The notes beneath the pieces were generated by a model that did not search any database, had not been told where the DNA came from, and was given only the letters and a program-made list of their open reading frames with translations. Of a stretch of 64,000 nt of DNA, positions 1 to 64,000 are shown piece by piece. Numbering within the stretch: the stretch's first letter is position 1; every line of letters starts with the position of its first letter. Source of the DNA: an uncultured Pseudomonadota bacterium. GTDB lineage: Bacteria; Babelota; Babeliae; Babelales; RVW-14. A program made the translations under genes and the position numbers. The stretch covers positions 1,710-65,709 of the forward strand of contig CAZGPI010000003.1 of the NCBI GenBank assembly GCA_964527595.1, given 5' to 3'.

Positions 1-56
1 GCCCCTTGGACTTGTAGCTTCGGATGGCAGGACATCTTCTTCTTTGAATTGATCAG

Positions 57-161
57 CACCTTAAGAATTGGAAGCGAGAGTGGAAAATCGCTCTCATAGA
101 AGAACTGAATCCAGAATGGAATGATTTATATGAAGGAGTTTTTGGACCAGAAGAAAAATAA
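57..161 (+). pseudogene. C-terminal remnant of a small GIY-YIG (YhbQ/UPF0213-like) nuclease
   Basis: Manual translation of frame +3 from 57 gives HLKNWKREWKIALIEELNPEWNDLYEGVFGPEEK*, the typical C-terminus of small GIY-YIG nucleases. In-frame stops at 15-17 and 45-47 mean the N-terminal GIY-YIG motif is absent. It is either a truncation or a contig-end artefact. Confidence 0.75.
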
Positions 162-193
162 GATGGATCCCGGATCAAGCCCGGGATGACAAA
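162..193 (-). repeat. Family A palindromic REP-like element
   Basis: gatggatcccggatcaagcccgggatgacaaa, starting immediately after the GIY-YIG stop codon. Confidence 0.9.
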
Positions 194-267
194 TTTGGCA
201 GTATTAATATTGTTTAAAGATAAAAAACAATCGTTACTATTTATGTTAAATAGGTTTCAGAAGAGAT

Positions 268-948
268 CTAATATTCGAGTAAAAATTTAAGGGATGAAGC
301 AATTGGTTCGACAAATAATGGCCATTTTTCTTCATCGTTAAGGCCAATATCAAAAAGAAATGCAGGAGCAATAATGCCTTCAAGCGGTTTGATAGGAAGT
401 CCGCTTACCCCTGAAAAATCAAATAGTTTTTGATAATCTGGTTGTGTGAGCGTCATGTTAATTCGCTCACCGAATGATTTTGTTTTGTTGATATTGCGCA
501 TATGTACGTGGCTTACCGGCGCCAAATCAAGAGGCGGATAGCTCCGTCTAGCAAGATCGGCTAAAGGATCAAGCATGCGATGATAAACCTGTAGCCGTGG
601 TTTTTCATGATCTTCTTTATAAATATTTATGTTGATAAAGAGGTCGATATTGGTGCGATTGGCAAATGAGGCGTTTTGTAGATGGACTAATTCGTCTCCT
701 GGAACGCGAGTAAGAATTACTTTCATTTCATATCGGTCTTCAAGTGCTTTTGCAAGCCGTTCGGCAATTTTAAAGGCTATCGAGCGTTCGTAGTTATTGG
801 ATAATTTACGCCCGGTATTTTTAGCGTCGCCGGCCGGATTGATCATAACCACTTTTGGTTTTGCTGATGAGCTGAATAACCCATATGCACTATTGGTTGG
901 TAAGCTGCATATTAGGCATAGAAATAAAAAATAGTTTATTAATTTCAT
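268..948 (-). CDS. N-acetylmuramoyl-L-alanine amidase (Amidase_3)-like secreted protein, probably degenerate
   Basis: Signal peptide. VMINPAGD...YERSIA...VILTR...ANRTNIDLFINI parallels Amidase_3 motifs, but both Zn-binding His residues are missing. Confidence 0.7.
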   Translation of the reverse strand: MKLINYFLFLCLICSLPTNSAYGLFSSSAKPKVVMINPAGDAKNTGRKLSNNYERSIAFKIAERLAKALEDRYEMKVILTRVPGDELVHLQNASFANRTNIDLFININIYKEDHEKPRLQVYHRMLDPLADLARRSYPPLDLAPVSHVHMRNINKTKSFGERINMTLTQPDYQKLFDFSGVSGLPIKPLEGIIAPAFLFDIGLNDEEKWPLFVEPIASSLKFLLEY

Positions 949-986
949 AATTTTAACGGATTTGTGTTTTTGTGTTTTTTATCTTT

Positions 987-1020
987 TTTGTCATCCCGGA
1001 CACCGATCCGGGATCCATCC
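987..1020 (+). repeat. Family A element
   Basis: tttgtcatcccggacaccgatccgggatccatcc. Confidence 0.9.
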
Positions 1021-1044
1021 TAATTGAATCAAATTAAGGACTGC

Positions 1045-1058
1045 CCTGCACCTCCCTA
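1045..1058 (-). repeat. Partial family B element
   Basis: cctgcacctcccta, the half of the B consensus. It supplies the TAG stop of the adjacent gene. Confidence 0.55.
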
Positions 1059-1730
1059 ACAACGTTTAAATAATTTATCCCACTTTGGGCTTTGAAGTAT
1101 AACAAGGCAGATAAGAGCTGATAAGCATATGGCAAAAAAGCCGAAAAAGATAGATGCCTCAGATAGCCCGATTAGTCGCTGTGTCCAGGTAAATGGTGCA
1201 AAATTGATGAGATCTGGCCGTATAAGAGGATAAAACATTTTGCTGAAAACCAAGAAGATACTTGTCCATAGGGAACATTCAATGAGATTTTGTACCCCGG
1301 GGGTGATGTTTTTTACATTCAGCAAGGCTTTGATCTTTTTAATTACAACAACTGATCCCAAAAATGATGCGATGAGTAGGGATGGTAATAGTGGTTTGGT
1401 GAAAAAACCAAGAGCTTGGATGGTGGCAAACAAGTAACCATAGATTCCATAAGAAGCGAAAAAGATTAAAAATGATAAAAGCGAGGCTTTAACGTTGCGG
1501 CGAATGATGACAAAAAGGAAAAGGGCGGTAAAGAGTAGGAGAATGGTAAAAGGGTAGGTGTTACTTTCTGAGAGTTTGATGATTTGTGAAATACCAAGGT
1601 AATGAAACAATGTTTTGAGATAGGTTTTGAAAAAAATGCTTGAAAGTGCGCACATAAGAAAAATGAGTATGCCAAAAATAGGCATAAGGAAGAGCAAAAA
1701 ACTGTTTTTTTTGATCCTTTGTATATTCAT
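1056..1730 (-). CDS. Hypothetical polytopic membrane protein
   Basis: About six hydrophobic segments. ATG at 1730 is preferred because the ORF-track start (1802) lies inside a repeat. Confidence 0.7.
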   Translation of the reverse strand: MNIQRIKKNSFLLFLMPIFGILIFLMCALSSIFFKTYLKTLFHYLGISQIIKLSESNTYPFTILLLFTALFLFVIIRRNVKASLLSFLIFFASYGIYGYLFATIQALGFFTKPLLPSLLIASFLGSVVVIKKIKALLNVKNITPGVQNLIECSLWTSIFLVFSKMFYPLIRPDLINFAPFTWTQRLIGLSEASIFFGFFAICLSALICLVILQSPKWDKLFKRC

Positions 1731-1782
1731 AAAGTGGCCCTTTAATTGTTTTGAACAGAAGTAGTATAAGGGAGTTGTTATG

Positions 1783-1808
1783 CAAGCCGTTCCCTCCTGC
1801 ACCTCCCT
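1783..1808 (-). repeat. Family B element (intergenic)
   Basis: caagccgttccctcctgcacctccct. Confidence 0.9.
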
Positions 1809-1944
1809 GAAGGCTGTTCATTTACGAGCCCTCCCCATTAATAAAAGCATAGCAGTTTTGGGTAACCCTTTTGCAAGATTATAAAAATACTGACAAACTA
1901 TGGGCGGGAATAAGTTCTGTGAAAAAATAAAAGAGTAAGGTCGT

Positions 1945-3855
1945 ATGAAAAATTTATTGATAGAAGATATTGCATTGTGGGAAGCTCAGGCCGAAAAGCT
2001 ACCATGGTTTAAAAAATGGACAAAGGTTCTTGACGGAATAACACCTTTTTACAGCTGGTTTAAGGGCGGGCTTATTAATGCCTCGCATGCTTGTTTGGAT
2101 GTCCATATACAAGCTGGCCGTGGCGAACATACCGCAATTTTATGGGAAAATGAAAAGGGCGACAAGCGAAGCGTAAGCTATCAAGAGCTTTATGAATTAA
2201 CTAATCGCATTGCATTTGAGTTACGCCTTCTTGGTGTAAAAAAGGGTGATACCGTTGTGGTCTATTTGCCCATGATTCCTGAAGCGGTTGCAACTATGTT
2301 GGCTATTGCTCGGCTTGGCGCAATTCACGTCGTCGTATTTTCTGGCTTTGGCGCAGACGCATTACGTGATCGGATTACTGACGTTGGTGCCAAAATAGTA
2401 GTAACTACCGATTTTGATATTAGGCGCGGCAAACGAATTCCATTAAAGGAGTTTGTTGATAAAGCGGTTGAGCAGACATCCGGCGTTAGTGTTGTTTTAG
2501 TTGATTCCATTCTTAGGGGGTTTGCCAAGGGGGAACGCCTTGAAGAATATTATGTATTACCCGAACCCGTTGAATCATCGCATCCACTTTTTGTTTTATA
2601 CACCTCCGGCTCAACAGGAAAACCAAAAGGCATTATGCATTCGACCGGCGGTTATCTAACCTATGTTTATTCAACGATAAAATGGGCATTTAATATTAAT
2701 GAATCATCGGTTTATTGGTGTACCGCCGATATTGGATGGATTACCGGACATTCTTATGTAGCTTATGGGCCACTTATGCACGGTGCTACGATGGTGATGT
2801 ACGATGGTGCACCTGATAGTCCGCAACCAGATATTTGGTGGCAACTTATTGAACGATATAAAGTAACTATTTTTTATACGGCACCGACCGCTTTGAGATT
2901 TTTTATGAAGTTGGGCGATGCATTAGTACGCAAACATGATCTTTCTAGCTTACAAGTCTTAGGCTCAGTTGGTGAACCGCTTAATCCGCAGGTATGGCAT
3001 TGGTATAACGATGTTGTTGGCGGCCAGCGTTGCCCGATTATTGATACGTGGTGGCAGACCGAAACAGGTGGTTTTATGATTGCTCCAACGGCATTTTGTC
3101 ATCCTGAACTTGTTTCAGGATCCATTAAGCCAGGTTCGGTTGCTCAACCATTACCAGGCATCGAGGCTGGAGTTGTAGATGAATTTGGTGAGCCGGTTGA
3201 GGCAGAAACACGCGGCTTTTTGGTAATCAAAAAACCGTGGCCCGGAATGCCGCTTGGTTTTTTTGGCCAAGACCAAGAGCGATACCTCAAAACTTATTGG
3301 GAACGTTTTCCCGGCATGTATTTTTCTGGCGATTATGCCATAAAAGATGCTGATGGTTATTTTTGGATGTTGGGCCGCGCCGACGAAGTGCTTAATATTG
3401 CTGGCCATCGTGTTGGGACTGCTGAAATTGAATCGGCTATGCTTACGCATTCGGCGGTTGCCGAGGCGGCGGCTATTGGAGTGACCGATGATATTAAGGG
3501 GGAAACGGTTGTGGTCTTTGTTATTTTGAGAGATGAATATTCGTCCGCCCAAAATATCTCTAGGGGGTTTTCCAAGGGGGAACGCCTTGGAGATAATCTA
3601 CAGGCCGTTCCCTCCTGTACCTCCCTAGAAAAAGAACTTATTGTTTGCGTCCAAGAACGCATTGGAAAATTTGTAACCCCATCGGGTGTCCACATCCTTA
3701 CCAAATTACCTAAAACAAGATCAGGAAAAATTATGCGTCGAGTGCTTAAGGCAATGGTGCATAATACTCCTCTTGGCGATGTGACGACTATGGAAGATGA
3801 TAGTGTTATTGAAGAAGTGCTTGCGGTTTACCGAGACTTTTTAGCGCGACGCTAG
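1945..3855 (+). CDS. acs: Acetyl-CoA synthetase with four in-frame repeat copies
   Basis: YTSGSTGKPKG, WCTADIGWITGHSY, DTWWQTETGG and LPKTRSGKIMRR motifs. Confidence 0.95.
   Translation: MKNLLIEDIALWEAQAEKLPWFKKWTKVLDGITPFYSWFKGGLINASHACLDVHIQAGRGEHTAILWENEKGDKRSVSYQELYELTNRIAFELRLLGVKKGDTVVVYLPMIPEAVATMLAIARLGAIHVVVFSGFGADALRDRITDVGAKIVVTTDFDIRRGKRIPLKEFVDKAVEQTSGVSVVLVDSILRGFAKGERLEEYYVLPEPVESSHPLFVLYTSGSTGKPKGIMHSTGGYLTYVYSTIKWAFNINESSVYWCTADIGWITGHSYVAYGPLMHGATMVMYDGAPDSPQPDIWWQLIERYKVTIFYTAPTALRFFMKLGDALVRKHDLSSLQVLGSVGEPLNPQVWHWYNDVVGGQRCPIIDTWWQTETGGFMIAPTAFCHPELVSGSIKPGSVAQPLPGIEAGVVDEFGEPVEAETRGFLVIKKPWPGMPLGFFGQDQERYLKTYWERFPGMYFSGDYAIKDADGYFWMLGRADEVLNIAGHRVGTAEIESAMLTHSAVAEAAAIGVTDDIKGETVVVFVILRDEYSSAQNISRGFSKGERLGDNLQAVPSCTSLEKELIVCVQERIGKFVTPSGVHILTKLPKTRSGKIMRRVLKAMVHNTPLGDVTTMEDDSVIEEVLAVYRDFLARR
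2514..2542 (+). repeat. Family C element inside acs (RGFAKGERL)
   Basis: tagggggtttgccaagggggaacgccttg. Confidence 0.9.
3094..3125 (+). repeat. Family A element inside acs (FCHPELVSGSI)
   Basis: ttttgtcatcctgaacttgtttcaggatccat. Confidence 0.9.
3560..3628. repeat. Composite C + inverted B element inside acs (RGFSKGERLGDNLQAVPSCTSL)
   Basis: ctagggggttttccaagggggaacgccttgga-gataatcta-caggccgttccctcctgtacctccctag. Confidence 0.9.
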
Positions 3856-4217
3856 CGTTTGCTGGCTTTGCCTTTAATTTCTTCAATCGGATATTTTAAC
3901 GCCGTTTTTTCAAGTTTTTCCAAAAGAATTGTTGAGACATCAAAGCCAAGCGTATCGGCAAATCCAAGGCATGATTGAAGTATGTCCCCAAGTTCATCCT
4001 TAAGGTTTTGCTTGAATTCAGCGTTATCATTAAGCATTTGCTTAACCGTTTGCGTGTCTTTCCACAAAAAAAGTTCAAGCAATTCTGATGCTTCTACGCA
4101 GATGTCCATGGCCAAGTTTTGTGGGGTATGAAATTGACCCCACTCACGATCTTCGCGAAATTTTTTAACCGCATTTTTGAGTTCTAAGACCGTTGTTTGA
4201 GCATCATTATGTTTCAT
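3852..4217 (-). CDS. MazG-like nucleotide pyrophosphohydrolase
   Basis: REWGQFHTPQNLAMDICVEASELLELFLW...DELGD, all-alpha NTP pyrophosphatase motif. Confidence 0.9.
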   Translation of the reverse strand: MKHNDAQTTVLELKNAVKKFREDREWGQFHTPQNLAMDICVEASELLELFLWKDTQTVKQMLNDNAEFKQNLKDELGDILQSCLGFADTLGFDVSTILLEKLEKTALKYPIEEIKGKASKR

Positions 4218-4373
4218 ATCATTGATCCTTTAATATTATTTTTTATACTGGTGTTTCAAGTTTATGATTTTTCTGCTTTTTGCCAAGAAAGAAGTGATGA
4301 CAAAATGAGCTTCGCGGTGTATAGTTTTCCAAGATAAAAGGAATGGAGAACTTGGTTAAGGTAGTATGTTCAT

Positions 4374-5705
4374 ATGATTGCAAAATCAAGCCATGTTAAA
4401 GATTTTTACAAAAAAAATTGGCAAGAGCGATTAGCTTTCGTCAAATCGTTTGCTCATTTATCAGATGAAGAGGTTGAGCTTCTTAAGTTGGTGCGTACCG
4501 TTGATGGTTATGTATACGATCCAACAATCGAAAATGTTGTTTCTGGTATTGTCATTCCGCTCGGAATTGCGACTAATTTTATCATCAATGGCAAAGACTA
4601 TTTGATTCCAATGGCAACAGAAGAACCAAGTGTTGTTGCCGGCGCCTGTAATGCTGCAAAACTTGCGCGCCCAAATGGCGGATTTTCGGTTTGTGCTGAC
4701 GATCCGATTATGATAGGCCAACTATTAATTGTTGGCATTGATGATTTTAAAAAGGCCGAAAAGGCCTTTTCTAGTCTAACCGATTCTTTTTTGGCGATAG
4801 CCAATGCACAAGATCCATTTTTGGTAACTATTGGTGGTGGTGCTCGCGAACTCTCTATACGTGAGTTGCAATCACCGCGTGGATTATTTTTAGTTATTCA
4901 TCTGCTGGTTAATGTTAAAGATGCCATGGGCGCCAATATTGTTAATAGTATGCTTGAAGCCTTGGCACCAGTTATTGTTGATGCTATTGGTGGAACCGCG
5001 CGCGCAAAAATTGTTTCTAATTTGGCAACCAGCCGGATGGTTACTGCCACGGCAACCTGGAAACATGAGCTTCTTGGTAAAGAATTAATTGAAGCATTAT
5101 TGGATGTTTATACCTTTGCCTGTGTTGATCCGCATCGCGCGGTGACGCATAACAAAGGGATTATGAATGGTGTTGATGCTGTTGCCTTGGCAACAGGGAA
5201 TGACTTCCGTGCCGTTGAGGCAGGAGCTCATGGATTTGCGGCAACGGTTTGTTACGAATCTTCATATCAACCATTAACCCATTATGAACTTAATGAACAT
5301 GGAGATTTGGTTGGCACACTTCGCATGCCATTAGCTGTTGGCGTTGTTGGTGGTACGACCAAAAGTAATTCAATTGCTTCTTTATGTTTGAAAATTCTTG
5401 GTGTACAAACAGCAGCCGAACTTGCGGGTATTATGGCGGCCGTTGGTTTAGCACAAAATTTCGCGGCGCTTAAAGCGTTGGCAAGTGAAGGAATTCAAAA
5501 AGGGCACATGCGATTACATAGTCGTAACGTTGCCATTAACGCCGGCATTCCACATAACTTGGTTGATGATATTGCGCGGCGCATGGTTGATGAAGATAAA
5601 ATTTCTTTTGATCGGGCTAAAGAACTTCTTATTATTGTAGGGCGTTCCCCCCTAAACCCCCCTAATAATTCTTTAGCAACTTCAGCAACTCAGGATAAAT
5701 TGTGA
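4374..5705 (+). CDS. mvaA: Class II HMG-CoA reductase
   Basis: ENVVS, PMATEEPSVVA, DAMGAN, RAVTHNKGIMNG, GNDFRAVEA and GIQKGHMRLH motifs. Confidence 0.95.
   Translation: MIAKSSHVKDFYKKNWQERLAFVKSFAHLSDEEVELLKLVRTVDGYVYDPTIENVVSGIVIPLGIATNFIINGKDYLIPMATEEPSVVAGACNAAKLARPNGGFSVCADDPIMIGQLLIVGIDDFKKAEKAFSSLTDSFLAIANAQDPFLVTIGGGARELSIRELQSPRGLFLVIHLLVNVKDAMGANIVNSMLEALAPVIVDAIGGTARAKIVSNLATSRMVTATATWKHELLGKELIEALLDVYTFACVDPHRAVTHNKGIMNGVDAVALATGNDFRAVEAGAHGFAATVCYESSYQPLTHYELNEHGDLVGTLRMPLAVGVVGGTTKSNSIASLCLKILGVQTAAELAGIMAAVGLAQNFAALKALASEGIQKGHMRLHSRNVAINAGIPHNLVDDIARRMVDEDKISFDRAKELLIIVGRSPLNPPNNSLATSATQDKL
5637..5665 (-). repeat. Family B/C element in the HMGR C-terminus (VGRSPLNPP)
   Basis: Reverse complement reads ttaggggggtttaggggggaacgccctac. 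Confidence 0.75.
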
Positions 5706-6859
5706 TCACCGGTATCTTGGGATACGGTGCATACTTACCTCGTTGGCGCCTCAAAGGTTCTGATATTGCTCAAGCATGGTCAAACGATTGGGAAAAAATT
5801 TTTGCCAGTATTGCAGTGCACGAAAAAGTAGTCCCATCAATTGATGAAGATACAACTACTATCGCCGTTGCTGCATCAGTTAATGCGCTTGCTCGCGCCG
5901 GTATTTCTGCCGATATCATTAATGCAATTTTTGTGGGGAGTGAGAGCCATGTATATGCCGTCAAGCCGACCGCAACTATGGTTGCTCAAGCATTAGGTAT
6001 TAACAAATTTAGTCACGCGGCCGATCTTGAATTTGCCTGCAAAGCAGGAACGGCTGCACTTATGACCTGTTGCTCTTTGGTCGGTTCAGGCATGGCAACT
6101 CATGCGCTTGCTATTGGTGCCGATACGGCACAAGCTGCTCCGGGCGATATTCTTGAATATACAGCGGCGGCCGGTGGTGCAGCATTTATTGTTGCTCGGG
6201 ATAATGACTATTCCGGGGAGGTGCCGGAGGGAACGGCCGGCGTATCCATTTGTGATATTGATTTTCCGGGGAGGTGCGGGAGGGAACGGCCCGCTAATAT
6301 TGCTAATCAATCCTTATTAGCCATTATCGAACATACGTGTTCCCTAACCACCGACACACCAGATTTTTGGCGCCGACCTACCGAAAATTATCCAGAACAC
6401 ACCGGACGGTTTACCGCCGAGCCAGCATATTTTCATCATGTTGCTACGATTACTCAAGAAATTTTACGCCAAGTTAATTTATCTCCGTCCGATATTGACC
6501 ACGTTATTTTTCACCAACCCAATGGTCGCTTTCCGGTAAATATAGCCAAGCGTCTTGGATTTTCTAAAGACGCTTTAACCCATGGCCTTCTTGCCCCAAA
6601 TGTGGGTAATACTTATAGCGCGGCAACGTTACTTGGCCTGACCGCGGTTCTTGATAATGCGCAACCCGATCAACGAATATTGGTTGTTAGTTATGGGAGT
6701 GGAAGCGGTTCAGATGCCTTATTGTTGCGTACTACCGAGCATCTTATTCCGCGGCGAGCACGTGCTCCAATAACTGCCGATTATATTGCGCGTAAGGAAT
6801 ATGTAACGTATCAACAATATCGGCGCATTATGGAAATTGTTCACGGGGGTGATCGATGA
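5702..6859 (+). CDS. mvaS: Archaeal-type HMG-CoA synthase with a repeat-containing insertion
   Basis: DLEFACKAGT, TPDFWRR, FHQPNGRFP, VGNTYSA and SYGSGSGSDA motifs. Confidence 0.93.
   Translation: MITGILGYGAYLPRWRLKGSDIAQAWSNDWEKIFASIAVHEKVVPSIDEDTTTIAVAASVNALARAGISADIINAIFVGSESHVYAVKPTATMVAQALGINKFSHAADLEFACKAGTAALMTCCSLVGSGMATHALAIGADTAQAAPGDILEYTAAAGGAAFIVARDNDYSGEVPEGTAGVSICDIDFPGRCGRERPANIANQSLLAIIEHTCSLTTDTPDFWRRPTENYPEHTGRFTAEPAYFHHVATITQEILRQVNLSPSDIDHVIFHQPNGRFPVNIAKRLGFSKDALTHGLLAPNVGNTYSAATLLGLTAVLDNAQPDQRILVVSYGSGSGSDALLLRTTEHLIPRRARAPITADYIARKEYVTYQQYRRIMEIVHGGDR
6212..6294 (+). repeat. Two tandem family B elements inside HMGS
   Basis: tccggggaggtgccggagggaacggccggc (6212-6241) and ttccggggaggtgcgggagggaacggcccgc (6263-6294), read in two different frames (SGEVPEGTAG; FPGRCGRERPA). 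Confidence 0.9.
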
Positions 6860-8052
6860 AAATTCCTGTATTAGGAATTGGGTGTACACCGTTTGGTGAA
6901 TTATGGCATCACAGCCTTGCCGACCTTTTAGCTCAATCGCAACACGAAGCATTACGTGATGCCCATCTTAAACCTTCAGATATTGATATGCTTTTTGTGG
7001 CCAATATTGGTGCTGAATTATGGGGCGGACAAGGTCATCTTGGTGCATTGGCTGCCGATGTTCTTGGCGTCTCGGTTCCTTCAATACGCATCGAATCTGC
7101 ATGCGCTTCGGGAGGTATGGCATTAGCGGCTGGCGTGATGGCAATTATGTCCGGTTCTGCGCGTGTGGTTATGATAAGCGGTGTAGAAAAAATGACCGAC
7201 GTTGATCCTGCAACCGTGACCGCCGGACTTATGGGCGCCTGTTTGCGTGATGCTGAATATATGGCCGGGGCTTCATTTGCCTCGTTGTTTGCGTTGGTGA
7301 CACGTCAGTATTTTCATACCTATGGTATTGGGCGCGAACACCTTGCGGCTGTGAGTGTCAAAAACCATGCGCATGCATTACTCAATCCGTTGGCGCATAT
7401 ACGCAAAAAAATTTCGATTGATGATGTGATGCGATCACCAATGATTGCCGATCCATTATCACTCCTTGATTGTTCACCAATTTCTGATGGTGCGGCGACA
7501 ATTATTTTGGGAAGCACTCGTTGCCAAAATGGCGGTGATTTGGCTGGCGTAAATATCATCGCCTCTTCTCAAGCAACCGACACGATGACAATCGCTGCTC
7601 GGCCAACCCTTACTTCATTTGCTGCTACCAAAAATTCGGCCGCGCGCGCATTTGCTCAAGCGGGCATTACGCCCGATATGGTTAATGTTGCCGAGGTGCA
7701 CGATGCATTTACGATGGCTGAGATTATTGCGCTCGAGGATTTAGGCTTTTCTGCTCCCGGTATGGCTGCATTCCAGGGGGGTGTTGGCTTGTCCGCCATA
7801 GCCTTGGCGACGGCGGAAGGGAACGCCCTACCATCTTATCTCATTAATCCTTCCGGCGGCCTCAAAGCAAAAGGCCATCCCATTGGTGCAACTGGAATTG
7901 CACAAGCCGTTGAGATTGTTTTGCAATTACGAGGAAAAGCAAATGCTCGTCAAGTGCCCGATGCTCGTTTTGGGTTAACGCATAATATGGGCGGAATTGG
8001 AACTACGGTTGCTGTTCATATATTTGAACGTGAACAAGAGAGCGGGTTGTGA
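6856..8052 (+). CDS. Archaeal-type acetoacetyl-CoA thiolase (acetyl-CoA C-acetyltransferase)
   Basis: ESACASGG, GVEKMTD, AEVHDAFT and NPSGGLKAKGHPIGATG motifs. Translationally coupled to HMGS. Confidence 0.93.
   Translation: MKIPVLGIGCTPFGELWHHSLADLLAQSQHEALRDAHLKPSDIDMLFVANIGAELWGGQGHLGALAADVLGVSVPSIRIESACASGGMALAAGVMAIMSGSARVVMISGVEKMTDVDPATVTAGLMGACLRDAEYMAGASFASLFALVTRQYFHTYGIGREHLAAVSVKNHAHALLNPLAHIRKKISIDDVMRSPMIADPLSLLDCSPISDGAATIILGSTRCQNGGDLAGVNIIASSQATDTMTIAARPTLTSFAATKNSAARAFAQAGITPDMVNVAEVHDAFTMAEIIALEDLGFSAPGMAAFQGGVGLSAIALATAEGNALPSYLINPSGGLKAKGHPIGATGIAQAVEIVLQLRGKANARQVPDARFGLTHNMGGIGTTVAVHIFEREQESGL
7775..7831 (+). repeat. Family B/C element interrupted by a nested 30-nt family D hairpin, inside thiolase
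   Basis: aggggggtgttgg[cttgtccgccatagccttggcgacggcgga]agggaacgccctac. Confidence 0.75.
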
Positions 8053-8113
8053 TATACTCAGCAAGCAATAATTATTTTGTTTGCGTATATGATGTAAAAA
8101 TATAAGGAATAAC

Positions 8114-8980
8114 ATGGTATTTCTTAGTCCCCGAAGCGATATGGTATTCAAAAAGCTTTTTGGAACACCAGCCAATAGGGAATTAACCATAAGCTTTTTA
8201 AACAGTGTCTTGGAACTTCCCGAAGGAAAACGCATTGTTAACGTTGAATTTAATGATCCAAATAATCACTTAGAAACGTTGCGCCAAAAATTTAGTATTG
8301 TTGATATTCGTTGTACCGATGAGCGTGGATATCAGTACATTATTGAAATGCAGAATCAAGACTATCACAACTTTGCTCAACGGGCTCAGTATTATAGTTC
8401 CTGTGGTATTTCAGTTCAGTTGCAAGTTGCAGAAGAATACCAAAACTTATTACCGATTATTTTTGTTGGTATTGTTAATTACACGTTATTTCCTCGCCAT
8501 GACCGTTATTTGACGCATCATTACACGCTTGATATACAAGACCAATATCGCGATCTTGATCTAACGGCATATCATTTTATTGAGCTGCCTAAATTCAAAA
8601 AAGAGATAACGCAGGACGATTCGCTTATTGATAAATGGATTTATTTTCTTAAGCACGCAGAAGAAATAGAAGAGATTCCTTCAACACTTCAAAACACAAA
8701 ACCATTTTCTAATGCATTTCATGTATTAACTCAAAGTGCTTGGACCATGAGGGATTTGGCATTATATAAGCAACAGGTTGATACATTACGGGTTGAAAAA
8801 GGTGTATTGAAAACGGCTGAAATGAAGGGGCGTGAAGAAGGCCGTGACGAAGGCCGTGATGAACGTTCGCTTGAAGTTGCTCGCAATATGTTGGCCGAAG
8901 GTATCGATAAAGCCATTATTGCAAAAATTACAGGACTGACCGCTGATGTAATTCAAAAATTAAAAAAGGATGAAGAATAA
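8114..8980 (+). CDS. Rpn-family recombination-promoting nuclease / PD-(D/E)XK putative transposase
   Basis: PRSDMVFKKLFG, SIVDIRCTD, IIEMQ, FIELPKF, KWIYFLK and a C-terminal GREEG...VARNML...IAKITGL tail. Confidence 0.92.
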   Translation: MVFLSPRSDMVFKKLFGTPANRELTISFLNSVLELPEGKRIVNVEFNDPNNHLETLRQKFSIVDIRCTDERGYQYIIEMQNQDYHNFAQRAQYYSSCGISVQLQVAEEYQNLLPIIFVGIVNYTLFPRHDRYLTHHYTLDIQDQYRDLDLTAYHFIELPKFKKEITQDDSLIDKWIYFLKHAEEIEEIPSTLQNTKPFSNAFHVLTQSAWTMRDLALYKQQVDTLRVEKGVLKTAEMKGREEGRDEGRDERSLEVARNMLAEGIDKAIIAKITGLTADVIQKLKKDEE

Positions 8981-8990
8981 CGTGATGACT

Positions 8991-9024
8991 TTTTGTCATC
9001 CTGAACTTGATTCAGGATCCATCC
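8991..9024 (+). repeat. Family A element
   Basis: ttttgtcatcctgaacttgattcaggatccatcc, 10 nt after the Rpn stop. Confidence 0.9.
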
Positions 9025-9109
9025 TATCCTTACATAATTATTCATTAAGCAGTTTAATTGTTGGAGTAAATTTATGATCAATTCATTTAATAATCGCAAA
9101 GGGAGATCT

Positions 9110-12100
9110 ATGATGAGAAAAAAAATATTGTCGCTTTTGTTAGCAACCGTCGGGTTATGTTTTAGTGATGGGTTGCCGGTGGTAACAACAAAAATTGGTA
9201 CCGATATTAATTTTGGTCCGGTTGCCAAAGGGTCTGGTTATGCTTATCTTGGCGCGACAAATAAAGATAGCAAAAATCCAGATCATGCTTTAACCAATGT
9301 TGAAATAAAAAGAGACGGAACTGGTGTTACAATTACCCCTTTTGCGCCAGCCCTAAAAGCAGCAGATAAAACAGCCATCGATAATTCCATCTCAAATAAA
9401 GTTATAAACAATCTTGTATTATGTGGTAATGATCCAATTTTGACCGTTGGTGACGAAAAGATCTACAAAGTAAGCGGTGCAAACAAAGAAGTGGTTACCA
9501 TCAATAAGGTTGCGCTTAAAGATAGCGCTCCGACCGATGTTGATAAACCAATCAGCGCGATTGCCGCTAACGGTAGTTATGTATTTGCCGCCGTTCCAGG
9601 GGCCGGTAAAGCGTGGTCCGCGGTAGATGGTAATAATCGTGGCATCGCGATTCTTAATCCTAATGATTTAACCCAATATGAACCAACTGATTTTGAAAAG
9701 GCAGTAAAAGACGCCGCTCCTGCTGCCCTAAAAAATGATCATGCGGTTAATGCTGCAACAGCTGCGTTTAGTGCAACCAAACCGCTTGCTATTAAGTGGG
9801 ACGATACAACGGGTATCGCTGGCGCTGAATTAACCGAAGACGTTAACATGTATTGGAACGATAATGTTAATCGTCTTTATGTTGGGCTTTCTGGCGTCAA
9901 ACGTGACGACAAAGAAAAAGAAGGCGGTGTTTGTTCAATGCTTGTTGGGCGCATTGATAAAACAGAAAAAACAGAAACAGCAGCAGCAAAGACAAGCTTT
10001 GTTTTATCCCCAATTGTTAAAGATATGGCCGCTCCACGATTAGATGTTGAAATGGCGGCAAAAAAGGTTGCGATAGCCAATGCGGCATGTGTGGTTGCTG
10101 AAGCGATTGCTACCGTCAGTGATGCTAATAAAACTACGACAGCTACATTTGCTTCGGGATATACTATATCGACGCAACAGCCTCAAGTTACAATCCTTCG
10201 TAAGATTTATGACGCAATTAACAAAATAAAAACAGAAAACGATTTAATTACGTGGGTTGATGCAATATATGCTGCAAATTCGGTTGGTGCTGCATATGAC
10301 GCAGCGGCAGCTGATAAGGCTGCAAAGCCACGAGCAGCCGCTCAAATATACGTCGACAATATTGCGTATTCAGAGATGGCTTTAGCCGCTAAAAAATCAT
10401 ACGAGATTGCCGGTTATCCTGCCGATGCTAACCATTCTATCGTTGCCGCAACGGCTGCAACGGCATTACTTGATTTTGATGCTATTGCTAATAAGTGTGG
10501 CTTGGGTGCTAATAATGATAAAACAGACGAATATGATACCGCCATCAAAGCAATGAAAACCTACAAAACAACCCCAACGGCAGCAAACGCTAAAAATTAT
10601 ATTACAAAAGTTATTGCCTATGATGCGGCAATAAGTAAGATTGCTGGAATTGATGTTTATGTTGATACTGACGGCTATTCATCAGCAGATCCGTCAACAA
10701 TGTCAGCTGCAAAAGCATCGGCGAAAAATATCGGCGCCAAAGAAACAGATAAAGTACCTAGTTCATATTTTGATACTGTTGGCGCAGCTGCTCCTCTGCT
10801 TAAGCCATTAGGAAAATCACTTAAAAATATTGTCGCCGCTGCAGCTGGTGTTGCAGATGCAGCTACTGTTGCCGATACAAATAAACTTTTACAAGCGGCA
10901 GCGCTTCCGTATACCAACCAAAAAGTTTCGGCCAACGATTCAACGCGTATGGTTGCTAATTATTTTGCAGGTGCAGGATATCCAAAGGCTCAAACACTTG
11001 ATGCCAATGATGATGCAACCGGTAAGGCGCGCGTCGTTAACCCATTTGGTAACAATGGTAATGATGATATAGCCCTAACGGCCGGTAAGATGGCCAGCCT
11101 CAGGACAACACCACGTGGCCATAACTACTTGATTACCAATGTTATTACAAAAGTTGGGTCAGTAGACAAAAATCTTATTTGCGCATTACCGTTAATGGGT
11201 GGATCGGTAGAAGCCGATAAGGGTACCATTTCAAAGGTGGCAAATGGCGTTGCAACGTTCGATGCTCCTGCCTTAAATATGTCCGAATTACCAATTTTTG
11301 ACGACGTTGCCGTTGTGGTTGGTGGCAATAACGACTTGATTGATGTTGCATTGGGCACCGATATCTTTACTGATGGCGATGATAGTGTTTATATGGCATT
11401 GGGTGGCAATACCCCTTTAAAAGCTGGGCTTGTAAAGTCAACGGCGCTCTTTGACAAAAATGGCATTATTAATGGTTGGACTCAATGGAGGCACGTTGAT
11501 AATTCATTGCAACGCATTAAGGCTGCCGTTTTCGATCCATTTACCAACAAATACATGTTCTTGAAATCAGCAGACTATGTATCAGATTTCAACACCATTG
11601 AATTGACAGGTGGTGGCAACCTGGCGCTTACGCCAGAAGATTTAATGGCCATTCCCCCAACTGCTTTAAAAGCCGTTATGCACAACGCATTTCCGGTAAG
11701 CGATAATGGTATTTTCAATCTTTTTGCTTATGACAAAAATACTCCTGGTTTTGCTAACAATACGCTTGCGGCGATGGTTGCCGTTGGTTACGATACGTTG
11801 AGCTTTGTCGTGATGGCTGATCAAACACAAGGGACGCTCAGATCAGCAGATGAATTTAATATTAATAACGTTTTTACTTTTGCTGATCAAGCACTTAAAG
11901 ATATTGCACCAATTGTGTGCACTGCTATCGCTGAAGCGAATGGTCAAGCATGGTTGTTTGCCGCCGGATATAATGGCTTGACTGTCTTGAGTGCAGCTGA
12001 TGGAAAAGGATTCAGTAGTTTCGACGGAACAAATAGCCAAATTGGTGGTTTGACATTTAAGCAGTTGACCGATAATAGATTCAAGAATATTCGCAAGATT

Positions 12101-12784
12101 ACTTCTGGCAAAAATAATAATTTATTGGTAATGACCGATACGGCTATTTATTCAATTGCGTTGGGTGCTGATAAATTCAGGGCGGCAAACCCAGTTCCGC
12201 TTGTTGCAACAGAATATATGCCAGCAAAATTGGATACGGTTGGTTATTTATCAGATATGGTTGTTTTGGGAACAGACTTGATTCTATTAGCGGCAACGGG
12301 AAAAATTGGTGAAGAAGATACAGAATCTCCTGGCTTATGGTTGGCGAGCAAATCTGGTGGTACGTTGAATCCTACTCCTATATCAACAAAAGAAGATGGG
12401 CCAGCGGTACAGATTAATTATAAGTCGAAGACAGAAACAACGGGCGACTTATATGTATTGTTTGCCAACTTTACCAAAGATGATGCAAAGCTGAATCATT
12501 ATGATGTTGATATGAGCAAGGTTGGGGCAGCCAGAGTTGCTGCTTCGACGATAAATACCGTTACGCAATTTACCAAATTTTATCTAAACTTTGACGTTGG
12601 TGATGGAGTGGTTGTGGTTAATAGCCCAACGGAGCATTTGGTTACCAAGGTGCCACTGAAAAATGTAAACCAGCGGGCAGAGATGTTTGTTGATAAGAAC
12701 GTTACCAATGTTGGCGCACCAATATTTGATGATGTTTCTGGTTGTTTTATCGCTCCATATAATGGTGGTGTTGTTGTTATTTAA
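9110..12784 (+). CDS. Large secreted/surface protein with beta-rich ends and an Ala-rich core
   Basis: Signal peptide MRKKILSLLLATVGLCFS after SD gggaga. Long uninterrupted ORF. No recognisable enzyme motif. Confidence 0.8.
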   Translation: MMRKKILSLLLATVGLCFSDGLPVVTTKIGTDINFGPVAKGSGYAYLGATNKDSKNPDHALTNVEIKRDGTGVTITPFAPALKAADKTAIDNSISNKVINNLVLCGNDPILTVGDEKIYKVSGANKEVVTINKVALKDSAPTDVDKPISAIAANGSYVFAAVPGAGKAWSAVDGNNRGIAILNPNDLTQYEPTDFEKAVKDAAPAALKNDHAVNAATAAFSATKPLAIKWDDTTGIAGAELTEDVNMYWNDNVNRLYVGLSGVKRDDKEKEGGVCSMLVGRIDKTEKTETAAAKTSFVLSPIVKDMAAPRLDVEMAAKKVAIANAACVVAEAIATVSDANKTTTATFASGYTISTQQPQVTILRKIYDAINKIKTENDLITWVDAIYAANSVGAAYDAAAADKAAKPRAAAQIYVDNIAYSEMALAAKKSYEIAGYPADANHSIVAATAATALLDFDAIANKCGLGANNDKTDEYDTAIKAMKTYKTTPTAANAKNYITKVIAYDAAISKIAGIDVYVDTDGYSSADPSTMSAAKASAKNIGAKETDKVPSSYFDTVGAAAPLLKPLGKSLKNIVAAAAGVADAATVADTNKLLQAAALPYTNQKVSANDSTRMVANYFAGAGYPKAQTLDANDDATGKARVVNPFGNNGNDDIALTAGKMASLRTTPRGHNYLITNVITKVGSVDKNLICALPLMGGSVEADKGTISKVANGVATFDAPALNMSELPIFDDVAVVVGGNNDLIDVALGTDIFTDGDDSVYMALGGNTPLKAGLVKSTALFDKNGIINGWTQWRHVDNSLQRIKAAVFDPFTNKYMFLKSADYVSDFNTIELTGGGNLALTPEDLMAIPPTALKAVMHNAFPVSDNGIFNLFAYDKNTPGFANNTLAAMVAVGYDTLSFVVMADQTQGTLRSADEFNINNVFTFADQALKDIAPIVCTAIAEANGQAWLFAAGYNGLTVLSAADGKGFSSFDGTNSQIGGLTFKQLTDNRFKNIRKITSGKNNNLLVMTDTAIYSIALGADKFRAANPVPLVATEYMPAKLDTVGYLSDMVVLGTDLILLAATGKIGEEDTESPGLWLASKSGGTLNPTPISTKEDGPAVQINYKSKTETTGDLYVLFANFTKDDAKLNHYDVDMSKVGAARVAASTINTVTQFTKFYLNFDVGDGVVVVNSPTEHLVTKVPLKNVNQRAEMFVDKNVTNVGAPIFDDVSGCFIAPYNGGVVVI

Positions 12785-12812
12785 CGAGTAAAAACATTAA
12801 GAAAGGGTTTTG

Positions 12813-14084
12813 ATGAAATTAATGAGTAAGATAGCGCTTGGGGCTTTGACTCTAGCTCTGGTTGCACAAACGGCCGCCGCTTTTGCGCCAACAAATTTTT
12901 TCCAACCATTTGATCCAAATTTAGCTTTGTATAAAGTTCCTCAAACACAATTTCGTTTGGGTGCTCAAGCAGAATATGGAAGTACAAGTAGCGCACATAA
13001 CTGGAACAGCAAAAAGAAAAACGTTTTGCAGCTTCATAACGACCGTGAACGCGTGGTCGATATGCTTATGGGTAAGCCTATTCTTTTGCCCTATATGTCG
13101 GCGTTTGGTAGTGTGCCAGATTCTGAAAAGATGTTGGCAGATTTTCGAGGTTCATTTGATCAACTTGATGTAACATTATTTTCCGATTACAAGTTGCCGG
13201 TAAAACTTTTTGAAGGGAACGTGCAGCTTAGTGTCTATATGCCGATTAGAAATGTGCATGTTAAGGATGTGCAGATGACCATCGATCCGCTTAATAAGAT
13301 GCCCGTGGGCACCAATCAATTTTTTGATGATTGGATGACAACGCCAGATGTTCTCAAGGCAAAAATCAAAGCGATTGATAAGGATTTGGATTTTGGTAGC
13401 TGGAGCAAAATAGGCGTTGGTGACCTTGTTGCCATGCTTAAGTGGGGCCGATTATACAAGCAAGATAAAGAGTGGATTCGCACAGTATACGTTTATTTTA
13501 AGGGCGGCGTTTCGATTCCAACAAGTAGCCGACATGACGTTGATAAAGTGTTTAGTGTTCCGTTGGGACATGATGGCGCTGTTGGCATTCCTTTTGGTGT
13601 TGGCCTTGCATTAAACATGAAGCATCATCTCAAGCTTGGTCTTGATACTGAGTTTATTGCGCTTCTTGATAGTGCTGCCGATTATCGTATGAAAACTACG
13701 ATGAATCAAACAGAAATTTTGTTGCTTAATAAAGGGCGTGCATATAAAGATCATGGGCTGACCTGGAAGTTCAATCTCTATGCAAAGGGTGTTCATCTTT
13801 GGCAAGGCTTCTCTCTTAAAACAGCTTATGAATACACCAAGCATGATACTGATAGCCTTGTGCTAAAGACAAATAAATTTGATAATAATGTCGTTAATAG
13901 TGCTAACAGTTTGCAAGAATGGAATACTCATAGCGCGATATTCCAGTTGAATTGGGATTCTTACAAGGTTAATACAAAGATGACGTGTAAGCCTCAATTG
14001 AGCATCTTCTATAAGTTACCAATTAATGGTAAAAATGTGCTAGATCCACACACCTTTGGTGGTCAATTGGCATTGAATTTCTAA
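12813..14084 (+). CDS. Putative outer-membrane beta-barrel protein
   Basis: Signal peptide, alternating amphipathic beta-strands, C-terminal QLALNF. Confidence 0.65.
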   Translation: MKLMSKIALGALTLALVAQTAAAFAPTNFFQPFDPNLALYKVPQTQFRLGAQAEYGSTSSAHNWNSKKKNVLQLHNDRERVVDMLMGKPILLPYMSAFGSVPDSEKMLADFRGSFDQLDVTLFSDYKLPVKLFEGNVQLSVYMPIRNVHVKDVQMTIDPLNKMPVGTNQFFDDWMTTPDVLKAKIKAIDKDLDFGSWSKIGVGDLVAMLKWGRLYKQDKEWIRTVYVYFKGGVSIPTSSRHDVDKVFSVPLGHDGAVGIPFGVGLALNMKHHLKLGLDTEFIALLDSAADYRMKTTMNQTEILLLNKGRAYKDHGLTWKFNLYAKGVHLWQGFSLKTAYEYTKHDTDSLVLKTNKFDNNVVNSANSLQEWNTHSAIFQLNWDSYKVNTKMTCKPQLSIFYKLPINGKNVLDPHTFGGQLALNF

Positions 14085-14103
14085 GTCTAGTTTGATTATA
14101 TAT

Positions 14104-14140
14104 AAAACCCTCGAGGGCGAAAGACTTCGGGGGTTTTGTT
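14104..14140. terminator. Probable bidirectional intrinsic terminator
   Basis: aaaaccctcgag-ggcgaaaga-cttcgggggtttt between convergent genes. Confidence 0.65.
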
Positions 14141-15107
14141 ATTTTTTTTGGCGAGATTTACGCTTATTCATGCGATCGACAATACAATCAACAATTTTAT
14201 CAGCTGCAACAGCTGGGCCATTTTGGCGCGAATTAATGGCGACAACGTCGTGTTTCATTTTTGGTTGAATGAATGCAGTTTTACCTTTTTTAGGATAAAG
14301 TTCAGAGCGTAAAACTTGTATGGTTTTTTTGACGTTATCTTCTTTTTTTCCCTCTTTGCGTTTTTTCTTGTTGTCTTTTTCGAGTTCTTTTTTTAGGGGT
14401 TTAAGAATTTGCTCGACCTCTTTTTTTGTTACGGAATCGATTGTTTGCACTGTTGCTTTTGAGGTAATTGCAAACATGTCTGGAATTTGAGAAATGGCTT
14501 GATAGAGGGTGCGTTCTTCATCCTTATTGCCAGAGAGATTTCGGGCTTCAACGCGACGAGGGACTTCAACGGCTGGGCAGTAAACGAGGGCACAAATGGT
14601 TTTGTCGTCTTTTCCAATAATCGATTTATATTCTTTTATGTCTTGATCGTCGCGCAATACGGTGTCACCAACAACATTTTTGCCATTAGTTGCCAAGTCT
14701 TTTATATATTGCAGATAATCTGCTTGAGAATCGTCGTCGTCATCATCTTCATCGTCCTCATCTTCAGAATCGCTGCGATCCTCAGTATCTTCCGAGCGTT
14801 CGAGACTTCTGCTGGACATGCTTTTTGGTGTTGAATGGTGTGATTTGCTTGCCTGTGTTTTTTTTTCTGCATCTTCTTTTCTGGTGTTAAAGTCGTCAAG
14901 AGATTCATAGTTAAATGAACGCTTTGTTTTGTTTAAAAGTTTGCTTTTTAGGTGGCGAGCTACCGATGATTTACCAGCAGAAGATGTTCCATCAAGAATG
15001 ACAAGCCAACCAGGTTCTATGCTTGTTGCCAATAGGCCAAGGGTGATAAATAAACTAAAGAAGGTGGTTATTAAAGCACGGTGACGGATGTATTGGTTAC
15101 TGCTCAT
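14139..15107 (-). CDS. Secreted P-loop kinase, chloramphenicol phosphotransferase-like
   Basis: N-terminal hydrophobic leader, LDGTSSAGKSS Walker A, VYCP...RRVEARN lid. SD aaggag precedes ATG 15107. Confidence 0.75.
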   Translation of the reverse strand: MSSNQYIRHRALITTFFSLFITLGLLATSIEPGWLVILDGTSSAGKSSVARHLKSKLLNKTKRSFNYESLDDFNTRKEDAEKKTQASKSHHSTPKSMSSRSLERSEDTEDRSDSEDEDDEDDDDDDSQADYLQYIKDLATNGKNVVGDTVLRDDQDIKEYKSIIGKDDKTICALVYCPAVEVPRRVEARNLSGNKDEERTLYQAISQIPDMFAITSKATVQTIDSVTKKEVEQILKPLKKELEKDNKKKRKEGKKEDNVKKTIQVLRSELYPKKGKTAFIQPKMKHDVVAINSRQNGPAVAADKIVDCIVDRMNKRKSRQKK

Positions 15108-15164
15108 AAAAAACTCCTTAGTAGTCATTACATAATACGCAAACAGTGGCTTACGTTAATCTAA

Positions 15165-16163
15165 TCAACCTAGTTTAGCATGTTTTTTATCAAACGGTAC
15201 AAGGGGCCCAATAAAAGGCACTGGTTTGTTTTGAGATTGTGTAGCGCTAATGGTTTGTTGCAGGGTAAAAAATCCGGCTTTATTAATTTCTTGAGCAATG
15301 GTTTTTTGGTCTTGAGCATTTGCGGCCAAAGCAATCATAATGCCGCCACATCCGGTTCCCGTTAATTTTGCACCAAGAGCTCCTGTGTTTAGTGCGAGAT
15401 TAACAAGAAAATCAAGTTCCGGACTTGATACCCCAAGCTCATTGAGTAGGCGGTGGTTTTTGGTCATAGCATTACCAAATTCTTTGAGGTTGCCTTCCGT
15501 GAGCGCCTTCTGGCCATCGGTAAAAAGCTGATGATATTTTTCAAAAGTATGTGCTATTGCTTGAGCATTTTGTGTGCGCAATGCGCTGACAGCAGCTATC
15601 ACAGATTTGGTGTTGGTTGGCCGACCGCTATCGGCAAGTATCAAATGAAGTGGCGTGTTTAACGATATTGGTTGTTTTATCGTTTGGTTGGTTTCTTTGG
15701 TAAAGATAAACGTGCCACCAAATGTTGCAGCTGTGTTGTCGATGCCACTTGGTGTGCCATGGATTTCTTGTTCTCCACAAAATGCGGCTTGATTAATTTG
15801 CTCATCAGACCAGTTGAGTGAAAAACTTTGGTCAATTGCTCTCGCTATGGCAACGGCGGCTGCAGCACTTGCACCGATGCCTCCGTTGGTGACCGGTAAT
15901 GTTCCGCTTAGGGTTATGCTCCAACCGTGCGGTGCAATGCCCATTGACGTGAGAACTGAATGTGCCATGCTTTTATACTCGTCGTATTTGCGTGGTTTAT
16001 AATTGGGGCCTTTGGGTCGATTATCGATGATGAGAATTTCAGCTTTTTCTAGCTCTTCAATCTGTGCAGTTGTCACCAAGTTGAGTGTTGTAACGAGTGC
16101 TGGTAGCCCATAGACGACAAAGTGCTCGCCGAGCAGAATCACTTTGCCAAATCCGCCAATCAT
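15165..16163 (-). CDS. mvk: Mevalonate kinase
   Basis: GKVILLGEHFVVYG, GIGASAA, HGTPSGIDN and GAKLTGTGCGG (GHMP kinase). Confidence 0.92.
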   Translation of the reverse strand: MIGGFGKVILLGEHFVVYGLPALVTTLNLVTTAQIEELEKAEILIIDNRPKGPNYKPRKYDEYKSMAHSVLTSMGIAPHGWSITLSGTLPVTNGGIGASAAAAVAIARAIDQSFSLNWSDEQINQAAFCGEQEIHGTPSGIDNTAATFGGTFIFTKETNQTIKQPISLNTPLHLILADSGRPTNTKSVIAAVSALRTQNAQAIAHTFEKYHQLFTDGQKALTEGNLKEFGNAMTKNHRLLNELGVSSPELDFLVNLALNTGALGAKLTGTGCGGIMIALAANAQDQKTIAQEINKAGFFTLQQTISATQSQNKPVPFIGPLVPFDKKHAKLG

Positions 16164-16567
16164 ATTAGCTCACCACTTTTTAGTGAAACAAATTTAATAC
16201 CGTAATAAATAATCCCTTGTTTGTGTGCATACAATTTACGCAAAACTCCTTTTACGCGCATACCAATACTTAGAGCATCGAGTGTAACATCGGCAAGTTG
16301 CGCAACAATGCGTGGGCCTTGATCTAGTTGTATAAGCCCAATGCAATACGGAGCCATGTGTTTAAAGTCTGCCGGAGGCGTGGTGACTTGTGTGAATGAT
16401 AAAAGGGTTCCCTGGGGGGATAGTCGGTGCGATTCTAGTTCTTTGCTTCCACATGAACAATATTTTACCGCGGGTAAATGTACTTTTTCGCAAGCGGTAC
16501 ATTTTGTACCTTCGAGCCGGTAATGTGTATTAAATTGGCGCCATGCGGCAATTGGTGAATTGAACAT
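16160..16567 (-). CDS. DUF35 Zn-ribbon/OB-fold protein (thiolase-HMGS scaffold)
   Basis: GTKCTAC...YCSCGS Zn ribbon, PYCIGLIQLDQGPRIVAQL, IYYGIKF. Confidence 0.9.
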   Translation of the reverse strand: MFNSPIAAWRQFNTHYRLEGTKCTACEKVHLPAVKYCSCGSKELESHRLSPQGTLLSFTQVTTPPADFKHMAPYCIGLIQLDQGPRIVAQLADVTLDALSIGMRVKGVLRKLYAHKQGIIYYGIKFVSLKSGELI

Positions 16568-16615
16568 AGGATTACACACTCTTTAAAAAAACAGCATTGT
16601 CTTTTTTTATCTTTC

Positions 16616-16794
16616 TTTTGTCATGCTTGGGCTTGCCCCGAGCATCCATCCTTCGCCAAGGCTTCTGCTTTGTATGCCATCTTAAGATTAAAAAAAATAA
16701 GATGGATCCTCGGAGCAAGTCCGAGGATGACAAGCAAGAAAAATTGGTTATTTCAACAGTTTGGACAGTTATGGGTTAAGCCCGTGATGACAAA
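16616..16794. repeat. Cluster of family A elements plus a D fragment
   Basis: A at 16616-16650 (+), D fragment cttcgccaaggc at 16651-16662, A at 16701-16733 (-), degenerate A at about 16762-16794 (-). Confidence 0.85.
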
Positions 16795-16839
16795 ATAGGC
16801 ATTATTATTCAGCAATAGTCTAACATAAGTTTTACAGAG

Positions 16840-18105
16840 TTAAAGTGTATGAATGTCGATTACTAAAATGCCAGCCGCTTGCCAGTCACGTTTAATTTTT
16901 TCGGCAATTGCTTGGTCGGTGCATAATGCTATTCCACAGTCACCACCACCAGCGCCAGAAAATTTTGCGGCAGCGCCATGCTTTTGGGCAATAGAGATAA
17001 GATTGGTGAGTTGGTCGGGTTCAAGATCTATGCCAGATTTTTGTGCAAGCTCGGCAAGGATGGTTCGATTTTGATTAATGCAATTGAAAAGGGGGCTGCC
17101 ATTTTTTTCAGGGAGGGGCGGGAGGGAACGGCCCGCATATAAGGAGTATTCAAGGCTTGTCACAATATTATTGATCTCGCTTATCAAGCATTGATATGTC
17201 TTAGCTTCGCGTTTTTTGTAATCATTCATGGCATTGATGAGTGCCGAAGTATTTGCGCTTTTACCAGAAAAACCAACAAGCACAATAAGATTTTCTGGAA
17301 GCTTAATTGGGGTAATTTTTAGGTCAGGCCAGGGTTGAGTAACGATATTTCTTAGGGAGGTGCAGGAGGGAACGGCCTGCGTTATAACATTTTCTATTTG
17401 TTTTTCCAGCCATGTTGGGTCGAATCGTTTATATACAAGTGTTGTACCATATGTTGCCGCGGCAATGTCAAATCCGCTTCCGCAATTACCTTGTGCTTCA
17501 TAATGGGCAATAACAGCGATCTTGAATATTTGTTCATTTGTTATGTCCTGTTCATAAAATGCAAAAATTGCCTTAATGGTCGCAACAACCGCGGCGGCGC
17601 TGCTGCCAAATCCAATTTTGTGTTGGTTTCCATTTGGCATTGTGATGGCTGAAATTTCTGATGTAATAGTAAGTTTGAATGGCTCTGGATTCCATTTTTC
17701 TAGGATGGATGCTGAATCAAGTTCAGCATGACAAAAACGGTTAGGAAGGTTGAATCGGACGCTTTTCCTTTTGTCATCCCGGACTTGATCCGGGATCCAT
17801 CTTGATATATACCTCAATGCAATTTCTGTTGCCATTTTGCACATGGAGAACTTTTGTGTTTGTTCTTGAGTAAGGGTTTTAGTGGGGAACTGGTACCCAT
17901 TTTTATAGATCACTTCAATCGGGGGTAAATTAAGGTCAGGCAAATTAAAGATAAATGTGTCACTTGACGTAATAGTGGCCGAAAGGTATTTATCAACGGC
18001 CATTACGATGCAACGATTGCCTGGTTCTAGTATTGCCCATTCGCCTGCGAGCATAAGTTTGCCGGGGACTTTGATGGTTAGCACCGATAGTGTTCCTTGT
18101 GTCAA
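16840..18105 (-). CDS. mvaK2: Phosphomevalonate kinase (Gram-positive ERG8-type) with four in-frame repeat copies
   Basis: PGKLMLAGEWAILE, KIGFGSSAA, GSGFDIAA and AKFSGAGGGDCGI motifs. Confidence 0.9.
   Translation of the reverse strand: MTQGTLSVLTIKVPGKLMLAGEWAILEPGNRCIVMAVDKYLSATITSSDTFIFNLPDLNLPPIEVIYKNGYQFPTKTLTQEQTQKFSMCKMATEIALRYISRWIPDQVRDDKRKSVRFNLPNRFCHAELDSASILEKWNPEPFKLTITSEISAITMPNGNQHKIGFGSSAAAVVATIKAIFAFYEQDITNEQIFKIAVIAHYEAQGNCGSGFDIAAATYGTTLVYKRFDPTWLEKQIENVITQAVPSCTSLRNIVTQPWPDLKITPIKLPENLIVLVGFSGKSANTSALINAMNDYKKREAKTYQCLISEINNIVTSLEYSLYAGRSLPPLPEKNGSPLFNCINQNRTILAELAQKSGIDLEPDQLTNLISIAQKHGAAAKFSGAGGGDCGIALCTDQAIAEKIKRDWQAAGILVIDIHTL
17110..17136 (+). repeat. Family B element inside PMK (AGRSLPPLP)
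   Basis: agggaggggcgggagggaacggcccgc. Confidence 0.85.
17353..17380 (+). repeat. Family B element inside PMK (QAVPSCTSL)
   Basis: tagggaggtgcaggagggaacggcctgc. Confidence 0.9.
17704..17801. repeat. Inverted pair of family A elements inside PMK (RWIPDQVRDDK...FCHAELDSASI)
   Basis: gatggatgctgaatcaagttcagcatgacaaa (17704-17735) and ttttgtcatcccggacttgatccgggatccatc (17769-17801). Confidence 0.9.
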
Positions 18106-18192
18106 AGTGATTGAGTCTTTGATGGTGATTATGCAAAAATATAGAAGGAATAGGAAGCTTTTTGGTGGGGACTAAGGGGAAGGGATTCGATC

Positions 18193-18603
18193 ATGAATAT
18201 AAAAAACGTTGGGTTGAGCTTATTGTTAATGGGAGGATGTTATAGTCTTGCTTATGGGCAAGAAGCGGTGGTTCCTCAGGATCGTTCTTTAGCTGCTGAG
18301 ATAGACAGTGTCATGAATCAAGACTCGCAAAAAAATAATGGTGCACAAACGAGATTGGTAGATATTGATAATCTTCTTGCGCTCAAAAAATTTCTTGATG
18401 ATTGCAGGCAAGAAGCTTTGCAAGGCAAAACCGAGGGTGGGATGCAAAAACTCGATGGGCGACTTGAAGAACTGATTATGCAATATATAAAGCTGGAAGA
18501 ACAAAAAGTACAAAGGCTTTCACAGATTGATGTTGCGGCATGGATAGGTGCCATTAGTTTAGTTATGATGTCTGCTTGGTTAGGGGTTAGAATATTATCT
18601 TAA
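18193..18603 (+). CDS. Hypothetical protein with signal peptide and C-terminal TM helix
   Basis: Signal-like N-terminus, helical core, hydrophobic C-terminus, followed by a terminator. Confidence 0.7.
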   Translation: MNIKNVGLSLLLMGGCYSLAYGQEAVVPQDRSLAAEIDSVMNQDSQKNNGAQTRLVDIDNLLALKKFLDDCRQEALQGKTEGGMQKLDGRLEELIMQYIKLEEQKVQRLSQIDVAAWIGAISLVMMSAWLGVRILS

Positions 18604-18628
18604 AAGGTTAATGCTATTGTGGTTAATG

Positions 18629-18660
18629 AAAAGGCGTTGCTTTATGCAGCGCCTCTTTTT
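18629..18660. terminator. Intrinsic terminator between convergent genes
   Basis: aaaaggcgttgc-tttat-gcagcgcctctttt. Confidence 0.6.
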
Positions 18661-19633
18661 ATTGAGGATCGCGTGCAATTTTGCTGGTAATGCAATAACT
18701 AACGTCCGGGATTGTCTTTATATACTCAAGAATTGATGAAACATTGTTGTCGAGGCACAAAATTTTGACGTTTGGGCCGGCATCGATGGTGAAATAACAA
18801 GGGACATTGTGCTTGGTTCTTAGTTCGATGACGGATTGCATAATAACCTGAGTTGCTGGCGACCAAAAAGTTATTGATGGTTGGCTTGTGTGCATGGTTT
18901 TGTGCATACCGAGGCAATCATCTTCGGCTAGTTGGCCAACAGTACCAAAGTCTTTTTCCGCAAGGGCCTTTTGCATTTTAAGTAAGCGTTGTTCAGATTC
19001 CTTAAGCCATTGAGCATAAAAAGGGCTTGTGTTTACCGAGCTTTGCATCGCAAGGCGCGAACTGATTTTCTTAGGCTCTCCCGATACGACTACCACAATA
19101 ATACGAAATTCAGGCCAATGGTTTGCGGTAAAAAGTTGTTCGGCAATTGAGTCGTGACCGTCCGTTTGTTTGCCTTGGTTCCATATTACAAAGCCGCCAA
19201 AAAGTGAACGGCAGGCCGAACCAGACCCGCGGCGAGCCAGTTCTGATAATTTTGCTCGTGATAATTGTAGATCAAAAAAGGTATTAAGCGCGATAGCAAG
19301 AGCGGCAAAACCGCTGGCGGAGCTAGCTAACCCGGCCGCCGTTGGAAAGTTGTTGCTCGTTGTTATCGCAATTGCTTGGTTGATATTATACATATTTTTA
19401 AAGAGTGTTAAAAAATCCAAAATTGGCTGAGCAATGCGAGGTGTTGCAGTTTCGCCATTTATGATTATTTGGTCGATTAGCTCAGATGTTGAAGCGATGG
19501 TTGTTTGCGTGGCCAAACTACCAAGGCCGACCGATAGACTTGATTTGGTTGGCAGGTGTAAAACTTCGTCTCGTTTTCCCCAGTATTTAATCAAAGCTAT
19601 ATTTGGGTGGGTGATGACGGTGACTGGTTTCAT
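18659..19633 (-). CDS. mvaD: Diphosphomevalonate decarboxylase
   Basis: NIALIKYWGK, NNFPTAAGLASSASGFAA, RRGSGSACRS and FTIDAGPNVK motifs. Confidence 0.95.
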   Translation of the reverse strand: MKPVTVITHPNIALIKYWGKRDEVLHLPTKSSLSVGLGSLATQTTIASTSELIDQIIINGETATPRIAQPILDFLTLFKNMYNINQAIAITTSNNFPTAAGLASSASGFAALAIALNTFFDLQLSRAKLSELARRGSGSACRSLFGGFVIWNQGKQTDGHDSIAEQLFTANHWPEFRIIVVVVSGEPKKISSRLAMQSSVNTSPFYAQWLKESEQRLLKMQKALAEKDFGTVGQLAEDDCLGMHKTMHTSQPSITFWSPATQVIMQSVIELRTKHNVPCYFTIDAGPNVKILCLDNNVSSILEYIKTIPDVSYCITSKIARDPQ

Positions 19634-20175
19634 AATGGGCTTGAGATAGTACTTTGGGGAAATAAAAAAAACGATTGTATTTCTAGAACTTTTTTTTCAA
19701 TGTTTTCACATAAGATGTAGTGTTCAAGCGAAGCGCAACCATAGATTCGTGGGATTTCAGCCACGGTTAAAAGATTCTCAAGAATTATTGCAAAACGCTT
19801 TCTGATAATTGTTTTTTCAATGCCATATGGCGTATATATTGTTTTCAATTTTTCTATTTCGTTAATTGTTTCATTATTAAAAGATGTGCCGAACATAGGG
19901 TTTTCGGCCTCCAGTAATATGAGTTGCGTAATAGCATCAAAAAGATTCTTGCATAGATAAAGCGCTTTTTTTGTGTTTATTACTCGTGGATCCATGATGT
20001 AGACTCTGGCGAATAAGATGATATTATCGAGCGCATACATAAGTGCTGATTGTACTTCATAACCCGATGGTTGTGCGAATGGGATCTCGTAACTTATTGC
20101 TTCTTCTTGTGCCTCATAAGCACCTTGGGCGCTTTGAGTTATTAACAAAAAAATGAGTGCGATTAAGAAAGGCAT
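19630..20175 (-). CDS. Hypothetical secreted protein
   Basis: Signal peptide. The stop overlaps the mvaD start (ATGA). Confidence 0.65.
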   Translation of the reverse strand: MPFLIALIFLLITQSAQGAYEAQEEAISYEIPFAQPSGYEVQSALMYALDNIILFARVYIMDPRVINTKKALYLCKNLFDAITQLILLEAENPMFGTSFNNETINEIEKLKTIYTPYGIEKTIIRKRFAIILENLLTVAEIPRIYGCASLEHYILCENIEKKVLEIQSFFLFPQSTISSPL

Positions 20176-20238
20176 ATAAGCTCCCGCTTTGTTGCATTTG
20201 TTATTTAATTGCAGAGTTTAACGCGAGCTTATTTTTTT

Positions 20239-20952
20239 TCAACGCAAAAGTTTTTTAGTCCAAATAATAATCCATACGAATAAAACGGTGGTTAAAACCG
20301 AATCGAATCGATCAAGGAAACCACCATGTCCTGGCAATATTGTCCCAGCGTCTTTTACGCCGCTGCTTCGTTTAAGTTTTGATATGAACATTCCACCCAG
20401 AAAGGCTATAGTTGTTTGGCAAAGGCAGAAGAGTGTGAAAAATATCCAGCCCATAGTAGGGCCGAGAATATACCAAAAGTCGGCGTAGTATGAAAAAGGG
20501 GCGGCAGTTATTTTTGGAAGAATGAGAAGATTGATGAGCATAATGCCAATCATGCTGCCAATAAAACCTTCCCACGATTTTCCGGGGCTGATGTTTGGAC
20601 ACATCTTATTGCGGCCAATTGCTTTGCCGACAATATAGCCAAAGGTATCGGCGGCCCAGGCAATTAAAAATGGATAGAGAGGGAGCCACATGCTGTCATA
20701 ATGGTATCGATAATTGAGGTAAATGAGACAAGCAAATGGAAAAAATGGGTAAATGATGCTAACAAAAAAATAGCGGATTGGTGAAGTTGGCATGAGTGCC
20801 GGCCACTCAAAAAAGAGTATAACTAAAAGTACTGCGATGAGTAAAAAAGAGAACATGGCAATCGAGTGAAAATATGATCCCGCCATGCATCCGAGTAAAA
20901 CGGCGCCTGAAATACTGCGCATTAAAAATTCTTTATAAGGTAATAAGTTCAT
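20239..20952 (-). CDS. cdsA: Phosphatidate cytidylyltransferase
   Basis: ADTFGY...ISPGKSWEG and KR..GVKDAG.ILPGHGGFLDRFDS motifs. Confidence 0.93.
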   Translation of the reverse strand: MNLLPYKEFLMRSISGAVLLGCMAGSYFHSIAMFSFLLIAVLLVILFFEWPALMPTSPIRYFFVSIIYPFFPFACLIYLNYRYHYDSMWLPLYPFLIAWAADTFGYIVGKAIGRNKMCPNISPGKSWEGFIGSMIGIMLINLLILPKITAAPFSYYADFWYILGPTMGWIFFTLFCLCQTTIAFLGGMFISKLKRSSGVKDAGTILPGHGGFLDRFDSVLTTVLFVWIIIWTKKLLR

Positions 20953-21697
20953 TGTACAAAACCTTTCGTAAACAAAGACCACAACCATCAGCTTTTAACA
21001 GTTTTTGTTGAGGATTTGGGTTAGCAAGCATTTCCTGTATATAGGATACTTGTAAATCTTTGCGGCGTGCAACATCAAGCGCATATCCAATCATTCTACG
21101 TATTTGAAAGCGCAAAAACGATTGGCCTTTTATGGTAACGCGCAGAGCTCCAAAGTGGGGTAGCTTGGTAATGGTTATGTGATCGATAGTGCGAATAGTT
21201 GATTTGTCTTCATCTTCAATTTTGCAAAATGAAGCAAAGTTATGTTTGCCTTCGTAAAAATTAAGCACTTGAGCAAACTTTTCAAAATCAACTCGGTCAA
21301 TAAATTCATAGTGCCAACCAAACCGTGCAAGAAAAGGAAGCGGGCGCTTGAGGAAAAGGTGGTAGTCATATGTTTTTTGTATGACGTTTTTGCACGGATG
21401 AAAGTCGGTTTCGATATGGTGCAATTCTTTGATGTGAATGCTTTTGGGTAGTGCATTGTTCCAAGCATCTTGAATGGTTTTTGCTGGCAGATTGAGATCT
21501 ACGGAAAATTTTGCAACTTGACCAAGAGCATGGACGCCGGTGTCGGTTCTTGAGGCGCCGGCAATACTTATTGATTGTTTGAATACTTTATTAAATGTTT
21601 CCTGAAGACATGATGTAATAGTTTGTGCTTTTGGTTGAATTTGCCAACCAAAAAAATCGGTGCCGTCGTAGGCAATGATAGCTTTAAATTTTTTCAT
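20933..21697 (-). CDS. truA: tRNA pseudouridine(38-40) synthase
   Basis: AYDGTDFFGWQIQ, ASRTDTGVHALGQ and SFLRFQIRRMIG motifs. Confidence 0.95.
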   Translation of the reverse strand: MKKFKAIIAYDGTDFFGWQIQPKAQTITSCLQETFNKVFKQSISIAGASRTDTGVHALGQVAKFSVDLNLPAKTIQDAWNNALPKSIHIKELHHIETDFHPCKNVIQKTYDYHLFLKRPLPFLARFGWHYEFIDRVDFEKFAQVLNFYEGKHNFASFCKIEDEDKSTIRTIDHITITKLPHFGALRVTIKGQSFLRFQIRRMIGYALDVARRKDLQVSYIQEMLANPNPQQKLLKADGCGLCLRKVLYNELITL

Positions 21698-21712
21698 ATA
21701 ATCAATCGTTTC

Positions 21713-21751
21713 AAAAAAAACCCCCATCCAGACGAACGTCTTGGACAGGGG
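21713..21751 (-). terminator. Intrinsic terminator just upstream of truA
   Basis: Minus strand cccctgtccaagacgttcgtctggatggggg followed by T8. Confidence 0.7.
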
Positions 21752-21781
21752 AAATGGAGGTTATCTAATTAATATAAAATT

Positions 21782-21810
21782 ATCTTACACCAGCTCCCAC
21801 GAAAATGCAA
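21782..21810 (-). promoter_or_regulatory. Putative sigma70 promoter
   Basis: Minus strand TTGCAT-17 nt-TAAGAT. Confidence 0.45.
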
Positions 21811-21919
21811 TAGGATTTTTTGAAAATTTTATCAAAATTATTCGCATGAAAAGTTTTCTGATTGTGTGATTTAGTACTGTTTTTTGGTGGCATAGTTACA
21901 CAGGAATTATATGTAAAAA

Positions 21920-23089
21920 TTACAAACGAGTTTTGTTTTTGTCTGAAAAAAGCACAGCTTTTTCGGTATAGATCTTGTGGTAAGATGTAATGGTTTTTTT
22001 TAGCGAAAATCTGTCGGCTACGAGAGCCTTGTTGGCTTTTTGCATTGAAATACGCAAGTCATTGTTTTCACGTAAACTTTTTATAGCCTCGGCAAGTGCT
22101 TGGATATTGTTGGTTGGCACAATGAGTCCATTGACATTGTGTTCGATGACATCGTGTATAGGCGTTTGGTTTGTGGTGATAATGGGAAGCCCAAAGCAAA
22201 GTGCTTCAAGAAGTGCTATTGATAATCCTTCACTTTGAGACGAAAGGACAAAGCAATCGAATAGCGGGTAAAAACTTATAGCATCGGTACGATATCCTAC
22301 AAAGATTACTTTTTCGCTTATCCCAAGGTCTGAACATAACGTTTTAAGCGTTTGTTCTTGGCTGCCACCACCAACGATCATGAGGGTTGTTTTTTTATGA
22401 CTATTTTTACCGCAGGCCGTTCCTTCCTGCACCTCCCTGAAAGCTTTTATAAGTATGTCGTATGACTTAATTGGTTCGAGTCTGCCAAGGGCGCCAATGA
22501 CAAAATCGTTGTCGGTGAGTCCAAAATCGGCACGCTTAAGTTGATGCTTTTGAGCGCGCGAGCAAACCGACGGACAATCAATGCCATTATTGATTGTTAT
22601 TAAGTTATTTGCGAGGTTAGGGTCTTTGAGTTGAGCTATGATGTTTGTATGGTATGTGTCATGCGTTGAAGTAGACACCGCAACGATTTTTGTCGCATAG
22701 CCAACGGTTTGGCGATCAAACCAATTTCTAAATTTACCTTCATCAAAACTATTACCATGGATATCGCAGATAATGGGGAGCGAAAAATATTTTGCCATGA
22801 GTCGACCGATGATATTGGCTGACCATAATGCGCTGTGAATAATATTAGGTTGCTCTTGTTTAATAAGTCGTGCAAGTTTCCAGAGGCCGATTGGGTCAGT
22901 ATAAGAAATTAATCCGGTTATGTGATGCGTCGTAATATTGAGCGCATGAATTTTTTCAAGATTTGGGCCAGGATGAAAATAGGCAACAACATGTTCATGT
23001 GGATTATTATTGGCAGCAGTTAGAAAATTTATCAAAGCGCTTTCCGCGCCACCGATTTTTAGGCTGGTAATGAGATGGAAGATTTTCAT
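21920..23089 (-). CDS. GT4 (GT-B) glycosyltransferase
   Basis: IGGAE, INNGID, LGRLEPIKS and SQSEGLSIALLEAL (EX7E) motifs. Confidence 0.92.
   Translation of the reverse strand: MKIFHLITSLKIGGAESALINFLTAANNNPHEHVVAYFHPGPNLEKIHALNITTHHITGLISYTDPIGLWKLARLIKQEQPNIIHSALWSANIIGRLMAKYFSLPIICDIHGNSFDEGKFRNWFDRQTVGYATKIVAVSTSTHDTYHTNIIAQLKDPNLANNLITINNGIDCPSVCSRAQKHQLKRADFGLTDNDFVIGALGRLEPIKSYDILIKAFREVQEGTACGKNSHKKTTLMIVGGGSQEQTLKTLCSDLGISEKVIFVGYRTDAISFYPLFDCFVLSSQSEGLSIALLEALCFGLPIITTNQTPIHDVIEHNVNGLIVPTNNIQALAEAIKSLRENNDLRISMQKANKALVADRFSLKKTITSYHKIYTEKAVLFSDKNKTRL
22412..22439 (-). repeat. Family B element inside the glycosyltransferase (REVQEGTAC)
   Basis: gcaggccgttccttcctgcacctccctg. Confidence 0.9.
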
Positions 23090-23141
23090 TGCCGGTTTCT
23101 TTTTGGGGAGGAGTAGGAGGGCATTGAGCCCTCCTTACATT

Positions 23142-25724
23142 TTATTCAATTAAGTCGTTTGATGATGATGAATTAGAGCCATCAAATTCTTTTTCAAAGA
23201 ATGTTTGCAGTTTCTTTGCTCGTGATGGGTGCCTGAGTTTGCGCAAGGCTTTGACCTCAATTTGTCGAATACGTTCGCGGGTAACAGAAAAGTCTTTACC
23301 AACTTCTTCAAGCGTATGTTCTGAGGCAACGTCGATACCAAAGCGCATCTTAAGTACTTTTTCTTCACGTGGTGTAAGTGATTTAAGGATTTCACGAACC
23401 TTTTCTTTCAGATCTTCATTAACAACGGCGTCTACTGGTGAGTATTCGTTTTCGTCTTCAATAAAGTCTTTTAGGTATGTGTCATCGCTATCACCAACAG
23501 GGGTTTCAAGAGAAACTGGTTCTTTAGAAATCTTGATAATGTTTTTAATTTTCTTTTCATCAAGATTAAGTTCTTTAGATAGTTCAGCAAATGATGGTTC
23601 TCGTCCCATTTCTTGGACGTAGTTACGCGTAATTTTGTTGATCTTGCTGAGTGTTTCAACCATGTGTACTGGTACGCGGATCGTACGTGACTGATCTGCA
23701 ATTGCACGAGTTATAGCTTGCCTGATCCACCATGTTGCATAGGTTGAAAATTTGAATCCTCGTTCGAATTCAAATTTTTCTACCGCTTTTAATAAACCGA
23801 TGTTTCCCTCTTGGATGAGATCCAAAAAGTGGAGTCCGCGGTTAATGTATTTTTTGGCGATATTGACAACCAATCGAAGGTTTGCTCTAGCCAAGTCGTC
23901 TTTTGCTTCTTTGTCTTTGCGTTGGGAGATTGAAAACGATCTAAAGAGTTTAAGAATTTTTTCTTTAGATAGACCTGATTCAGACTCTGTTTTTTTGACA
24001 ATCTTCTGACCGCTTTTGATTGTTGTTTCAAGTTGGTTTATTTGCTCAAGATCATCTGGTTTCGGATTTTTTAAACCCTTGTAAAATTTAAGTTTTTCTT
24101 CGCAGATCTTGTTTTCGTCTTCGCGTTCCTGGATTTTTGAGACGATCTTTTCTATCTTTTTGCCAAATTTACGGATTTGCTTATTCGAAAGTTTTATGGT
24201 GCGAATCGCGATAATGATTTGGGTGCGGTTATTTTCAACAGCGGCAAACATTTCTTTTTTCTTTGATTCATCACTTAATAAATTGCGGTAGGAGCGATAG
24301 ATTTTATCTTCATTCGCAACAAGGTCTTTGATGCCATTGATCTGTTTAATAAGCTTTTGACGTTCTTCTTCAAATTTAGGTGAGTTGTCTTCGTCAAAAT
24401 CGGAGAACTGAATTATTTCTTTTAAGAAGAGTGGTTCTCGATTTAGTCTTTCTTCTAAGCTCATTAATTCTTTTGCAACAAACGGAAATTGCGAGATTGT
24501 GTCAATCGAATCACGTTTGCCAGCAGCAATTTTATCGGCGATAACTTTTTCGGTAGTTTTGTTGAGCAGAGGAATTTTGCCAATTTCTTTGAGATATAAC
24601 TTAACTGGATCGTTAAGTTGGCTTGGTTCGCTGAGACTTTTAAGCTTTTCAAGCTCTGAGTCTTCTTCTAAATCGCCTGAAAGTTCTATGTGTTCAATAG
24701 ATGTTTCAAGATTTTTTTTCAGTGGATCAAAGGACTGAGCAGATTCTTCGCCGGTTGTTTCAAGGCTTGCTTCATAATCGGTAGGCATCGATTCTAATTC
24801 TTCTTGTGAAATAAGATCGATGTTTTCTTTTTCTAATAAACGGAGTAATTCGTTTGAATCTTCTTCGCTTATTTTGTGCTTTGTGGTGAATGATAGCAAT
24901 TCTTCGTAGGTTAAAACGCCTTCATTTTTACCTTTTTCAAGCAAAAGCTCAACTTGTTTTTCGACGCTTTTGATTGAGTTGACGGCATGATCTTCGCCTT
25001 CATGGATAATGAGATCGGTTGAATCTTCAAGCCCTTCTCCGCCATCATCGTCCATTAGCATTATTGGCTTTTTTAATACTTCTGCTGGAGTTATCTTTTT
25101 TTTAAGCAGGTCTTTTTCTTTTTGTGTCGGGGCTGCTTTTTTTGAAACAGTTTTTTTCCCTGTAGCTGGTTGCTCTTGGCTAAACATAGATTGTTGACCC
25201 TGGTTTTTTTGTGGTGTTTTAGCTTGAATACTTGGGGTCGGTGCAATTACTTTTGGTGCGGGTGCCTTGGCAATAACAGGTTGTGCTTTTATTACAGGAA
25301 GTTTTTTTACAGGTGTTTTTGGTGCTTTGGCCGGTTGAACTGACGGGGTTGCTTTTTTGGGCGCTACGCGAGCAATAATTGGAGCACTTTTTTTAACAAG
25401 AATTTTGCTTGGGGCCTTGATACCTTTTTTGGCAATCGAAGCAGTTACTTTTTTAGCCACTTTTATCGGAGCTGCTTTTTTGATGAAGCGACTTTTGCCA
25501 GGGGCAACTTTCTTAACCACTTTTTTGACTATCTTGCTTACAACTTTATGTTTGCTAGGGGCAACTTTTTTAATAATCTTTTTAACTTTTTTTTGCGTTA
25601 CGCGTGATGGCGCTCGCAAAGCCTTTGTTTTTTTTGGTGTGGCTTTTTTTTGCGTTAGAGCTTTAGCTTTTTTGGTGTGTTTTACCGCCTTACCCCGGTT
25701 TATTTTGACGCGTGCTTTGGTCAT
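23142..25724 (-). CDS. rpoD: Primary sigma factor RpoD with a long Lys/Ala/Pro-rich N-terminal extension
   Basis: [38 protein letters not shown] and TRERIRQIE motifs. Confidence 0.96.
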
Positions 25725-27511
25725 ATAAGTCCCCTGCTTTGGATTCCTTGTTTAAGTTTTAAAAAAGTTCCAAGTATTTCGTTAAGGCGTTCTACGTCGT
25801 TTATTTCTCGTGCCGCTTGAATTTCTTCTTTAATCTGTTTAACGATGTTTTTCCAATTGAGCTTGCAAAAACGTGATACCAATTGCTCAAAAGATTCTGA
25901 ACCAGCGGTATCGTCATACTTTAAGCTTACTCGAACAACCCAGGACTTTGTCTGCTCATCTAGACTGTCAAGAAAGGTATTCCAGAGATTATCTGTTCCT
26001 TGTTGCTTGACGGTTTCATATGTTTTAAGCAGTGTCTGCATGCGAGTAGAAAAGTATGGTAGCAATTCATGATCTATTATAAGTGGCGTTTTGTTTTTGC
26101 CAATGTTATTCATTATAACAGAAAATATTTTTTCTTCTAGGACCGAAACGTCTTGTTCTTGTGGTGGTTCATCGGTTGGTGTTGGAGGGGGTGTAATTGG
26201 AGTTCGGGCCTCTTGCTGACTGTGCCGGTGCCGTTGTTTGAGCGTAAGTGCTTTGAGTGACTGTAAGGGCAATTGCATGACATTTGATGCTTGCTGAAGG
26301 AGGATGTCTTGCTTAAATTCGTCGTTAATGCGGGCAATGATATTGGTAATTTTTTCGGCTAAGCCTACCTTTTCAGATAGGGTTTTTTGTAAAAAATTTG
26401 TTGAAAGCGTTTGAATGAAAAAGGTGAAAATATCAAGGGCATTGAGGGTATAGGAGGTTAGGTCTCCATTGCCAACAAGCAGCGACGCAGGATCTTCTTT
26501 GGGCGGGAGTTGGATAACCTTCATCTCCAGATTAACTTCCCAGCAGAGTTCGGTGAGGCGGAGCATGGCATTTTGGCCTGCGTTGTCGCCGTCATAGAGG
26601 ACATAGAGCGTTTTGATGTGCCGTGCGAGCATTTTGAGGTGTTCGTGGGTGCATGCGGTACCTAGGGTTGCCACGGTATTAGTGTAGCCATATTGAACCA
26701 TGGTTATGCAGTCCAGGTATCCCTCGACCAGAAAGGCAAATTCCTTTTCTTGCATAGATTTTTTTGCCAAATCAAAGCCAAACAATATCTTTCCTTTGAT
26801 AAAGCCTTCAGATTCTTTGCTATTGTAGTATTTTGCTCGGTCGTCGCCGGTTTTAAAGATTCGTCCGCCAAATCCACAATGTCGGCCAAGATTGTCGCGA
26901 ATGGGGAAGATGATCCGTTCTTCAAAGGACGAGTAAAACTGAGCTCGACCTTCCATAATGATGCCGTGCTCAAGAAGATCTTTAGCTAGGATGCCTTCTT
27001 TAGCCATCGATTTTAAAAAGGCATTAAGGTTGTTAACCCCGCTGGGAAAATAGCCGATATTGAACCGCTTAACTGTTTCTTGGGTTAGGCCTCGTTGGGC
27101 AATATAGCTTGATGCAAGATGGTCACGCAAAAAGTTTTGATGTGCCCAGGTTGCAACCGATGTACATATATGAAAAAATATCTCTTTTTCTTTGAGCGAC
27201 TGCGATGAACCACCGATTTTTTGGAGCAAATCGTTAGGGACGGCTATTTTGTAGCGGTCGATCATATGGTGTACGGCTTCTATTTGAGACAGATTTTCGG
27301 TTTTAGCGATAAAGGCAATAACGTCGCCAGATGCTTGGCAGCCGAAACAGTAAAAAATTTGTTTATCCGGGCTTACCGTAAATGAGGCATCTTTTTCGGC
27401 GTGGAATGGACAGGGGCCTTTCCAGTAGTTTCCGGCTTGTTTGAGATGTACGTACTCAGAGATAATGTCAACGATAGAAAGGTTCGACTTGATGTAGTTA
27501 AACAGCGACAT
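25721..27511 (-). CDS. dnaG: DNA primase
   Basis: CPFHAEK...FYCFGC Zn finger, KYYNS, VEGYLD and YDGDNAG Toprim motifs. Confidence 0.96.
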
Positions 27512-27528
27512 TTAGTTTCCTTGCGGCA

Positions 27529-28335
27529 TTAGGAAGTTGCTTTGTGTTTTTTCCAGCTTACGATAATCAGTCCGATAAGGCAGAGCCCAAAAAAAGTTGC
27601 TGAATAGATCTGAGGGGCCGAAAGCATAAAGCTTGTCGATGAACCTAACGAAATTTCGGTTAATTGTCCTCGGTCTCCGCGCCAAAAATCAAGGGTGTAG
27701 CGAGAAATTGACTCAAGGATTAGGTAGATAAACGATAGCTGCCCAGGTTTAGTCGTGCCTATTTTTGCGATAATCATCATGATGATGAAAATGCATAATG
27801 AAGATAAGCCCAGGTATATTTGAGTCGGGTGGAGTGGTAGTTGTAACGGCGCAAATCCGTCAGGATTTGTAAAGGTTATTGACCAAGGAAGGTCTGCGGC
27901 TATTCTGCCGTAACAACAGCCGGCAAATAAACAACCAGATCGGGCAATAGCCTGCATAAGTGGTGCGTATTGGCAGGCAAGGTCTATAAGCTGAAGGGGT
28001 TTGATGCGGTGATATACCAGGTAAATCGGAACGGCTATCAAGACACCAATTATTGATCCAAGTACCGTAAATCCAGGTTCCCAGAGCGCAATTATTTCCA
28101 GAGGATAACGCAAAAAATGTTCCCATTCGCTGAAAACAAACAATAATCTGCCCCCAATAATTCCGGCAAGGAGTCCAAGGAAAACGACATTAAGGTATTG
28201 TTCCCCTGAGATCAATTCAATGCGCTTGGGATGGCGGTAAGTGAGCCATAAAAAGACCAAAAATCCAAAGGCAATCATTACGCCGTATGAGTGAATCCAT
28301 AGTGGACCATAGATATGTAAAAGTTTGGGCAACAT
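27529..28335 (-). CDS. lgt: Prolipoprotein diacylglyceryl transferase
   Basis: HSYGVM, GGRLLF, ARSGCLFAGCCYG, HPTQIY and DFWRGD motifs. Confidence 0.92.
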   Translation of the reverse strand: MLPKLLHIYGPLWIHSYGVMIAFGFLVFLWLTYRHPKRIELISGEQYLNVVFLGLLAGIIGGRLLFVFSEWEHFLRYPLEIIALWEPGFTVLGSIIGVLIAVPIYLVYHRIKPLQLIDLACQYAPLMQAIARSGCLFAGCCYGRIAADLPWSITFTNPDGFAPLQLPLHPTQIYLGLSSLCIFIIMMIIAKIGTTKPGQLSFIYLILESISRYTLDFWRGDRGQLTEISLGSSTSFMLSAPQIYSATFFGLCLIGLIIVSWKKHKATS

Positions 28336-28347
28336 GTTAAATTCCTT

Positions 28348-28376
28348 TAGGGGGTTTCAAGGGGGGATGTCTTGGA
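28348..28376 (+). repeat. Degenerate family C element
   Basis: tagggggtttcaaggggggatgtcttgga. Confidence 0.65.
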
Positions 28377-28461
28377 AGTTAAAATAATCGTTCGCATTAT
28401 GATACAAATTTTTGGAAAAAAAGGATACCGGCGTCTGTTCCGTTATGCTTTTTGTCATCTC

Positions 28462-28546
28462 TTGTCATGCTTGGGCTTGCCCGAGCATCCATCTTAAAAT
28501 TAACCAAATATCAGGATGGACCCCGGATCGAGCCCGGGGTGACAAA
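28462..28546. repeat. Inverted pair of family A elements
   Basis: ttgtcatgcttgggcttgcccgagcatccatc (28462-28493) and gatggaccccggatcgagcccggggtgacaaa (28515-28546). Confidence 0.88.
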
Positions 28547-28551
28547 GAGAC

Positions 28552-29631
28552 TTAAATTTTGTCCAAAATAGTTTGATAAAGCAAGGCCGGGTTGGTCGCC
28601 ACGGTCCTTTGTTCTATCATGGTAAAAAGATGCGGATATTGGGCGCTGATTTCTCTGGCGTTATCAACTTGATGAGATGTAGATGTTGCAATGAGTGGAA
28701 TGACAATACATGGCTTGCCAAAAAAAGCGACCTCAAAAATGGTTCCGGCACCGGCGCGGCAAATGACAAGGTTGGCAAGACCATAAAAATCTTTAACGTG
28801 TTCATAATATGAAAAGGTTAAAGCTGGGATACCGAGCTTTTGGTAAAAATCGGCCCAATTAAAATTATCTAAATTTCCGGTTTGATGAATGACTTGGATT
28901 GATTGCAAGGTGTTATGGTCTACTCCAATCTGCAAAAATTGCTTGAGGGCATTATTGAGCATCAATGAGCCTTGCGAACCACCAAGTAAAAAGATTGTTT
29001 TTCTGCTGGTTTCAAAAGGTAAAGAGTCTTTAGTGATCATGGTGTTAATGTTTTTGATGACCATCAATTTATCAATGTTTTTGTCTTGTTCGGTAAATCT
29101 AATAGGGTAATTACACGGACGGCATTTACGCTCGAAATTCATGCCAAACGCGTGACAATGTTTTTGTGTTGCCTTAAATGGTATATGGATAATATGTGCC
29201 AGCGGCATGAGCAGTTTGACCGCTTTTCCGGGGACAACGTTCAATTCATAAATCTCTATCTTGCTACCAAGTAATCGACCGGCCAAGCACAATGGAATTG
29301 CGATGAGTCCGCCGGTGCTCACGATTTTTGTGGGGCGATGCTTGATAATTATCCAGAAACTTTTACCCAGCGACCAGAGAATTTGAAGCAATATGATCGG
29401 ATAAAGCCAAATCTTTTTTGGACTGAATTTGGCTATTGAAAAATTGATAATTGATGAAATAAAAGGATAATTTTCAAGAATCTTTTTATCAAGTGATGAA
29501 GTACCGGTGCAAAAAATCACATCGCCTTGCGGGTGTTGTTTGTGCCACGAGTTTGAAACAATAAGCGCGGGCAGAATATGTCCGCCAGAACCGCTGGCAA
29601 CGGCGCATAATGTTTCTTGTTTATTGTTCAT
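28552..29631 (-). CDS. murG: MurG-family glycosyltransferase
   Basis: SGSGGHILPA, STGG, ELNVVPG, GGSQGS, CRAGAGTIFE and HQVDNA motifs. Confidence 0.9.
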   Translation of the reverse strand: MNNKQETLCAVASGSGGHILPALIVSNSWHKQHPQGDVIFCTGTSSLDKKILENYPFISSIINFSIAKFSPKKIWLYPIILLQILWSLGKSFWIIIKHRPTKIVSTGGLIAIPLCLAGRLLGSKIEIYELNVVPGKAVKLLMPLAHIIHIPFKATQKHCHAFGMNFERKCRPCNYPIRFTEQDKNIDKLMVIKNINTMITKDSLPFETSRKTIFLLGGSQGSLMLNNALKQFLQIGVDHNTLQSIQVIHQTGNLDNFNWADFYQKLGIPALTFSYYEHVKDFYGLANLVICRAGAGTIFEVAFFGKPCIVIPLIATSTSHQVDNAREISAQYPHLFTMIEQRTVATNPALLYQTILDKI

Positions 29632-31297
29632 GAGCAAGCTCAAGGTGTTCAATAATAGTATTGTCGTTTGGTGCCGCAGATAAAGCTTGATTCAATATAT
29701 CAAGCGCCTCGGTTTTTTTTCCAATTTTAATAAGCACGAGGCCTTTGGTGTCTAAAAAATAGGGCGAACTTGGGTTGAGCGCCAGAGCTTTATCAATAAA
29801 ATCAAGAGCTTTGTCTAGGTTTTGATTGGTTTGAACATAGTAAAAAGCGATAAGGTTATAAAGATTCGGTGACGTGGCGACATAATTTAACGCTTTAGGT
29901 ATAAAACTATCGAGGTTCTTGTAATCTTTAACGGAAAACAATACATAAGCAATATGGTAAAGAATTTTTGATTTAAGTTGTTCATCTTGTGAGAGCCTGA
30001 AGATGCTGTGATAGTAAACAATACCTTCTTTGTAGTTGCCATTTTCAATGCATAAATCTGCTAGCGCGCTGAGTATGCCGAGCGAGGGTGTACTTGCACG
30101 ATTAACATCTTCGATTGTTTTGATGATTTCAGGACGCGATATTCCTGAATTTTTTAACAATAAAATAGTGTGAATAGTCGAGCTATCTTGGGGGTTTTTA
30201 ATAAGCCAATCTTTTAAAAAGGCGAGCGCTGCTTGTGGGTTTTTTTGTGCCAAAAGAATTTCGGTTTTAAGCAGACGAGCTTGTTTGAAGTCAGGCGTCT
30301 TACTAAGACATGTATTAATGTGTTCGAGAGCTGAGATGTAATTTTCTGCCTTGAATTCAATCAGTGCTAAATCAAAATGATATTCTGGTACGTGATTTCT
30401 CATTTTTTTCAGATAATGAGCTGCTTCACTATATCGTTTTTGTGAAAAAAGAAGTTGGACGAGTTGCTTGGCAATAGTCTCTTCAGAACCGACAAGGTCG
30501 AGGAATTTTTTATAACCAGAAATAGCGTCGTTAATTTTGCCTTGTTGTTCCAGGAGTACGGCTTTAAATAACCAGCCGCGATCAAATTTGGGAAAAGCTT
30601 CAAGACTTTTTTCAATCATTGCAAGAGCTTGCGCTGGTTGATTTGATTGAAGGTAGATTTTTGATTTGAGAAAATAGAATAAAAAGAATTTTGAGTGTAA
30701 GACTGGTTTTTCAAGGCATTCATCAATGAATGAAAGCGCTTTTTCAAGTTGATTGTTTTGTATGAGTGATATTGCTGTGTAGTATGCAACTTGTTCGTTA
30801 TCAGGATGTTTTTCCGCTAATGCAGTAAAGAGGCTTGTCGCCTTTATTTCTTGATCGGTATTTAGATACGCTTGCGCCACCATGAGTTGAAACTCGAGGT
30901 TATCCTTAAAGGCCGTTTCAAGAATTGCTGTTTTGTTTTCATAGAGTGAAACAATACCCTTAAATTGTCCGGTATCAAAAAGTAACCGAACAAATCCGTC
31001 ATAGGTATAAGGTGATGGTTCTTGAGCGAGTAGGTATTGATAGGCTTTGAATGCGTCGGCCGCCTTGCCTCTTGTGTGAAGATAGCTTGCTTGCAGATAG
31101 CGGGCATATGTTGCCGCCGTGCTTTTTTGCTTATCTTCAATAAAACAAACCGTTGGGGCACTCTTGTTTTTTTTCTCGTGCCGATGTTTTACTTTTGTTC
31201 GATAATTGGTTTGACGATGCATTTTCGGTTGAGCGCGTAACGGTAAGATCATCAAGATGCTTAACGTAAAAAAGATGCTTTCCTTAGACAAAAACAT
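29621..31297 (-). CDS. Secreted tetratricopeptide-repeat protein
   Basis: Signal peptide and repeated TPR helices, e.g. KALALNPSSPYFLDTKG. Confidence 0.88.
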   Translation of the reverse strand: MFLSKESIFFTLSILMILPLRAQPKMHRQTNYRTKVKHRHEKKNKSAPTVCFIEDKQKSTAATYARYLQASYLHTRGKAADAFKAYQYLLAQEPSPYTYDGFVRLLFDTGQFKGIVSLYENKTAILETAFKDNLEFQLMVAQAYLNTDQEIKATSLFTALAEKHPDNEQVAYYTAISLIQNNQLEKALSFIDECLEKPVLHSKFFLFYFLKSKIYLQSNQPAQALAMIEKSLEAFPKFDRGWLFKAVLLEQQGKINDAISGYKKFLDLVGSEETIAKQLVQLLFSQKRYSEAAHYLKKMRNHVPEYHFDLALIEFKAENYISALEHINTCLSKTPDFKQARLLKTEILLAQKNPQAALAFLKDWLIKNPQDSSTIHTILLLKNSGISRPEIIKTIEDVNRASTPSLGILSALADLCIENGNYKEGIVYYHSIFRLSQDEQLKSKILYHIAYVLFSVKDYKNLDSFIPKALNYVATSPNLYNLIAFYYVQTNQNLDKALDFIDKALALNPSSPYFLDTKGLVLIKIGKKTEALDILNQALSAAPNDNTIIEHLELAHEQ

Positions 31298-31756
31298 TTA
31301 CTCTCCTTTTAGATATTTACAACGTCTAAAAAAAAGCTCTAATGCTTCTTTAAGTCCGGCATCTTGGATGTTTGATATAGTTGCAGCCTCTTTGCTATTT
31401 AACGTTGCATTATTTTCAGTATACGTCTTTCGCCGATGTTCAACAAGATATCGCTGGCGCAGATTTGGTTTGATGGTTTTTATATCGGATGTTACAAACC
31501 GGATTGTTTGGATTCTGTTTGCGCCAAGGCAAGTATTAATTTTTTGTTTAAGCATGCTTGAAAGAAGATGTAGTTCTTGTGCCCAAGCAGGGTGAATAAC
31601 CTTAAGCAATAAGGTTTCATTATTAATTTGTGCGATGGTCACCTTATCTTTTAGTGGCCCCATAATAGTATCCCAATTTTGAAACAAGGTTATTTTCCAT
31701 TGTTGTTCTTGGGGAATGATTGTTACGAGGAGGCTTCTGATGGATGTTGCCACCAT
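31298..31756 (-). CDS. DUF721/DciA-family protein
   Basis: WDTIMG...LLLKVIHPAWAQELHL...KQKIN...IQTIRF pattern. Confidence 0.75.
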   Translation of the reverse strand: MVATSIRSLLVTIIPQEQQWKITLFQNWDTIMGPLKDKVTIAQINNETLLLKVIHPAWAQELHLLSSMLKQKINTCLGANRIQTIRFVTSDIKTIKPNLRQRYLVEHRRKTYTENNATLNSKEAATISNIQDAGLKEALELFFRRCKYLKGE

Positions 31757-31925
31757 AGTTCCTAAGTTATGTTTGTTGATGATGGTAAAAAAACTCGAAG
31801 CGATTATGTTTTATTTTATAATGGAATGCGCCAAAGCGCCATCGTTTCTTGAAGTCTCAAAATTTTGTGATTAGAATGATGCATAATTACAGTATTTTTT
31901 GGGTTTTAACCTAAGGATGTTTATT

Positions 31926-33515
31926 ATGCATTACGAATTTTTAGCACTCGTTCCTCCGTTAGTCGTTGTCATATTGGCAGGGATTACAAAAAACGTTCGC
32001 ATATCGGTTGGCGTTGCCATATTGTCCGCTGGTCTTATTGCCACCGAGTTTTCAATACCTAACGCATTGCAGGTAATAGGCGCGCGTTTTTGGGAGGTTC
32101 TTGAACTAAAGACATTGACGTCTTGGGTTGCTTTTGAGCATTGCTCGTATTTGCCTATATGTGGCTTCTTGTTATTGTTGGGCATTATTATCGAACTTAT
32201 TCAGCAGTCTGGTGGTGCTTATGCTTATGGTAATTTTATTATCACAAAACTAAAGAGTGCCAAAAATGTACAACGCGCATCATTGTTATTGTCATTAGTT
32301 TTTTCTATGGACGATTATTTTAGTAGCTTGACGGTCGGCGCCGTTATGCGTCCTGTTACCGATCAGTTTAGAATTGCTCGCGTAAAACTGGCTTTGTTGG
32401 TTAACGTATTGGCATCTCCATTGGCCGTATTGTTCCCATTTTCAAGTTGGGGTGGGCAGATTATAACTTCGTTGCAACAAGCTGGTGTTGGCATTGCGGG
32501 AGCATCGCAGACATTAGTTATTCAAGATCCATTTTCGTTATATCTTGCGGGCATTCCATTTCTATTTTATCCATTAATGGCGATGCTGGCCATTTGGTTT
32601 ATGGTTGGGCGTGGTTTCTCTTTTGGGCTGTTGGCCAAGCATGAAACGATTGCAGCTAAGACCGGAAATTTGTTTGCGGGCAAGGTTTCAGTAACACGTC
32701 AGCCGCCAAAAGGATCAAATAACAGATCGCAAGCTGCTGTTGGTGATTTTTTATTACCAATCTTTTCATTGATATTTTCGGTTATCGGATTTTATTTGAA
32801 CGGCTCGACTATTTTTTTAGCATTAATTAAGGGTGGTCTGCTGACGGTGATTTTTAGTATGTTGTTTTTGTGCATTAGGGGGCACATTGGTTTGTCCGAT
32901 CTTCCTGGCATTATCAAGCAGGGAATTTTGCTTATGGCGCCTTGTGTTCTGGTGGTTGTTCTTATTTGGACATTAAGTACTTTATTGAAAGAAGATTTGC
33001 GTACGGGTAGTTATTTGGCAAGTCTTATAGGCCAACACTTTCCAGTTGTTTTCTTGCCGGCATTATTTTTCTTGGCCGCTGTTTTAATTTCGGCAACCAT
33101 GGGGTCTGCTTGGGGGACCATTGGTACGTTAATGCCCATAGCTGTTCCTATGTTGGTTTCTTTGTCTGGTGTTATAACGCCGGTTACCCCGGGGCAGATT
33201 CTATTATTGTTACCGCTTATCGGTGCAATAATTTCTGGCGCTGTTTCTGGCAATCACTTGTCACCAATTTCTGATGTTATGTTTATGTCAGCAACCAGTT
33301 CTGGTGCTTATCATCTTGATCTTGTTAAGGTGATGGTGAGCTTTGCTATTCCGGTTGTTATTGCAACTTTTTGTGCATTTTTATGCGCCGGCTTTTTGAC
33401 GATGCTGGGATATGGCGTGCTTGCTACGGTACTCATTTCACTTGCCGTTGGCTGTGCGCTTAATTTTAGCGTTATATCGGTATTGCATTGGTTGAGCCAT
33501 CGAACGGCAAAATAA
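31926..33515 (+). CDS. Na+/H+ antiporter NhaC-family transporter
   Basis: MDDYFSSLTVG, PFSSWG, MGSAWGT and GNHLSPISD motifs with many TM helices. Confidence 0.88.
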   Translation: MHYEFLALVPPLVVVILAGITKNVRISVGVAILSAGLIATEFSIPNALQVIGARFWEVLELKTLTSWVAFEHCSYLPICGFLLLLGIIIELIQQSGGAYAYGNFIITKLKSAKNVQRASLLLSLVFSMDDYFSSLTVGAVMRPVTDQFRIARVKLALLVNVLASPLAVLFPFSSWGGQIITSLQQAGVGIAGASQTLVIQDPFSLYLAGIPFLFYPLMAMLAIWFMVGRGFSFGLLAKHETIAAKTGNLFAGKVSVTRQPPKGSNNRSQAAVGDFLLPIFSLIFSVIGFYLNGSTIFLALIKGGLLTVIFSMLFLCIRGHIGLSDLPGIIKQGILLMAPCVLVVVLIWTLSTLLKEDLRTGSYLASLIGQHFPVVFLPALFFLAAVLISATMGSAWGTIGTLMPIAVPMLVSLSGVITPVTPGQILLLLPLIGAIISGAVSGNHLSPISDVMFMSATSSGAYHLDLVKVMVSFAIPVVIATFCAFLCAGFLTMLGYGVLATVLISLAVGCALNFSVISVLHWLSHRTAK

Positions 33516-33537
33516 CGCGATTCTGACCCCGCTCACA

Positions 33538-33584
33538 CCCATTCGATTTCGCTCACTAATGCTCGCTTTACTCAGGGCGAACGG
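33538..33584 (-). repeat. Family E REP-like element (single copy)
   Basis: cccattcga...tactcagggcgaacgg resembles the ccgttcgccctgag...tcgaaggg palindromic class. Confidence 0.45.
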
Positions 33585-33700
33585 ATTTGTTTCGCTAACA
33601 AAATTCAAACATTTGGCCGTTTTTGGGATGAACCCTGGTTTTTTGTGGCGGAGGGGACGCATTCGAAAATAGCAAAAATCACGATTTTACATGAATTTTT

Positions 33701-33748
33701 ATGACAAATGGCAAAAACACGCAATTTTTGCCATTTGTCATTTTTTTT
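33701..33748 (+). terminator. Perfect 17-bp inverted repeat plus T-tract (terminator or operator)
   Basis: atgacaaatggcaaaaa-cacgcaa-tttttgccatttgtcat, then a T run. Confidence 0.5.
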
Positions 33749-33816
33749 GAATGGGATAAACTGGTATCCAGTAGTTGTTTTTTTACTATTAGGATATTTG
33801 TTTCAAGGAGGTTCTT

Positions 33817-34398
33817 ATGAACATTTTTTTAAAGGCGTGTAAACGCTCACTGTTAATTGGAAGTCTTTTAGGCTTCGGTTTGTTTTTTACGTCCGGATAT
33901 GCTGCTATGCCTCAAGGAAAAGCGGTTGGGGAATCAAAGGCGCAAAAAGGATTTGCGGTAAAGGCTTCCAGTGGCGGAACCGGATTATTCAAAAAAATCT
34001 TGGTAATGGCCTTGTTGGCGTCGGCTCGTTGTTATGGAATGGCTGACGTGGGACTGGTTCCTATGGCTAAGGTGGAGTTTGTGGAAAGTTGTAAGATGCG
34101 CGCAGACTTCGTGCACGATTTTAGATATTCAGAAGCAGAGGCTGCCTGGTTTGATGCCAAACAAGCAGCCGCTCGTGAAACCCTTTGTTTATATACGGAT
34201 GATTGCTTAGATAATCCGAAATATTTAGAAAAAGCTGACGCTGCCACTGCTTTATTGGTTAGCAAGCTATCCGCAAACAAGGAGCAACTAAAAGAAGAAT
34301 TGTCCCATTGTGAGATTGACCCTAATTGGGATTTACGTGAATCTTCTGATGGTAGATTTGTTATGAGTTCTAGCGTCTTCGAATCTCGGTTAAAATAA
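33817..34398 (+). CDS. Hypothetical exported protein
   Basis: SD aaggagg and a signal-like N-terminus. Confidence 0.7.
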   Translation: MNIFLKACKRSLLIGSLLGFGLFFTSGYAAMPQGKAVGESKAQKGFAVKASSGGTGLFKKILVMALLASARCYGMADVGLVPMAKVEFVESCKMRADFVHDFRYSEAEAAWFDAKQAAARETLCLYTDDCLDNPKYLEKADAATALLVSKLSANKEQLKEELSHCEIDPNWDLRESSDGRFVMSSSVFESRLK

Positions 34399-34420
34399 CT
34401 GCTGCTATAAGCTAAATATT

Positions 34421-34480
34421 AAGGCGGCTGGTAATTGGTGACAATGATGATATTGTTGCTAGATTGCCAGCCGTTTTTTT
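34421..34480. terminator. Long hairpin terminator between convergent genes
   Basis: ggcggctggtaat...attgccagccgtttttt. Confidence 0.55.
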
Positions 34481-35274
34481 TATAAATCCGAAAAGCAAAA
34501 TTCAAACATTTTACCGGTATGAAACGTTCCGCTGGCCGTTTTTGAAATGACGGCTGTTTGGTGGGGCATTTTTTCAACTAATTGGCTAATGGGAAGAAAT
34601 CCTGTGCAGTGATTTGGTAGTAATATTTGAATGTTTTCTTTGGTGAATAATTCAATTATCTTGGTAATTTCTTCAGGGCTTGAATTTTTTAGATGGAGCC
34701 CTCCGACAAGTGCATAAATTGGAATTTGGTTATTAAATGCTTCTTTGGCATCGGCAAGGATTGTTGGCAATCCATGGTGAGCGCAACCAACAATAACTAT
34801 AAGGCCCTTGCCCTCAAGATATGCAACAAGGTTTATTTCGTGAGTTTTGAGTTGAGAATTAATAGTTGGTCGTTCTTTTATTACCCAAAGGCCAGGGATT
34901 ATCTCTGTATTTTCTCTAACTAAATGTACGTCAGTATAAATCGATTTAAGCATTTTGCTTTTTGGCATGTGTTCGCCAAAGGCATCGGATGTACAATACA
35001 TAGGTTTATTGGCAATATGATGGCTCACTTTTTCCATGCCGCCGCTGTGGTCATCGTGAGGGTGGCTGAGTACAAAGGCATCGATGGTTTTCAGCTCAAT
35101 GTTGAGTTCTTTGGCGTTATGTAATAAAACATCACCAGAATATCCAGTATCAAAAAGAATTTTTTTTCCATCTGCCTCAATCAACATTGATAAACCGTGT
35201 TCACCCCAAAACTGTTCGCTAGGAGCCGTATCTTCAACAAGAACGGTAATTTTTAATGATGCAAGCGAAGTCAT
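34480..35274 (-). CDS. MBL-fold metallo-hydrolase
   Basis: EHGLSMLI, LFDTG, SHPHDDHSGG, GCAH, GGLHL and NHCTG motifs. Confidence 0.9.
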   Translation of the reverse strand: MTSLASLKITVLVEDTAPSEQFWGEHGLSMLIEADGKKILFDTGYSGDVLLHNAKELNIELKTIDAFVLSHPHDDHSGGMEKVSHHIANKPMYCTSDAFGEHMPKSKMLKSIYTDVHLVRENTEIIPGLWVIKERPTINSQLKTHEINLVAYLEGKGLIVIVGCAHHGLPTILADAKEAFNNQIPIYALVGGLHLKNSSPEEITKIIELFTKENIQILLPNHCTGFLPISQLVEKMPHQTAVISKTASGTFHTGKMFEFCFSDL

Positions 35275-35287
35275 TGGTTTCCAGTTT

Positions 35288-35764
35288 CTATTTTATAGCT
35301 ACAAAAATTTTGACTATTGAATGAGCATCATTTGTGCTTTTTGCATCATACCATTCAAAGTCGTTGGTGAACGTCCGCTCAAGGCTTTTATCTTGCCAAA
35401 TATCCATCCATGTTTTTCCGATAGCAGAAGCAAATGGGCCGGTAGCGGTAAAGACCGCGTATTTTGTAGCAGGAATTTCTTTGGTAACCATTCCGGCGGG
35501 AATTGTGTCAGTCTTGGTTACAGGGCAACCAAGAATAAGTGAATAGTGCCCGGTTGTAAGCGAAAAATCTGAGCTATAGTTTGTATACAGTCCTAAAATT
35601 ACATCAGGATTTGTTTTATTTGGTATCGTTGCAAAGAGGTTGGCTTTTTGCTGCTCTTGCCAAAATGTTGGGATTGCAGAAAAGCATTCGTTATTTTGAT
35701 ATGTCGTGCGGAGTTCGGCTCCCATGATGATCATGGCTGGTAATAACACTATTTCAAAGCTCAT
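35288..35764 (-). CDS. GyrI-like effector-binding domain protein
   Basis: LRTT...IPTFW, GLYTNY, IPATKYAVFT, W..IW, RTFTNDFEWYD. SD aggag precedes 35764. Confidence 0.85.
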   Translation of the reverse strand: MSFEIVLLPAMIIMGAELRTTYQNNECFSAIPTFWQEQQKANLFATIPNKTNPDVILGLYTNYSSDFSLTTGHYSLILGCPVTKTDTIPAGMVTKEIPATKYAVFTATGPFASAIGKTWMDIWQDKSLERTFTNDFEWYDAKSTNDAHSIVKIFVAIK

Positions 35765-35921
35765 AAAGCTCCTAAATGATTTGAGCGAATCGATTATTTG
35801 ATAAATACTATAAGCGTAATATGCCAAATAATTGGTGGGTTGTTAAGGCTTGGCGAAAGTCATGCCAGTTTTTTAGAGGACATCTTTTGTGGTAAGCTAA
35901 TGAATGAAATTTATTGATAGA

Positions 35922-35953
35922 ATGGATCCCGGATCGAGTCCGGGATGACAAAA
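35922..35953 (-). repeat. Family A element
   Basis: atggatcccggatcgagtccgggatgacaaaa. Confidence 0.9.
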
Positions 35954-36025
35954 AGAGGTAGTGCAACAAAGGGATTTCTGCAATAAGGCATTGTAGTATT
36001 CATTTAAAAAAAAGGGGGATCTGGA

Positions 36026-38602
36026 ATGGTTTTGCTTGATATTTTACAGGAGAGTCGTAAAAAATATGCCGAGCATCCGGCATTAATTATGCGTGTTGGT
36101 TATCGAACGGTAACGTTAACATTTGCTCAGGTATATGAACTTGCGCAAAGAACGGCAGCCTTTTTAGAAGCTCATGGAGTTGGTAAGGGGGATTGCGTGG
36201 CCGTTTGTGCGCCTAATTCTCCGTATTGGGCCTGTTTGTTTTGGGGATGCTTGTTGCGCGGGGTGGTGATTGTACCACTTAATATTCAGAGCACCGATGC
36301 GATGATTGCCAAGATTATTGAGCAAACAGGGGCGAAATTTCTATTTACCACTCGAGGCATGGCGTTAGGGGGTTCTCCAAGGGGGAACGCCTTGGAGGTA
36401 TTATTGAAGCAGGCGGTTCCCTCCTGCACCTCCCTGGAACTTGCTCTTTTGGATGAAATTATTGCTCCATATGCGGGTAAAAATATTGAGCCCATAAAAA
36501 CATTATCCGATGATTTAATTGAAATTTTATACACCTCGGGGACGACCGGTGAACCCAAGGGCGTTATGCTTACTCACCGAAATCTTATGACAAATCTCCA
36601 CGCGATACAGCAATGTTTAATGTTGAAAGAACAACATGAACGTGTTTTATCTATCTTGCCGTTAAGCCATATTCTTGAACAAATGGTTGGTTTTTTACTG
36701 CCATTTTCTTGTGGTGCGACAATTGTTTATGCGCATAGTCATGGAGCGATTGCTCAATTACTTGCAGAATTTAAGATAACCAAAATGGTTGCAGTCCCAG
36801 AATTTTTAAAAGTTTTGATGGCTCGTATTATGACTAAAGTTAACGATGCTGGATGGCAAGCGACGGTTAATCGATTAATGAAATTTAGTTTGCATATGCC
36901 ATGGTGGATTCGGCGGTTAGTTTTTCGTCCAATACTTAAGCCGCTTGGTGGATGCCTGAATATGGTTGCATCGGGTGGAGCCCCGCTTGATCCTGAAATT
37001 GAACAGCAATGGAATGCACTTGGCGTCCAAGTACTTCAAGGATATGGATTAACTGAAACTTCGCCCGTACTTACGAATAATACCTTTGCCGATCATCGGC
37101 CAGGGAGTGTTGGGCGGGTTGCGGCTGGCGTCAGTATTCGTTTAGTTGGCGGTGAAATTCAGGCAAAGGGTGACAGCGTGTTTAGTGGTTATTTTAAAAA
37201 TGAACAAAAAACGCGTGAAGTTTTTACCGATGATGGATGGTTTATGACCGGTGATATGGGGCAATTGGACGCCGATGGTTTTTTGTTTATTAAGGGACGG
37301 CGTAAATACATGATCAAGGGTGCTGGTGCCCAAAACGTTTATCCGGAAGATATCGAGGAATTTTTAAACCGAGAATCGATGATTAAGGATAGTTGTGTTG
37401 TTGGCCTTGAGCAAACGGGTGGGGCTGTCCAAATTCATGCGGTATTATTACTCAAAGAAGCTTTGTCTAACGCCGAGATTGAGGCGTTGGTTAATCGTGT
37501 TAACGACCAATTGGCAACGTACCAACATATCGGTGGATGGAGTGTTTGGCCGGATGAAGATTTTCCGCGGTCGGCGACGCGTAAAATAAAAAAAGAAGAG
37601 GTAATTACTTTTTTGAAGGCTGGTACTGATCATGGGTCTTTTTCTCATGGTGGTCATGCTGCTGGGCGGTTAGAGATTTTGTTGTCAACGATGACGGGCG
37701 TTCCTGCGGAAAATATTGAACCGACATCGCTTCTTGTACGGCAATTACATATGGATTCATTAATGACCGTTGAGCTTTTGGCACGAATTGAGGATGCCTT
37801 TGCTATTTCGGTTGATGGGTGGATTATTGGGCCAACTACCACGGTTGCCGATATTGAAGAGTGGATTAGCCACGGCGCTCCTGTGCAAAAGCCGGTGCGC
37901 TTAAAGGCATGGCCTCGATCATGGTGGGCACGCATACTTAGGGCAATTGGCCAACCAATTGTGGTTGGAATTGTGCGTTTGTTTGCGCGAGTACGAGTTG
38001 AAGGATTAGAGAATCTTGAAAAAATTGTTCCTAGGGGGTTTGCCAAGGGGGAACGCCTTGGCGATATGCCTGTCATCTTTATGCCCAACCATGTAAGCAT
38101 GATAGACCCCTTTTTTTTGATGGCAGCATTGCCCGCAAAAATACGCCGCCGCATTGCCTTTGCTTCGGCCGTTGACGTTTTGTACAAAGACTTTTGGTAT
38201 ATAGTTCCGCTTACCGAATTACTTGCCTATACATTTCCATTTCCTCGTAAAGAAACAGAGAATGTTGTGCAGGGTCTGACGCTTATGGGGCAAGTTCTTG
38301 ATCATGGCTATTCGGCCGTTGTTTTTCCCGAGGGGCAGGTTTCTCGCGATGGACAATTACAGCCTCTTAAAGCGGGCGCTGGATTGGTGGCAAGTCAAAT
38401 GATGGTGACGGTGATACCGGTTGCATTGATTGGGGTGCCGGCAATTGTTGGGCCAGACAGCCTTTTCCCTTCGCATCGTGGTACGGTTGCCGTTCTTTTT
38501 GGTAAGCCTATAAAGATGAGCCGAATGACTTCTATTGCCCAGGCAACGGCTGAAATTGAAAAGGCGATGAGGATGACTCAAGAAAAAAAAAGAGATTTTT
38601 AG
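36026..38602 (+). CDS. Fatty acyl-AMP/CoA ligase - ACP - PlsC acyltransferase fusion
   Basis: YTSGTTGEPKG, QGYGLTETSP and TGDMG (AMP-binding); LHMDSL (phosphopantetheine site); NHVSMID and FPEG (acyltransferase). Confidence 0.92.
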   Translation: MVLLDILQESRKKYAEHPALIMRVGYRTVTLTFAQVYELAQRTAAFLEAHGVGKGDCVAVCAPNSPYWACLFWGCLLRGVVIVPLNIQSTDAMIAKIIEQTGAKFLFTTRGMALGGSPRGNALEVLLKQAVPSCTSLELALLDEIIAPYAGKNIEPIKTLSDDLIEILYTSGTTGEPKGVMLTHRNLMTNLHAIQQCLMLKEQHERVLSILPLSHILEQMVGFLLPFSCGATIVYAHSHGAIAQLLAEFKITKMVAVPEFLKVLMARIMTKVNDAGWQATVNRLMKFSLHMPWWIRRLVFRPILKPLGGCLNMVASGGAPLDPEIEQQWNALGVQVLQGYGLTETSPVLTNNTFADHRPGSVGRVAAGVSIRLVGGEIQAKGDSVFSGYFKNEQKTREVFTDDGWFMTGDMGQLDADGFLFIKGRRKYMIKGAGAQNVYPEDIEEFLNRESMIKDSCVVGLEQTGGAVQIHAVLLLKEALSNAEIEALVNRVNDQLATYQHIGGWSVWPDEDFPRSATRKIKKEEVITFLKAGTDHGSFSHGGHAAGRLEILLSTMTGVPAENIEPTSLLVRQLHMDSLMTVELLARIEDAFAISVDGWIIGPTTTVADIEEWISHGAPVQKPVRLKAWPRSWWARILRAIGQPIVVGIVRLFARVRVEGLENLEKIVPRGFAKGERLGDMPVIFMPNHVSMIDPFFLMAALPAKIRRRIAFASAVDVLYKDFWYIVPLTELLAYTFPFPRKETENVVQGLTLMGQVLDHGYSAVVFPEGQVSRDGQLQPLKAGAGLVASQMMVTVIPVALIGVPAIVGPDSLFPSHRGTVAVLFGKPIKMSRMTSIAQATAEIEKAMRMTQEKKRDF
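36365..36436. repeat. Composite C + inverted B element inside the CDS (LGGSPRGNALEVLLKQAVPSCTSL)
   Basis: ttagggggttctccaagggggaacgccttggag-gtattattgaa-gcaggcggttccctcctgcacctccctg. Confidence 0.9.
38031..38062 (+). repeat. Family C element inside the CDS (RGFAKGERLG)
   Basis: ctagggggtttgccaagggggaacgccttggc. Confidence 0.9.
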
Positions 38603-38696
38603 ATTTTTTTTAACATGAAGGTTGATGTACAAAATTGTTTGTTTATAATTGGTTTCGGTGAAGAAATTTTTAAACGAATAGAAGAAGGATTTGTAC

Positions 38697-39194
38697 ATGA
38701 ATAAGAAGTTAATGGCAATTGCATTTGCAGGAGCTTTTGCAAGTTCTCAGTTAAGCGCTTTTAGTGAAACTGATTTGCGCAGAGCTTTGCTTTTGCATCG
38801 ATTTAATGATGCGAGAATAATCGATGAAACCACGTGCGCTGAATTTACCGCAATGAAATTGTCAGACGCAAAAAAATTGATCCGCGTCGATTTAAAATTG
38901 GCTGATTTGGCAAGAATAAATCTGATGAACGCAAATTTGTCATTAGCAAATTTAGCAGAGGCATCTTTGTATGGCGCCATCTTGAAAAATGCAAATCTGA
39001 CTGATTCAAACATGTTTGGGGCAATATTAGTATGGGCAGATTTGAGCGGTGCAAATTTGACTGGTGCTGATTTAGGCGATGTTGTGTGGCAATGGGCCGA
39101 GTTAAGGGGCACCAATTTTGCCGGCGCAAAAAACATGTCGGATGAATTTAAGGCATATGCAAAAGGCAATGGAGCTATTAACGTTCCTGAGTAA
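38697..39194 (+). CDS. Secreted pentapeptide-repeat protein
   Basis: Signal peptide and A(D/N)LXX repeats. Confidence 0.9.
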   Translation: MNKKLMAIAFAGAFASSQLSAFSETDLRRALLLHRFNDARIIDETTCAEFTAMKLSDAKKLIRVDLKLADLARINLMNANLSLANLAEASLYGAILKNANLTDSNMFGAILVWADLSGANLTGADLGDVVWQWAELRGTNFAGAKNMSDEFKAYAKGNGAINVPE

Positions 39195-39210
39195 TATTAA
39201 TTTTTGATAT

Positions 39211-39264
39211 TAAGTAAAAAGAGACGGCTGACATTTTAAAGTGTCGGCCGTCTCTTTTTACTTA
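39211..39264 (+). terminator. Long intrinsic terminator hairpin
   Basis: taagtaaaaagagacggctgacat-tttaaa-gtgtcggccgtctctttttactta. Confidence 0.75.
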
Positions 39265-39345
39265 ATCTTGCAATCAAAATTGCTTTGTTTATAATCGGCT
39301 TTAGTCAAAAAACATTTTTCAAAACAAACAAAGAAAGGTTTGTAC

Positions 39346-40197
39346 ATGCATAAGAAAATAATAGGGTTTTTATTTTCTGGAATATTAGCGCATATCCAGC
39401 TTGGAGCTTATAATCAAGCACATTTGGATAAGGCTCTTGCACTTGATGCGATTAATCGTAGCGGCCAAATAGCCACTTATGAACAATGTGATTTAAGAGA
39501 CACCGATTTGAGGGCCACTAATTTGAGTGAAAGGAATTTGCAGGGCATTGATTTGGGCGGTGCAGATTTACGATGTACTTATTTGGCTGGAGCTGATTTG
39601 AGAGGGGCGAGATCGTTACACGCCAATTTTGAAGCGGCAAATTTAGAGCATGTAAACTTAAGCAAGACAAGATTGCTTTGGTCTCATTTTGAGGGTGTAA
39701 ACTTGACTGGGGCAAATTTATCTGAGTCATGTTTTGCCGAGTCTCGCTTTGATCGGGCAAATTTGAATTGTGCCGATCTACACGGGACAGATTTGCGCAA
39801 GGCAAATTTTGCTGGTGCAGAGTTAAATAACGTGAATTTAAGGTTGGCTAATTTAGACGGGGCCTATTTGCACGAGGCAAGATTATTCAAAGCCGACTTA
39901 TCTGGGGCAAATTTAATTAATGCTGTTTTAACGAATGCCTATTTGCAGGGTGCGAGTTTTGATAAAGCAATAGTAAAATGGGCAAATTTTAGTTATGCAA
40001 ATTTGAGCAAACACGATAGGCGAGGCGCGGCACTTTATGATTTTCCTATAGATGGGGCAAGTTTCTATCGTGCTGATGTTGAGGGCGCTATTTTTGAAGG
40101 GGCAGATTTGTATGGGACGTTATTTTTAGAGGCTAAAAATATATCAAATGAATTGATGCGATATTTAAGCAATCATCAAGCACGTTTACGTTTATAA
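39346..40197 (+). CDS. Secreted pentapeptide-repeat protein
   Basis: Signal peptide and extensive A(D/N)L/F repeats. Confidence 0.92.
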   Translation: MHKKIIGFLFSGILAHIQLGAYNQAHLDKALALDAINRSGQIATYEQCDLRDTDLRATNLSERNLQGIDLGGADLRCTYLAGADLRGARSLHANFEAANLEHVNLSKTRLLWSHFEGVNLTGANLSESCFAESRFDRANLNCADLHGTDLRKANFAGAELNNVNLRLANLDGAYLHEARLFKADLSGANLINAVLTNAYLQGASFDKAIVKWANFSYANLSKHDRRGAALYDFPIDGASFYRADVEGAIFEGADLYGTLFLEAKNISNELMRYLSNHQARLRL

Positions 40198-40225
40198 ATT
40201 CTACATCCTATCTATTTCGATAAGT

Positions 40226-40279
40226 AAGTAAAAAGAGGCGGCCGGTATTTTTAAAGTACCGGCCGCCTCTTTTTTACTT
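40226..40279. terminator. Bidirectional terminator, homologous to the one at 39211
   Basis: aagtaaaaagaggcggccggtat-ttttaa-agtaccggccgcctcttttttactt. Confidence 0.75.
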
Positions 40280-40301
40280 GTATTTGCTTCTGACTAAAGT
40301 A

Positions 40302-42122
40302 TTAGTCGTCTGCGCGTGATGTACGTTTACGCTTATTAGGATCCAAATATTGCTTACGTAAGCGGATTGACTTTGGTGTTACTTCAATAAGTTCGTCGTT
40401 ATTAATCCAATCAAGACATGATTCAAGGGTCATGATGCGTGGCGGTGCGAGCTTAACTGAATCGTCTGTACCAGATGCGCGCATGTTGGTGAGTTTCTTT
40501 TTCTTGGTTGGGTTAACTTCGAGATCGTTTTCTCGGCTGTGTTCCCCAATGACCATTCCTGAATAAACTTCTTCAGTTGGCGCAACAAATAAAGTTCCTC
40601 GTGGTTGCAATCCGTCCAATGCATATGGAGTTACTGGACCATGTTCCATTGATATCATGGCGCCACGGGTTCTGCCTGCAATCTCTCCTGCATATTCATC
40701 ATAACTGTGAAAGCGATGGCTCATGAGACCGGTGCCACGCGTATCGGTTAAGAACATGCTACGGAAGCCGATAAGGCCTCGTGCAGGGACTTTAAACTCG
40801 AGGCGGATCTTTTTTGAACCATGGTGCGTCATGTTTTGTAATAATGCGCGTCTGCGACCAAGATTTTCCATGATAACACCTTGATAGGCTTCTTCGACGT
40901 CGATGAAGAGCAATTCGTAAGGTTCGTGCTTGTGTCCGTTGACCGTTTTGCAAATAACTTCGGGTGCTGAAAGCTGTAGCTCAAAACCTTCTCGACGCAT
41001 TGTTTCAACCAAGATTCCTAAGTGCAACTGACCACGACCTGAGACCTTAAAAGTGTCAGCAGAATCGGTGTCTTCAACGCGAAGGGCGAGGTTGGTTTTT
41101 GTTTCTTTTTGAAGGCGATCGCGAATTTGGCGAGAAGTGATTAATTTGCCTTCGCGGCCAGCAAATGGTGAGTCATTGACCGAAAAATCGATCGAAAGTG
41201 TTGGTTCGTCAATTTCAACATAAGGGATTGGTGTAGCGTTTCCGACGTCGCAAATTGTTGTACCAATTGTTATGTCCTCATCAACACCAGCGAGGGCAAT
41301 GATGTCGCCGAGTGTTGCCGATTGAACGTCGGTACGTTTAACACCATCAAAGACGTACATTTTAATAATCTTAACTGGGGCACCAACATATGTTCCCTTG
41401 CAGGCGATTACTTGTTTGCCCATGTTAATCGATCCACTAAATACGCGGCCAATAGCAATACGGCCAACGTAATCTGAGTGATCAAGGTTGGTGATCAGGA
41501 TACGAAGGTTATCAGCTTCTTGTTCTGGAACTGGTATGTGTTCAATAATTGTTTGGAACAATGGTTCGAGTGTTCCTTCTAATCTGCTTGAGTCTTTAGA
41601 TGCATAACCACCGCGAGATGAGCCGTACAAAATAGGGAAGTCGAGTTGTTCTTCATGTGTTGCTAAATCAAGGAAAAGTTCATGAATCATATTCTCGGTG
41701 CGTTCAACATCGGCGTCTTTACGATCAATTTTGTTGATAAGCACGATTGGCTTAAGTTCAAGTTGTAGAGCCTTTTGAAGTACAAATCGTGTTCCTGGCA
41801 ATGGTCCTTCGGCTGCGTCAACCAAAAGCATGAAGCCTTCAACCATTTGCAAGGTACGTTCAACTTCGCCACCAAAATCTAAGTGGCCAGGGGTATCGAC
41901 AATGTTAATTTTAATGCCGTTGAAGTTGATGGATGTATTTTTTGCTAAAATGGTGATACCGCGTTCGCGTTCGATATCTCCAGAATCCATGACGCGTTCC
42001 ATTGTTTCAGCTGAAACGGTTCCTGATTGCTTAAGCATTTGATCGACCAGCGTTGTTTTGCCATGGTCAACGTGAGCAATAATAGCAATGTTTCTAACAT
42101 CTAATCTTTGTCTAAAACTCAT
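40302..42122 (-). CDS. typA: Translational GTPase TypA/BipA
   Basis: [34 protein letters not shown] and [11 protein letters not shown] motifs. Confidence 0.97.
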
Positions 42123-42271
42123 TGATCCCCCGTATTTTTATTCGTTAGGTTCTACCTGGTATTCAGGTTAGCATAAATGAAAAATTTTGCAAAATGAAAT
42201 AAAATTATCAAAGAAAAAGAAAGGAAGCCACAGCTCCCTTTCTTGAAGATTCTTTAATTAACCGTAAATTC

Positions 42272-42556
42272 TTAGCGGTGGATTGCGCAGAACGGCAATA
42301 ATGCCATTGAGCGAGCCAGCTTGATATGATTTGCAAGATGGCGTTGATGAAAGGCACAGTTTCCAGAGACCTTTGACGGAAGGATTTTGTAACGTTCTGT
42401 TAAGAAGTTACGCAATAAATTGGTGTTTTTGTAATCGATCAAGAGTTCTTGTTCGAGATTTGCACAAAAACGGCAATGTTTAGGGCTCAGAAACGAGCTC
42501 TTGCGGACTTTTTTCTTTAAAATACGGGAACTAATTTTAAGTTTAAATTTTGTCAT
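42272..42556 (-). CDS. rpsR: 30S ribosomal protein S18
   Basis: CRFC...IDYKN...LTERYKILP...GNCAFHQR...ARSMALLPF. Confidence 0.95.
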
Positions 42557-42584
42557 GGCTTATCCTTGCTTAATCTTATGCTAC

Positions 42585-43034
42585 TTATTTATCATCTTCG
42601 TCAAGTCCATTACCATCATGGTCGACGCTGGAAAGAAGGCCTTCCATCTTATTGTCCTTCAAAAACGAATCAACGCTTGATGAGCGAGTGCTGTCGATTG
42701 ATTCTGGTTTAAGATAGGCGATAGGGGCGTCTTTTCTGAGTTTGATGGTGACATGGCGCATAACAAAATCATTACACTTAATTTTAAAGAAGGTATCAAG
42801 TTCTTTTAAAAAAGCATTTGTATAATCTTCTGATGCTTCGTAGCGGACCAAGATATAAGAGCCGTAATCATTTTTTTTGACAGGATATGCTAAACGGAGC
42901 TTGCCCCATTTATCAAATGCTGAAACATTTCCATTGTTATCGGAAAGGTGATTATAAAAATGACGTTCAAGTTGTCCTACTTCATCTTCGGTGATTTCTG
43001 GACTAGTAAGGATGAGCGTTTCGTAACGTGACAT
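42585..43034 (-). CDS. rpsF: 30S ribosomal protein S6
   Basis: RYETLIL.P, WGKLRLAYPVKK and VMRH motifs. Confidence 0.93.
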   Translation of the reverse strand: MSRYETLILTSPEITEDEVGQLERHFYNHLSDNNGNVSAFDKWGKLRLAYPVKKNDYGSYILVRYEASEDYTNAFLKELDTFFKIKCNDFVMRHVTIKLRKDAPIAYLKPESIDSTRSSSVDSFLKDNKMEGLLSSVDHDGNGLDEDDK

Positions 43035-43171
43035 CTAAAGGTTCTCCTCGAATATTCGGGTAAACTTATGTTATACACTGAGAAAGGAGATAGCGGACAT
43101 TTTGTCCACTAACGGTACCTTACTTTCAAATAAAGCTCTCTAAGAGTAGCAAAAATACTTATAAAAGCAAT

Positions 43172-43211
43172 AAAAAAGCGGACCCTCTACGCATAGTGGA
43201 TCCGCTTTTTT
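43172..43211 (-). terminator. Intrinsic terminator after the XRE regulator
   Basis: aaaaaagcgga...tccgctttttt. Confidence 0.65.
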
Positions 43212-43230
43212 ATTTAGGAGATTATTATCA

Positions 43231-43917
43231 TTAGCTGAGTTTTTGGTAGCGATAAATGACCTTGCCGATGATACGGATCTGGTCTTTGCCGCGAACCAAG
43301 GCAATAGGCGCCTTCTTATGGTTAATTGATTCAAGGACGATAAACTCTTCCATGAAATTAACCTGAACAATCGCTTTGGTTGGATTTTCGTTACCATATT
43401 CAACGGCAACGATATCACCTGAAGTTGTCCACGCTGAAGGCGAAATAACAAGCAAATCGTTTTTAACAAAATTTGGAGCCAGGGCGTTGTCTTCTACGCA
43501 CAAGCAGAACAATGAATCATCATCAAAACCGGTAACGGGAACAAATTGGTCTTTGTAGCCGGTGGTGTGTTGAACGATCTGATTATTTGCTGGTGATGGC
43601 TGAGAAGGAATTTGCCCGACAACGGGGACGATTTTAAGTTTAATGTTTAACTGCGCAAGTTGATCCTTAATGCCTTCTGGCAATTGGATAACCTGGTTAA
43701 GGTTTGGCAATTGAGTGCTGCTGGCTTCAAGGACATCAGCAGGAGTAAGCTCAAATGCTTCGGCTAATTTTTTAAGTGCATCTTCGTTCCAACGGCGAGT
43801 ACCATTCTTGATGTGAGTTAGATAACTCTCGGACATGCCGGTTTTTTCGGCTAGCACTTTTGTGGTCCAGCGACGCTCTCTCAATAATTCTTTTACGCGT
43901 AATCTTGTAGTAATCAT
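43231..43917 (-). CDS. XRE-family HTH regulator with an S24 peptidase-like C-terminal domain
   Basis: LAEKTGMSESYLTHIKNG HTH. VPVVG...LCVEDNALAP...GDIVAV...IIGKV resembles the LexA/CI C-terminal domain. Confidence 0.88.
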   Translation of the reverse strand: MITTRLRVKELLRERRWTTKVLAEKTGMSESYLTHIKNGTRRWNEDALKKLAEAFELTPADVLEASSTQLPNLNQVIQLPEGIKDQLAQLNIKLKIVPVVGQIPSQPSPANNQIVQHTTGYKDQFVPVTGFDDDSLFCLCVEDNALAPNFVKNDLLVISPSAWTTSGDIVAVEYGNENPTKAIVQVNFMEEFIVLESINHKKAPIALVRGKDQIRIIGKVIYRYQKLS

Positions 43918-44106
43918 AATATATAACCTCCAGATCTAATGCCTAGGCATTGGTTTACCATTTTTCATTTCTCACCGTCCTTATAAGTTGTTTTATATGA
44001 GTCTCGAAAAATTCATATCAACAATCTTTGACAAGTAGGCTACAATTAATTTACAGGATATTGACGGGCTGTCAACTGGGGTGGGGTTGGTGATTTTTAG
44101 GGAATA

Positions 44107-45774
44107 CTACCATATTTTGATGAGAATGCTGCTCAAAACCCAAAGTGATTCGCTGGCAAAGACGCCTGCACAAAAGGGAAGGTACTCTTCTTTACGTTTA
44201 GTCAGCAGGGTGAGCGAGGCTCCGATAATAAGTCCTATTGAGATACTATTTGGCATGATTATGCCACCAAAGACCATTGTTGGGCTCAAGCCGCATTTTT
44301 TTACCAGTAATCCATATAAAAAGCCAAAAAACACCACAAAAGGGTCAAAATGGAGGGTTTGAAGTAATAATGCTTTAGCTTGGCTGCGTTGGGCAAAAAA
44401 GTCTGGGGTGCCCAGATGAAGATTGGTGAATAAGAGATAAAAGATAAAGCCAATGCTGATGGTTACGCCGATCAAGCCAACCCATTGGGCAAGCCACATT
44501 TTTTTTGGTGATACCTGGGCTAATGAGCCTGTTTTTAAGTCAAAAAGCATATCAGATGCGGTTGCTGCGCAAATATTAAAGAAAACACAGACAATGGTTA
44601 GTTGTAAGTATGTTAAATCAAACAGGAGAAACATCGGTATAAGAATATAGGTTGAAAAGCGACCATATTGTATTAATCCAATTTTGCTGCCTATAAAACA
44701 AATCTGGTGGGTGGCAAAGGTGCAAACAGCCAATAGCGTTATTTGTGCAAGGGGCGGGAATTTTAACTCTGTTAAGAGGCATATGGTGCCAAGTAATATT
44801 CCAATGGTGAGAAAAAGGCCACCGCGTCTTGATGGTTCTGATATTATTGAGCGCATTTTGCTGAATTTAGTTGTAAAGCTTCTAATGTTTGGCAAAAGAG
44901 AGCCGGCAGACGATTTTATTCTTTTTATGCCAAGTCGCAAAAGGCTGATTAATCCACCAATGAGCTCGCTCAGGACAATCCCACTGCAAAAGGCAACGGT
45001 CAGTGAGACAATATTCATGGGTTGAAATAGGCTTATAGGTAATATATTCGCATGATTGTTGAGTGGAAAGAGGATTGCATATTTTGAAAGTAGGCCAAGG
45101 AGTATTGGTGCGATAAGGCTCAATCCACCACTAAACCCAATGGCCCAAATGGTTGGCCAAAGTGCAATTGAGAATTCTTGATTAACATATGGTGTAAATA
45201 GGTGAATTGTTTTTGGGATAATACCGCCAATTTTACCAATACCATCGCGTAGCAGGGAAACCGTTGCGGCTAAGGTTATCCCTCTAAAGATACCAACAGC
45301 TTGCGTACGGTTGTTTTGTGAGGAGATGACATTGTAAGTTAATTGGCTGACGGGAAAAGAAAGGTCTTTATTTTTTAAGAAGGATGGCGCATACAATGTT
45401 CCAAGTGCTATGCCAAGGCTGCCGGCCGTTAAGCAAAGTCCGGCGATAAATAGACAAAAAAACCCGGGATTAACCAGAAGGCTCATAAATGTTGGGCGGT
45501 CGAGGAAGTAAAGCATAGGAAAAGCAAAGCCGATCCCCGTTGCAACGGCGCCCCCAACAGAACCTATAGCCTGAATTAGGGTGGTTGTCTGCTGATTTTT
45601 AGGTGAATAAGAGGATCCTGTTAGATTTTGCTTAAGATTGAAAAAAACATTAGAAATCAATGCAATGGTTGGAGCCATCCATGGTCCCATCATCGTGGCA
45701 ATCGATATATAGGCAAGTATGCTTCCTGAGAAGACAGTAAAAAAAAGACCGAGAAAAATAATGACAATACCCAT
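44107..45774 (-). CDS. OPT-superfamily-like membrane transporter
   Basis: Many TM helices. IQAIGSVGG...GFAFP, LSFP and AATASDMLFDLKTG resemble OPT/YSL motifs. Confidence 0.7.
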   Translation of the reverse strand: MGIVIIFLGLFFTVFSGSILAYISIATMMGPWMAPTIALISNVFFNLKQNLTGSSYSPKNQQTTTLIQAIGSVGGAVATGIGFAFPMLYFLDRPTFMSLLVNPGFFCLFIAGLCLTAGSLGIALGTLYAPSFLKNKDLSFPVSQLTYNVISSQNNRTQAVGIFRGITLAATVSLLRDGIGKIGGIIPKTIHLFTPYVNQEFSIALWPTIWAIGFSGGLSLIAPILLGLLSKYAILFPLNNHANILPISLFQPMNIVSLTVAFCSGIVLSELIGGLISLLRLGIKRIKSSAGSLLPNIRSFTTKFSKMRSIISEPSRRGGLFLTIGILLGTICLLTELKFPPLAQITLLAVCTFATHQICFIGSKIGLIQYGRFSTYILIPMFLLFDLTYLQLTIVCVFFNICAATASDMLFDLKTGSLAQVSPKKMWLAQWVGLIGVTISIGFIFYLLFTNLHLGTPDFFAQRSQAKALLLQTLHFDPFVVFFGFLYGLLVKKCGLSPTMVFGGIIMPNSISIGLIIGASLTLLTKRKEEYLPFCAGVFASESLWVLSSILIKIW

Positions 45775-46007
45775 ATAATGCTCGTTAAAGGCTACACAAA
45801 AAAAATAATAGTGGCACAATAATGCGTTACAACACGGTCGACTTGTTACTATTTTCTTGGGTTATCGGCAAAGTGTCAAAGGGTTTCGTGAAAAGTCTTG
45901 TTTTATATCCCTAATTAGCTTACAATTAGAATTAGAATGATTAGACTCATGGAAAAATGGTTTCCAGATGAAACTTTAATGGAAGCCAGTAAGTGTAGGG
46001 TTTGGTT

Positions 46008-46526
46008 ATGATGAAGAGAAAAATATACATAATCCTTTTGACCATAATGGCTGTTCTTGCCCTTTTAAAGGGCGGGGTGGTTCTCTATCGGTTTTATGCC
46101 CAAAATCATAAAGGTCATAAACAGATTTTTGGTAAGGGGAAGCGTTTTGCTCATTTATTTCCGCCGCAAAGCGTAAAACAGGGTGGCAATCGTGACGGTG
46201 GGTATGGGTTTGCAAAAATGATAGCGTTGGTCCAGGCGAGCCAAAAGCTCAAGGATCTTGAACATTTATATTTTGCCAGGGCTCTTAATGAACCTCAGAT
46301 CGAAACTCAGACAATTCGAGATTTAATTAAGTCTTTGTCGCAGGAGCGGATTAAATTCAAGCGGCATATTGATGATCTAAAGTCGCGAGCACTTGAGCCA
46401 ATATCAACGAAAAAGATACGTTCGCTTTTGTTCTATCTCCGTGTTATTGATGAATGCATTCAAGACTCTGAGGTTATTTTAACTAATCGTGTTTTGCCTC
46501 AGGAAAGAAATGATAAAAGCTCATAA
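46008..46526 (+). CDS. Hypothetical membrane-anchored protein
   Basis: N-terminal TM helix and helical body, followed by a terminator. Confidence 0.65.
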   Translation: MMKRKIYIILLTIMAVLALLKGGVVLYRFYAQNHKGHKQIFGKGKRFAHLFPPQSVKQGGNRDGGYGFAKMIALVQASQKLKDLEHLYFARALNEPQIETQTIRDLIKSLSQERIKFKRHIDDLKSRALEPISTKKIRSLLFYLRVIDECIQDSEVILTNRVLPQERNDKSS

Positions 46527-46540
46527 GCAAATATCAAAAT

Positions 46541-46584
46541 AAAACAGAGCGGCCTATTGGTTTATCCAATAGGCCGCTCTGTTT
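46541..46584. terminator. Bidirectional terminator
   Basis: aaacagagcggcctattgg-tttat-ccaataggccgctctgttt. Confidence 0.75.
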
Positions 46585-46606
46585 CGGTTGTGGTTCGGTA
46601 ACTTAT

Positions 46607-48952
46607 TTATATACGTGGCATAAGCACGTGGGTTAATACTTCTTCTACATTATCAACAAATACTAACTTAATTCCTTCATAGAGCTTTTGTGAAATACCA
46701 ACAAGGTCTTTGGCGTTTTGCTTTGGAATGATGATGCTGGTTAAGCCATGTTGTTTTGCGGCCAAGATCTTTTCTTTTAAGCCGCCAATTGGCAATACGC
46801 AGCCTTGAAGATTAAGTTCGCCTGTCATGGCATAATCACCGTTAATTGCACGACCTGTTAATACTGACAATATTGCGGACAATAGCGTAATGCCTGCCGA
46901 AGGGCCATCCTTGGGTACCGCTCCTGCTGGTACATGGATGTGTAAGTCGAACTCGTTAAAGAATTTTTGTTCGATTCCAAAAATATCTGAGTGAGCCTTT
47001 GCATAAGTTATTGCCGCTTGAGCCGATTCTTTCATGACGTCGCCAAGTTGTCCTGTTAAGATTAACTTCCCACTTCCCCTCATAAGTACTGCTTCAACCT
47101 GAAGCACTTCGCCTCCATAAGGTGTCCAGGCAAGGCCATTTGAGACGCCGATTTTGTTGGAGTGAACAAAATCTTCATCAGGAATTTTGCTTGGCCCAAG
47201 GTATTCGTGAATATTTTCATCGACAAACACCAGTTTTTTGTTGTTTTCGACCAATGCTCGAGCATACTTAGCGCAAAGCTTTTGTATGTTGCGATCAAGG
47301 TCTCTCACGCCAGATTCACGTGTATATGACATAATGATTTTACTTAAAACATTGCGATCAAATTCCAATCCATGATTTTCTAGGCCACAGTTTTTGAGTG
47401 CTCTCGTGACAAGGTGTTTTTGAGCAATTTCAATTTTTTCTTCATGAGCATAACCAGAGATTTGAATGATTTCCATACGGTCACGCAATGGACCAGGGAT
47501 TGTTGATAAATCGTTAGCCGTCGTAATAAACATGGTTTTTGAAAGATCAAAATGTACACCAAGATAGTTATCATAGAACGAGTGATTTTGTTCAGGATCA
47601 AGGACTTCAAGCAATGCGGCCGATGGATCGCCGCGGTTGGCCATGCCAATTTTATCTATTTCGTCGATGATGATAAGTGGATTAGAGCTTTCAGATTTTT
47701 TAATGGCTTGTATAAAGCGGCCAGGTAATGCACCAACATAGGTGCGACGATGGCCACGAATTTCGCATTCATCATAAACACCACCAAGAGAAAGTCTGAA
47801 ATATTTACGGCCAAGTGCGTCGGCTATTGATTGTCCAAGAGATGTTTTGCCAACTCCTGGAGGGCCAAAAAGACAAAGTATTGGGGTTTGGCTTGAGCCA
47901 TTTAAAAAGCGAACTGATAAAAAGTCGAGGATACGATCTTTGGCTTCATCAAGTCCAAAGTGATTTTTTTCAAGTATTTCTTTAGCGCGGGCAATGTCCG
48001 TATTATCTTTTGTTTGTATGCCCCATGGAAGGCCCAAGAGCCAATCAAGATGATTGCGCAAAACCGTTGATTCCATAGAGTCTGGTGAAGTTTTTTCAAG
48101 ACGTCTAAGTTGACGCGTTGCTTCCAGCTTAGCTTCTTCGGTTAATGGAAGTGTTTCGATTTTGTTACGTAAGCCGTCGTTGTCATTTTCGCCTTCATCG
48201 CCAAGTTCTTTTTGAATTGCCTTCATTTGTTCACGTAAATAATATTCACGTTGTGACTTATTGATGGAGTCACGGGTATTGTTGCGGATGCGTTCTTGGA
48301 CGCCAAACGAATCAATTTCTTGTGAAAGGAATTCACAAATACCATCGAGGAGACTATTGAGGTCCTCTTTTTCAAGGAGGGCTTGCGCACTTGCTACCGA
48401 TAAGTCTAAATGAGAAAGGATGAAGTCGGTTATGCGTTCAGGGTCTTGTATTTGTGTGAGGATTGCTTGAAAGTCTGGGCTGAAAAGCCTGCCGCTTGCC
48501 GAAATTTTTTCGATTAACGATTGAATGTTTTTGATTTGTGACTCAACTCTTTTTGCGTCGTATTGCTTGTTAGTTGCAATCGAGACTCTTGCTTGGAGCA
48601 GGTCTTGGCCCGAAAGGACTTCGGTGATTTCTGCTTTTTCCAATCCTTGAGCCAGTATTTTAATGCCGCCTTCAGGTAGGTTCATGACCCGCATGATGGT
48701 GCTGACGGTGCCAACTTTGAACAAGTCTTGAATACCAATTGGGCCGTGATAATTTTCGGCTTGTTGGCGAGCGGCAAGAAGTAAAACTTTCTTATCGCCT
48801 TGCATAGCGAGTTCAACGCCCTTGATGATTTTTTCGTCGAGTACCAATAGCGGCACGACCATGTGAGGAAACACAACCACATCGATGGTTGGTATAACCG
48901 GAAGAACCGGTGTCGTGGTTTCGCTAGGTATGTTTTGCTTTTTCTCTTCCAT
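46607..48952 (-). CDS. lon: ATP-dependent Lon protease
   Basis: GPPGVGKTSLG, GHRRTYVGALPG, PKDGPSAG and IGGLKEK motifs. Confidence 0.97.
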   Translation of the reverse strand: MEEKKQNIPSETTTPVLPVIPTIDVVVFPHMVVPLLVLDEKIIKGVELAMQGDKKVLLLAARQQAENYHGPIGIQDLFKVGTVSTIMRVMNLPEGGIKILAQGLEKAEITEVLSGQDLLQARVSIATNKQYDAKRVESQIKNIQSLIEKISASGRLFSPDFQAILTQIQDPERITDFILSHLDLSVASAQALLEKEDLNSLLDGICEFLSQEIDSFGVQERIRNNTRDSINKSQREYYLREQMKAIQKELGDEGENDNDGLRNKIETLPLTEEAKLEATRQLRRLEKTSPDSMESTVLRNHLDWLLGLPWGIQTKDNTDIARAKEILEKNHFGLDEAKDRILDFLSVRFLNGSSQTPILCLFGPPGVGKTSLGQSIADALGRKYFRLSLGGVYDECEIRGHRRTYVGALPGRFIQAIKKSESSNPLIIIDEIDKIGMANRGDPSAALLEVLDPEQNHSFYDNYLGVHFDLSKTMFITTANDLSTIPGPLRDRMEIIQISGYAHEEKIEIAQKHLVTRALKNCGLENHGLEFDRNVLSKIIMSYTRESGVRDLDRNIQKLCAKYARALVENNKKLVFVDENIHEYLGPSKIPDEDFVHSNKIGVSNGLAWTPYGGEVLQVEAVLMRGSGKLILTGQLGDVMKESAQAAITYAKAHSDIFGIEQKFFNEFDLHIHVPAGAVPKDGPSAGITLLSAILSVLTGRAINGDYAMTGELNLQGCVLPIGGLKEKILAAKQHGLTSIIIPKQNAKDLVGISQKLYEGIKLVFVDNVEEVLTHVLMPRI

Positions 48953-49142
48953 TGCGCCCCCCTTCTTTCTGAAGGTTATTTAGAATGTCCCCGTTTCCCA
49001 TATTACCAAGGTCGGTTTTCCTCGAACCTTCCTTAGCTGTCCTAGTCAGATATTAAAGAATTTTCTTTTTCCAAAGCAAGAGTCTTGCTAATATTGAGAT
49101 TGGATATTGAATTAAGGCCCTTTTACTAATGGCGGGGTTTAG

Positions 49143-49838
49143 GTGAATGACCAAAAAATGACATTGAGTGCTGTTGATGTTTGCAAAGATTTTAATCAAG
49201 GTGGTAAAACGCAAAAAGTATTGCGTGGAATTTCGGTAAATTTTGTTCATGATCATGCATATGCAATTACCGGAGTTTCTGGTAGTGGAAAATCAACATT
49301 ATTGCACCTGCTCGGCGGATTGGATAGTCCGAGCCAAGGTTTCATATTGTGTAACGGCAAAGATTTGGCAATATTCAAACATGCAGAAAAAAATGTCTTA
49401 CTTAACCAACGGCTTGGGTTTGTTTTTCAATTTCATTATCTCATTAAAGAATTGTCAGTTATTGAAAACGTGATTCTTCCAGGTTTAATTGCTGGTCAAA
49501 AGCGTGTCACTTGTTATCAGCGGGCCCGCGAGCTTTTGGTTATGATGGGTATCGAGGGTAAGGAAAACGCGTATCCAACAACTTTGTCCGGAGGGGAACA
49601 ACAACGGGTTGCTATTGCTCGAGCACTTTTCAATAAACCGGCTTTTTTATTGGCCGATGAACCGACCGGTAATTTGGATGCTGATAATGCACGAATAGTT
49701 ATAGATCTATTTTTTAAGGCCAAAGCTGAGTGGGGGATGGGCATCATTTTGTGTTCGCACGATCCTGCCGTATATGAGCGAATGGAAACCATTTATCATC
49801 TTCATGATGGCGTTATTTTACCCCAAGGTCAAAATTAA
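49143..49838 (+). CDS. ABC transporter ATP-binding protein, LolD-like
   Basis: GVSGSGKSTLLH, GFVFQFHYL, LSGGEQQRVAIARAL and ADEPTGNLD motifs. Confidence 0.9.
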   Translation: MNDQKMTLSAVDVCKDFNQGGKTQKVLRGISVNFVHDHAYAITGVSGSGKSTLLHLLGGLDSPSQGFILCNGKDLAIFKHAEKNVLLNQRLGFVFQFHYLIKELSVIENVILPGLIAGQKRVTCYQRARELLVMMGIEGKENAYPTTLSGGEQQRVAIARALFNKPAFLLADEPTGNLDADNARIVIDLFFKAKAEWGMGIILCSHDPAVYERMETIYHLHDGVILPQGQN

Positions 49839-49860
49839 TCGTAATAAGTTTGAAAAAGAA

Positions 49861-49899
49861 AAGGGGCGCTGAAATCGTTTAACAATTTCAGCGCCCCTT
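49861..49899. terminator. Intrinsic terminator between convergent genes
   Basis: aaggggcgctgaaat-cgtttaaca-atttcagcgcccctt. Confidence 0.7.
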
Positions 49900-49915
49900 A
49901 AAATTTGGGAGTTGC

Positions 49916-50332
49916 TTAGTCTAGCTCAAAAACAAGAGGGGCTATTGCGGCGACGGGTACTAATGCTCTAATTGCACTGTTTTCGATTCGGCTTATTGAA
50001 GATGCAAAGCTATGCTTAAATTCTTGGCATAAGTTGGCTTCGGAGCCCATGCTGCGAAGAAAAGCATTAAATTCTGTAATATACGCTTCTTTGAGTGATG
50101 ATATTAGGGCGACTTTAGCATCATGGGTAATATCTTGGCGTTGCGTAATTGCGGCACTCTCCGTTTTAAATTGAGCGCGCAAGCTTGCTCCGTTTTGTAA
50201 AATTATTTCGCGTATAGTATTCCAATCACGTATAGGAGCCGAATATCCTGAATACATACCAAAACCGTTAGTAAAGAATAGGCTGCATGCAATTGCCAAT
50301 ACTGCGAGTGATTTATGAGAAATGATAGCCAT
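49916..50332 (-). CDS. Hypothetical secreted protein
   Basis: Signal-like N-terminus and helical body. Confidence 0.6.
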   Translation of the reverse strand: MAIISHKSLAVLAIACSLFFTNGFGMYSGYSAPIRDWNTIREIILQNGASLRAQFKTESAAITQRQDITHDAKVALISSLKEAYITEFNAFLRSMGSEANLCQEFKHSFASSISRIENSAIRALVPVAAIAPLVFELD

Positions 50333-50442
50333 AAAAAAGACCCCTATAAAATTGAGCATTAATAACATACGTTTTTGTTGACCGGAGTCAATTTTATAAG
50401 GGTCTGAAAAAAATGCAAGCGCTACAATTTATTCGTGATCAC

Positions 50443-53400
50443 TTATTCGCTTATTTCTTCTATTACTTCGCTATTTTCTTGTTCTGGTTGGATTTCCTCT
50501 ATTGCTTGATCTTCGACTGGTGCTTCTTCTGCTTCTGCCGTAGCTTCGGTCGCGACCGGTTCTACTTCGGCTTCTGGTTCCACAACTACTTCTGTCGCGG
50601 GTTCTTCTACAACTTCTGGCTCTACCGCTATATCAGCCTCGATTTCTGCTTCTATGGAAGCGAGTTCCATAGCGTCTGATGGTTTTTTGATTGAAATGCC
50701 AATTTTTGACCGTGCGGTAAGAACCTTTTTGCCAGATGTTTGAGCCATTTTCTCAAGATTAATAGCCGGAAGAATAGCCAGATTCTTAATAGTCGTTGCG
50801 GTATTCCAACAGCTTCCCATAATGTATCTAATTGAAGGTGTTGGGTATGGATCTTTCCATGAGATAAAGGTGTTTTTTCCCGGAGCTCCTGTCCCTGCCG
50901 ATAGTTGCCCCTTATCGAGGTTAACCCAGTATTTTGTAAATTCTTGTGCCGGAAGCTTTGTGTCTGGTTTATCATCGGTTGATATTTCGACAACTGACTT
51001 GCCAAGGCATTCGGCGCGAATAACGTGTTTTGAATTTTGCCAGCAGCCAAGGCCGACTTCATACAGTTCTTCGCCGCTATTTCGGAGAGGAATGTCGTTT
51101 GTTCTGGCAAAGCAAATTAAAAGATCATTTTCGCCCATTGCTTCAAAGGTAACAAGGCCAGCGCCTTCTTGCGGAAGTTTGCCAAGCGTTATGTATTCAC
51201 CAAAATAATTATTGAGATTAAATTCTTTTCCGGGAGTGGCAAGTGCATTATTGGCAGTTCGTCTAATATTGTTGATCCATGTTTTTCTGAGGATCGGAGC
51301 AGATGCATCCATGCCGGTAAGGAACGAGTTGTTGTATGCCAAAAAGAGTAGATCTACTAATTCCTGTTGTGCCGCTGGAACAGATTTTCCTGTGCTGTAT
51401 AAGTTTTCGAGGTTGCGCCAAATTCTTTCGCGTATTTCTGCTTTGCGAATAGGATAATAGTTTTTGATAAGAAATAGCATGTTTTGGGCGCTTATTACAA
51501 GTGAAGAGACATTTTCTGGTGTTGCCTCTGTTTCTATTTTGCTCAATTGTTCATTTATTAGGTCCTCTACCTTAAGCGTGTCTTCGTCGACTTGCCCCTC
51601 CTTTATTTGAGGAACCGATGGTTTATCAATAAATACGTAACTATCGTGACTTGCAAATGCAAAGTCGGCAGAACCCTTAAGGATTTTTGCTTGAAAATCA
51701 AGTTCATTGGCTTTGCTTTCTTGTTCCAATCCGCGGCGTTGGGCCTGTACCCCAATTTTTGCTGCATCTAGTTTTTTATCAGCGGCGATTCCTTTGTAGA
51801 TTTGGCTAACCCCAGCGGCTGCAAGCGATATTCCTGTTGCAATACCTTGGCCTATGATGCCAAGGGTTCCTACCGTTCCAGAAATTAGTCGAGCGCCGCC
51901 TTCTATTTGTTCACCGGTAGCGGCCATGCGTTCTGCTTCTGCTTCTTTTTCTTGTTTAGCAAAATCTCCTTCCTTAGCCACCGATTCTGCTACTTTACGC
52001 GTTAACTCTGATTGTGCTTCAGCTTTGACTAAAGCTTTTTGCACCTTTAGTTGAAGTGGATTGTTTGCTGGATCAAGCAATTCCATATTATATCCACCAT
52101 CTGGGTTGATGGTGAAGTTGAATCTATAAAAAGCTCCTCGTTGTGGCGTTCCAGCAATGCGGTCTGGGCCTTGGTTGGTAATGCCGTTATATAAAGTTAC
52201 CGCCGGGCCATCTTGATTAAATTGGTATTCAAAAGGCAAGAGAAGCGTCATGCCTCCCTTAAATGATTCTGCTGCTTTTGGTTGAGCATAATTTTCAGTT
52301 TTGCTGGCAACTTGAAGTGTAACGGCAGGGGCAATAATGAGATTTTGCACCGTTGCATTATTGAGTTCGAATTTGATGGCGTTAATGTTGTCTGCCGGTG
52401 TTATATCTTGGTACATAAGTAAAATGTTTTCACCCAAAGTTCCTTGTCCGATGAGAATTTGCCCATCATCATAGCTTATCCAAAATTGGTTAACGTCCGT
52501 TTCGGACAGTTTGCATGCTGGGTATTTTGCAGCCAAAATATTTGCGCAAGAGATAATCTCATATTTGCCACCGATTTGCGCATTTTTTTTAATAAAAATT
52601 CCCGCAGGTTCTGTTGCGCTAAAATTAATAAAGTACGCTTCTTTTGTAGGATCGTTATTGGTTTGCAGTGTTGCGGTAATTGAGTTTTTGCCTTTTGCTT
52701 GAAAGGTTAAAGAACCATGATTTGGAAATCTAAAAGGAATCGCTGTTGATGGAGCACTTGGAAACGTTTGATAATTACGGTTTGGTTTTTTTGCAACAAT
52801 TGGTTCTGACAATTTAGGGTATACGCACGCAAATTCTTGGGTTTCGCTTCCTATTGCTAATCGTGTTGGTTCTGAAGTTGGATTAGGGTCGCGCCATGCC
52901 ATAAATGGATTTTCTCCAATTTCTCCCATGCCGGCCAAAATGAGCCCATCATTATAAGATATCCAATATGGATTAGGTTCGCCGGCTAACATTTTTGCAA
53001 ATCTACTTTGTTTTGCAGAACATTCAAAAACAGCAATATCTTGCGGTTCTTTTCCTTCAAAGTTTCTTTTGATAATAGATGCTTTTGTGTTTAGTGCGCC
53101 GCCAATAACAATATCGTACAAGAAGGTATCAGAAATTTGGTCGCCCAATTTTATATGAAGGCCCCCTTTGTCGCCCGGCATAGCAATTACACCAAATGAG
53201 GCATCGCCTGGAAAAGCTGATTCAAACCAAGCGCCACCGCGGCCCTTCATTGGAGGAATGGTAAATGGGACGCCTGGAACAAGTGGAGGTTTTTTATTTT
53301 TAGCTATGCCAAAAACAGTTGGCTTTTTTATAAGCGGCATTGCTTCAAAAGAAAATGCTCCGCCATTGCCAGGGATGCCTCCGCCCATGCCAATCTTAAC

Positions 53401-55419
53401 AATTTCAAAGGCTATTTTAGCTTTTTCATTAACGGGGAACGGTTGGTCTGGGGGGGTTGCGCTAGGGATTACGGTTGATGCGCATTCAACATTAACCATT
53501 TTAAATTCTTGTTTTATTTGGTAACCATTGGCGACGGCAATATCATCATAATGAGTGTTATTAAAGAGCGGGCCAACCCATTTATCGGTAGCATCATCCC
53601 ATTTATAAACGTTGCCGGATTTTGCATCTGAAATTGCATAATTACCACTTAGTCTGATGATTTTTGTGTTGCCTGGTCGCCCAATAGACTCCCAGCGTTT
53701 TTCTTCACTGTTATATTCCCAAATATCCCCATTTGTGTCGACCGCTCTTATTGTTCCATCGCCAAGTGCTGTAATGCTTTCCGCTTTTTTATCAAGAATT
53801 TTTCTAGTATCCCAGGATAGGCCATCATAGCGTGAGACTATTCCTTCTGTATTGAGTCCCCATACTTCAGTTTTGCTGACGATTGCAAGCTGACGCATGC
53901 CCTTGCTCATATCGGGGAGTTTTATAGGAATTAATTTACCTTGTTTGGAAAGTTCAAAAATTGTTTTTTCTTTGCTGATTAAAAAGACAAGATCGTCTTG
54001 GTTTGCTGTAACGCTATCAAAAAGGCCGCTAGTTTGATATTTTTCCCATGCAGGATTTCCTATTTTACTATATTTATACAAATTTCCATTAACATCAACG
54101 CCCCACGCTCGCGTTGCATCAATAACAGCTACTTGAGATATAATGGTACTAGTCTCTTGAGGCTTTTCATGGATATTGCTATAAAGCGCACTTTTGATTT
54201 TAACCTGGTCGTATCTATCAAATATACCATTAAGGAGCATTCCGCCTGGTCCGGTTGGACTCAACATCATGAAGTATGTTCTAATCTGTCCATCACCTTG
54301 GTTAACGCCCGCTGGAAATCCTTTTTCTTGTCTAATGAACTTTTGATCGCCGACGCTTTTTATGGCGATTAAATCACCATATTGAACATTTTGTGCCAGA
54401 TTTATTGCCCCACCTTGTTGGGTTGCAATGTATTTTTTATCAATAATTTTCCTTTCGTTTTGTGCCAAAGGTCCAAGGTCGCTAGGATAAGCGTGAAGAA
54501 CTAGGCCATCGCTAAAACGGATCCTGAAACTTGTACCGTACGTCAAATTTTGTCTACTATCGTTGCCATTTTCATCTGTTATGGTGACATACGCCATTTG
54601 CCTTCGGCCTGTGTCTTTTGATGTTAATATAACCTGTGCTTTTTCTGCTATGTGGCCGTTGAATCCAATGGTTCCGCTAAATGCAATCGAAACTTTGTCG
54701 CCAAATTTTATTGGTCGGGTACCATCCATATCAATTTTGACTTTCAGTACATCGTTATAATCGGACTTAATTCCCCAAACATCGTTGCTCATTATTTTTT
54801 CTTCTTTAATTTTAACCGATTTTTCTCCTTTAAATGGATAAAGGCAGCCGTTGGTTTTGCGGTTTTTTAACACAGCATTATCAATCGTTACATCTTCAGG
54901 AATTTCCCAATGGCAATCGTAGTTATCTTCGTCGGTAAACGTACTATCTTTGGCATCAAAAACAACGTCTTTTGTTTCTTTATCAAAGCGCATAAATGCA
55001 TTATTGGCATCGGGTGATGAAATACCAAGCCAATCATGGAGGTTTTTTGACATACGGCGAGCGATAATAAAGGTTGATGCTTTTTTCGAGTTAGTTGTGG
55101 TTGGATTCATGGTAAATCGGTTTGCTGAATCTTTGCTAACGGTAAAATATTTACCCTCTTTACCCAATTCTGGATCAAGTGATTTTATTCTGACAAAAGT
55201 TTGGTTTGGTAGGTCATCATGCCTTTTTTTTTCAAACAAAAGGCCGGCCGATTCTTCTGAATTGTTTTTCACTCTTCCCAAAAGTGCATAACCATGATCA
55301 GGGCCACTTTCAAGTTCATCTTTTAGTCGCTCGATATCAGATGATTGATTTTGCGCTAAGCAGAAAATAAGAGAAAAGAATAGAACCATTTTACCGATTC
55401 GTTGGATTAGCTTTTTCAC
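50443..55419 (-). CDS. 1658-aa secreted multidomain protein (tectonin-like repeats, three FAMeT-like modules, acidic tail)
   Basis: Signal peptide and SD aggag. WGVDVNGNLYKY / VWGLNTEGIVSRYDG repeats. Three copies of a (Y/F)W(I/V)...G.G...W.DP-type module. Glu-rich C-terminus. Confidence 0.8.
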   Translation of the reverse strand: MKKLIQRIGKMVLFFSLIFCLAQNQSSDIERLKDELESGPDHGYALLGRVKNNSEESAGLLFEKKRHDDLPNQTFVRIKSLDPELGKEGKYFTVSKDSANRFTMNPTTTNSKKASTFIIARRMSKNLHDWLGISSPDANNAFMRFDKETKDVVFDAKDSTFTDEDNYDCHWEIPEDVTIDNAVLKNRKTNGCLYPFKGEKSVKIKEEKIMSNDVWGIKSDYNDVLKVKIDMDGTRPIKFGDKVSIAFSGTIGFNGHIAEKAQVILTSKDTGRRQMAYVTITDENGNDSRQNLTYGTSFRIRFSDGLVLHAYPSDLGPLAQNERKIIDKKYIATQQGGAINLAQNVQYGDLIAIKSVGDQKFIRQEKGFPAGVNQGDGQIRTYFMMLSPTGPGGMLLNGIFDRYDQVKIKSALYSNIHEKPQETSTIISQVAVIDATRAWGVDVNGNLYKYSKIGNPAWEKYQTSGLFDSVTANQDDLVFLISKEKTIFELSKQGKLIPIKLPDMSKGMRQLAIVSKTEVWGLNTEGIVSRYDGLSWDTRKILDKKAESITALGDGTIRAVDTNGDIWEYNSEEKRWESIGRPGNTKIIRLSGNYAISDAKSGNVYKWDDATDKWVGPLFNNTHYDDIAVANGYQIKQEFKMVNVECASTVIPSATPPDQPFPVNEKAKIAFEIVKIGMGGGIPGNGGAFSFEAMPLIKKPTVFGIAKNKKPPLVPGVPFTIPPMKGRGGAWFESAFPGDASFGVIAMPGDKGGLHIKLGDQISDTFLYDIVIGGALNTKASIIKRNFEGKEPQDIAVFECSAKQSRFAKMLAGEPNPYWISYNDGLILAGMGEIGENPFMAWRDPNPTSEPTRLAIGSETQEFACVYPKLSEPIVAKKPNRNYQTFPSAPSTAIPFRFPNHGSLTFQAKGKNSITATLQTNNDPTKEAYFINFSATEPAGIFIKKNAQIGGKYEIISCANILAAKYPACKLSETDVNQFWISYDDGQILIGQGTLGENILLMYQDITPADNINAIKFELNNATVQNLIIAPAVTLQVASKTENYAQPKAAESFKGGMTLLLPFEYQFNQDGPAVTLYNGITNQGPDRIAGTPQRGAFYRFNFTINPDGGYNMELLDPANNPLQLKVQKALVKAEAQSELTRKVAESVAKEGDFAKQEKEAEAERMAATGEQIEGGARLISGTVGTLGIIGQGIATGISLAAAGVSQIYKGIAADKKLDAAKIGVQAQRRGLEQESKANELDFQAKILKGSADFAFASHDSYVFIDKPSVPQIKEGQVDEDTLKVEDLINEQLSKIETEATPENVSSLVISAQNMLFLIKNYYPIRKAEIRERIWRNLENLYSTGKSVPAAQQELVDLLFLAYNNSFLTGMDASAPILRKTWINNIRRTANNALATPGKEFNLNNYFGEYITLGKLPQEGAGLVTFEAMGENDLLICFARTNDIPLRNSGEELYEVGLGCWQNSKHVIRAECLGKSVVEISTDDKPDTKLPAQEFTKYWVNLDKGQLSAGTGAPGKNTFISWKDPYPTPSIRYIMGSCWNTATTIKNLAILPAINLEKMAQTSGKKVLTARSKIGISIKKPSDAMELASIEAEIEADIAVEPEVVEEPATEVVVEPEAEVEPVATEATAEAEEAPVEDQAIEEIQPEQENSEVIEEISE

Positions 55420-55508
55420 TTCGGCTCCTTTATAAAGAGGTTATTTTTTCACGGTTAAACCTCACTTTATATAAATGCCGAAGAGCGGTGCAAGGGAATT
55501 GAAAAAAA

Positions 55509-55543
55509 GATGGATCCCGGCCTGGGGGCCGGGATCGACAAAA
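55509..55543 (-). repeat. Divergent family A element
   Basis: gatggatcccggcctgggggccgggatcgacaaaa, just downstream of alaS. Confidence 0.8.
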
Positions 55544-55553
55544 TTGGTATTAC

Positions 55554-58178
55554 TTATTTGCTTTTCAGCCAACCCAAAATAACTTCCTTCAAGCTTCCAT
55601 TAAGGGTTCCGCTGCCTTGTATCATGACTGGTGAACCTCCGCCACGAATTTCTGGGTTTGTTACCTTGATAGCGTCAAAACATACTTTTGCATTAACTTC
55701 TTTTTGGGCACTTTTGCAAACATATCCGAGGAATGAGCTAATACCGGTTGTTGTGTCTTTACTGACCACAAAATAAAACCCAGGGGCTGTTTTTTCAAGC
55801 TCTTGGCATAATGTTTTTAGATCGTCGTTGCCCATGTTTTCAAGTTCAAGATACAAAAACGGAACAGTGCCAATTGTTTCCATGTCTTTGGTCATTGATG
55901 CGCTATTTGCCTTGATGAGTTGTTTTTTGAGATTTTTGATTTCGGTAAGCGTTTCTTGATGCGATTGTTGTAGTTTCTTTACGGCGGCTAATACTTCTTC
56001 TGGCTTTGCCTTAAACTCTTCGCTGAGTTTTTTTACCGTTGTGTGTGTTTGTTGGAAAAGCCTTATGGCTTCAGGTCCGGTTACACCAGCGATACGACGA
56101 GTTCCGGTAGCAAGCGCTGTTTCGGCCACAATTTTAAAGCAACCAATAATGCCGGTGCTTGAGGCATGGGTTCCCCCACACAATTCGACCGAGAATCCTG
56201 GTATTTGGATGACTCGTACACATTCTGGGTTGTATTTTTCACCAAAGAATGCCAAGGCTCCAACTTGTTTAGCCTTTTCAAGGGTTGTGGTAAATGTCTT
56301 TGTTGAAAGATTTTCTTGGATTTTTTGATTAACCAATTGCTCAACCTGTTCTATTTGTTCCGGTGTGAGTGCCTGGTTATGGGTAAAGTCAAAACGAAGA
56401 GCGTTTTGCGTCACTTGTGAGCCGGCTTGCTTAACGCTTGGCCCAAGAATTTGGACGAGTGCCGCTTGCAATAAGTGTGCCGCTGTATGATTTTTGACGA
56501 CATTTGTGCGTGCGTAATGGTCAACGACGCAATGGATGGGATCGCCAAGGTGAATATCGGTATTCAATAAACCATTGGTCGATTTTAAGGAGATTTTGAT
56601 AGCAATTGATGGTGTTGCGGTACAACCCATTTTTTGCAATTCCATAACTGGGTAGGTATGGCTTTTTATTGTTACCCAGCCGGTATCGCCAACTTGTCCG
56701 CCGCATTCAACATAAAAAGGACATTCTTTTGTGACTATCCAAGCGGTATTATCTTGTAAATTTGTTTGAATGAATTGGATGGTTGAATCGTTTTCGAGTT
56801 TATCGTAACCAACAAAGGAGGTTGCCATGGTATCGGGAATTGAGAGGGTTTCTTTGCCGACCGTTTGTTTTTTGCCCGATTGCTCTTGTTGTTTTTTCAT
56901 TTCTTCTTCAAAGCCGGCCATATCGAAGGTCAGGTTGTTTTCTCGTGCAAGGACCATCGTTAATTCTGGCGGAAAGCCATAGGTGTCATAAAGTTTGAAT
57001 ACTTGTTCGCCGGTAAGCATCGTGCGGTTATTTTTTTTATTTTCTTCAAGATATTTTACAAAGATCCCTTGGCCTTGTTCTAGGTTGCAGGTAAATCGCT
57101 CGATTTCATTATCAAGAATTGAAAGGATGAGCTTTTTGCTGACTTCAAGTTCTGGATAAACCGGAGCCATGAAAGTAATAAATTCTTGGGCAAGTTTTGA
57201 GAAAAGGAATTGATCATCCGATAATTTTTGGGCAAAAAGGGCGGCGCGTCTGATGATTTTGCGCAAAACATAGCCGCGGCCATCGTTTGATGGGCTGCAT
57301 CCGTCGGCAATCAAAAGGCTGCTTGAGCGGACATGGTCGGCAAGGACACGGAAGGCCGCCTTAATGTTTTCGTTTCCTTGAGCATAACTTATGCCAGAAA
57401 TTGACTCGGTTTTTTTTATGATATCGGTAAATAAATCGGTATCAAATACTGTACTAACGCCTTGAATAACAGTACATAAACGTTCCAAGCCCATTCCGGT
57501 ATCAACGCCCGTTTGCTTGAGCGGTTGTAATGAGCCATCTGCTTGGCGTTCATATTGCATAAATACGTTGTTCCATATTTCCATAAAGCGGTCGCAGTCA
57601 CAACCTGGCGCGCAATTTGGCTGTTTGCATCCTTTTTCGATGCCGCGATCAATGTAGATTTCGGTGCAAGGGCCGCAGGGACCGGTATCGCCCATTTGCC
57701 AGAAGTTGTCTTTTTCACCCAATCTGGTTATGCGGTCGGCTGGAATACCGACGTTTTTGTGCCAAATATCAAACGCTTCGTCGTCCGTTTTATAGATGGT
57801 TACGTATAATTTTTCGGCCGGGAGTTTCATTTCTTTGGTTAAAAATTCCCAGGCAAAGGGGATGGCTTCTTTTTTGAAGTAGTCACCAAATGAGAAGTTG
57901 CCAAGCATTTCAAAAAAGGTGAGATGGCGTTCGGTAAAACCAACCTGTTCAAGGTCGTTGTGTTTTCCGCCGGCGCGGACACATTTTTGGCTTGTCGTTG
58001 CACGTGTATATGATCGCTTTTCTTTGCCCAAAAAAAGGTCTTTAAATTGGTTCATGCCGGCATTGGCAAACAATAACGTAGGGTCTTCTGCCGGGATGAG
58101 TGATGAACTTGAGACGATGGTATGTCCATTTTTGGCAAAAAAATCTAAAAACTTTTGGCGAATTTGGAATGAATTCAT
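55554..58178 (-). CDS. alaS: Alanine--tRNA ligase
   Basis: DPTLLFANAGMNQFK, FEMLGNFSFGDYFK, DTGMGLER, NHTAAHLL and ELCGGTH motifs. Confidence 0.97.
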   Translation of the reverse strand: MNSFQIRQKFLDFFAKNGHTIVSSSSLIPAEDPTLLFANAGMNQFKDLFLGKEKRSYTRATTSQKCVRAGGKHNDLEQVGFTERHLTFFEMLGNFSFGDYFKKEAIPFAWEFLTKEMKLPAEKLYVTIYKTDDEAFDIWHKNVGIPADRITRLGEKDNFWQMGDTGPCGPCTEIYIDRGIEKGCKQPNCAPGCDCDRFMEIWNNVFMQYERQADGSLQPLKQTGVDTGMGLERLCTVIQGVSTVFDTDLFTDIIKKTESISGISYAQGNENIKAAFRVLADHVRSSSLLIADGCSPSNDGRGYVLRKIIRRAALFAQKLSDDQFLFSKLAQEFITFMAPVYPELEVSKKLILSILDNEIERFTCNLEQGQGIFVKYLEENKKNNRTMLTGEQVFKLYDTYGFPPELTMVLARENNLTFDMAGFEEEMKKQQEQSGKKQTVGKETLSIPDTMATSFVGYDKLENDSTIQFIQTNLQDNTAWIVTKECPFYVECGGQVGDTGWVTIKSHTYPVMELQKMGCTATPSIAIKISLKSTNGLLNTDIHLGDPIHCVVDHYARTNVVKNHTAAHLLQAALVQILGPSVKQAGSQVTQNALRFDFTHNQALTPEQIEQVEQLVNQKIQENLSTKTFTTTLEKAKQVGALAFFGEKYNPECVRVIQIPGFSVELCGGTHASSTGIIGCFKIVAETALATGTRRIAGVTGPEAIRLFQQTHTTVKKLSEEFKAKPEEVLAAVKKLQQSHQETLTEIKNLKKQLIKANSASMTKDMETIGTVPFLYLELENMGNDDLKTLCQELEKTAPGFYFVVSKDTTTGISSFLGYVCKSAQKEVNAKVCFDAIKVTNPEIRGGGSPVMIQGSGTLNGSLKEVILGWLKSK

Positions 58179-58360
58179 ATATTCCTCATTATTTACGGTA
58201 TAAAACAACATAAAATATACCACTTTTGGTGGGTTGAGTAAAATTTGGCCATTTTTTTGCCGTTTTTCATAGGGGGTGGTTTTGCCTTGCCATAAAAACC
58301 AAATAACGTTAAATTGATAGGGAAAATAACGTAAACTGCTTTATGCAAGGATATATACCC

Positions 58361-59668
58361 ATGGCGTCAAGTGCTGTTACTTTAGAAAAAATTGTTGCTT
58401 TATGTAAACGCAGAGGATTTGTTTATCAATCCGCTGAAATTTACGATGGCCTTAATGGTGTTTATGATTTTGGTCCGCTTGGCGCATTATTAAAACAAAA
58501 CATTAAATCGGCGTGGACTTCTAGTATTACAAGTTTCCCCGAAGAAGTTTTATTGCTCGATGGTGCAATTTTGGGTGCATCTCAGGTTTGGAAAGCTTCG
58601 GGCCATCTTGATAACTTTAGTGATCCGATGGTTGATTGCTTGAATTGCAAAAAACGCTTCCGTGCCGATGATATCGACCTTGAAAAGCCATGTGCTTCAT
58701 GCGGTATCAAAAGTTGGACCGGCGTGCGTCAATTTCAGTTAATGTTTCAGACCAATCTTGGTGCCATGAGTGATGGTGCTAGTGTTGCTTATTTACGCCC
58801 TGAAACAGCACAATCAATCTTTGTTAATTTTAAAAATATTTTGACTAGTAATCGAGTAAAAATTCCTTTTGGTGTTGCCCAAATTGGTAAAGCATTTAGA
58901 AACGAAATTACGCCAAAACAATTTTTATTCCGTATGCGTGAATTTGAGCAAATGGAAATGGAGTTTTTCTGTAAAGAAGATCAAGCAGCGAATTTTTTTG
59001 AAGTTTGGTGCCAACGACGCAAAGATTTTTTCGCGGCCCTTGGCTTAAACCCAGAAAAGATCCGTATGCGAGCTCATGCATCTGATGAACTTGCCCATTA
59101 TTCAACCGCTTGTTTTGACGTTGAATATAATTTTCCTTTTGGGTGGAAAGAACTTGAAGGGATTGCCAACCGAGGTAATTTCGACCTTACTCAGCACTCA
59201 AAATCTTCCGGAAAAGAATTGGCCGTATTTGATGATGCCACAAAGACAAGTTATACCCCCCATGTTGTTGAGTGCTCGGTCGGGGTTGATCGCCTATTCT
59301 TAACACTTCTTTTTGATGCATATAATGAAGACGAAGTTGAGGGTGAAGTTCGGACCGTATTAAAGTTTCATCCACGGATTGCCCCAATTACGGCCGCAGT
59401 ATTGCCATTGACCAATAAGCTATCCGAGCAAGCTGAAAAATTATATGTAGATATTAAGGCTCAAGGTTATCGTGTTCAATACGATTATTCAGGTTCTATT
59501 GGTAAGCGCTATCGTCGCCAGGATGAAATTGGAACACCCGTTTGCTTTACCTACGATTTTCAAACGCTTGAAGATAATACAGTAACGGCCCGTAATCGTG
59601 ATACTTTAATCCAAGAGCGCATTGCGATTGATCGCATTGATGAATATCTGAAAAATTTATTGAAGTAA
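58361..59668 (+). CDS. glyQS: Glycine--tRNA ligase (homodimeric type)
   Basis: LCKRRGF, YLRPETAQ, GKAFRNEITP, FRMREFEQME and GSIGKRYRRQDEIGTP motifs. Confidence 0.96.
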   Translation: MASSAVTLEKIVALCKRRGFVYQSAEIYDGLNGVYDFGPLGALLKQNIKSAWTSSITSFPEEVLLLDGAILGASQVWKASGHLDNFSDPMVDCLNCKKRFRADDIDLEKPCASCGIKSWTGVRQFQLMFQTNLGAMSDGASVAYLRPETAQSIFVNFKNILTSNRVKIPFGVAQIGKAFRNEITPKQFLFRMREFEQMEMEFFCKEDQAANFFEVWCQRRKDFFAALGLNPEKIRMRAHASDELAHYSTACFDVEYNFPFGWKELEGIANRGNFDLTQHSKSSGKELAVFDDATKTSYTPHVVECSVGVDRLFLTLLFDAYNEDEVEGEVRTVLKFHPRIAPITAAVLPLTNKLSEQAEKLYVDIKAQGYRVQYDYSGSIGKRYRRQDEIGTPVCFTYDFQTLEDNTVTARNRDTLIQERIAIDRIDEYLKNLLK

Positions 59669-59678
59669 CTAATTTGGT

Positions 59679-59706
59679 AAAAAGGCGCTTAAAAGGGCGC
59701 CTTTTT
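59679..59706 (+). terminator. Intrinsic terminator
   Basis: aaaaggcgct-taaaa-gggcgccttttt. Confidence 0.65.
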
Positions 59707-59735
59707 AATTATTAAATCTTTAACGGAGTAGGAAG

Positions 59736-60314
59736 ATGAAGTTTATCAGGAAAATATATGATTGGATGGGAACTAAAGTTGATTCACCATATGCAATGTG
59801 GTGGTTATCGGTACTCTTTTTTATAGAGTCATCTTTTTTAGTTATTCCCGTTGATCCATTACTTATTTTGTTTTGCGTAGAAAAACCTAAACGCTCAATG
59901 TTTTATGCATTTGTGGCAACGGTTGCCTCGGTCTTTGGCGGCCTATTTGGCTATTTTATTGGTGCTTTTTTATGGAAGAGTGTTGGCGTTGCGCTCGTTA
60001 CCTGGATAATATCTGAAGCGACATTTTACAATATGGTCGCTAAGTATAAAATGTACCAGCATTGGGCAATTTTCCTTGCTGGTTTTATGCCATTGCCTTA
60101 TAAGGCGGTAACGATTTCTGCTGGATATTGCCATTTACCAATTCTTCCTTTTATGTTTTATTCGATTCTTGCTCGCGGTGGGCGATTTTTCTTGGTTGCT
60201 GGCCTTATCCAATTATTGGGTGTTCGCGTGAAGGTTTTTATTGATAAGTACTTTAATCAGCTTGTTATCGCGTTTGTTGTTATATTTGTTTTAAGTTGTA
60301 TGGTTTTAAAATAA
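59736..60314 (+). CDS. YqaA/DedA (VTT domain) membrane protein
   Basis: FIESSFLVIPVDPLL, ASVFGGLFGYFIG, PLPYKAVTISAG and RGGRFF motifs. Confidence 0.9.
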   Translation: MKFIRKIYDWMGTKVDSPYAMWWLSVLFFIESSFLVIPVDPLLILFCVEKPKRSMFYAFVATVASVFGGLFGYFIGAFLWKSVGVALVTWIISEATFYNMVAKYKMYQHWAIFLAGFMPLPYKAVTISAGYCHLPILPFMFYSILARGGRFFLVAGLIQLLGVRVKVFIDKYFNQLVIAFVVIFVLSCMVLK

Positions 60315-60345
60315 AAAATATTAAAAGTTTCGAGGAGTTTTTGCA

Positions 60346-61509
60346 GTGATTACATTACAGACACCAATGTTCAAAAAAATCGAGGCTCAATCTCAAGCAA
60401 CGCCCGACTGCATTTCTTTTTCTCAGGGCGCATTGCGTGTCGGTGGTGTTCCTGCTGAAATTCGTGAACATGTACGAGAGTTATTAAAAACGGATAAAGC
60501 CGATTATTACGTTAATGCCGTTGGCATAATGCCTTTGCGAGAAAAAATTGCTGAGTATCTTGAGGCTCACCACGGTGCGGCAATTAATCCTCAGCATGTT
60601 CTTATAACGCATGGCAGTGTTGGTGGGTTAACCACAACGCTTTTAGGTTTGCTTAACGCTGGGGATGAAGTCATTTTACCTGCCCCAACATACCCGGTTT
60701 ATCAAAATATCGTTAAAATGGCCAAAGCAACACCAGTTTTTGTGGATGCTATTTTTACGCAGCAGATAAGCGATGGCACGTTGTCATGGCTCTGTGATTT
60801 GGACCGTATCAAAGCGGCCGTCACTCAAAAAACTAAAATGATCATTATCGCCAATCCATCTAACCCAACGGGGGTAACGTTGGGCAAACAAGATGTGCTT
60901 GCCCTTAAAGATTTTTGCGAAAAGAATAAGATTTATTTTGTTTCAGATGAAGTATATGAACATTTTGTTTTTGAAGGCGAATTTTATTCAGCAACGGAAC
61001 TTGTAGCGCGATCTGAGTATGTTATTCGCGTTGGTTCATTTTCAAAAAATTTTTCGATGAGTGGTTGGCGTGTTGGTTTTGTGGTTGCTCCAGCGCACAT
61101 GATTGATACGTTTGCGGCTCTTCAAAGTGCGACTATTTGTTGTCCTTCTGCTATTGCTCAGCACGCGGTGTTGTACGCGCTTGAGCATCCTGAATTGATG
61201 ATTGGACAAACGGCTATGGTTAAGCAAGCTCGAGATATTGCATATCAAGGGCTACAGCCTTTGGTTAAGAAGGGGATATTGTCAGTTGCTTATCCTCAGG
61301 CTAGTTTCTATTTGTTCGTTAAAACGCCAGAAAAAGATTGCACCGATATGGTTATGGATATTCTAAATACCGCTAAAGTTGCCCTGGCTCCAGGAACAGA
61401 CTTTGGGCCGTTTAGTGCAGGATATTTCAGATTGTGTTATGCCCGTGATCCAAAGTTGGTTCAAGAAGGCATTGCACGATTGGTGAGCTATCTTGAAAAG
61501 CGTTTTTAA
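60346..61509 (+). CDS. PLP-dependent aminotransferase, class I/II
   Basis: NPSNPTG, SDEVY and GSFSKNFSMSGWRVG motifs. Confidence 0.93.
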   Translation: MITLQTPMFKKIEAQSQATPDCISFSQGALRVGGVPAEIREHVRELLKTDKADYYVNAVGIMPLREKIAEYLEAHHGAAINPQHVLITHGSVGGLTTTLLGLLNAGDEVILPAPTYPVYQNIVKMAKATPVFVDAIFTQQISDGTLSWLCDLDRIKAAVTQKTKMIIIANPSNPTGVTLGKQDVLALKDFCEKNKIYFVSDEVYEHFVFEGEFYSATELVARSEYVIRVGSFSKNFSMSGWRVGFVVAPAHMIDTFAALQSATICCPSAIAQHAVLYALEHPELMIGQTAMVKQARDIAYQGLQPLVKKGILSVAYPQASFYLFVKTPEKDCTDMVMDILNTAKVALAPGTDFGPFSAGYFRLCYARDPKLVQEGIARLVSYLEKRF

Positions 61510-61510
61510 G

Positions 61511-62302
61511 CTATAAACGAGCCAACCCTTTTTCTTTGCTTTTCTTGAACATAAACACGAAAAACATTATTGCGCTGGTTAGATAAACAGCGTTAAGACC
61601 TATGCTTATGGCAAATAAATTCCATTGCATATTGCCGGTAAATAGAATCGATCGCATACCTTCAAAAATATATGAAGTTGGAAGACATAATCCGACGTAT
61701 TTCATCCATGCAGGAAGTGCGCTGAGTGGGTAATAGACGGCACTAAAAGGTGCCACAAGCCATGGAAGCATCCAAGGCATACTTTGGACTTTGTGGCCAA
61801 AGTAAATAATGACTCCAGCGCCAAATAGACCGATAGCCCAACCAGAAATAATAAGCGAGGCAGCAAAAGGAATAAACATCCAGCCTATATTGAAAACGTT
61901 GGTTGCATATAAAATAAACACAAGTCCGGCACAAAAAAGTCCTGAGGTTACTGCGCGGAGCACGCTGGTGATTATTGTTCCTGTAATCCACTCGCAAATT
62001 GTGAGCGGTGTGGTAAAAAGAGTAAGTAAACTTTTTTCATGAATTTCGTTGATCATGCCAACCGAAATTTCGTAAATTGCTCGCAAGGTCATTTCCCAGA
62101 AGACCAGCCCGGTGAGAATGGCGAGCGCAAGGTTATTGATATTCGTTGTACTTTTGGCAAACCAAAGACTGGTTGTTCCCCATACGATAATATCGAGCGT
62201 TGGCCAGAAAATAATGTCGATTATGGTCATGCCATTATGTTTGTAATGTAATATATTGCGAAGCACAATTGCTTTAATGCGATGGCAGGTAAATTTGTTC
62301 AT
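61511..62302 (-). CDS. ABC-2 type transporter permease
   Basis: Six TM helices, PFSAVYYPLSALPAW and PTSYIFEGMR motifs. Confidence 0.9.
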   Translation of the reverse strand: MNKFTCHRIKAIVLRNILHYKHNGMTIIDIIFWPTLDIIVWGTTSLWFAKSTTNINNLALAILTGLVFWEMTLRAIYEISVGMINEIHEKSLLTLFTTPLTICEWITGTIITSVLRAVTSGLFCAGLVFILYATNVFNIGWMFIPFAASLIISGWAIGLFGAGVIIYFGHKVQSMPWMLPWLVAPFSAVYYPLSALPAWMKYVGLCLPTSYIFEGMRSILFTGNMQWNLFAISIGLNAVYLTSAIMFFVFMFKKSKEKGLARL

Positions 62303-62313
62303 TTTAAAACTCC

Positions 62314-63258
62314 TTACTTTTTAGCAATGTGTAAAAAGTAGTCTTCAAGTGTTGGTTTATCGATTGATATTTCTGAGTATTGTACGTCGGCCTGTGCCAG
62401 ATTGGTAAGAAATTCTGCAATTTTGTGTTCATCGAGTGAAATCTCGATCCATCGGTCTTTGAGTTGATAGGGGAGACCCTTTTCTACGACAAATGCAATA
62501 ATTTTTCTTAGGCCATCGCCAACATTGAGTTGTATTTTTGTAGTTGAAACGCTTGCGGCCAGGGCTGTTGGTGTGTCGTGGGCAATAATGACGCCATCCT
62601 TAAGAACTAATACGCGGTCACAAATTTGTTCAACTTCGGCCATATTATGTGAAGTTATAAGAATTGTGGTTTTTTCTTTACGCTGTTGCTCAAGAATAAA
62701 ATGACGAACTTCATAGGCAATATCAGGGTCGAGTGATGCCGTTGGTTCATCAAGTAGGACTATTGCTGGTTTCGTTAAAAATGCCGTTGCAAGCATGACA
62801 CGAGTTTTTTGTCCCGTGGAGAGCATGTTTACCGATTTATCTCGTTGATTCCAGACATCGAAGTCGTTTAGTGTTTTTTCAATGGAAGAAGGGATTTTGG
62901 ATGGTTCAACTCCATAAAGCCGGCCATGGATCATAAGATTTTCATAGATGGTGAGGTGGCTGGTAAATTCAACATAGGTGCTGGCAAAGCCTATTTGTTG
63001 CCGAATTGTTGCTGGATTGGTAAAAAAATCGAGCCCAAAAACGGATATCGAGCCCGATGTTGGGGTTAGTATTCCCAATATCATTTGGATGGTTGTTGTT
63101 TTTCCAGCGCCATTTGGACCAAGAAGGCCAAGAATTTCACCCCTTTGGATATCAAACGATATATTGTTGACGGCCGTTAACGGTGGCAATCCCTTTTTAA
63201 ACGAGGGATAGCGCTTGGTTAGATTTTTGATTTGCAAAATTGGACTAATACTAGACAT
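62314..63258 (-). CDS. ABC transporter ATP-binding protein
   Basis: GPNGAGKTT, LSTGQ, LLDEPTASLD and TSHNMAEVE motifs. Confidence 0.93.
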   Translation of the reverse strand: MSSISPILQIKNLTKRYPSFKKGLPPLTAVNNISFDIQRGEILGLLGPNGAGKTTTIQMILGILTPTSGSISVFGLDFFTNPATIRQQIGFASTYVEFTSHLTIYENLMIHGRLYGVEPSKIPSSIEKTLNDFDVWNQRDKSVNMLSTGQKTRVMLATAFLTKPAIVLLDEPTASLDPDIAYEVRHFILEQQRKEKTTILITSHNMAEVEQICDRVLVLKDGVIIAHDTPTALAASVSTTKIQLNVGDGLRKIIAFVVEKGLPYQLKDRWIEISLDEHKIAEFLTNLAQADVQYSEISIDKPTLEDYFLHIAKK

Positions 63259-63317
63259 TGTGACTCCTTATATTTTAGATATCAACATTAGCAAGATGCG
63301 TCACGAATGAAAATGGT

Positions 63318-64000
63318 TTAGTAAGAAAAATTTGTAATCAACGAGTGAGCATGAATACTTAGTGGGTCAAATTTATAAAGGTTTATTTTTTTGTCCAAAT
63401 AAGTATAACGGAGGCCGATGAATGGAATATTAAGACTTTTAGCGGCACGTTCAACTGATGTAACGTGTTTTTCCTTATCATCAATAAAAATTATCTTAGC
63501 CGGCTTTAGGTTGAGGTGCTTTAGCAATGTAGTCAGTGCTTCGCCTTTATCGTTATTTCCACAATAAAGAATACCTTCTTGGTAAACAGCTTTTTCTTTG
63601 GTGAGTTCAAATGTTACAATTTTTTGGGTACCCATATGAAAAGGAGAGAACGAAACGCTGCTTACGGTCGCATCTTGGATGTTATTAAGTTCTCGTTGTG
63701 TTTGAGTAATGATGTGGCGCGATGTAAGGATTACGGTCTTAATCGATTTTTTTGTAAGGGTTTGTAGTAATGGAATCGTTTCCTTTTCTACCGGCCTCAT
63801 GAGCGCAGTTTCGTGTGCGATTTCAAAGTTTTGGATCATTTTTTCAACGGCCAGATTAGGCGTGAAATTTTCTTTTTTGATGAGGTGGTTTATGCCTTCG
63901 CTAAACCATTGGTCGCTCCCATGATTTTCGTCAACACATTCAAAAAGTGTGTTATCAAAGTCTGAAACAAATAAACAGTTGGCTGTAAGGTGGGGATTAA
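63318..64000 (-). CDS. DUF2608-like HAD-superfamily protein (5' part beyond the window)
   Basis: The frame stays open upstream of 63839 to the window edge and gives FVSDFDNTLF (HAD motif I) and GSDQWF. Downstream it has LTSR, DKG and IIFIDD. Confidence 0.8.
   Translation of the reverse strand, partial: NPHLTANCLFVSDFDNTLFECVDENHGSDQWFSEGINHLIKKENFTPNLAVEKMIQNFEIAHETALMRPVEKETIPLLQTLTKKSIKTVILTSRHIITQTQRELNNIQDATVSSVSFSPFHMGTQKIVTFELTKEKAVYQEGILYCGNNDKGEALTTLLKHLNLKPAKIIFIDDKEKHVTSVERAAKSLNIPFIGLRYTYLDKKINLYKFDPLSIHAHSLITNFSY

Follow-up and report, generated by a model that had tools for sequence, protein, structure and literature searches.

In-frame hairpin repeats concentrate in mevalonate and acetate–CoA ligase genes of a likely Dependentiae bacterium

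Short hairpin repeats of three families lie in frame within conserved enzyme genes of a small bacterial genome, and their concentration in the genes of the mevalonate pathway and acetate–CoA ligase (Acs) is real and beyond chance. Probably they are selfish REP-type hairpins that survive in genes only where a predicted surface loop tolerates added or replaced residues, and whose occupied sites are hit again. The DNA analysed, hereafter the window, is a stretch of 64,000 nucleotides (positions 1710-65709 of contig C3) from a genome, G000, of 1.36 Mb in 39 contigs. It carries genes for Acs, HMG-CoA reductase (HMGR), archaeal-type HMG-CoA synthase (HMGS) and thiolase, mevalonate kinase (MVK), a DUF35-type protein, which we take to be a likely partner of the thiolase and HMGS, phosphomevalonate kinase (PMK) and diphosphomevalonate decarboxylase (MVD). 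Those relatives of MVD and Acs that have a name come under Babeliales, Dependentiae or TM6, and the organism is likely, judging from its sequence, an intracellular member of the Dependentiae. In the available text on this phylum, mevalonate is the sole isoprenoid route (PMC6107057) and a parasitic lifestyle is proposed (PMC4776705).

Genes and elements are given below by window position; G001 is the sister species, and the remaining G numbers are other genomes compared.

51..193, plus strand: 3' remnant of an Ssn-like GIY-YIG gene (51-158), then an inverted A copy (162-193)
987..35952, unstranded: nine further intergenic copies from the profile search, A at 987, 8993, 16618, 16700, 28462, 28515 and 35922, B at 1782 and a partial D at 16650
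1945..3855, plus strand: acs, acetate–CoA ligase (NCBIfam TIGR02188, above cut-off), four elements at three sites
2514..2542, plus strand: Acs site 1, B/C element of the C variant, overwriting an already shortened loop; an A element here in G001
3096..3125, plus strand: Acs site 2, A element, net +4 aa against G001
3561..3626, unstranded: Acs site 3, C(+)/B(-) dimer, net +23 aa, common to G001; an A element here in G018
4374..5705, plus strand: HMGR, with a degenerate C copy (5641-5663, minus strand) in the C-terminal tail
5702..6859, plus strand: archaeal-type HMGS
6209..6310, plus strand: clean 34-aa insert in HMGS with tandem B copies (6216-6241, 6269-6294), absent from 24 of 24 aligned homologues
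6856..8052, plus strand: archaeal-type thiolase
7774..7833, plus strand: thiolase element of net +9 aa, a B/C shell enclosing D (7786-7818)
15165..16163, minus strand: MVK, no insert
16160..16567, minus strand: zinc-ribbon/OB-fold (DUF35-type) protein (Pfam PF01796, PF12172), no insert
16840..18105, minus strand: PMK, four elements at three sites
17110..17136, plus strand: PMK, antisense B copy that G001 lacks; the same loop of G033 has an unrelated 80-aa insert
17354..17380, plus strand: PMK, antisense B copy of net +9 aa that G001 lacks
17701..17801, unstranded: A dimer in PMK (17704-17734, 17770-17801), a 33-aa insert common to G001
18659..19633, minus strand: MVD, no insert; the G043 orthologue has an A element
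22412..22438, minus strand: B copy, sense, in a GT4 glycosyltransferase (21920-23089, minus strand), net about +5 aa
36026..38602, plus strand: AMP-binding / PP-binding / acyltransferase fusion (acyl-ligase), three elements at two sites
36366..36435, unstranded: acyl-ligase C(+)/B(-) dimer; one sense B in G001, an unrelated 35-aa insert in G032
38032..38060, plus strand: acyl-ligase C copy, +12 aa; an unrelated 44-aa repeat insert here in G001

The sequence-only reading had counted about 17 copies inside enzymes of the window. Sixteen were recovered by profile search (2514-38060) and the seventeenth, the shell that encloses the inner thiolase element (7774-7830), was read directly, reproducing the counts per gene: Acs 4, HMGR 1, HMGS 2, thiolase 2, PMK 4, GT4 1 and the acyl-ligase fusion 3. 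The profiles were built from G000 itself, and three codon-shuffled genomes served as the null, in which no profile gave a match of 14 bits or more; 15 of the 16 in-gene window copies scored at least 21.9 bits. The HMGR copy is weak, at 7.0 bits on the level of noise, and sits in a C-terminal tail missing from most of the 17 other rows of the alignment. The profile search found no in-gene copy between 38.6 and 64 kb of the window, and MVK and MVD have no insert in G000. All of the reading frames are open and the expected catalytic motifs are present, as that reading had also stated. Its separate families A, B and C had to be redrawn: B and C constitute one family and the inner element of the thiolase belongs to a third, D. 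An assembly artefact is ruled out, since among the matches listed most sites are spanned without a mismatch by contigs from three further runs, all belonging to one study and one of them perhaps the assembly's own source; the A copy of Acs and the thiolase site were reached, not bridged, by other-run contigs among these matches.

Directly 3' of the thiolase gene lies a gene for an Rpn-family nuclease/putative transposase (8114-8980), followed by an A copy. At 38691-40197, two adjoining pentapeptide-repeat-like genes with near-duplicated upstream sequence are separated by a 29-bp perfect-spaced inverted repeat.

Alignment with orthologues, the check proposed at the outset, showed that the inserts are real, with net lengths from +4 to +34 aa (HMGS +34; PMK +33, +9 and +9; Acs +23 and +4; acyl-ligase +15 and +12; thiolase +9). 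In several cases the net gain falls short of the element's length, and host residues have therefore been overwritten, not merely added to. Measured against two repeat-free homologues, whose loop is equally short, Acs site 1 shows a net change of about zero; the notion that the repeat had deleted a native loop was dropped because these homologues already have the short loop. Filled and empty sites in the two sister species, compared over 705 kb of the roughly 1.1 Mb of G001 (60 of 160 contigs, 479 orthologues), revealed recent gains in each. By analogy to the palindromic elements of Rickettsia, in-frame inserts had been expected in surface loops, and the predicted models of two enzymes agree with this, placing the sites in low-confidence loops. 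In the PMK model (pLDDT 89), whose best structure matches include S. pneumoniae PMK 3gon, the inserts have pLDDT values of 46-71 and are predicted to lie between helices and strands, and the three Acs sites fall in lower-confidence stretches of a model with pLDDT 84.

Genome-wide, 47 elements at 39 sites were counted in 32 of 827 genes (own gene calls, genes of at least 200 aa, 12-bit cut-off). This count leaves out matches below 12 bits, among them the HMGR and GatB copies, matches within the first 25 residues, genes shorter than 200 aa, one false GatA motif match and gene g0896. The earlier proposal that one pathway is being remodelled survives as an over-representation in mevalonate and lipid enzymes and fails as a claim of specificity, at least 24 hosts lying elsewhere. 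Outside the window, hosts include iPGM, biotin carboxylase, transketolase, UDP-glucose dehydrogenase, GDP-mannose dehydratase (GMD), three GT4s, two Mur ligases, BacA, an SDR beside FabF and FabD, UvrA, UvrC, MutS, an HhH-GPD glycosylase, TilS, TrmD, GatA and a class I tRNA synthetase. Since informational genes are hosts too, the trait is not pathway-specific.

The seven mevalonate/Acs genes account for 0.82% of the coding length and hold 8 of the 39 sites. The distribution is not the uniform one that would have spoken against the sequence-only reading: none of 5000 length-weighted simulations placed more than 6 sites in any 16.5-kb window, and significance was kept with only 30% of genes eligible (P=9e-6). 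Of the 32 hosts, 8 are lipid or isoprenoid genes, compared with 2 of 100 non-hosts in a sample that excludes the window; with a hand-added estimate of 6 in 124 non-hosts, P=0.002. Strong Pfam hits were obtained for 23/32 hosts vs 48/100 non-hosts (sampled from 171 in the fetched loci). A second cluster, of 8 sites, occupies a polysaccharide locus on C2. The hosts at C2:15000-55000 are three GT4s, UDP-glucose dehydrogenase, GMD, an unknown gene and a Mur ligase, and the stretch has one intergenic copy. Local hopping alone was rejected as an account of the distribution, in-gene and intergenic densities being in disagreement.

The clusters could alternatively be recombination-prone accessory regions, in which patchy loci are more often exchanged as single-stranded DNA and so acquire and swap hairpins. 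We consider this unlikely. It is consistent with the two clusters holding 19 of the 39 sites (C3 1-42 kb, 11; C2 15-55 kb, 8), with the patchy occurrence of HMGS (20/60 relatives) and PMK (19/60), and with the action of the Ssn/NTS system on transforming DNA as described in the available text of PMC11893778. However, the C2 cluster contains only 2.5 intergenic copies per 100 kb, and C8 and C13, with 45 and 37 per 100 kb, have 2 and 0 in-gene sites. Moreover, many hosts are core genes, and silent sites have diverged to the same degree in hosts as in the background (dS 1.36 vs 1.33).

The three families, whose units have cores of 27-33 bp, differ in structure and setting. Family A is of the CGTC type of REP: its cores comprise a TGTC tag, a stem of 8-9 bp opening with AT, a 5-base loop and a CCA tail, and its copies are mostly intergenic (127 of 154 matches) and often dimers. 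Inverted A copies flank all seven Ssn-like GIY-YIG loci, two of them remnants. The degenerate SRM pattern is matched by 44 of 116 strong A copies, with 47 matches vs 2 per null genome, and by none of 45 B, 14 C and 19 D copies. B and C could be aligned as a single family, whose 5-bp stem is paired in 74 of 75 cells (98.7%), with 14 double changes in 15 copies. Among 251 genomes of this phylum B turned up in 3, all of one genus, and it lies in genes far more often than A does (29/52 vs 7/140). An automatic test put 14 of 19 strong D copies within or up against another hairpin, and inspection by eye about 18. In both G000 and G001, small GIY-YIG genes of a second class have D-like hairpins ahead of them. 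One such second-class gene (G000 C1:57440-57800) has an internal stop and follows an apparent tRNA/tmRNA 3' end.

Neither the flanks of B and C nor the D copies show a terminal GTAG or CGTC tag, and no RAYT gene was found beside B/C or D. A mobiliser of B/C was sought beside its intergenic copies and at the RAYT loci and found at neither; viral contigs gave no match, and metagenome contigs gave none for B, while C occurred there at 11 loci but beside a mobile gene at none of them. As to the features of a MITE, net lengths vary and no target-site duplication is visible, G001 being too diverged to fix the ends. The Rfam search returned three weak matches; all scored far under the gathering threshold, and no in-gene copy was among them. 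Elsewhere in G000, a Y1 transposase gene (RAYT-like, C1:34850-35780) is flanked by inverted pairs of GTAG-type hairpins, a family that hosts nested D at other loci of the genome. In GatB (C1:30700-30743) a B copy, which is intact in G001, encloses a short A-like hairpin. Metagenome loci L413 and L419 of a related organism carry in-frame B/C dimers with further stem variants, presumably in a D-Ala ligase-like gene (in the same loop as a G001 insert) and a MiaB-like gene; the C pattern also occurs on unrelated contigs of about 50% GC (L417, L418 and L420).

A preference for sites, in the sense of recurrent tolerant loops, had been one of the explanations offered, and it is upheld by the use of the same loops in other genera. 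Outside G000 and G001, 13 inserts of at least 8 aa were found in orthologues of PMK, MVD, Acs and the acyl-ligase, and none in the 16,654 aa of HMGR, HMGS and thiolase of other genomes. Mevalonate, Acs and acyl-ligase proteins of other genera thus contain 13 inserts in 48,455 aa vs 5 in 98,598 aa of controls (P=0.0008), the controls (GyrB, TypA, AlaRS, UvrA and neighbours) being hand-picked and more conserved (61-74% vs 39-56% identity) and the kin not independent. In Acs, PMK and the acyl-ligase, 5 of 11 inserts of other genera fall in a loop used in G000, where 0.6 would be expected, and 7 of 10 inserts among 118 further PMK homologues lie at the same three sites. Most of the other-lineage inserts examined are hairpin repeats of other families, and the two motifs tested are both multi-copy within their own genomes.

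Further observations were made on these orthologues. The MVD proteins of G017, G038 and G046 have tandem-like peptide expansions of 10-20 aa at one site that are not palindromic. In genus g7 (G041 and G035) PMK lies within open frames of 693 and 751 aa, likely an MVD-PMK fusion, as a 691-aa match containing both domain sets suggests. The best named matches of the archaeal-type HMGS, found in 20 of 60 relatives, are mostly archaeal.

Turnover at occupied sites is frequent between the sister species. One species has C where the other has A in Acs, and a C+B dimer where the other has a single reversed B in the acyl-ligase; one site in UvrA holds opposite orientations; D is nested in one species only in UvrC, PMK and UvrA, the PMK A dimer of G001 containing a D element and a different stem variant. 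Stem variants show a compensated switch, to another genome-wide variant, at 3 of 10 shared sites. We take such turnover to reflect insertion and conversion that recur at hairpins, probably by cut-and-repair; the hairpin itself may instead be under selection. Under the preferred reading of selfish hairpins in tolerant loops, mevalonate and acyl-CoA enzymes would collect most copies because they offer several such loops, and an occupied site would attract further events (dimers, nested D and swaps of family, variant or orientation), likely through cut-and-repair at single-strand hairpins. Family A is likely spread by the Ssn-like GIY-YIG nucleases that it flanks and D by the other class of small GIY-YIG genes. 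We predict that the inserts are translated and close to neutral. A bolder proposal is that an occupied loop acts as a standing landing pad, which hairpin-directed single-strand nucleases keep rewriting with other repeats at little change in length, giving recurrent, site-fixed loop replacement in the mevalonate and acyl-CoA enzymes of host-dependent bacteria across genera and phyla; we offer it tentatively and rather doubt it.

Some observations sit less easily with loop tolerance. HMGS and thiolase bear inserts here and none elsewhere, and intrinsic tolerance therefore explains only part of the cluster. None of the four in-gene inserts private to G001, counted over 705 kb of its roughly 1.1 Mb, lies in a mevalonate gene. 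Tolerance would be expected of secreted or membrane-like genes, yet these are under-represented as hosts (6/32 vs 316/795).

Relaxed selection on isoprenoid and lipid efficiency in a host-dependent parasite, with mildly harmful inserts drifting to fixation, was another of the original suggestions, and it appears improbable. The pathway was not found in about two-thirds of the relatives searched, MVK, PMK and MVD lie at the 84th-87th percentile of dN, and parasitism is proposed for the phylum in the available text of PMC4776705. In contrast, dN/dS of the seven genes (0.05-0.16) is inside the background range, Acs, HMGS and thiolase lie at the 10th-28th percentile of dN, and the two fastest genes, MVK and MVD, are without an insert in G000. 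Against G001, hosts have a median dN/dS of 0.072 (n=21) vs 0.090 (n=390; P=0.36, with dS near saturation), and there is no branch acceleration, hosts having no extra substitutions on the G000 branch.

The idea that selection maintains the frame and not the peptide is borne out in part. B is open, and used, in all six frames; however, 19 of 29 copies fall in two of them (chi-square P=0.012), and because this use is uneven the peptide likely matters a little. A shared role at the level of mRNA is not borne out, B being sense in 17 and antisense in 12 cases (P=0.46) and sites differing between sister species. B cores at shared sites are conserved above silent sites, as in GMD, where 43 of 43 bases are identical and about 65% of silent sites differ, and this conservation would also fit a DNA- or RNA-level function. 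Replication-strand bias was absent for A, B and D; C gave 10 vs 2, on few copies. Also improbable is the explanation that the hairpins are retained for such a selected role (as a binding site, an uptake or self mark, or mRNA control), for which the paired and covarying stems, the near-identical cores at shared sites across species and the enrichment in conserved enzymes speak, and against which stand the lack of strand bias, the variation of presence, family and orientation between sister species, the confinement of B to 3 species, the lack of an Rfam family at threshold and the 3 of 10 shared sites that switched stem variant as conversion would.

Coding palindromes have hitherto been treated as rare, scattered accidents. 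The RPEs of Rickettsia are units of 105-150 bp with a conserved peptide, and in the one assayed case, guanylate kinase, the enzyme stayed active (available text of PMC2229807 and PMC10969869). As far as that text goes, the elements described here resemble RPEs, RPE-1 included, as in-frame palindromes in conserved enzymes of a small-genome, likely intracellular host, with hosts under selection. They differ in consisting of 27-33 bp units of three families used in six frames, instead of a single-peptide unit of 105-150 bp, and in often overwriting host residues, nesting and clustering in one pathway. Family A shares the tag, stem, loop and tail of the CGTC-tagged REPs, which include RPE-4/RPE-6 and dRS3 (Di Nocera 2013, PMC3733652), and, like them, is mostly intergenic and often dimeric. 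Intragenic copies in repair and tRNA genes are reported in the main text of that work, matched here by UvrA, UvrC and MutS; in contrast, B/C and D have no tag, Dependentiae are absent from the phyla listed there, and that text, its target-gene supplement aside, describes no metabolic-pathway cluster. The Ssn/SRM system (Chenal 2025, PMC11893778) is alike in its small single-domain GIY-YIG genes between inverted repeats, here of family A. The available text gives NTS as rarely intragenic (2%) and puts mobilisation by Ssn forward as a hypothesis; of the families described here, B, C and D have no match to the SRM pattern. As in GTAG REP/RAYT systems, G000 has two Y1_Tnp genes, one of them flanked by GTAG-type hairpins that D invades, but those hairpins are another family, and A, B/C and D do not flank the Y1_Tnp gene.

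No report joining REPs, in-frame insertion and mevalonate was found in the openly accessible main texts and titles searched, nor one on pathway clustering or same-loop recurrence or, at the level of titles, on such repeats in Dependentiae. In-frame palindromes in Rickettsia and intragenic REPs are already known, and family A, by its sequence features, is a member of the CGTC REPs. The pathway clustering and the same-loop recurrence are apparently new, most likely as an extension of the Rickettsia coding palindromes. With 39 sites in one small genome, the filled and empty sites of the sister species provide natural pairs for testing the neutrality of inserts, and the recurrent inserts give a map of tolerant loops in mevalonate enzymes. 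The system also allows a test of whether Ssn-like GIY-YIG nucleases spread or rewrite REP-type repeats, a question that the available texts of PMC3733652 and PMC11893778 leave open.
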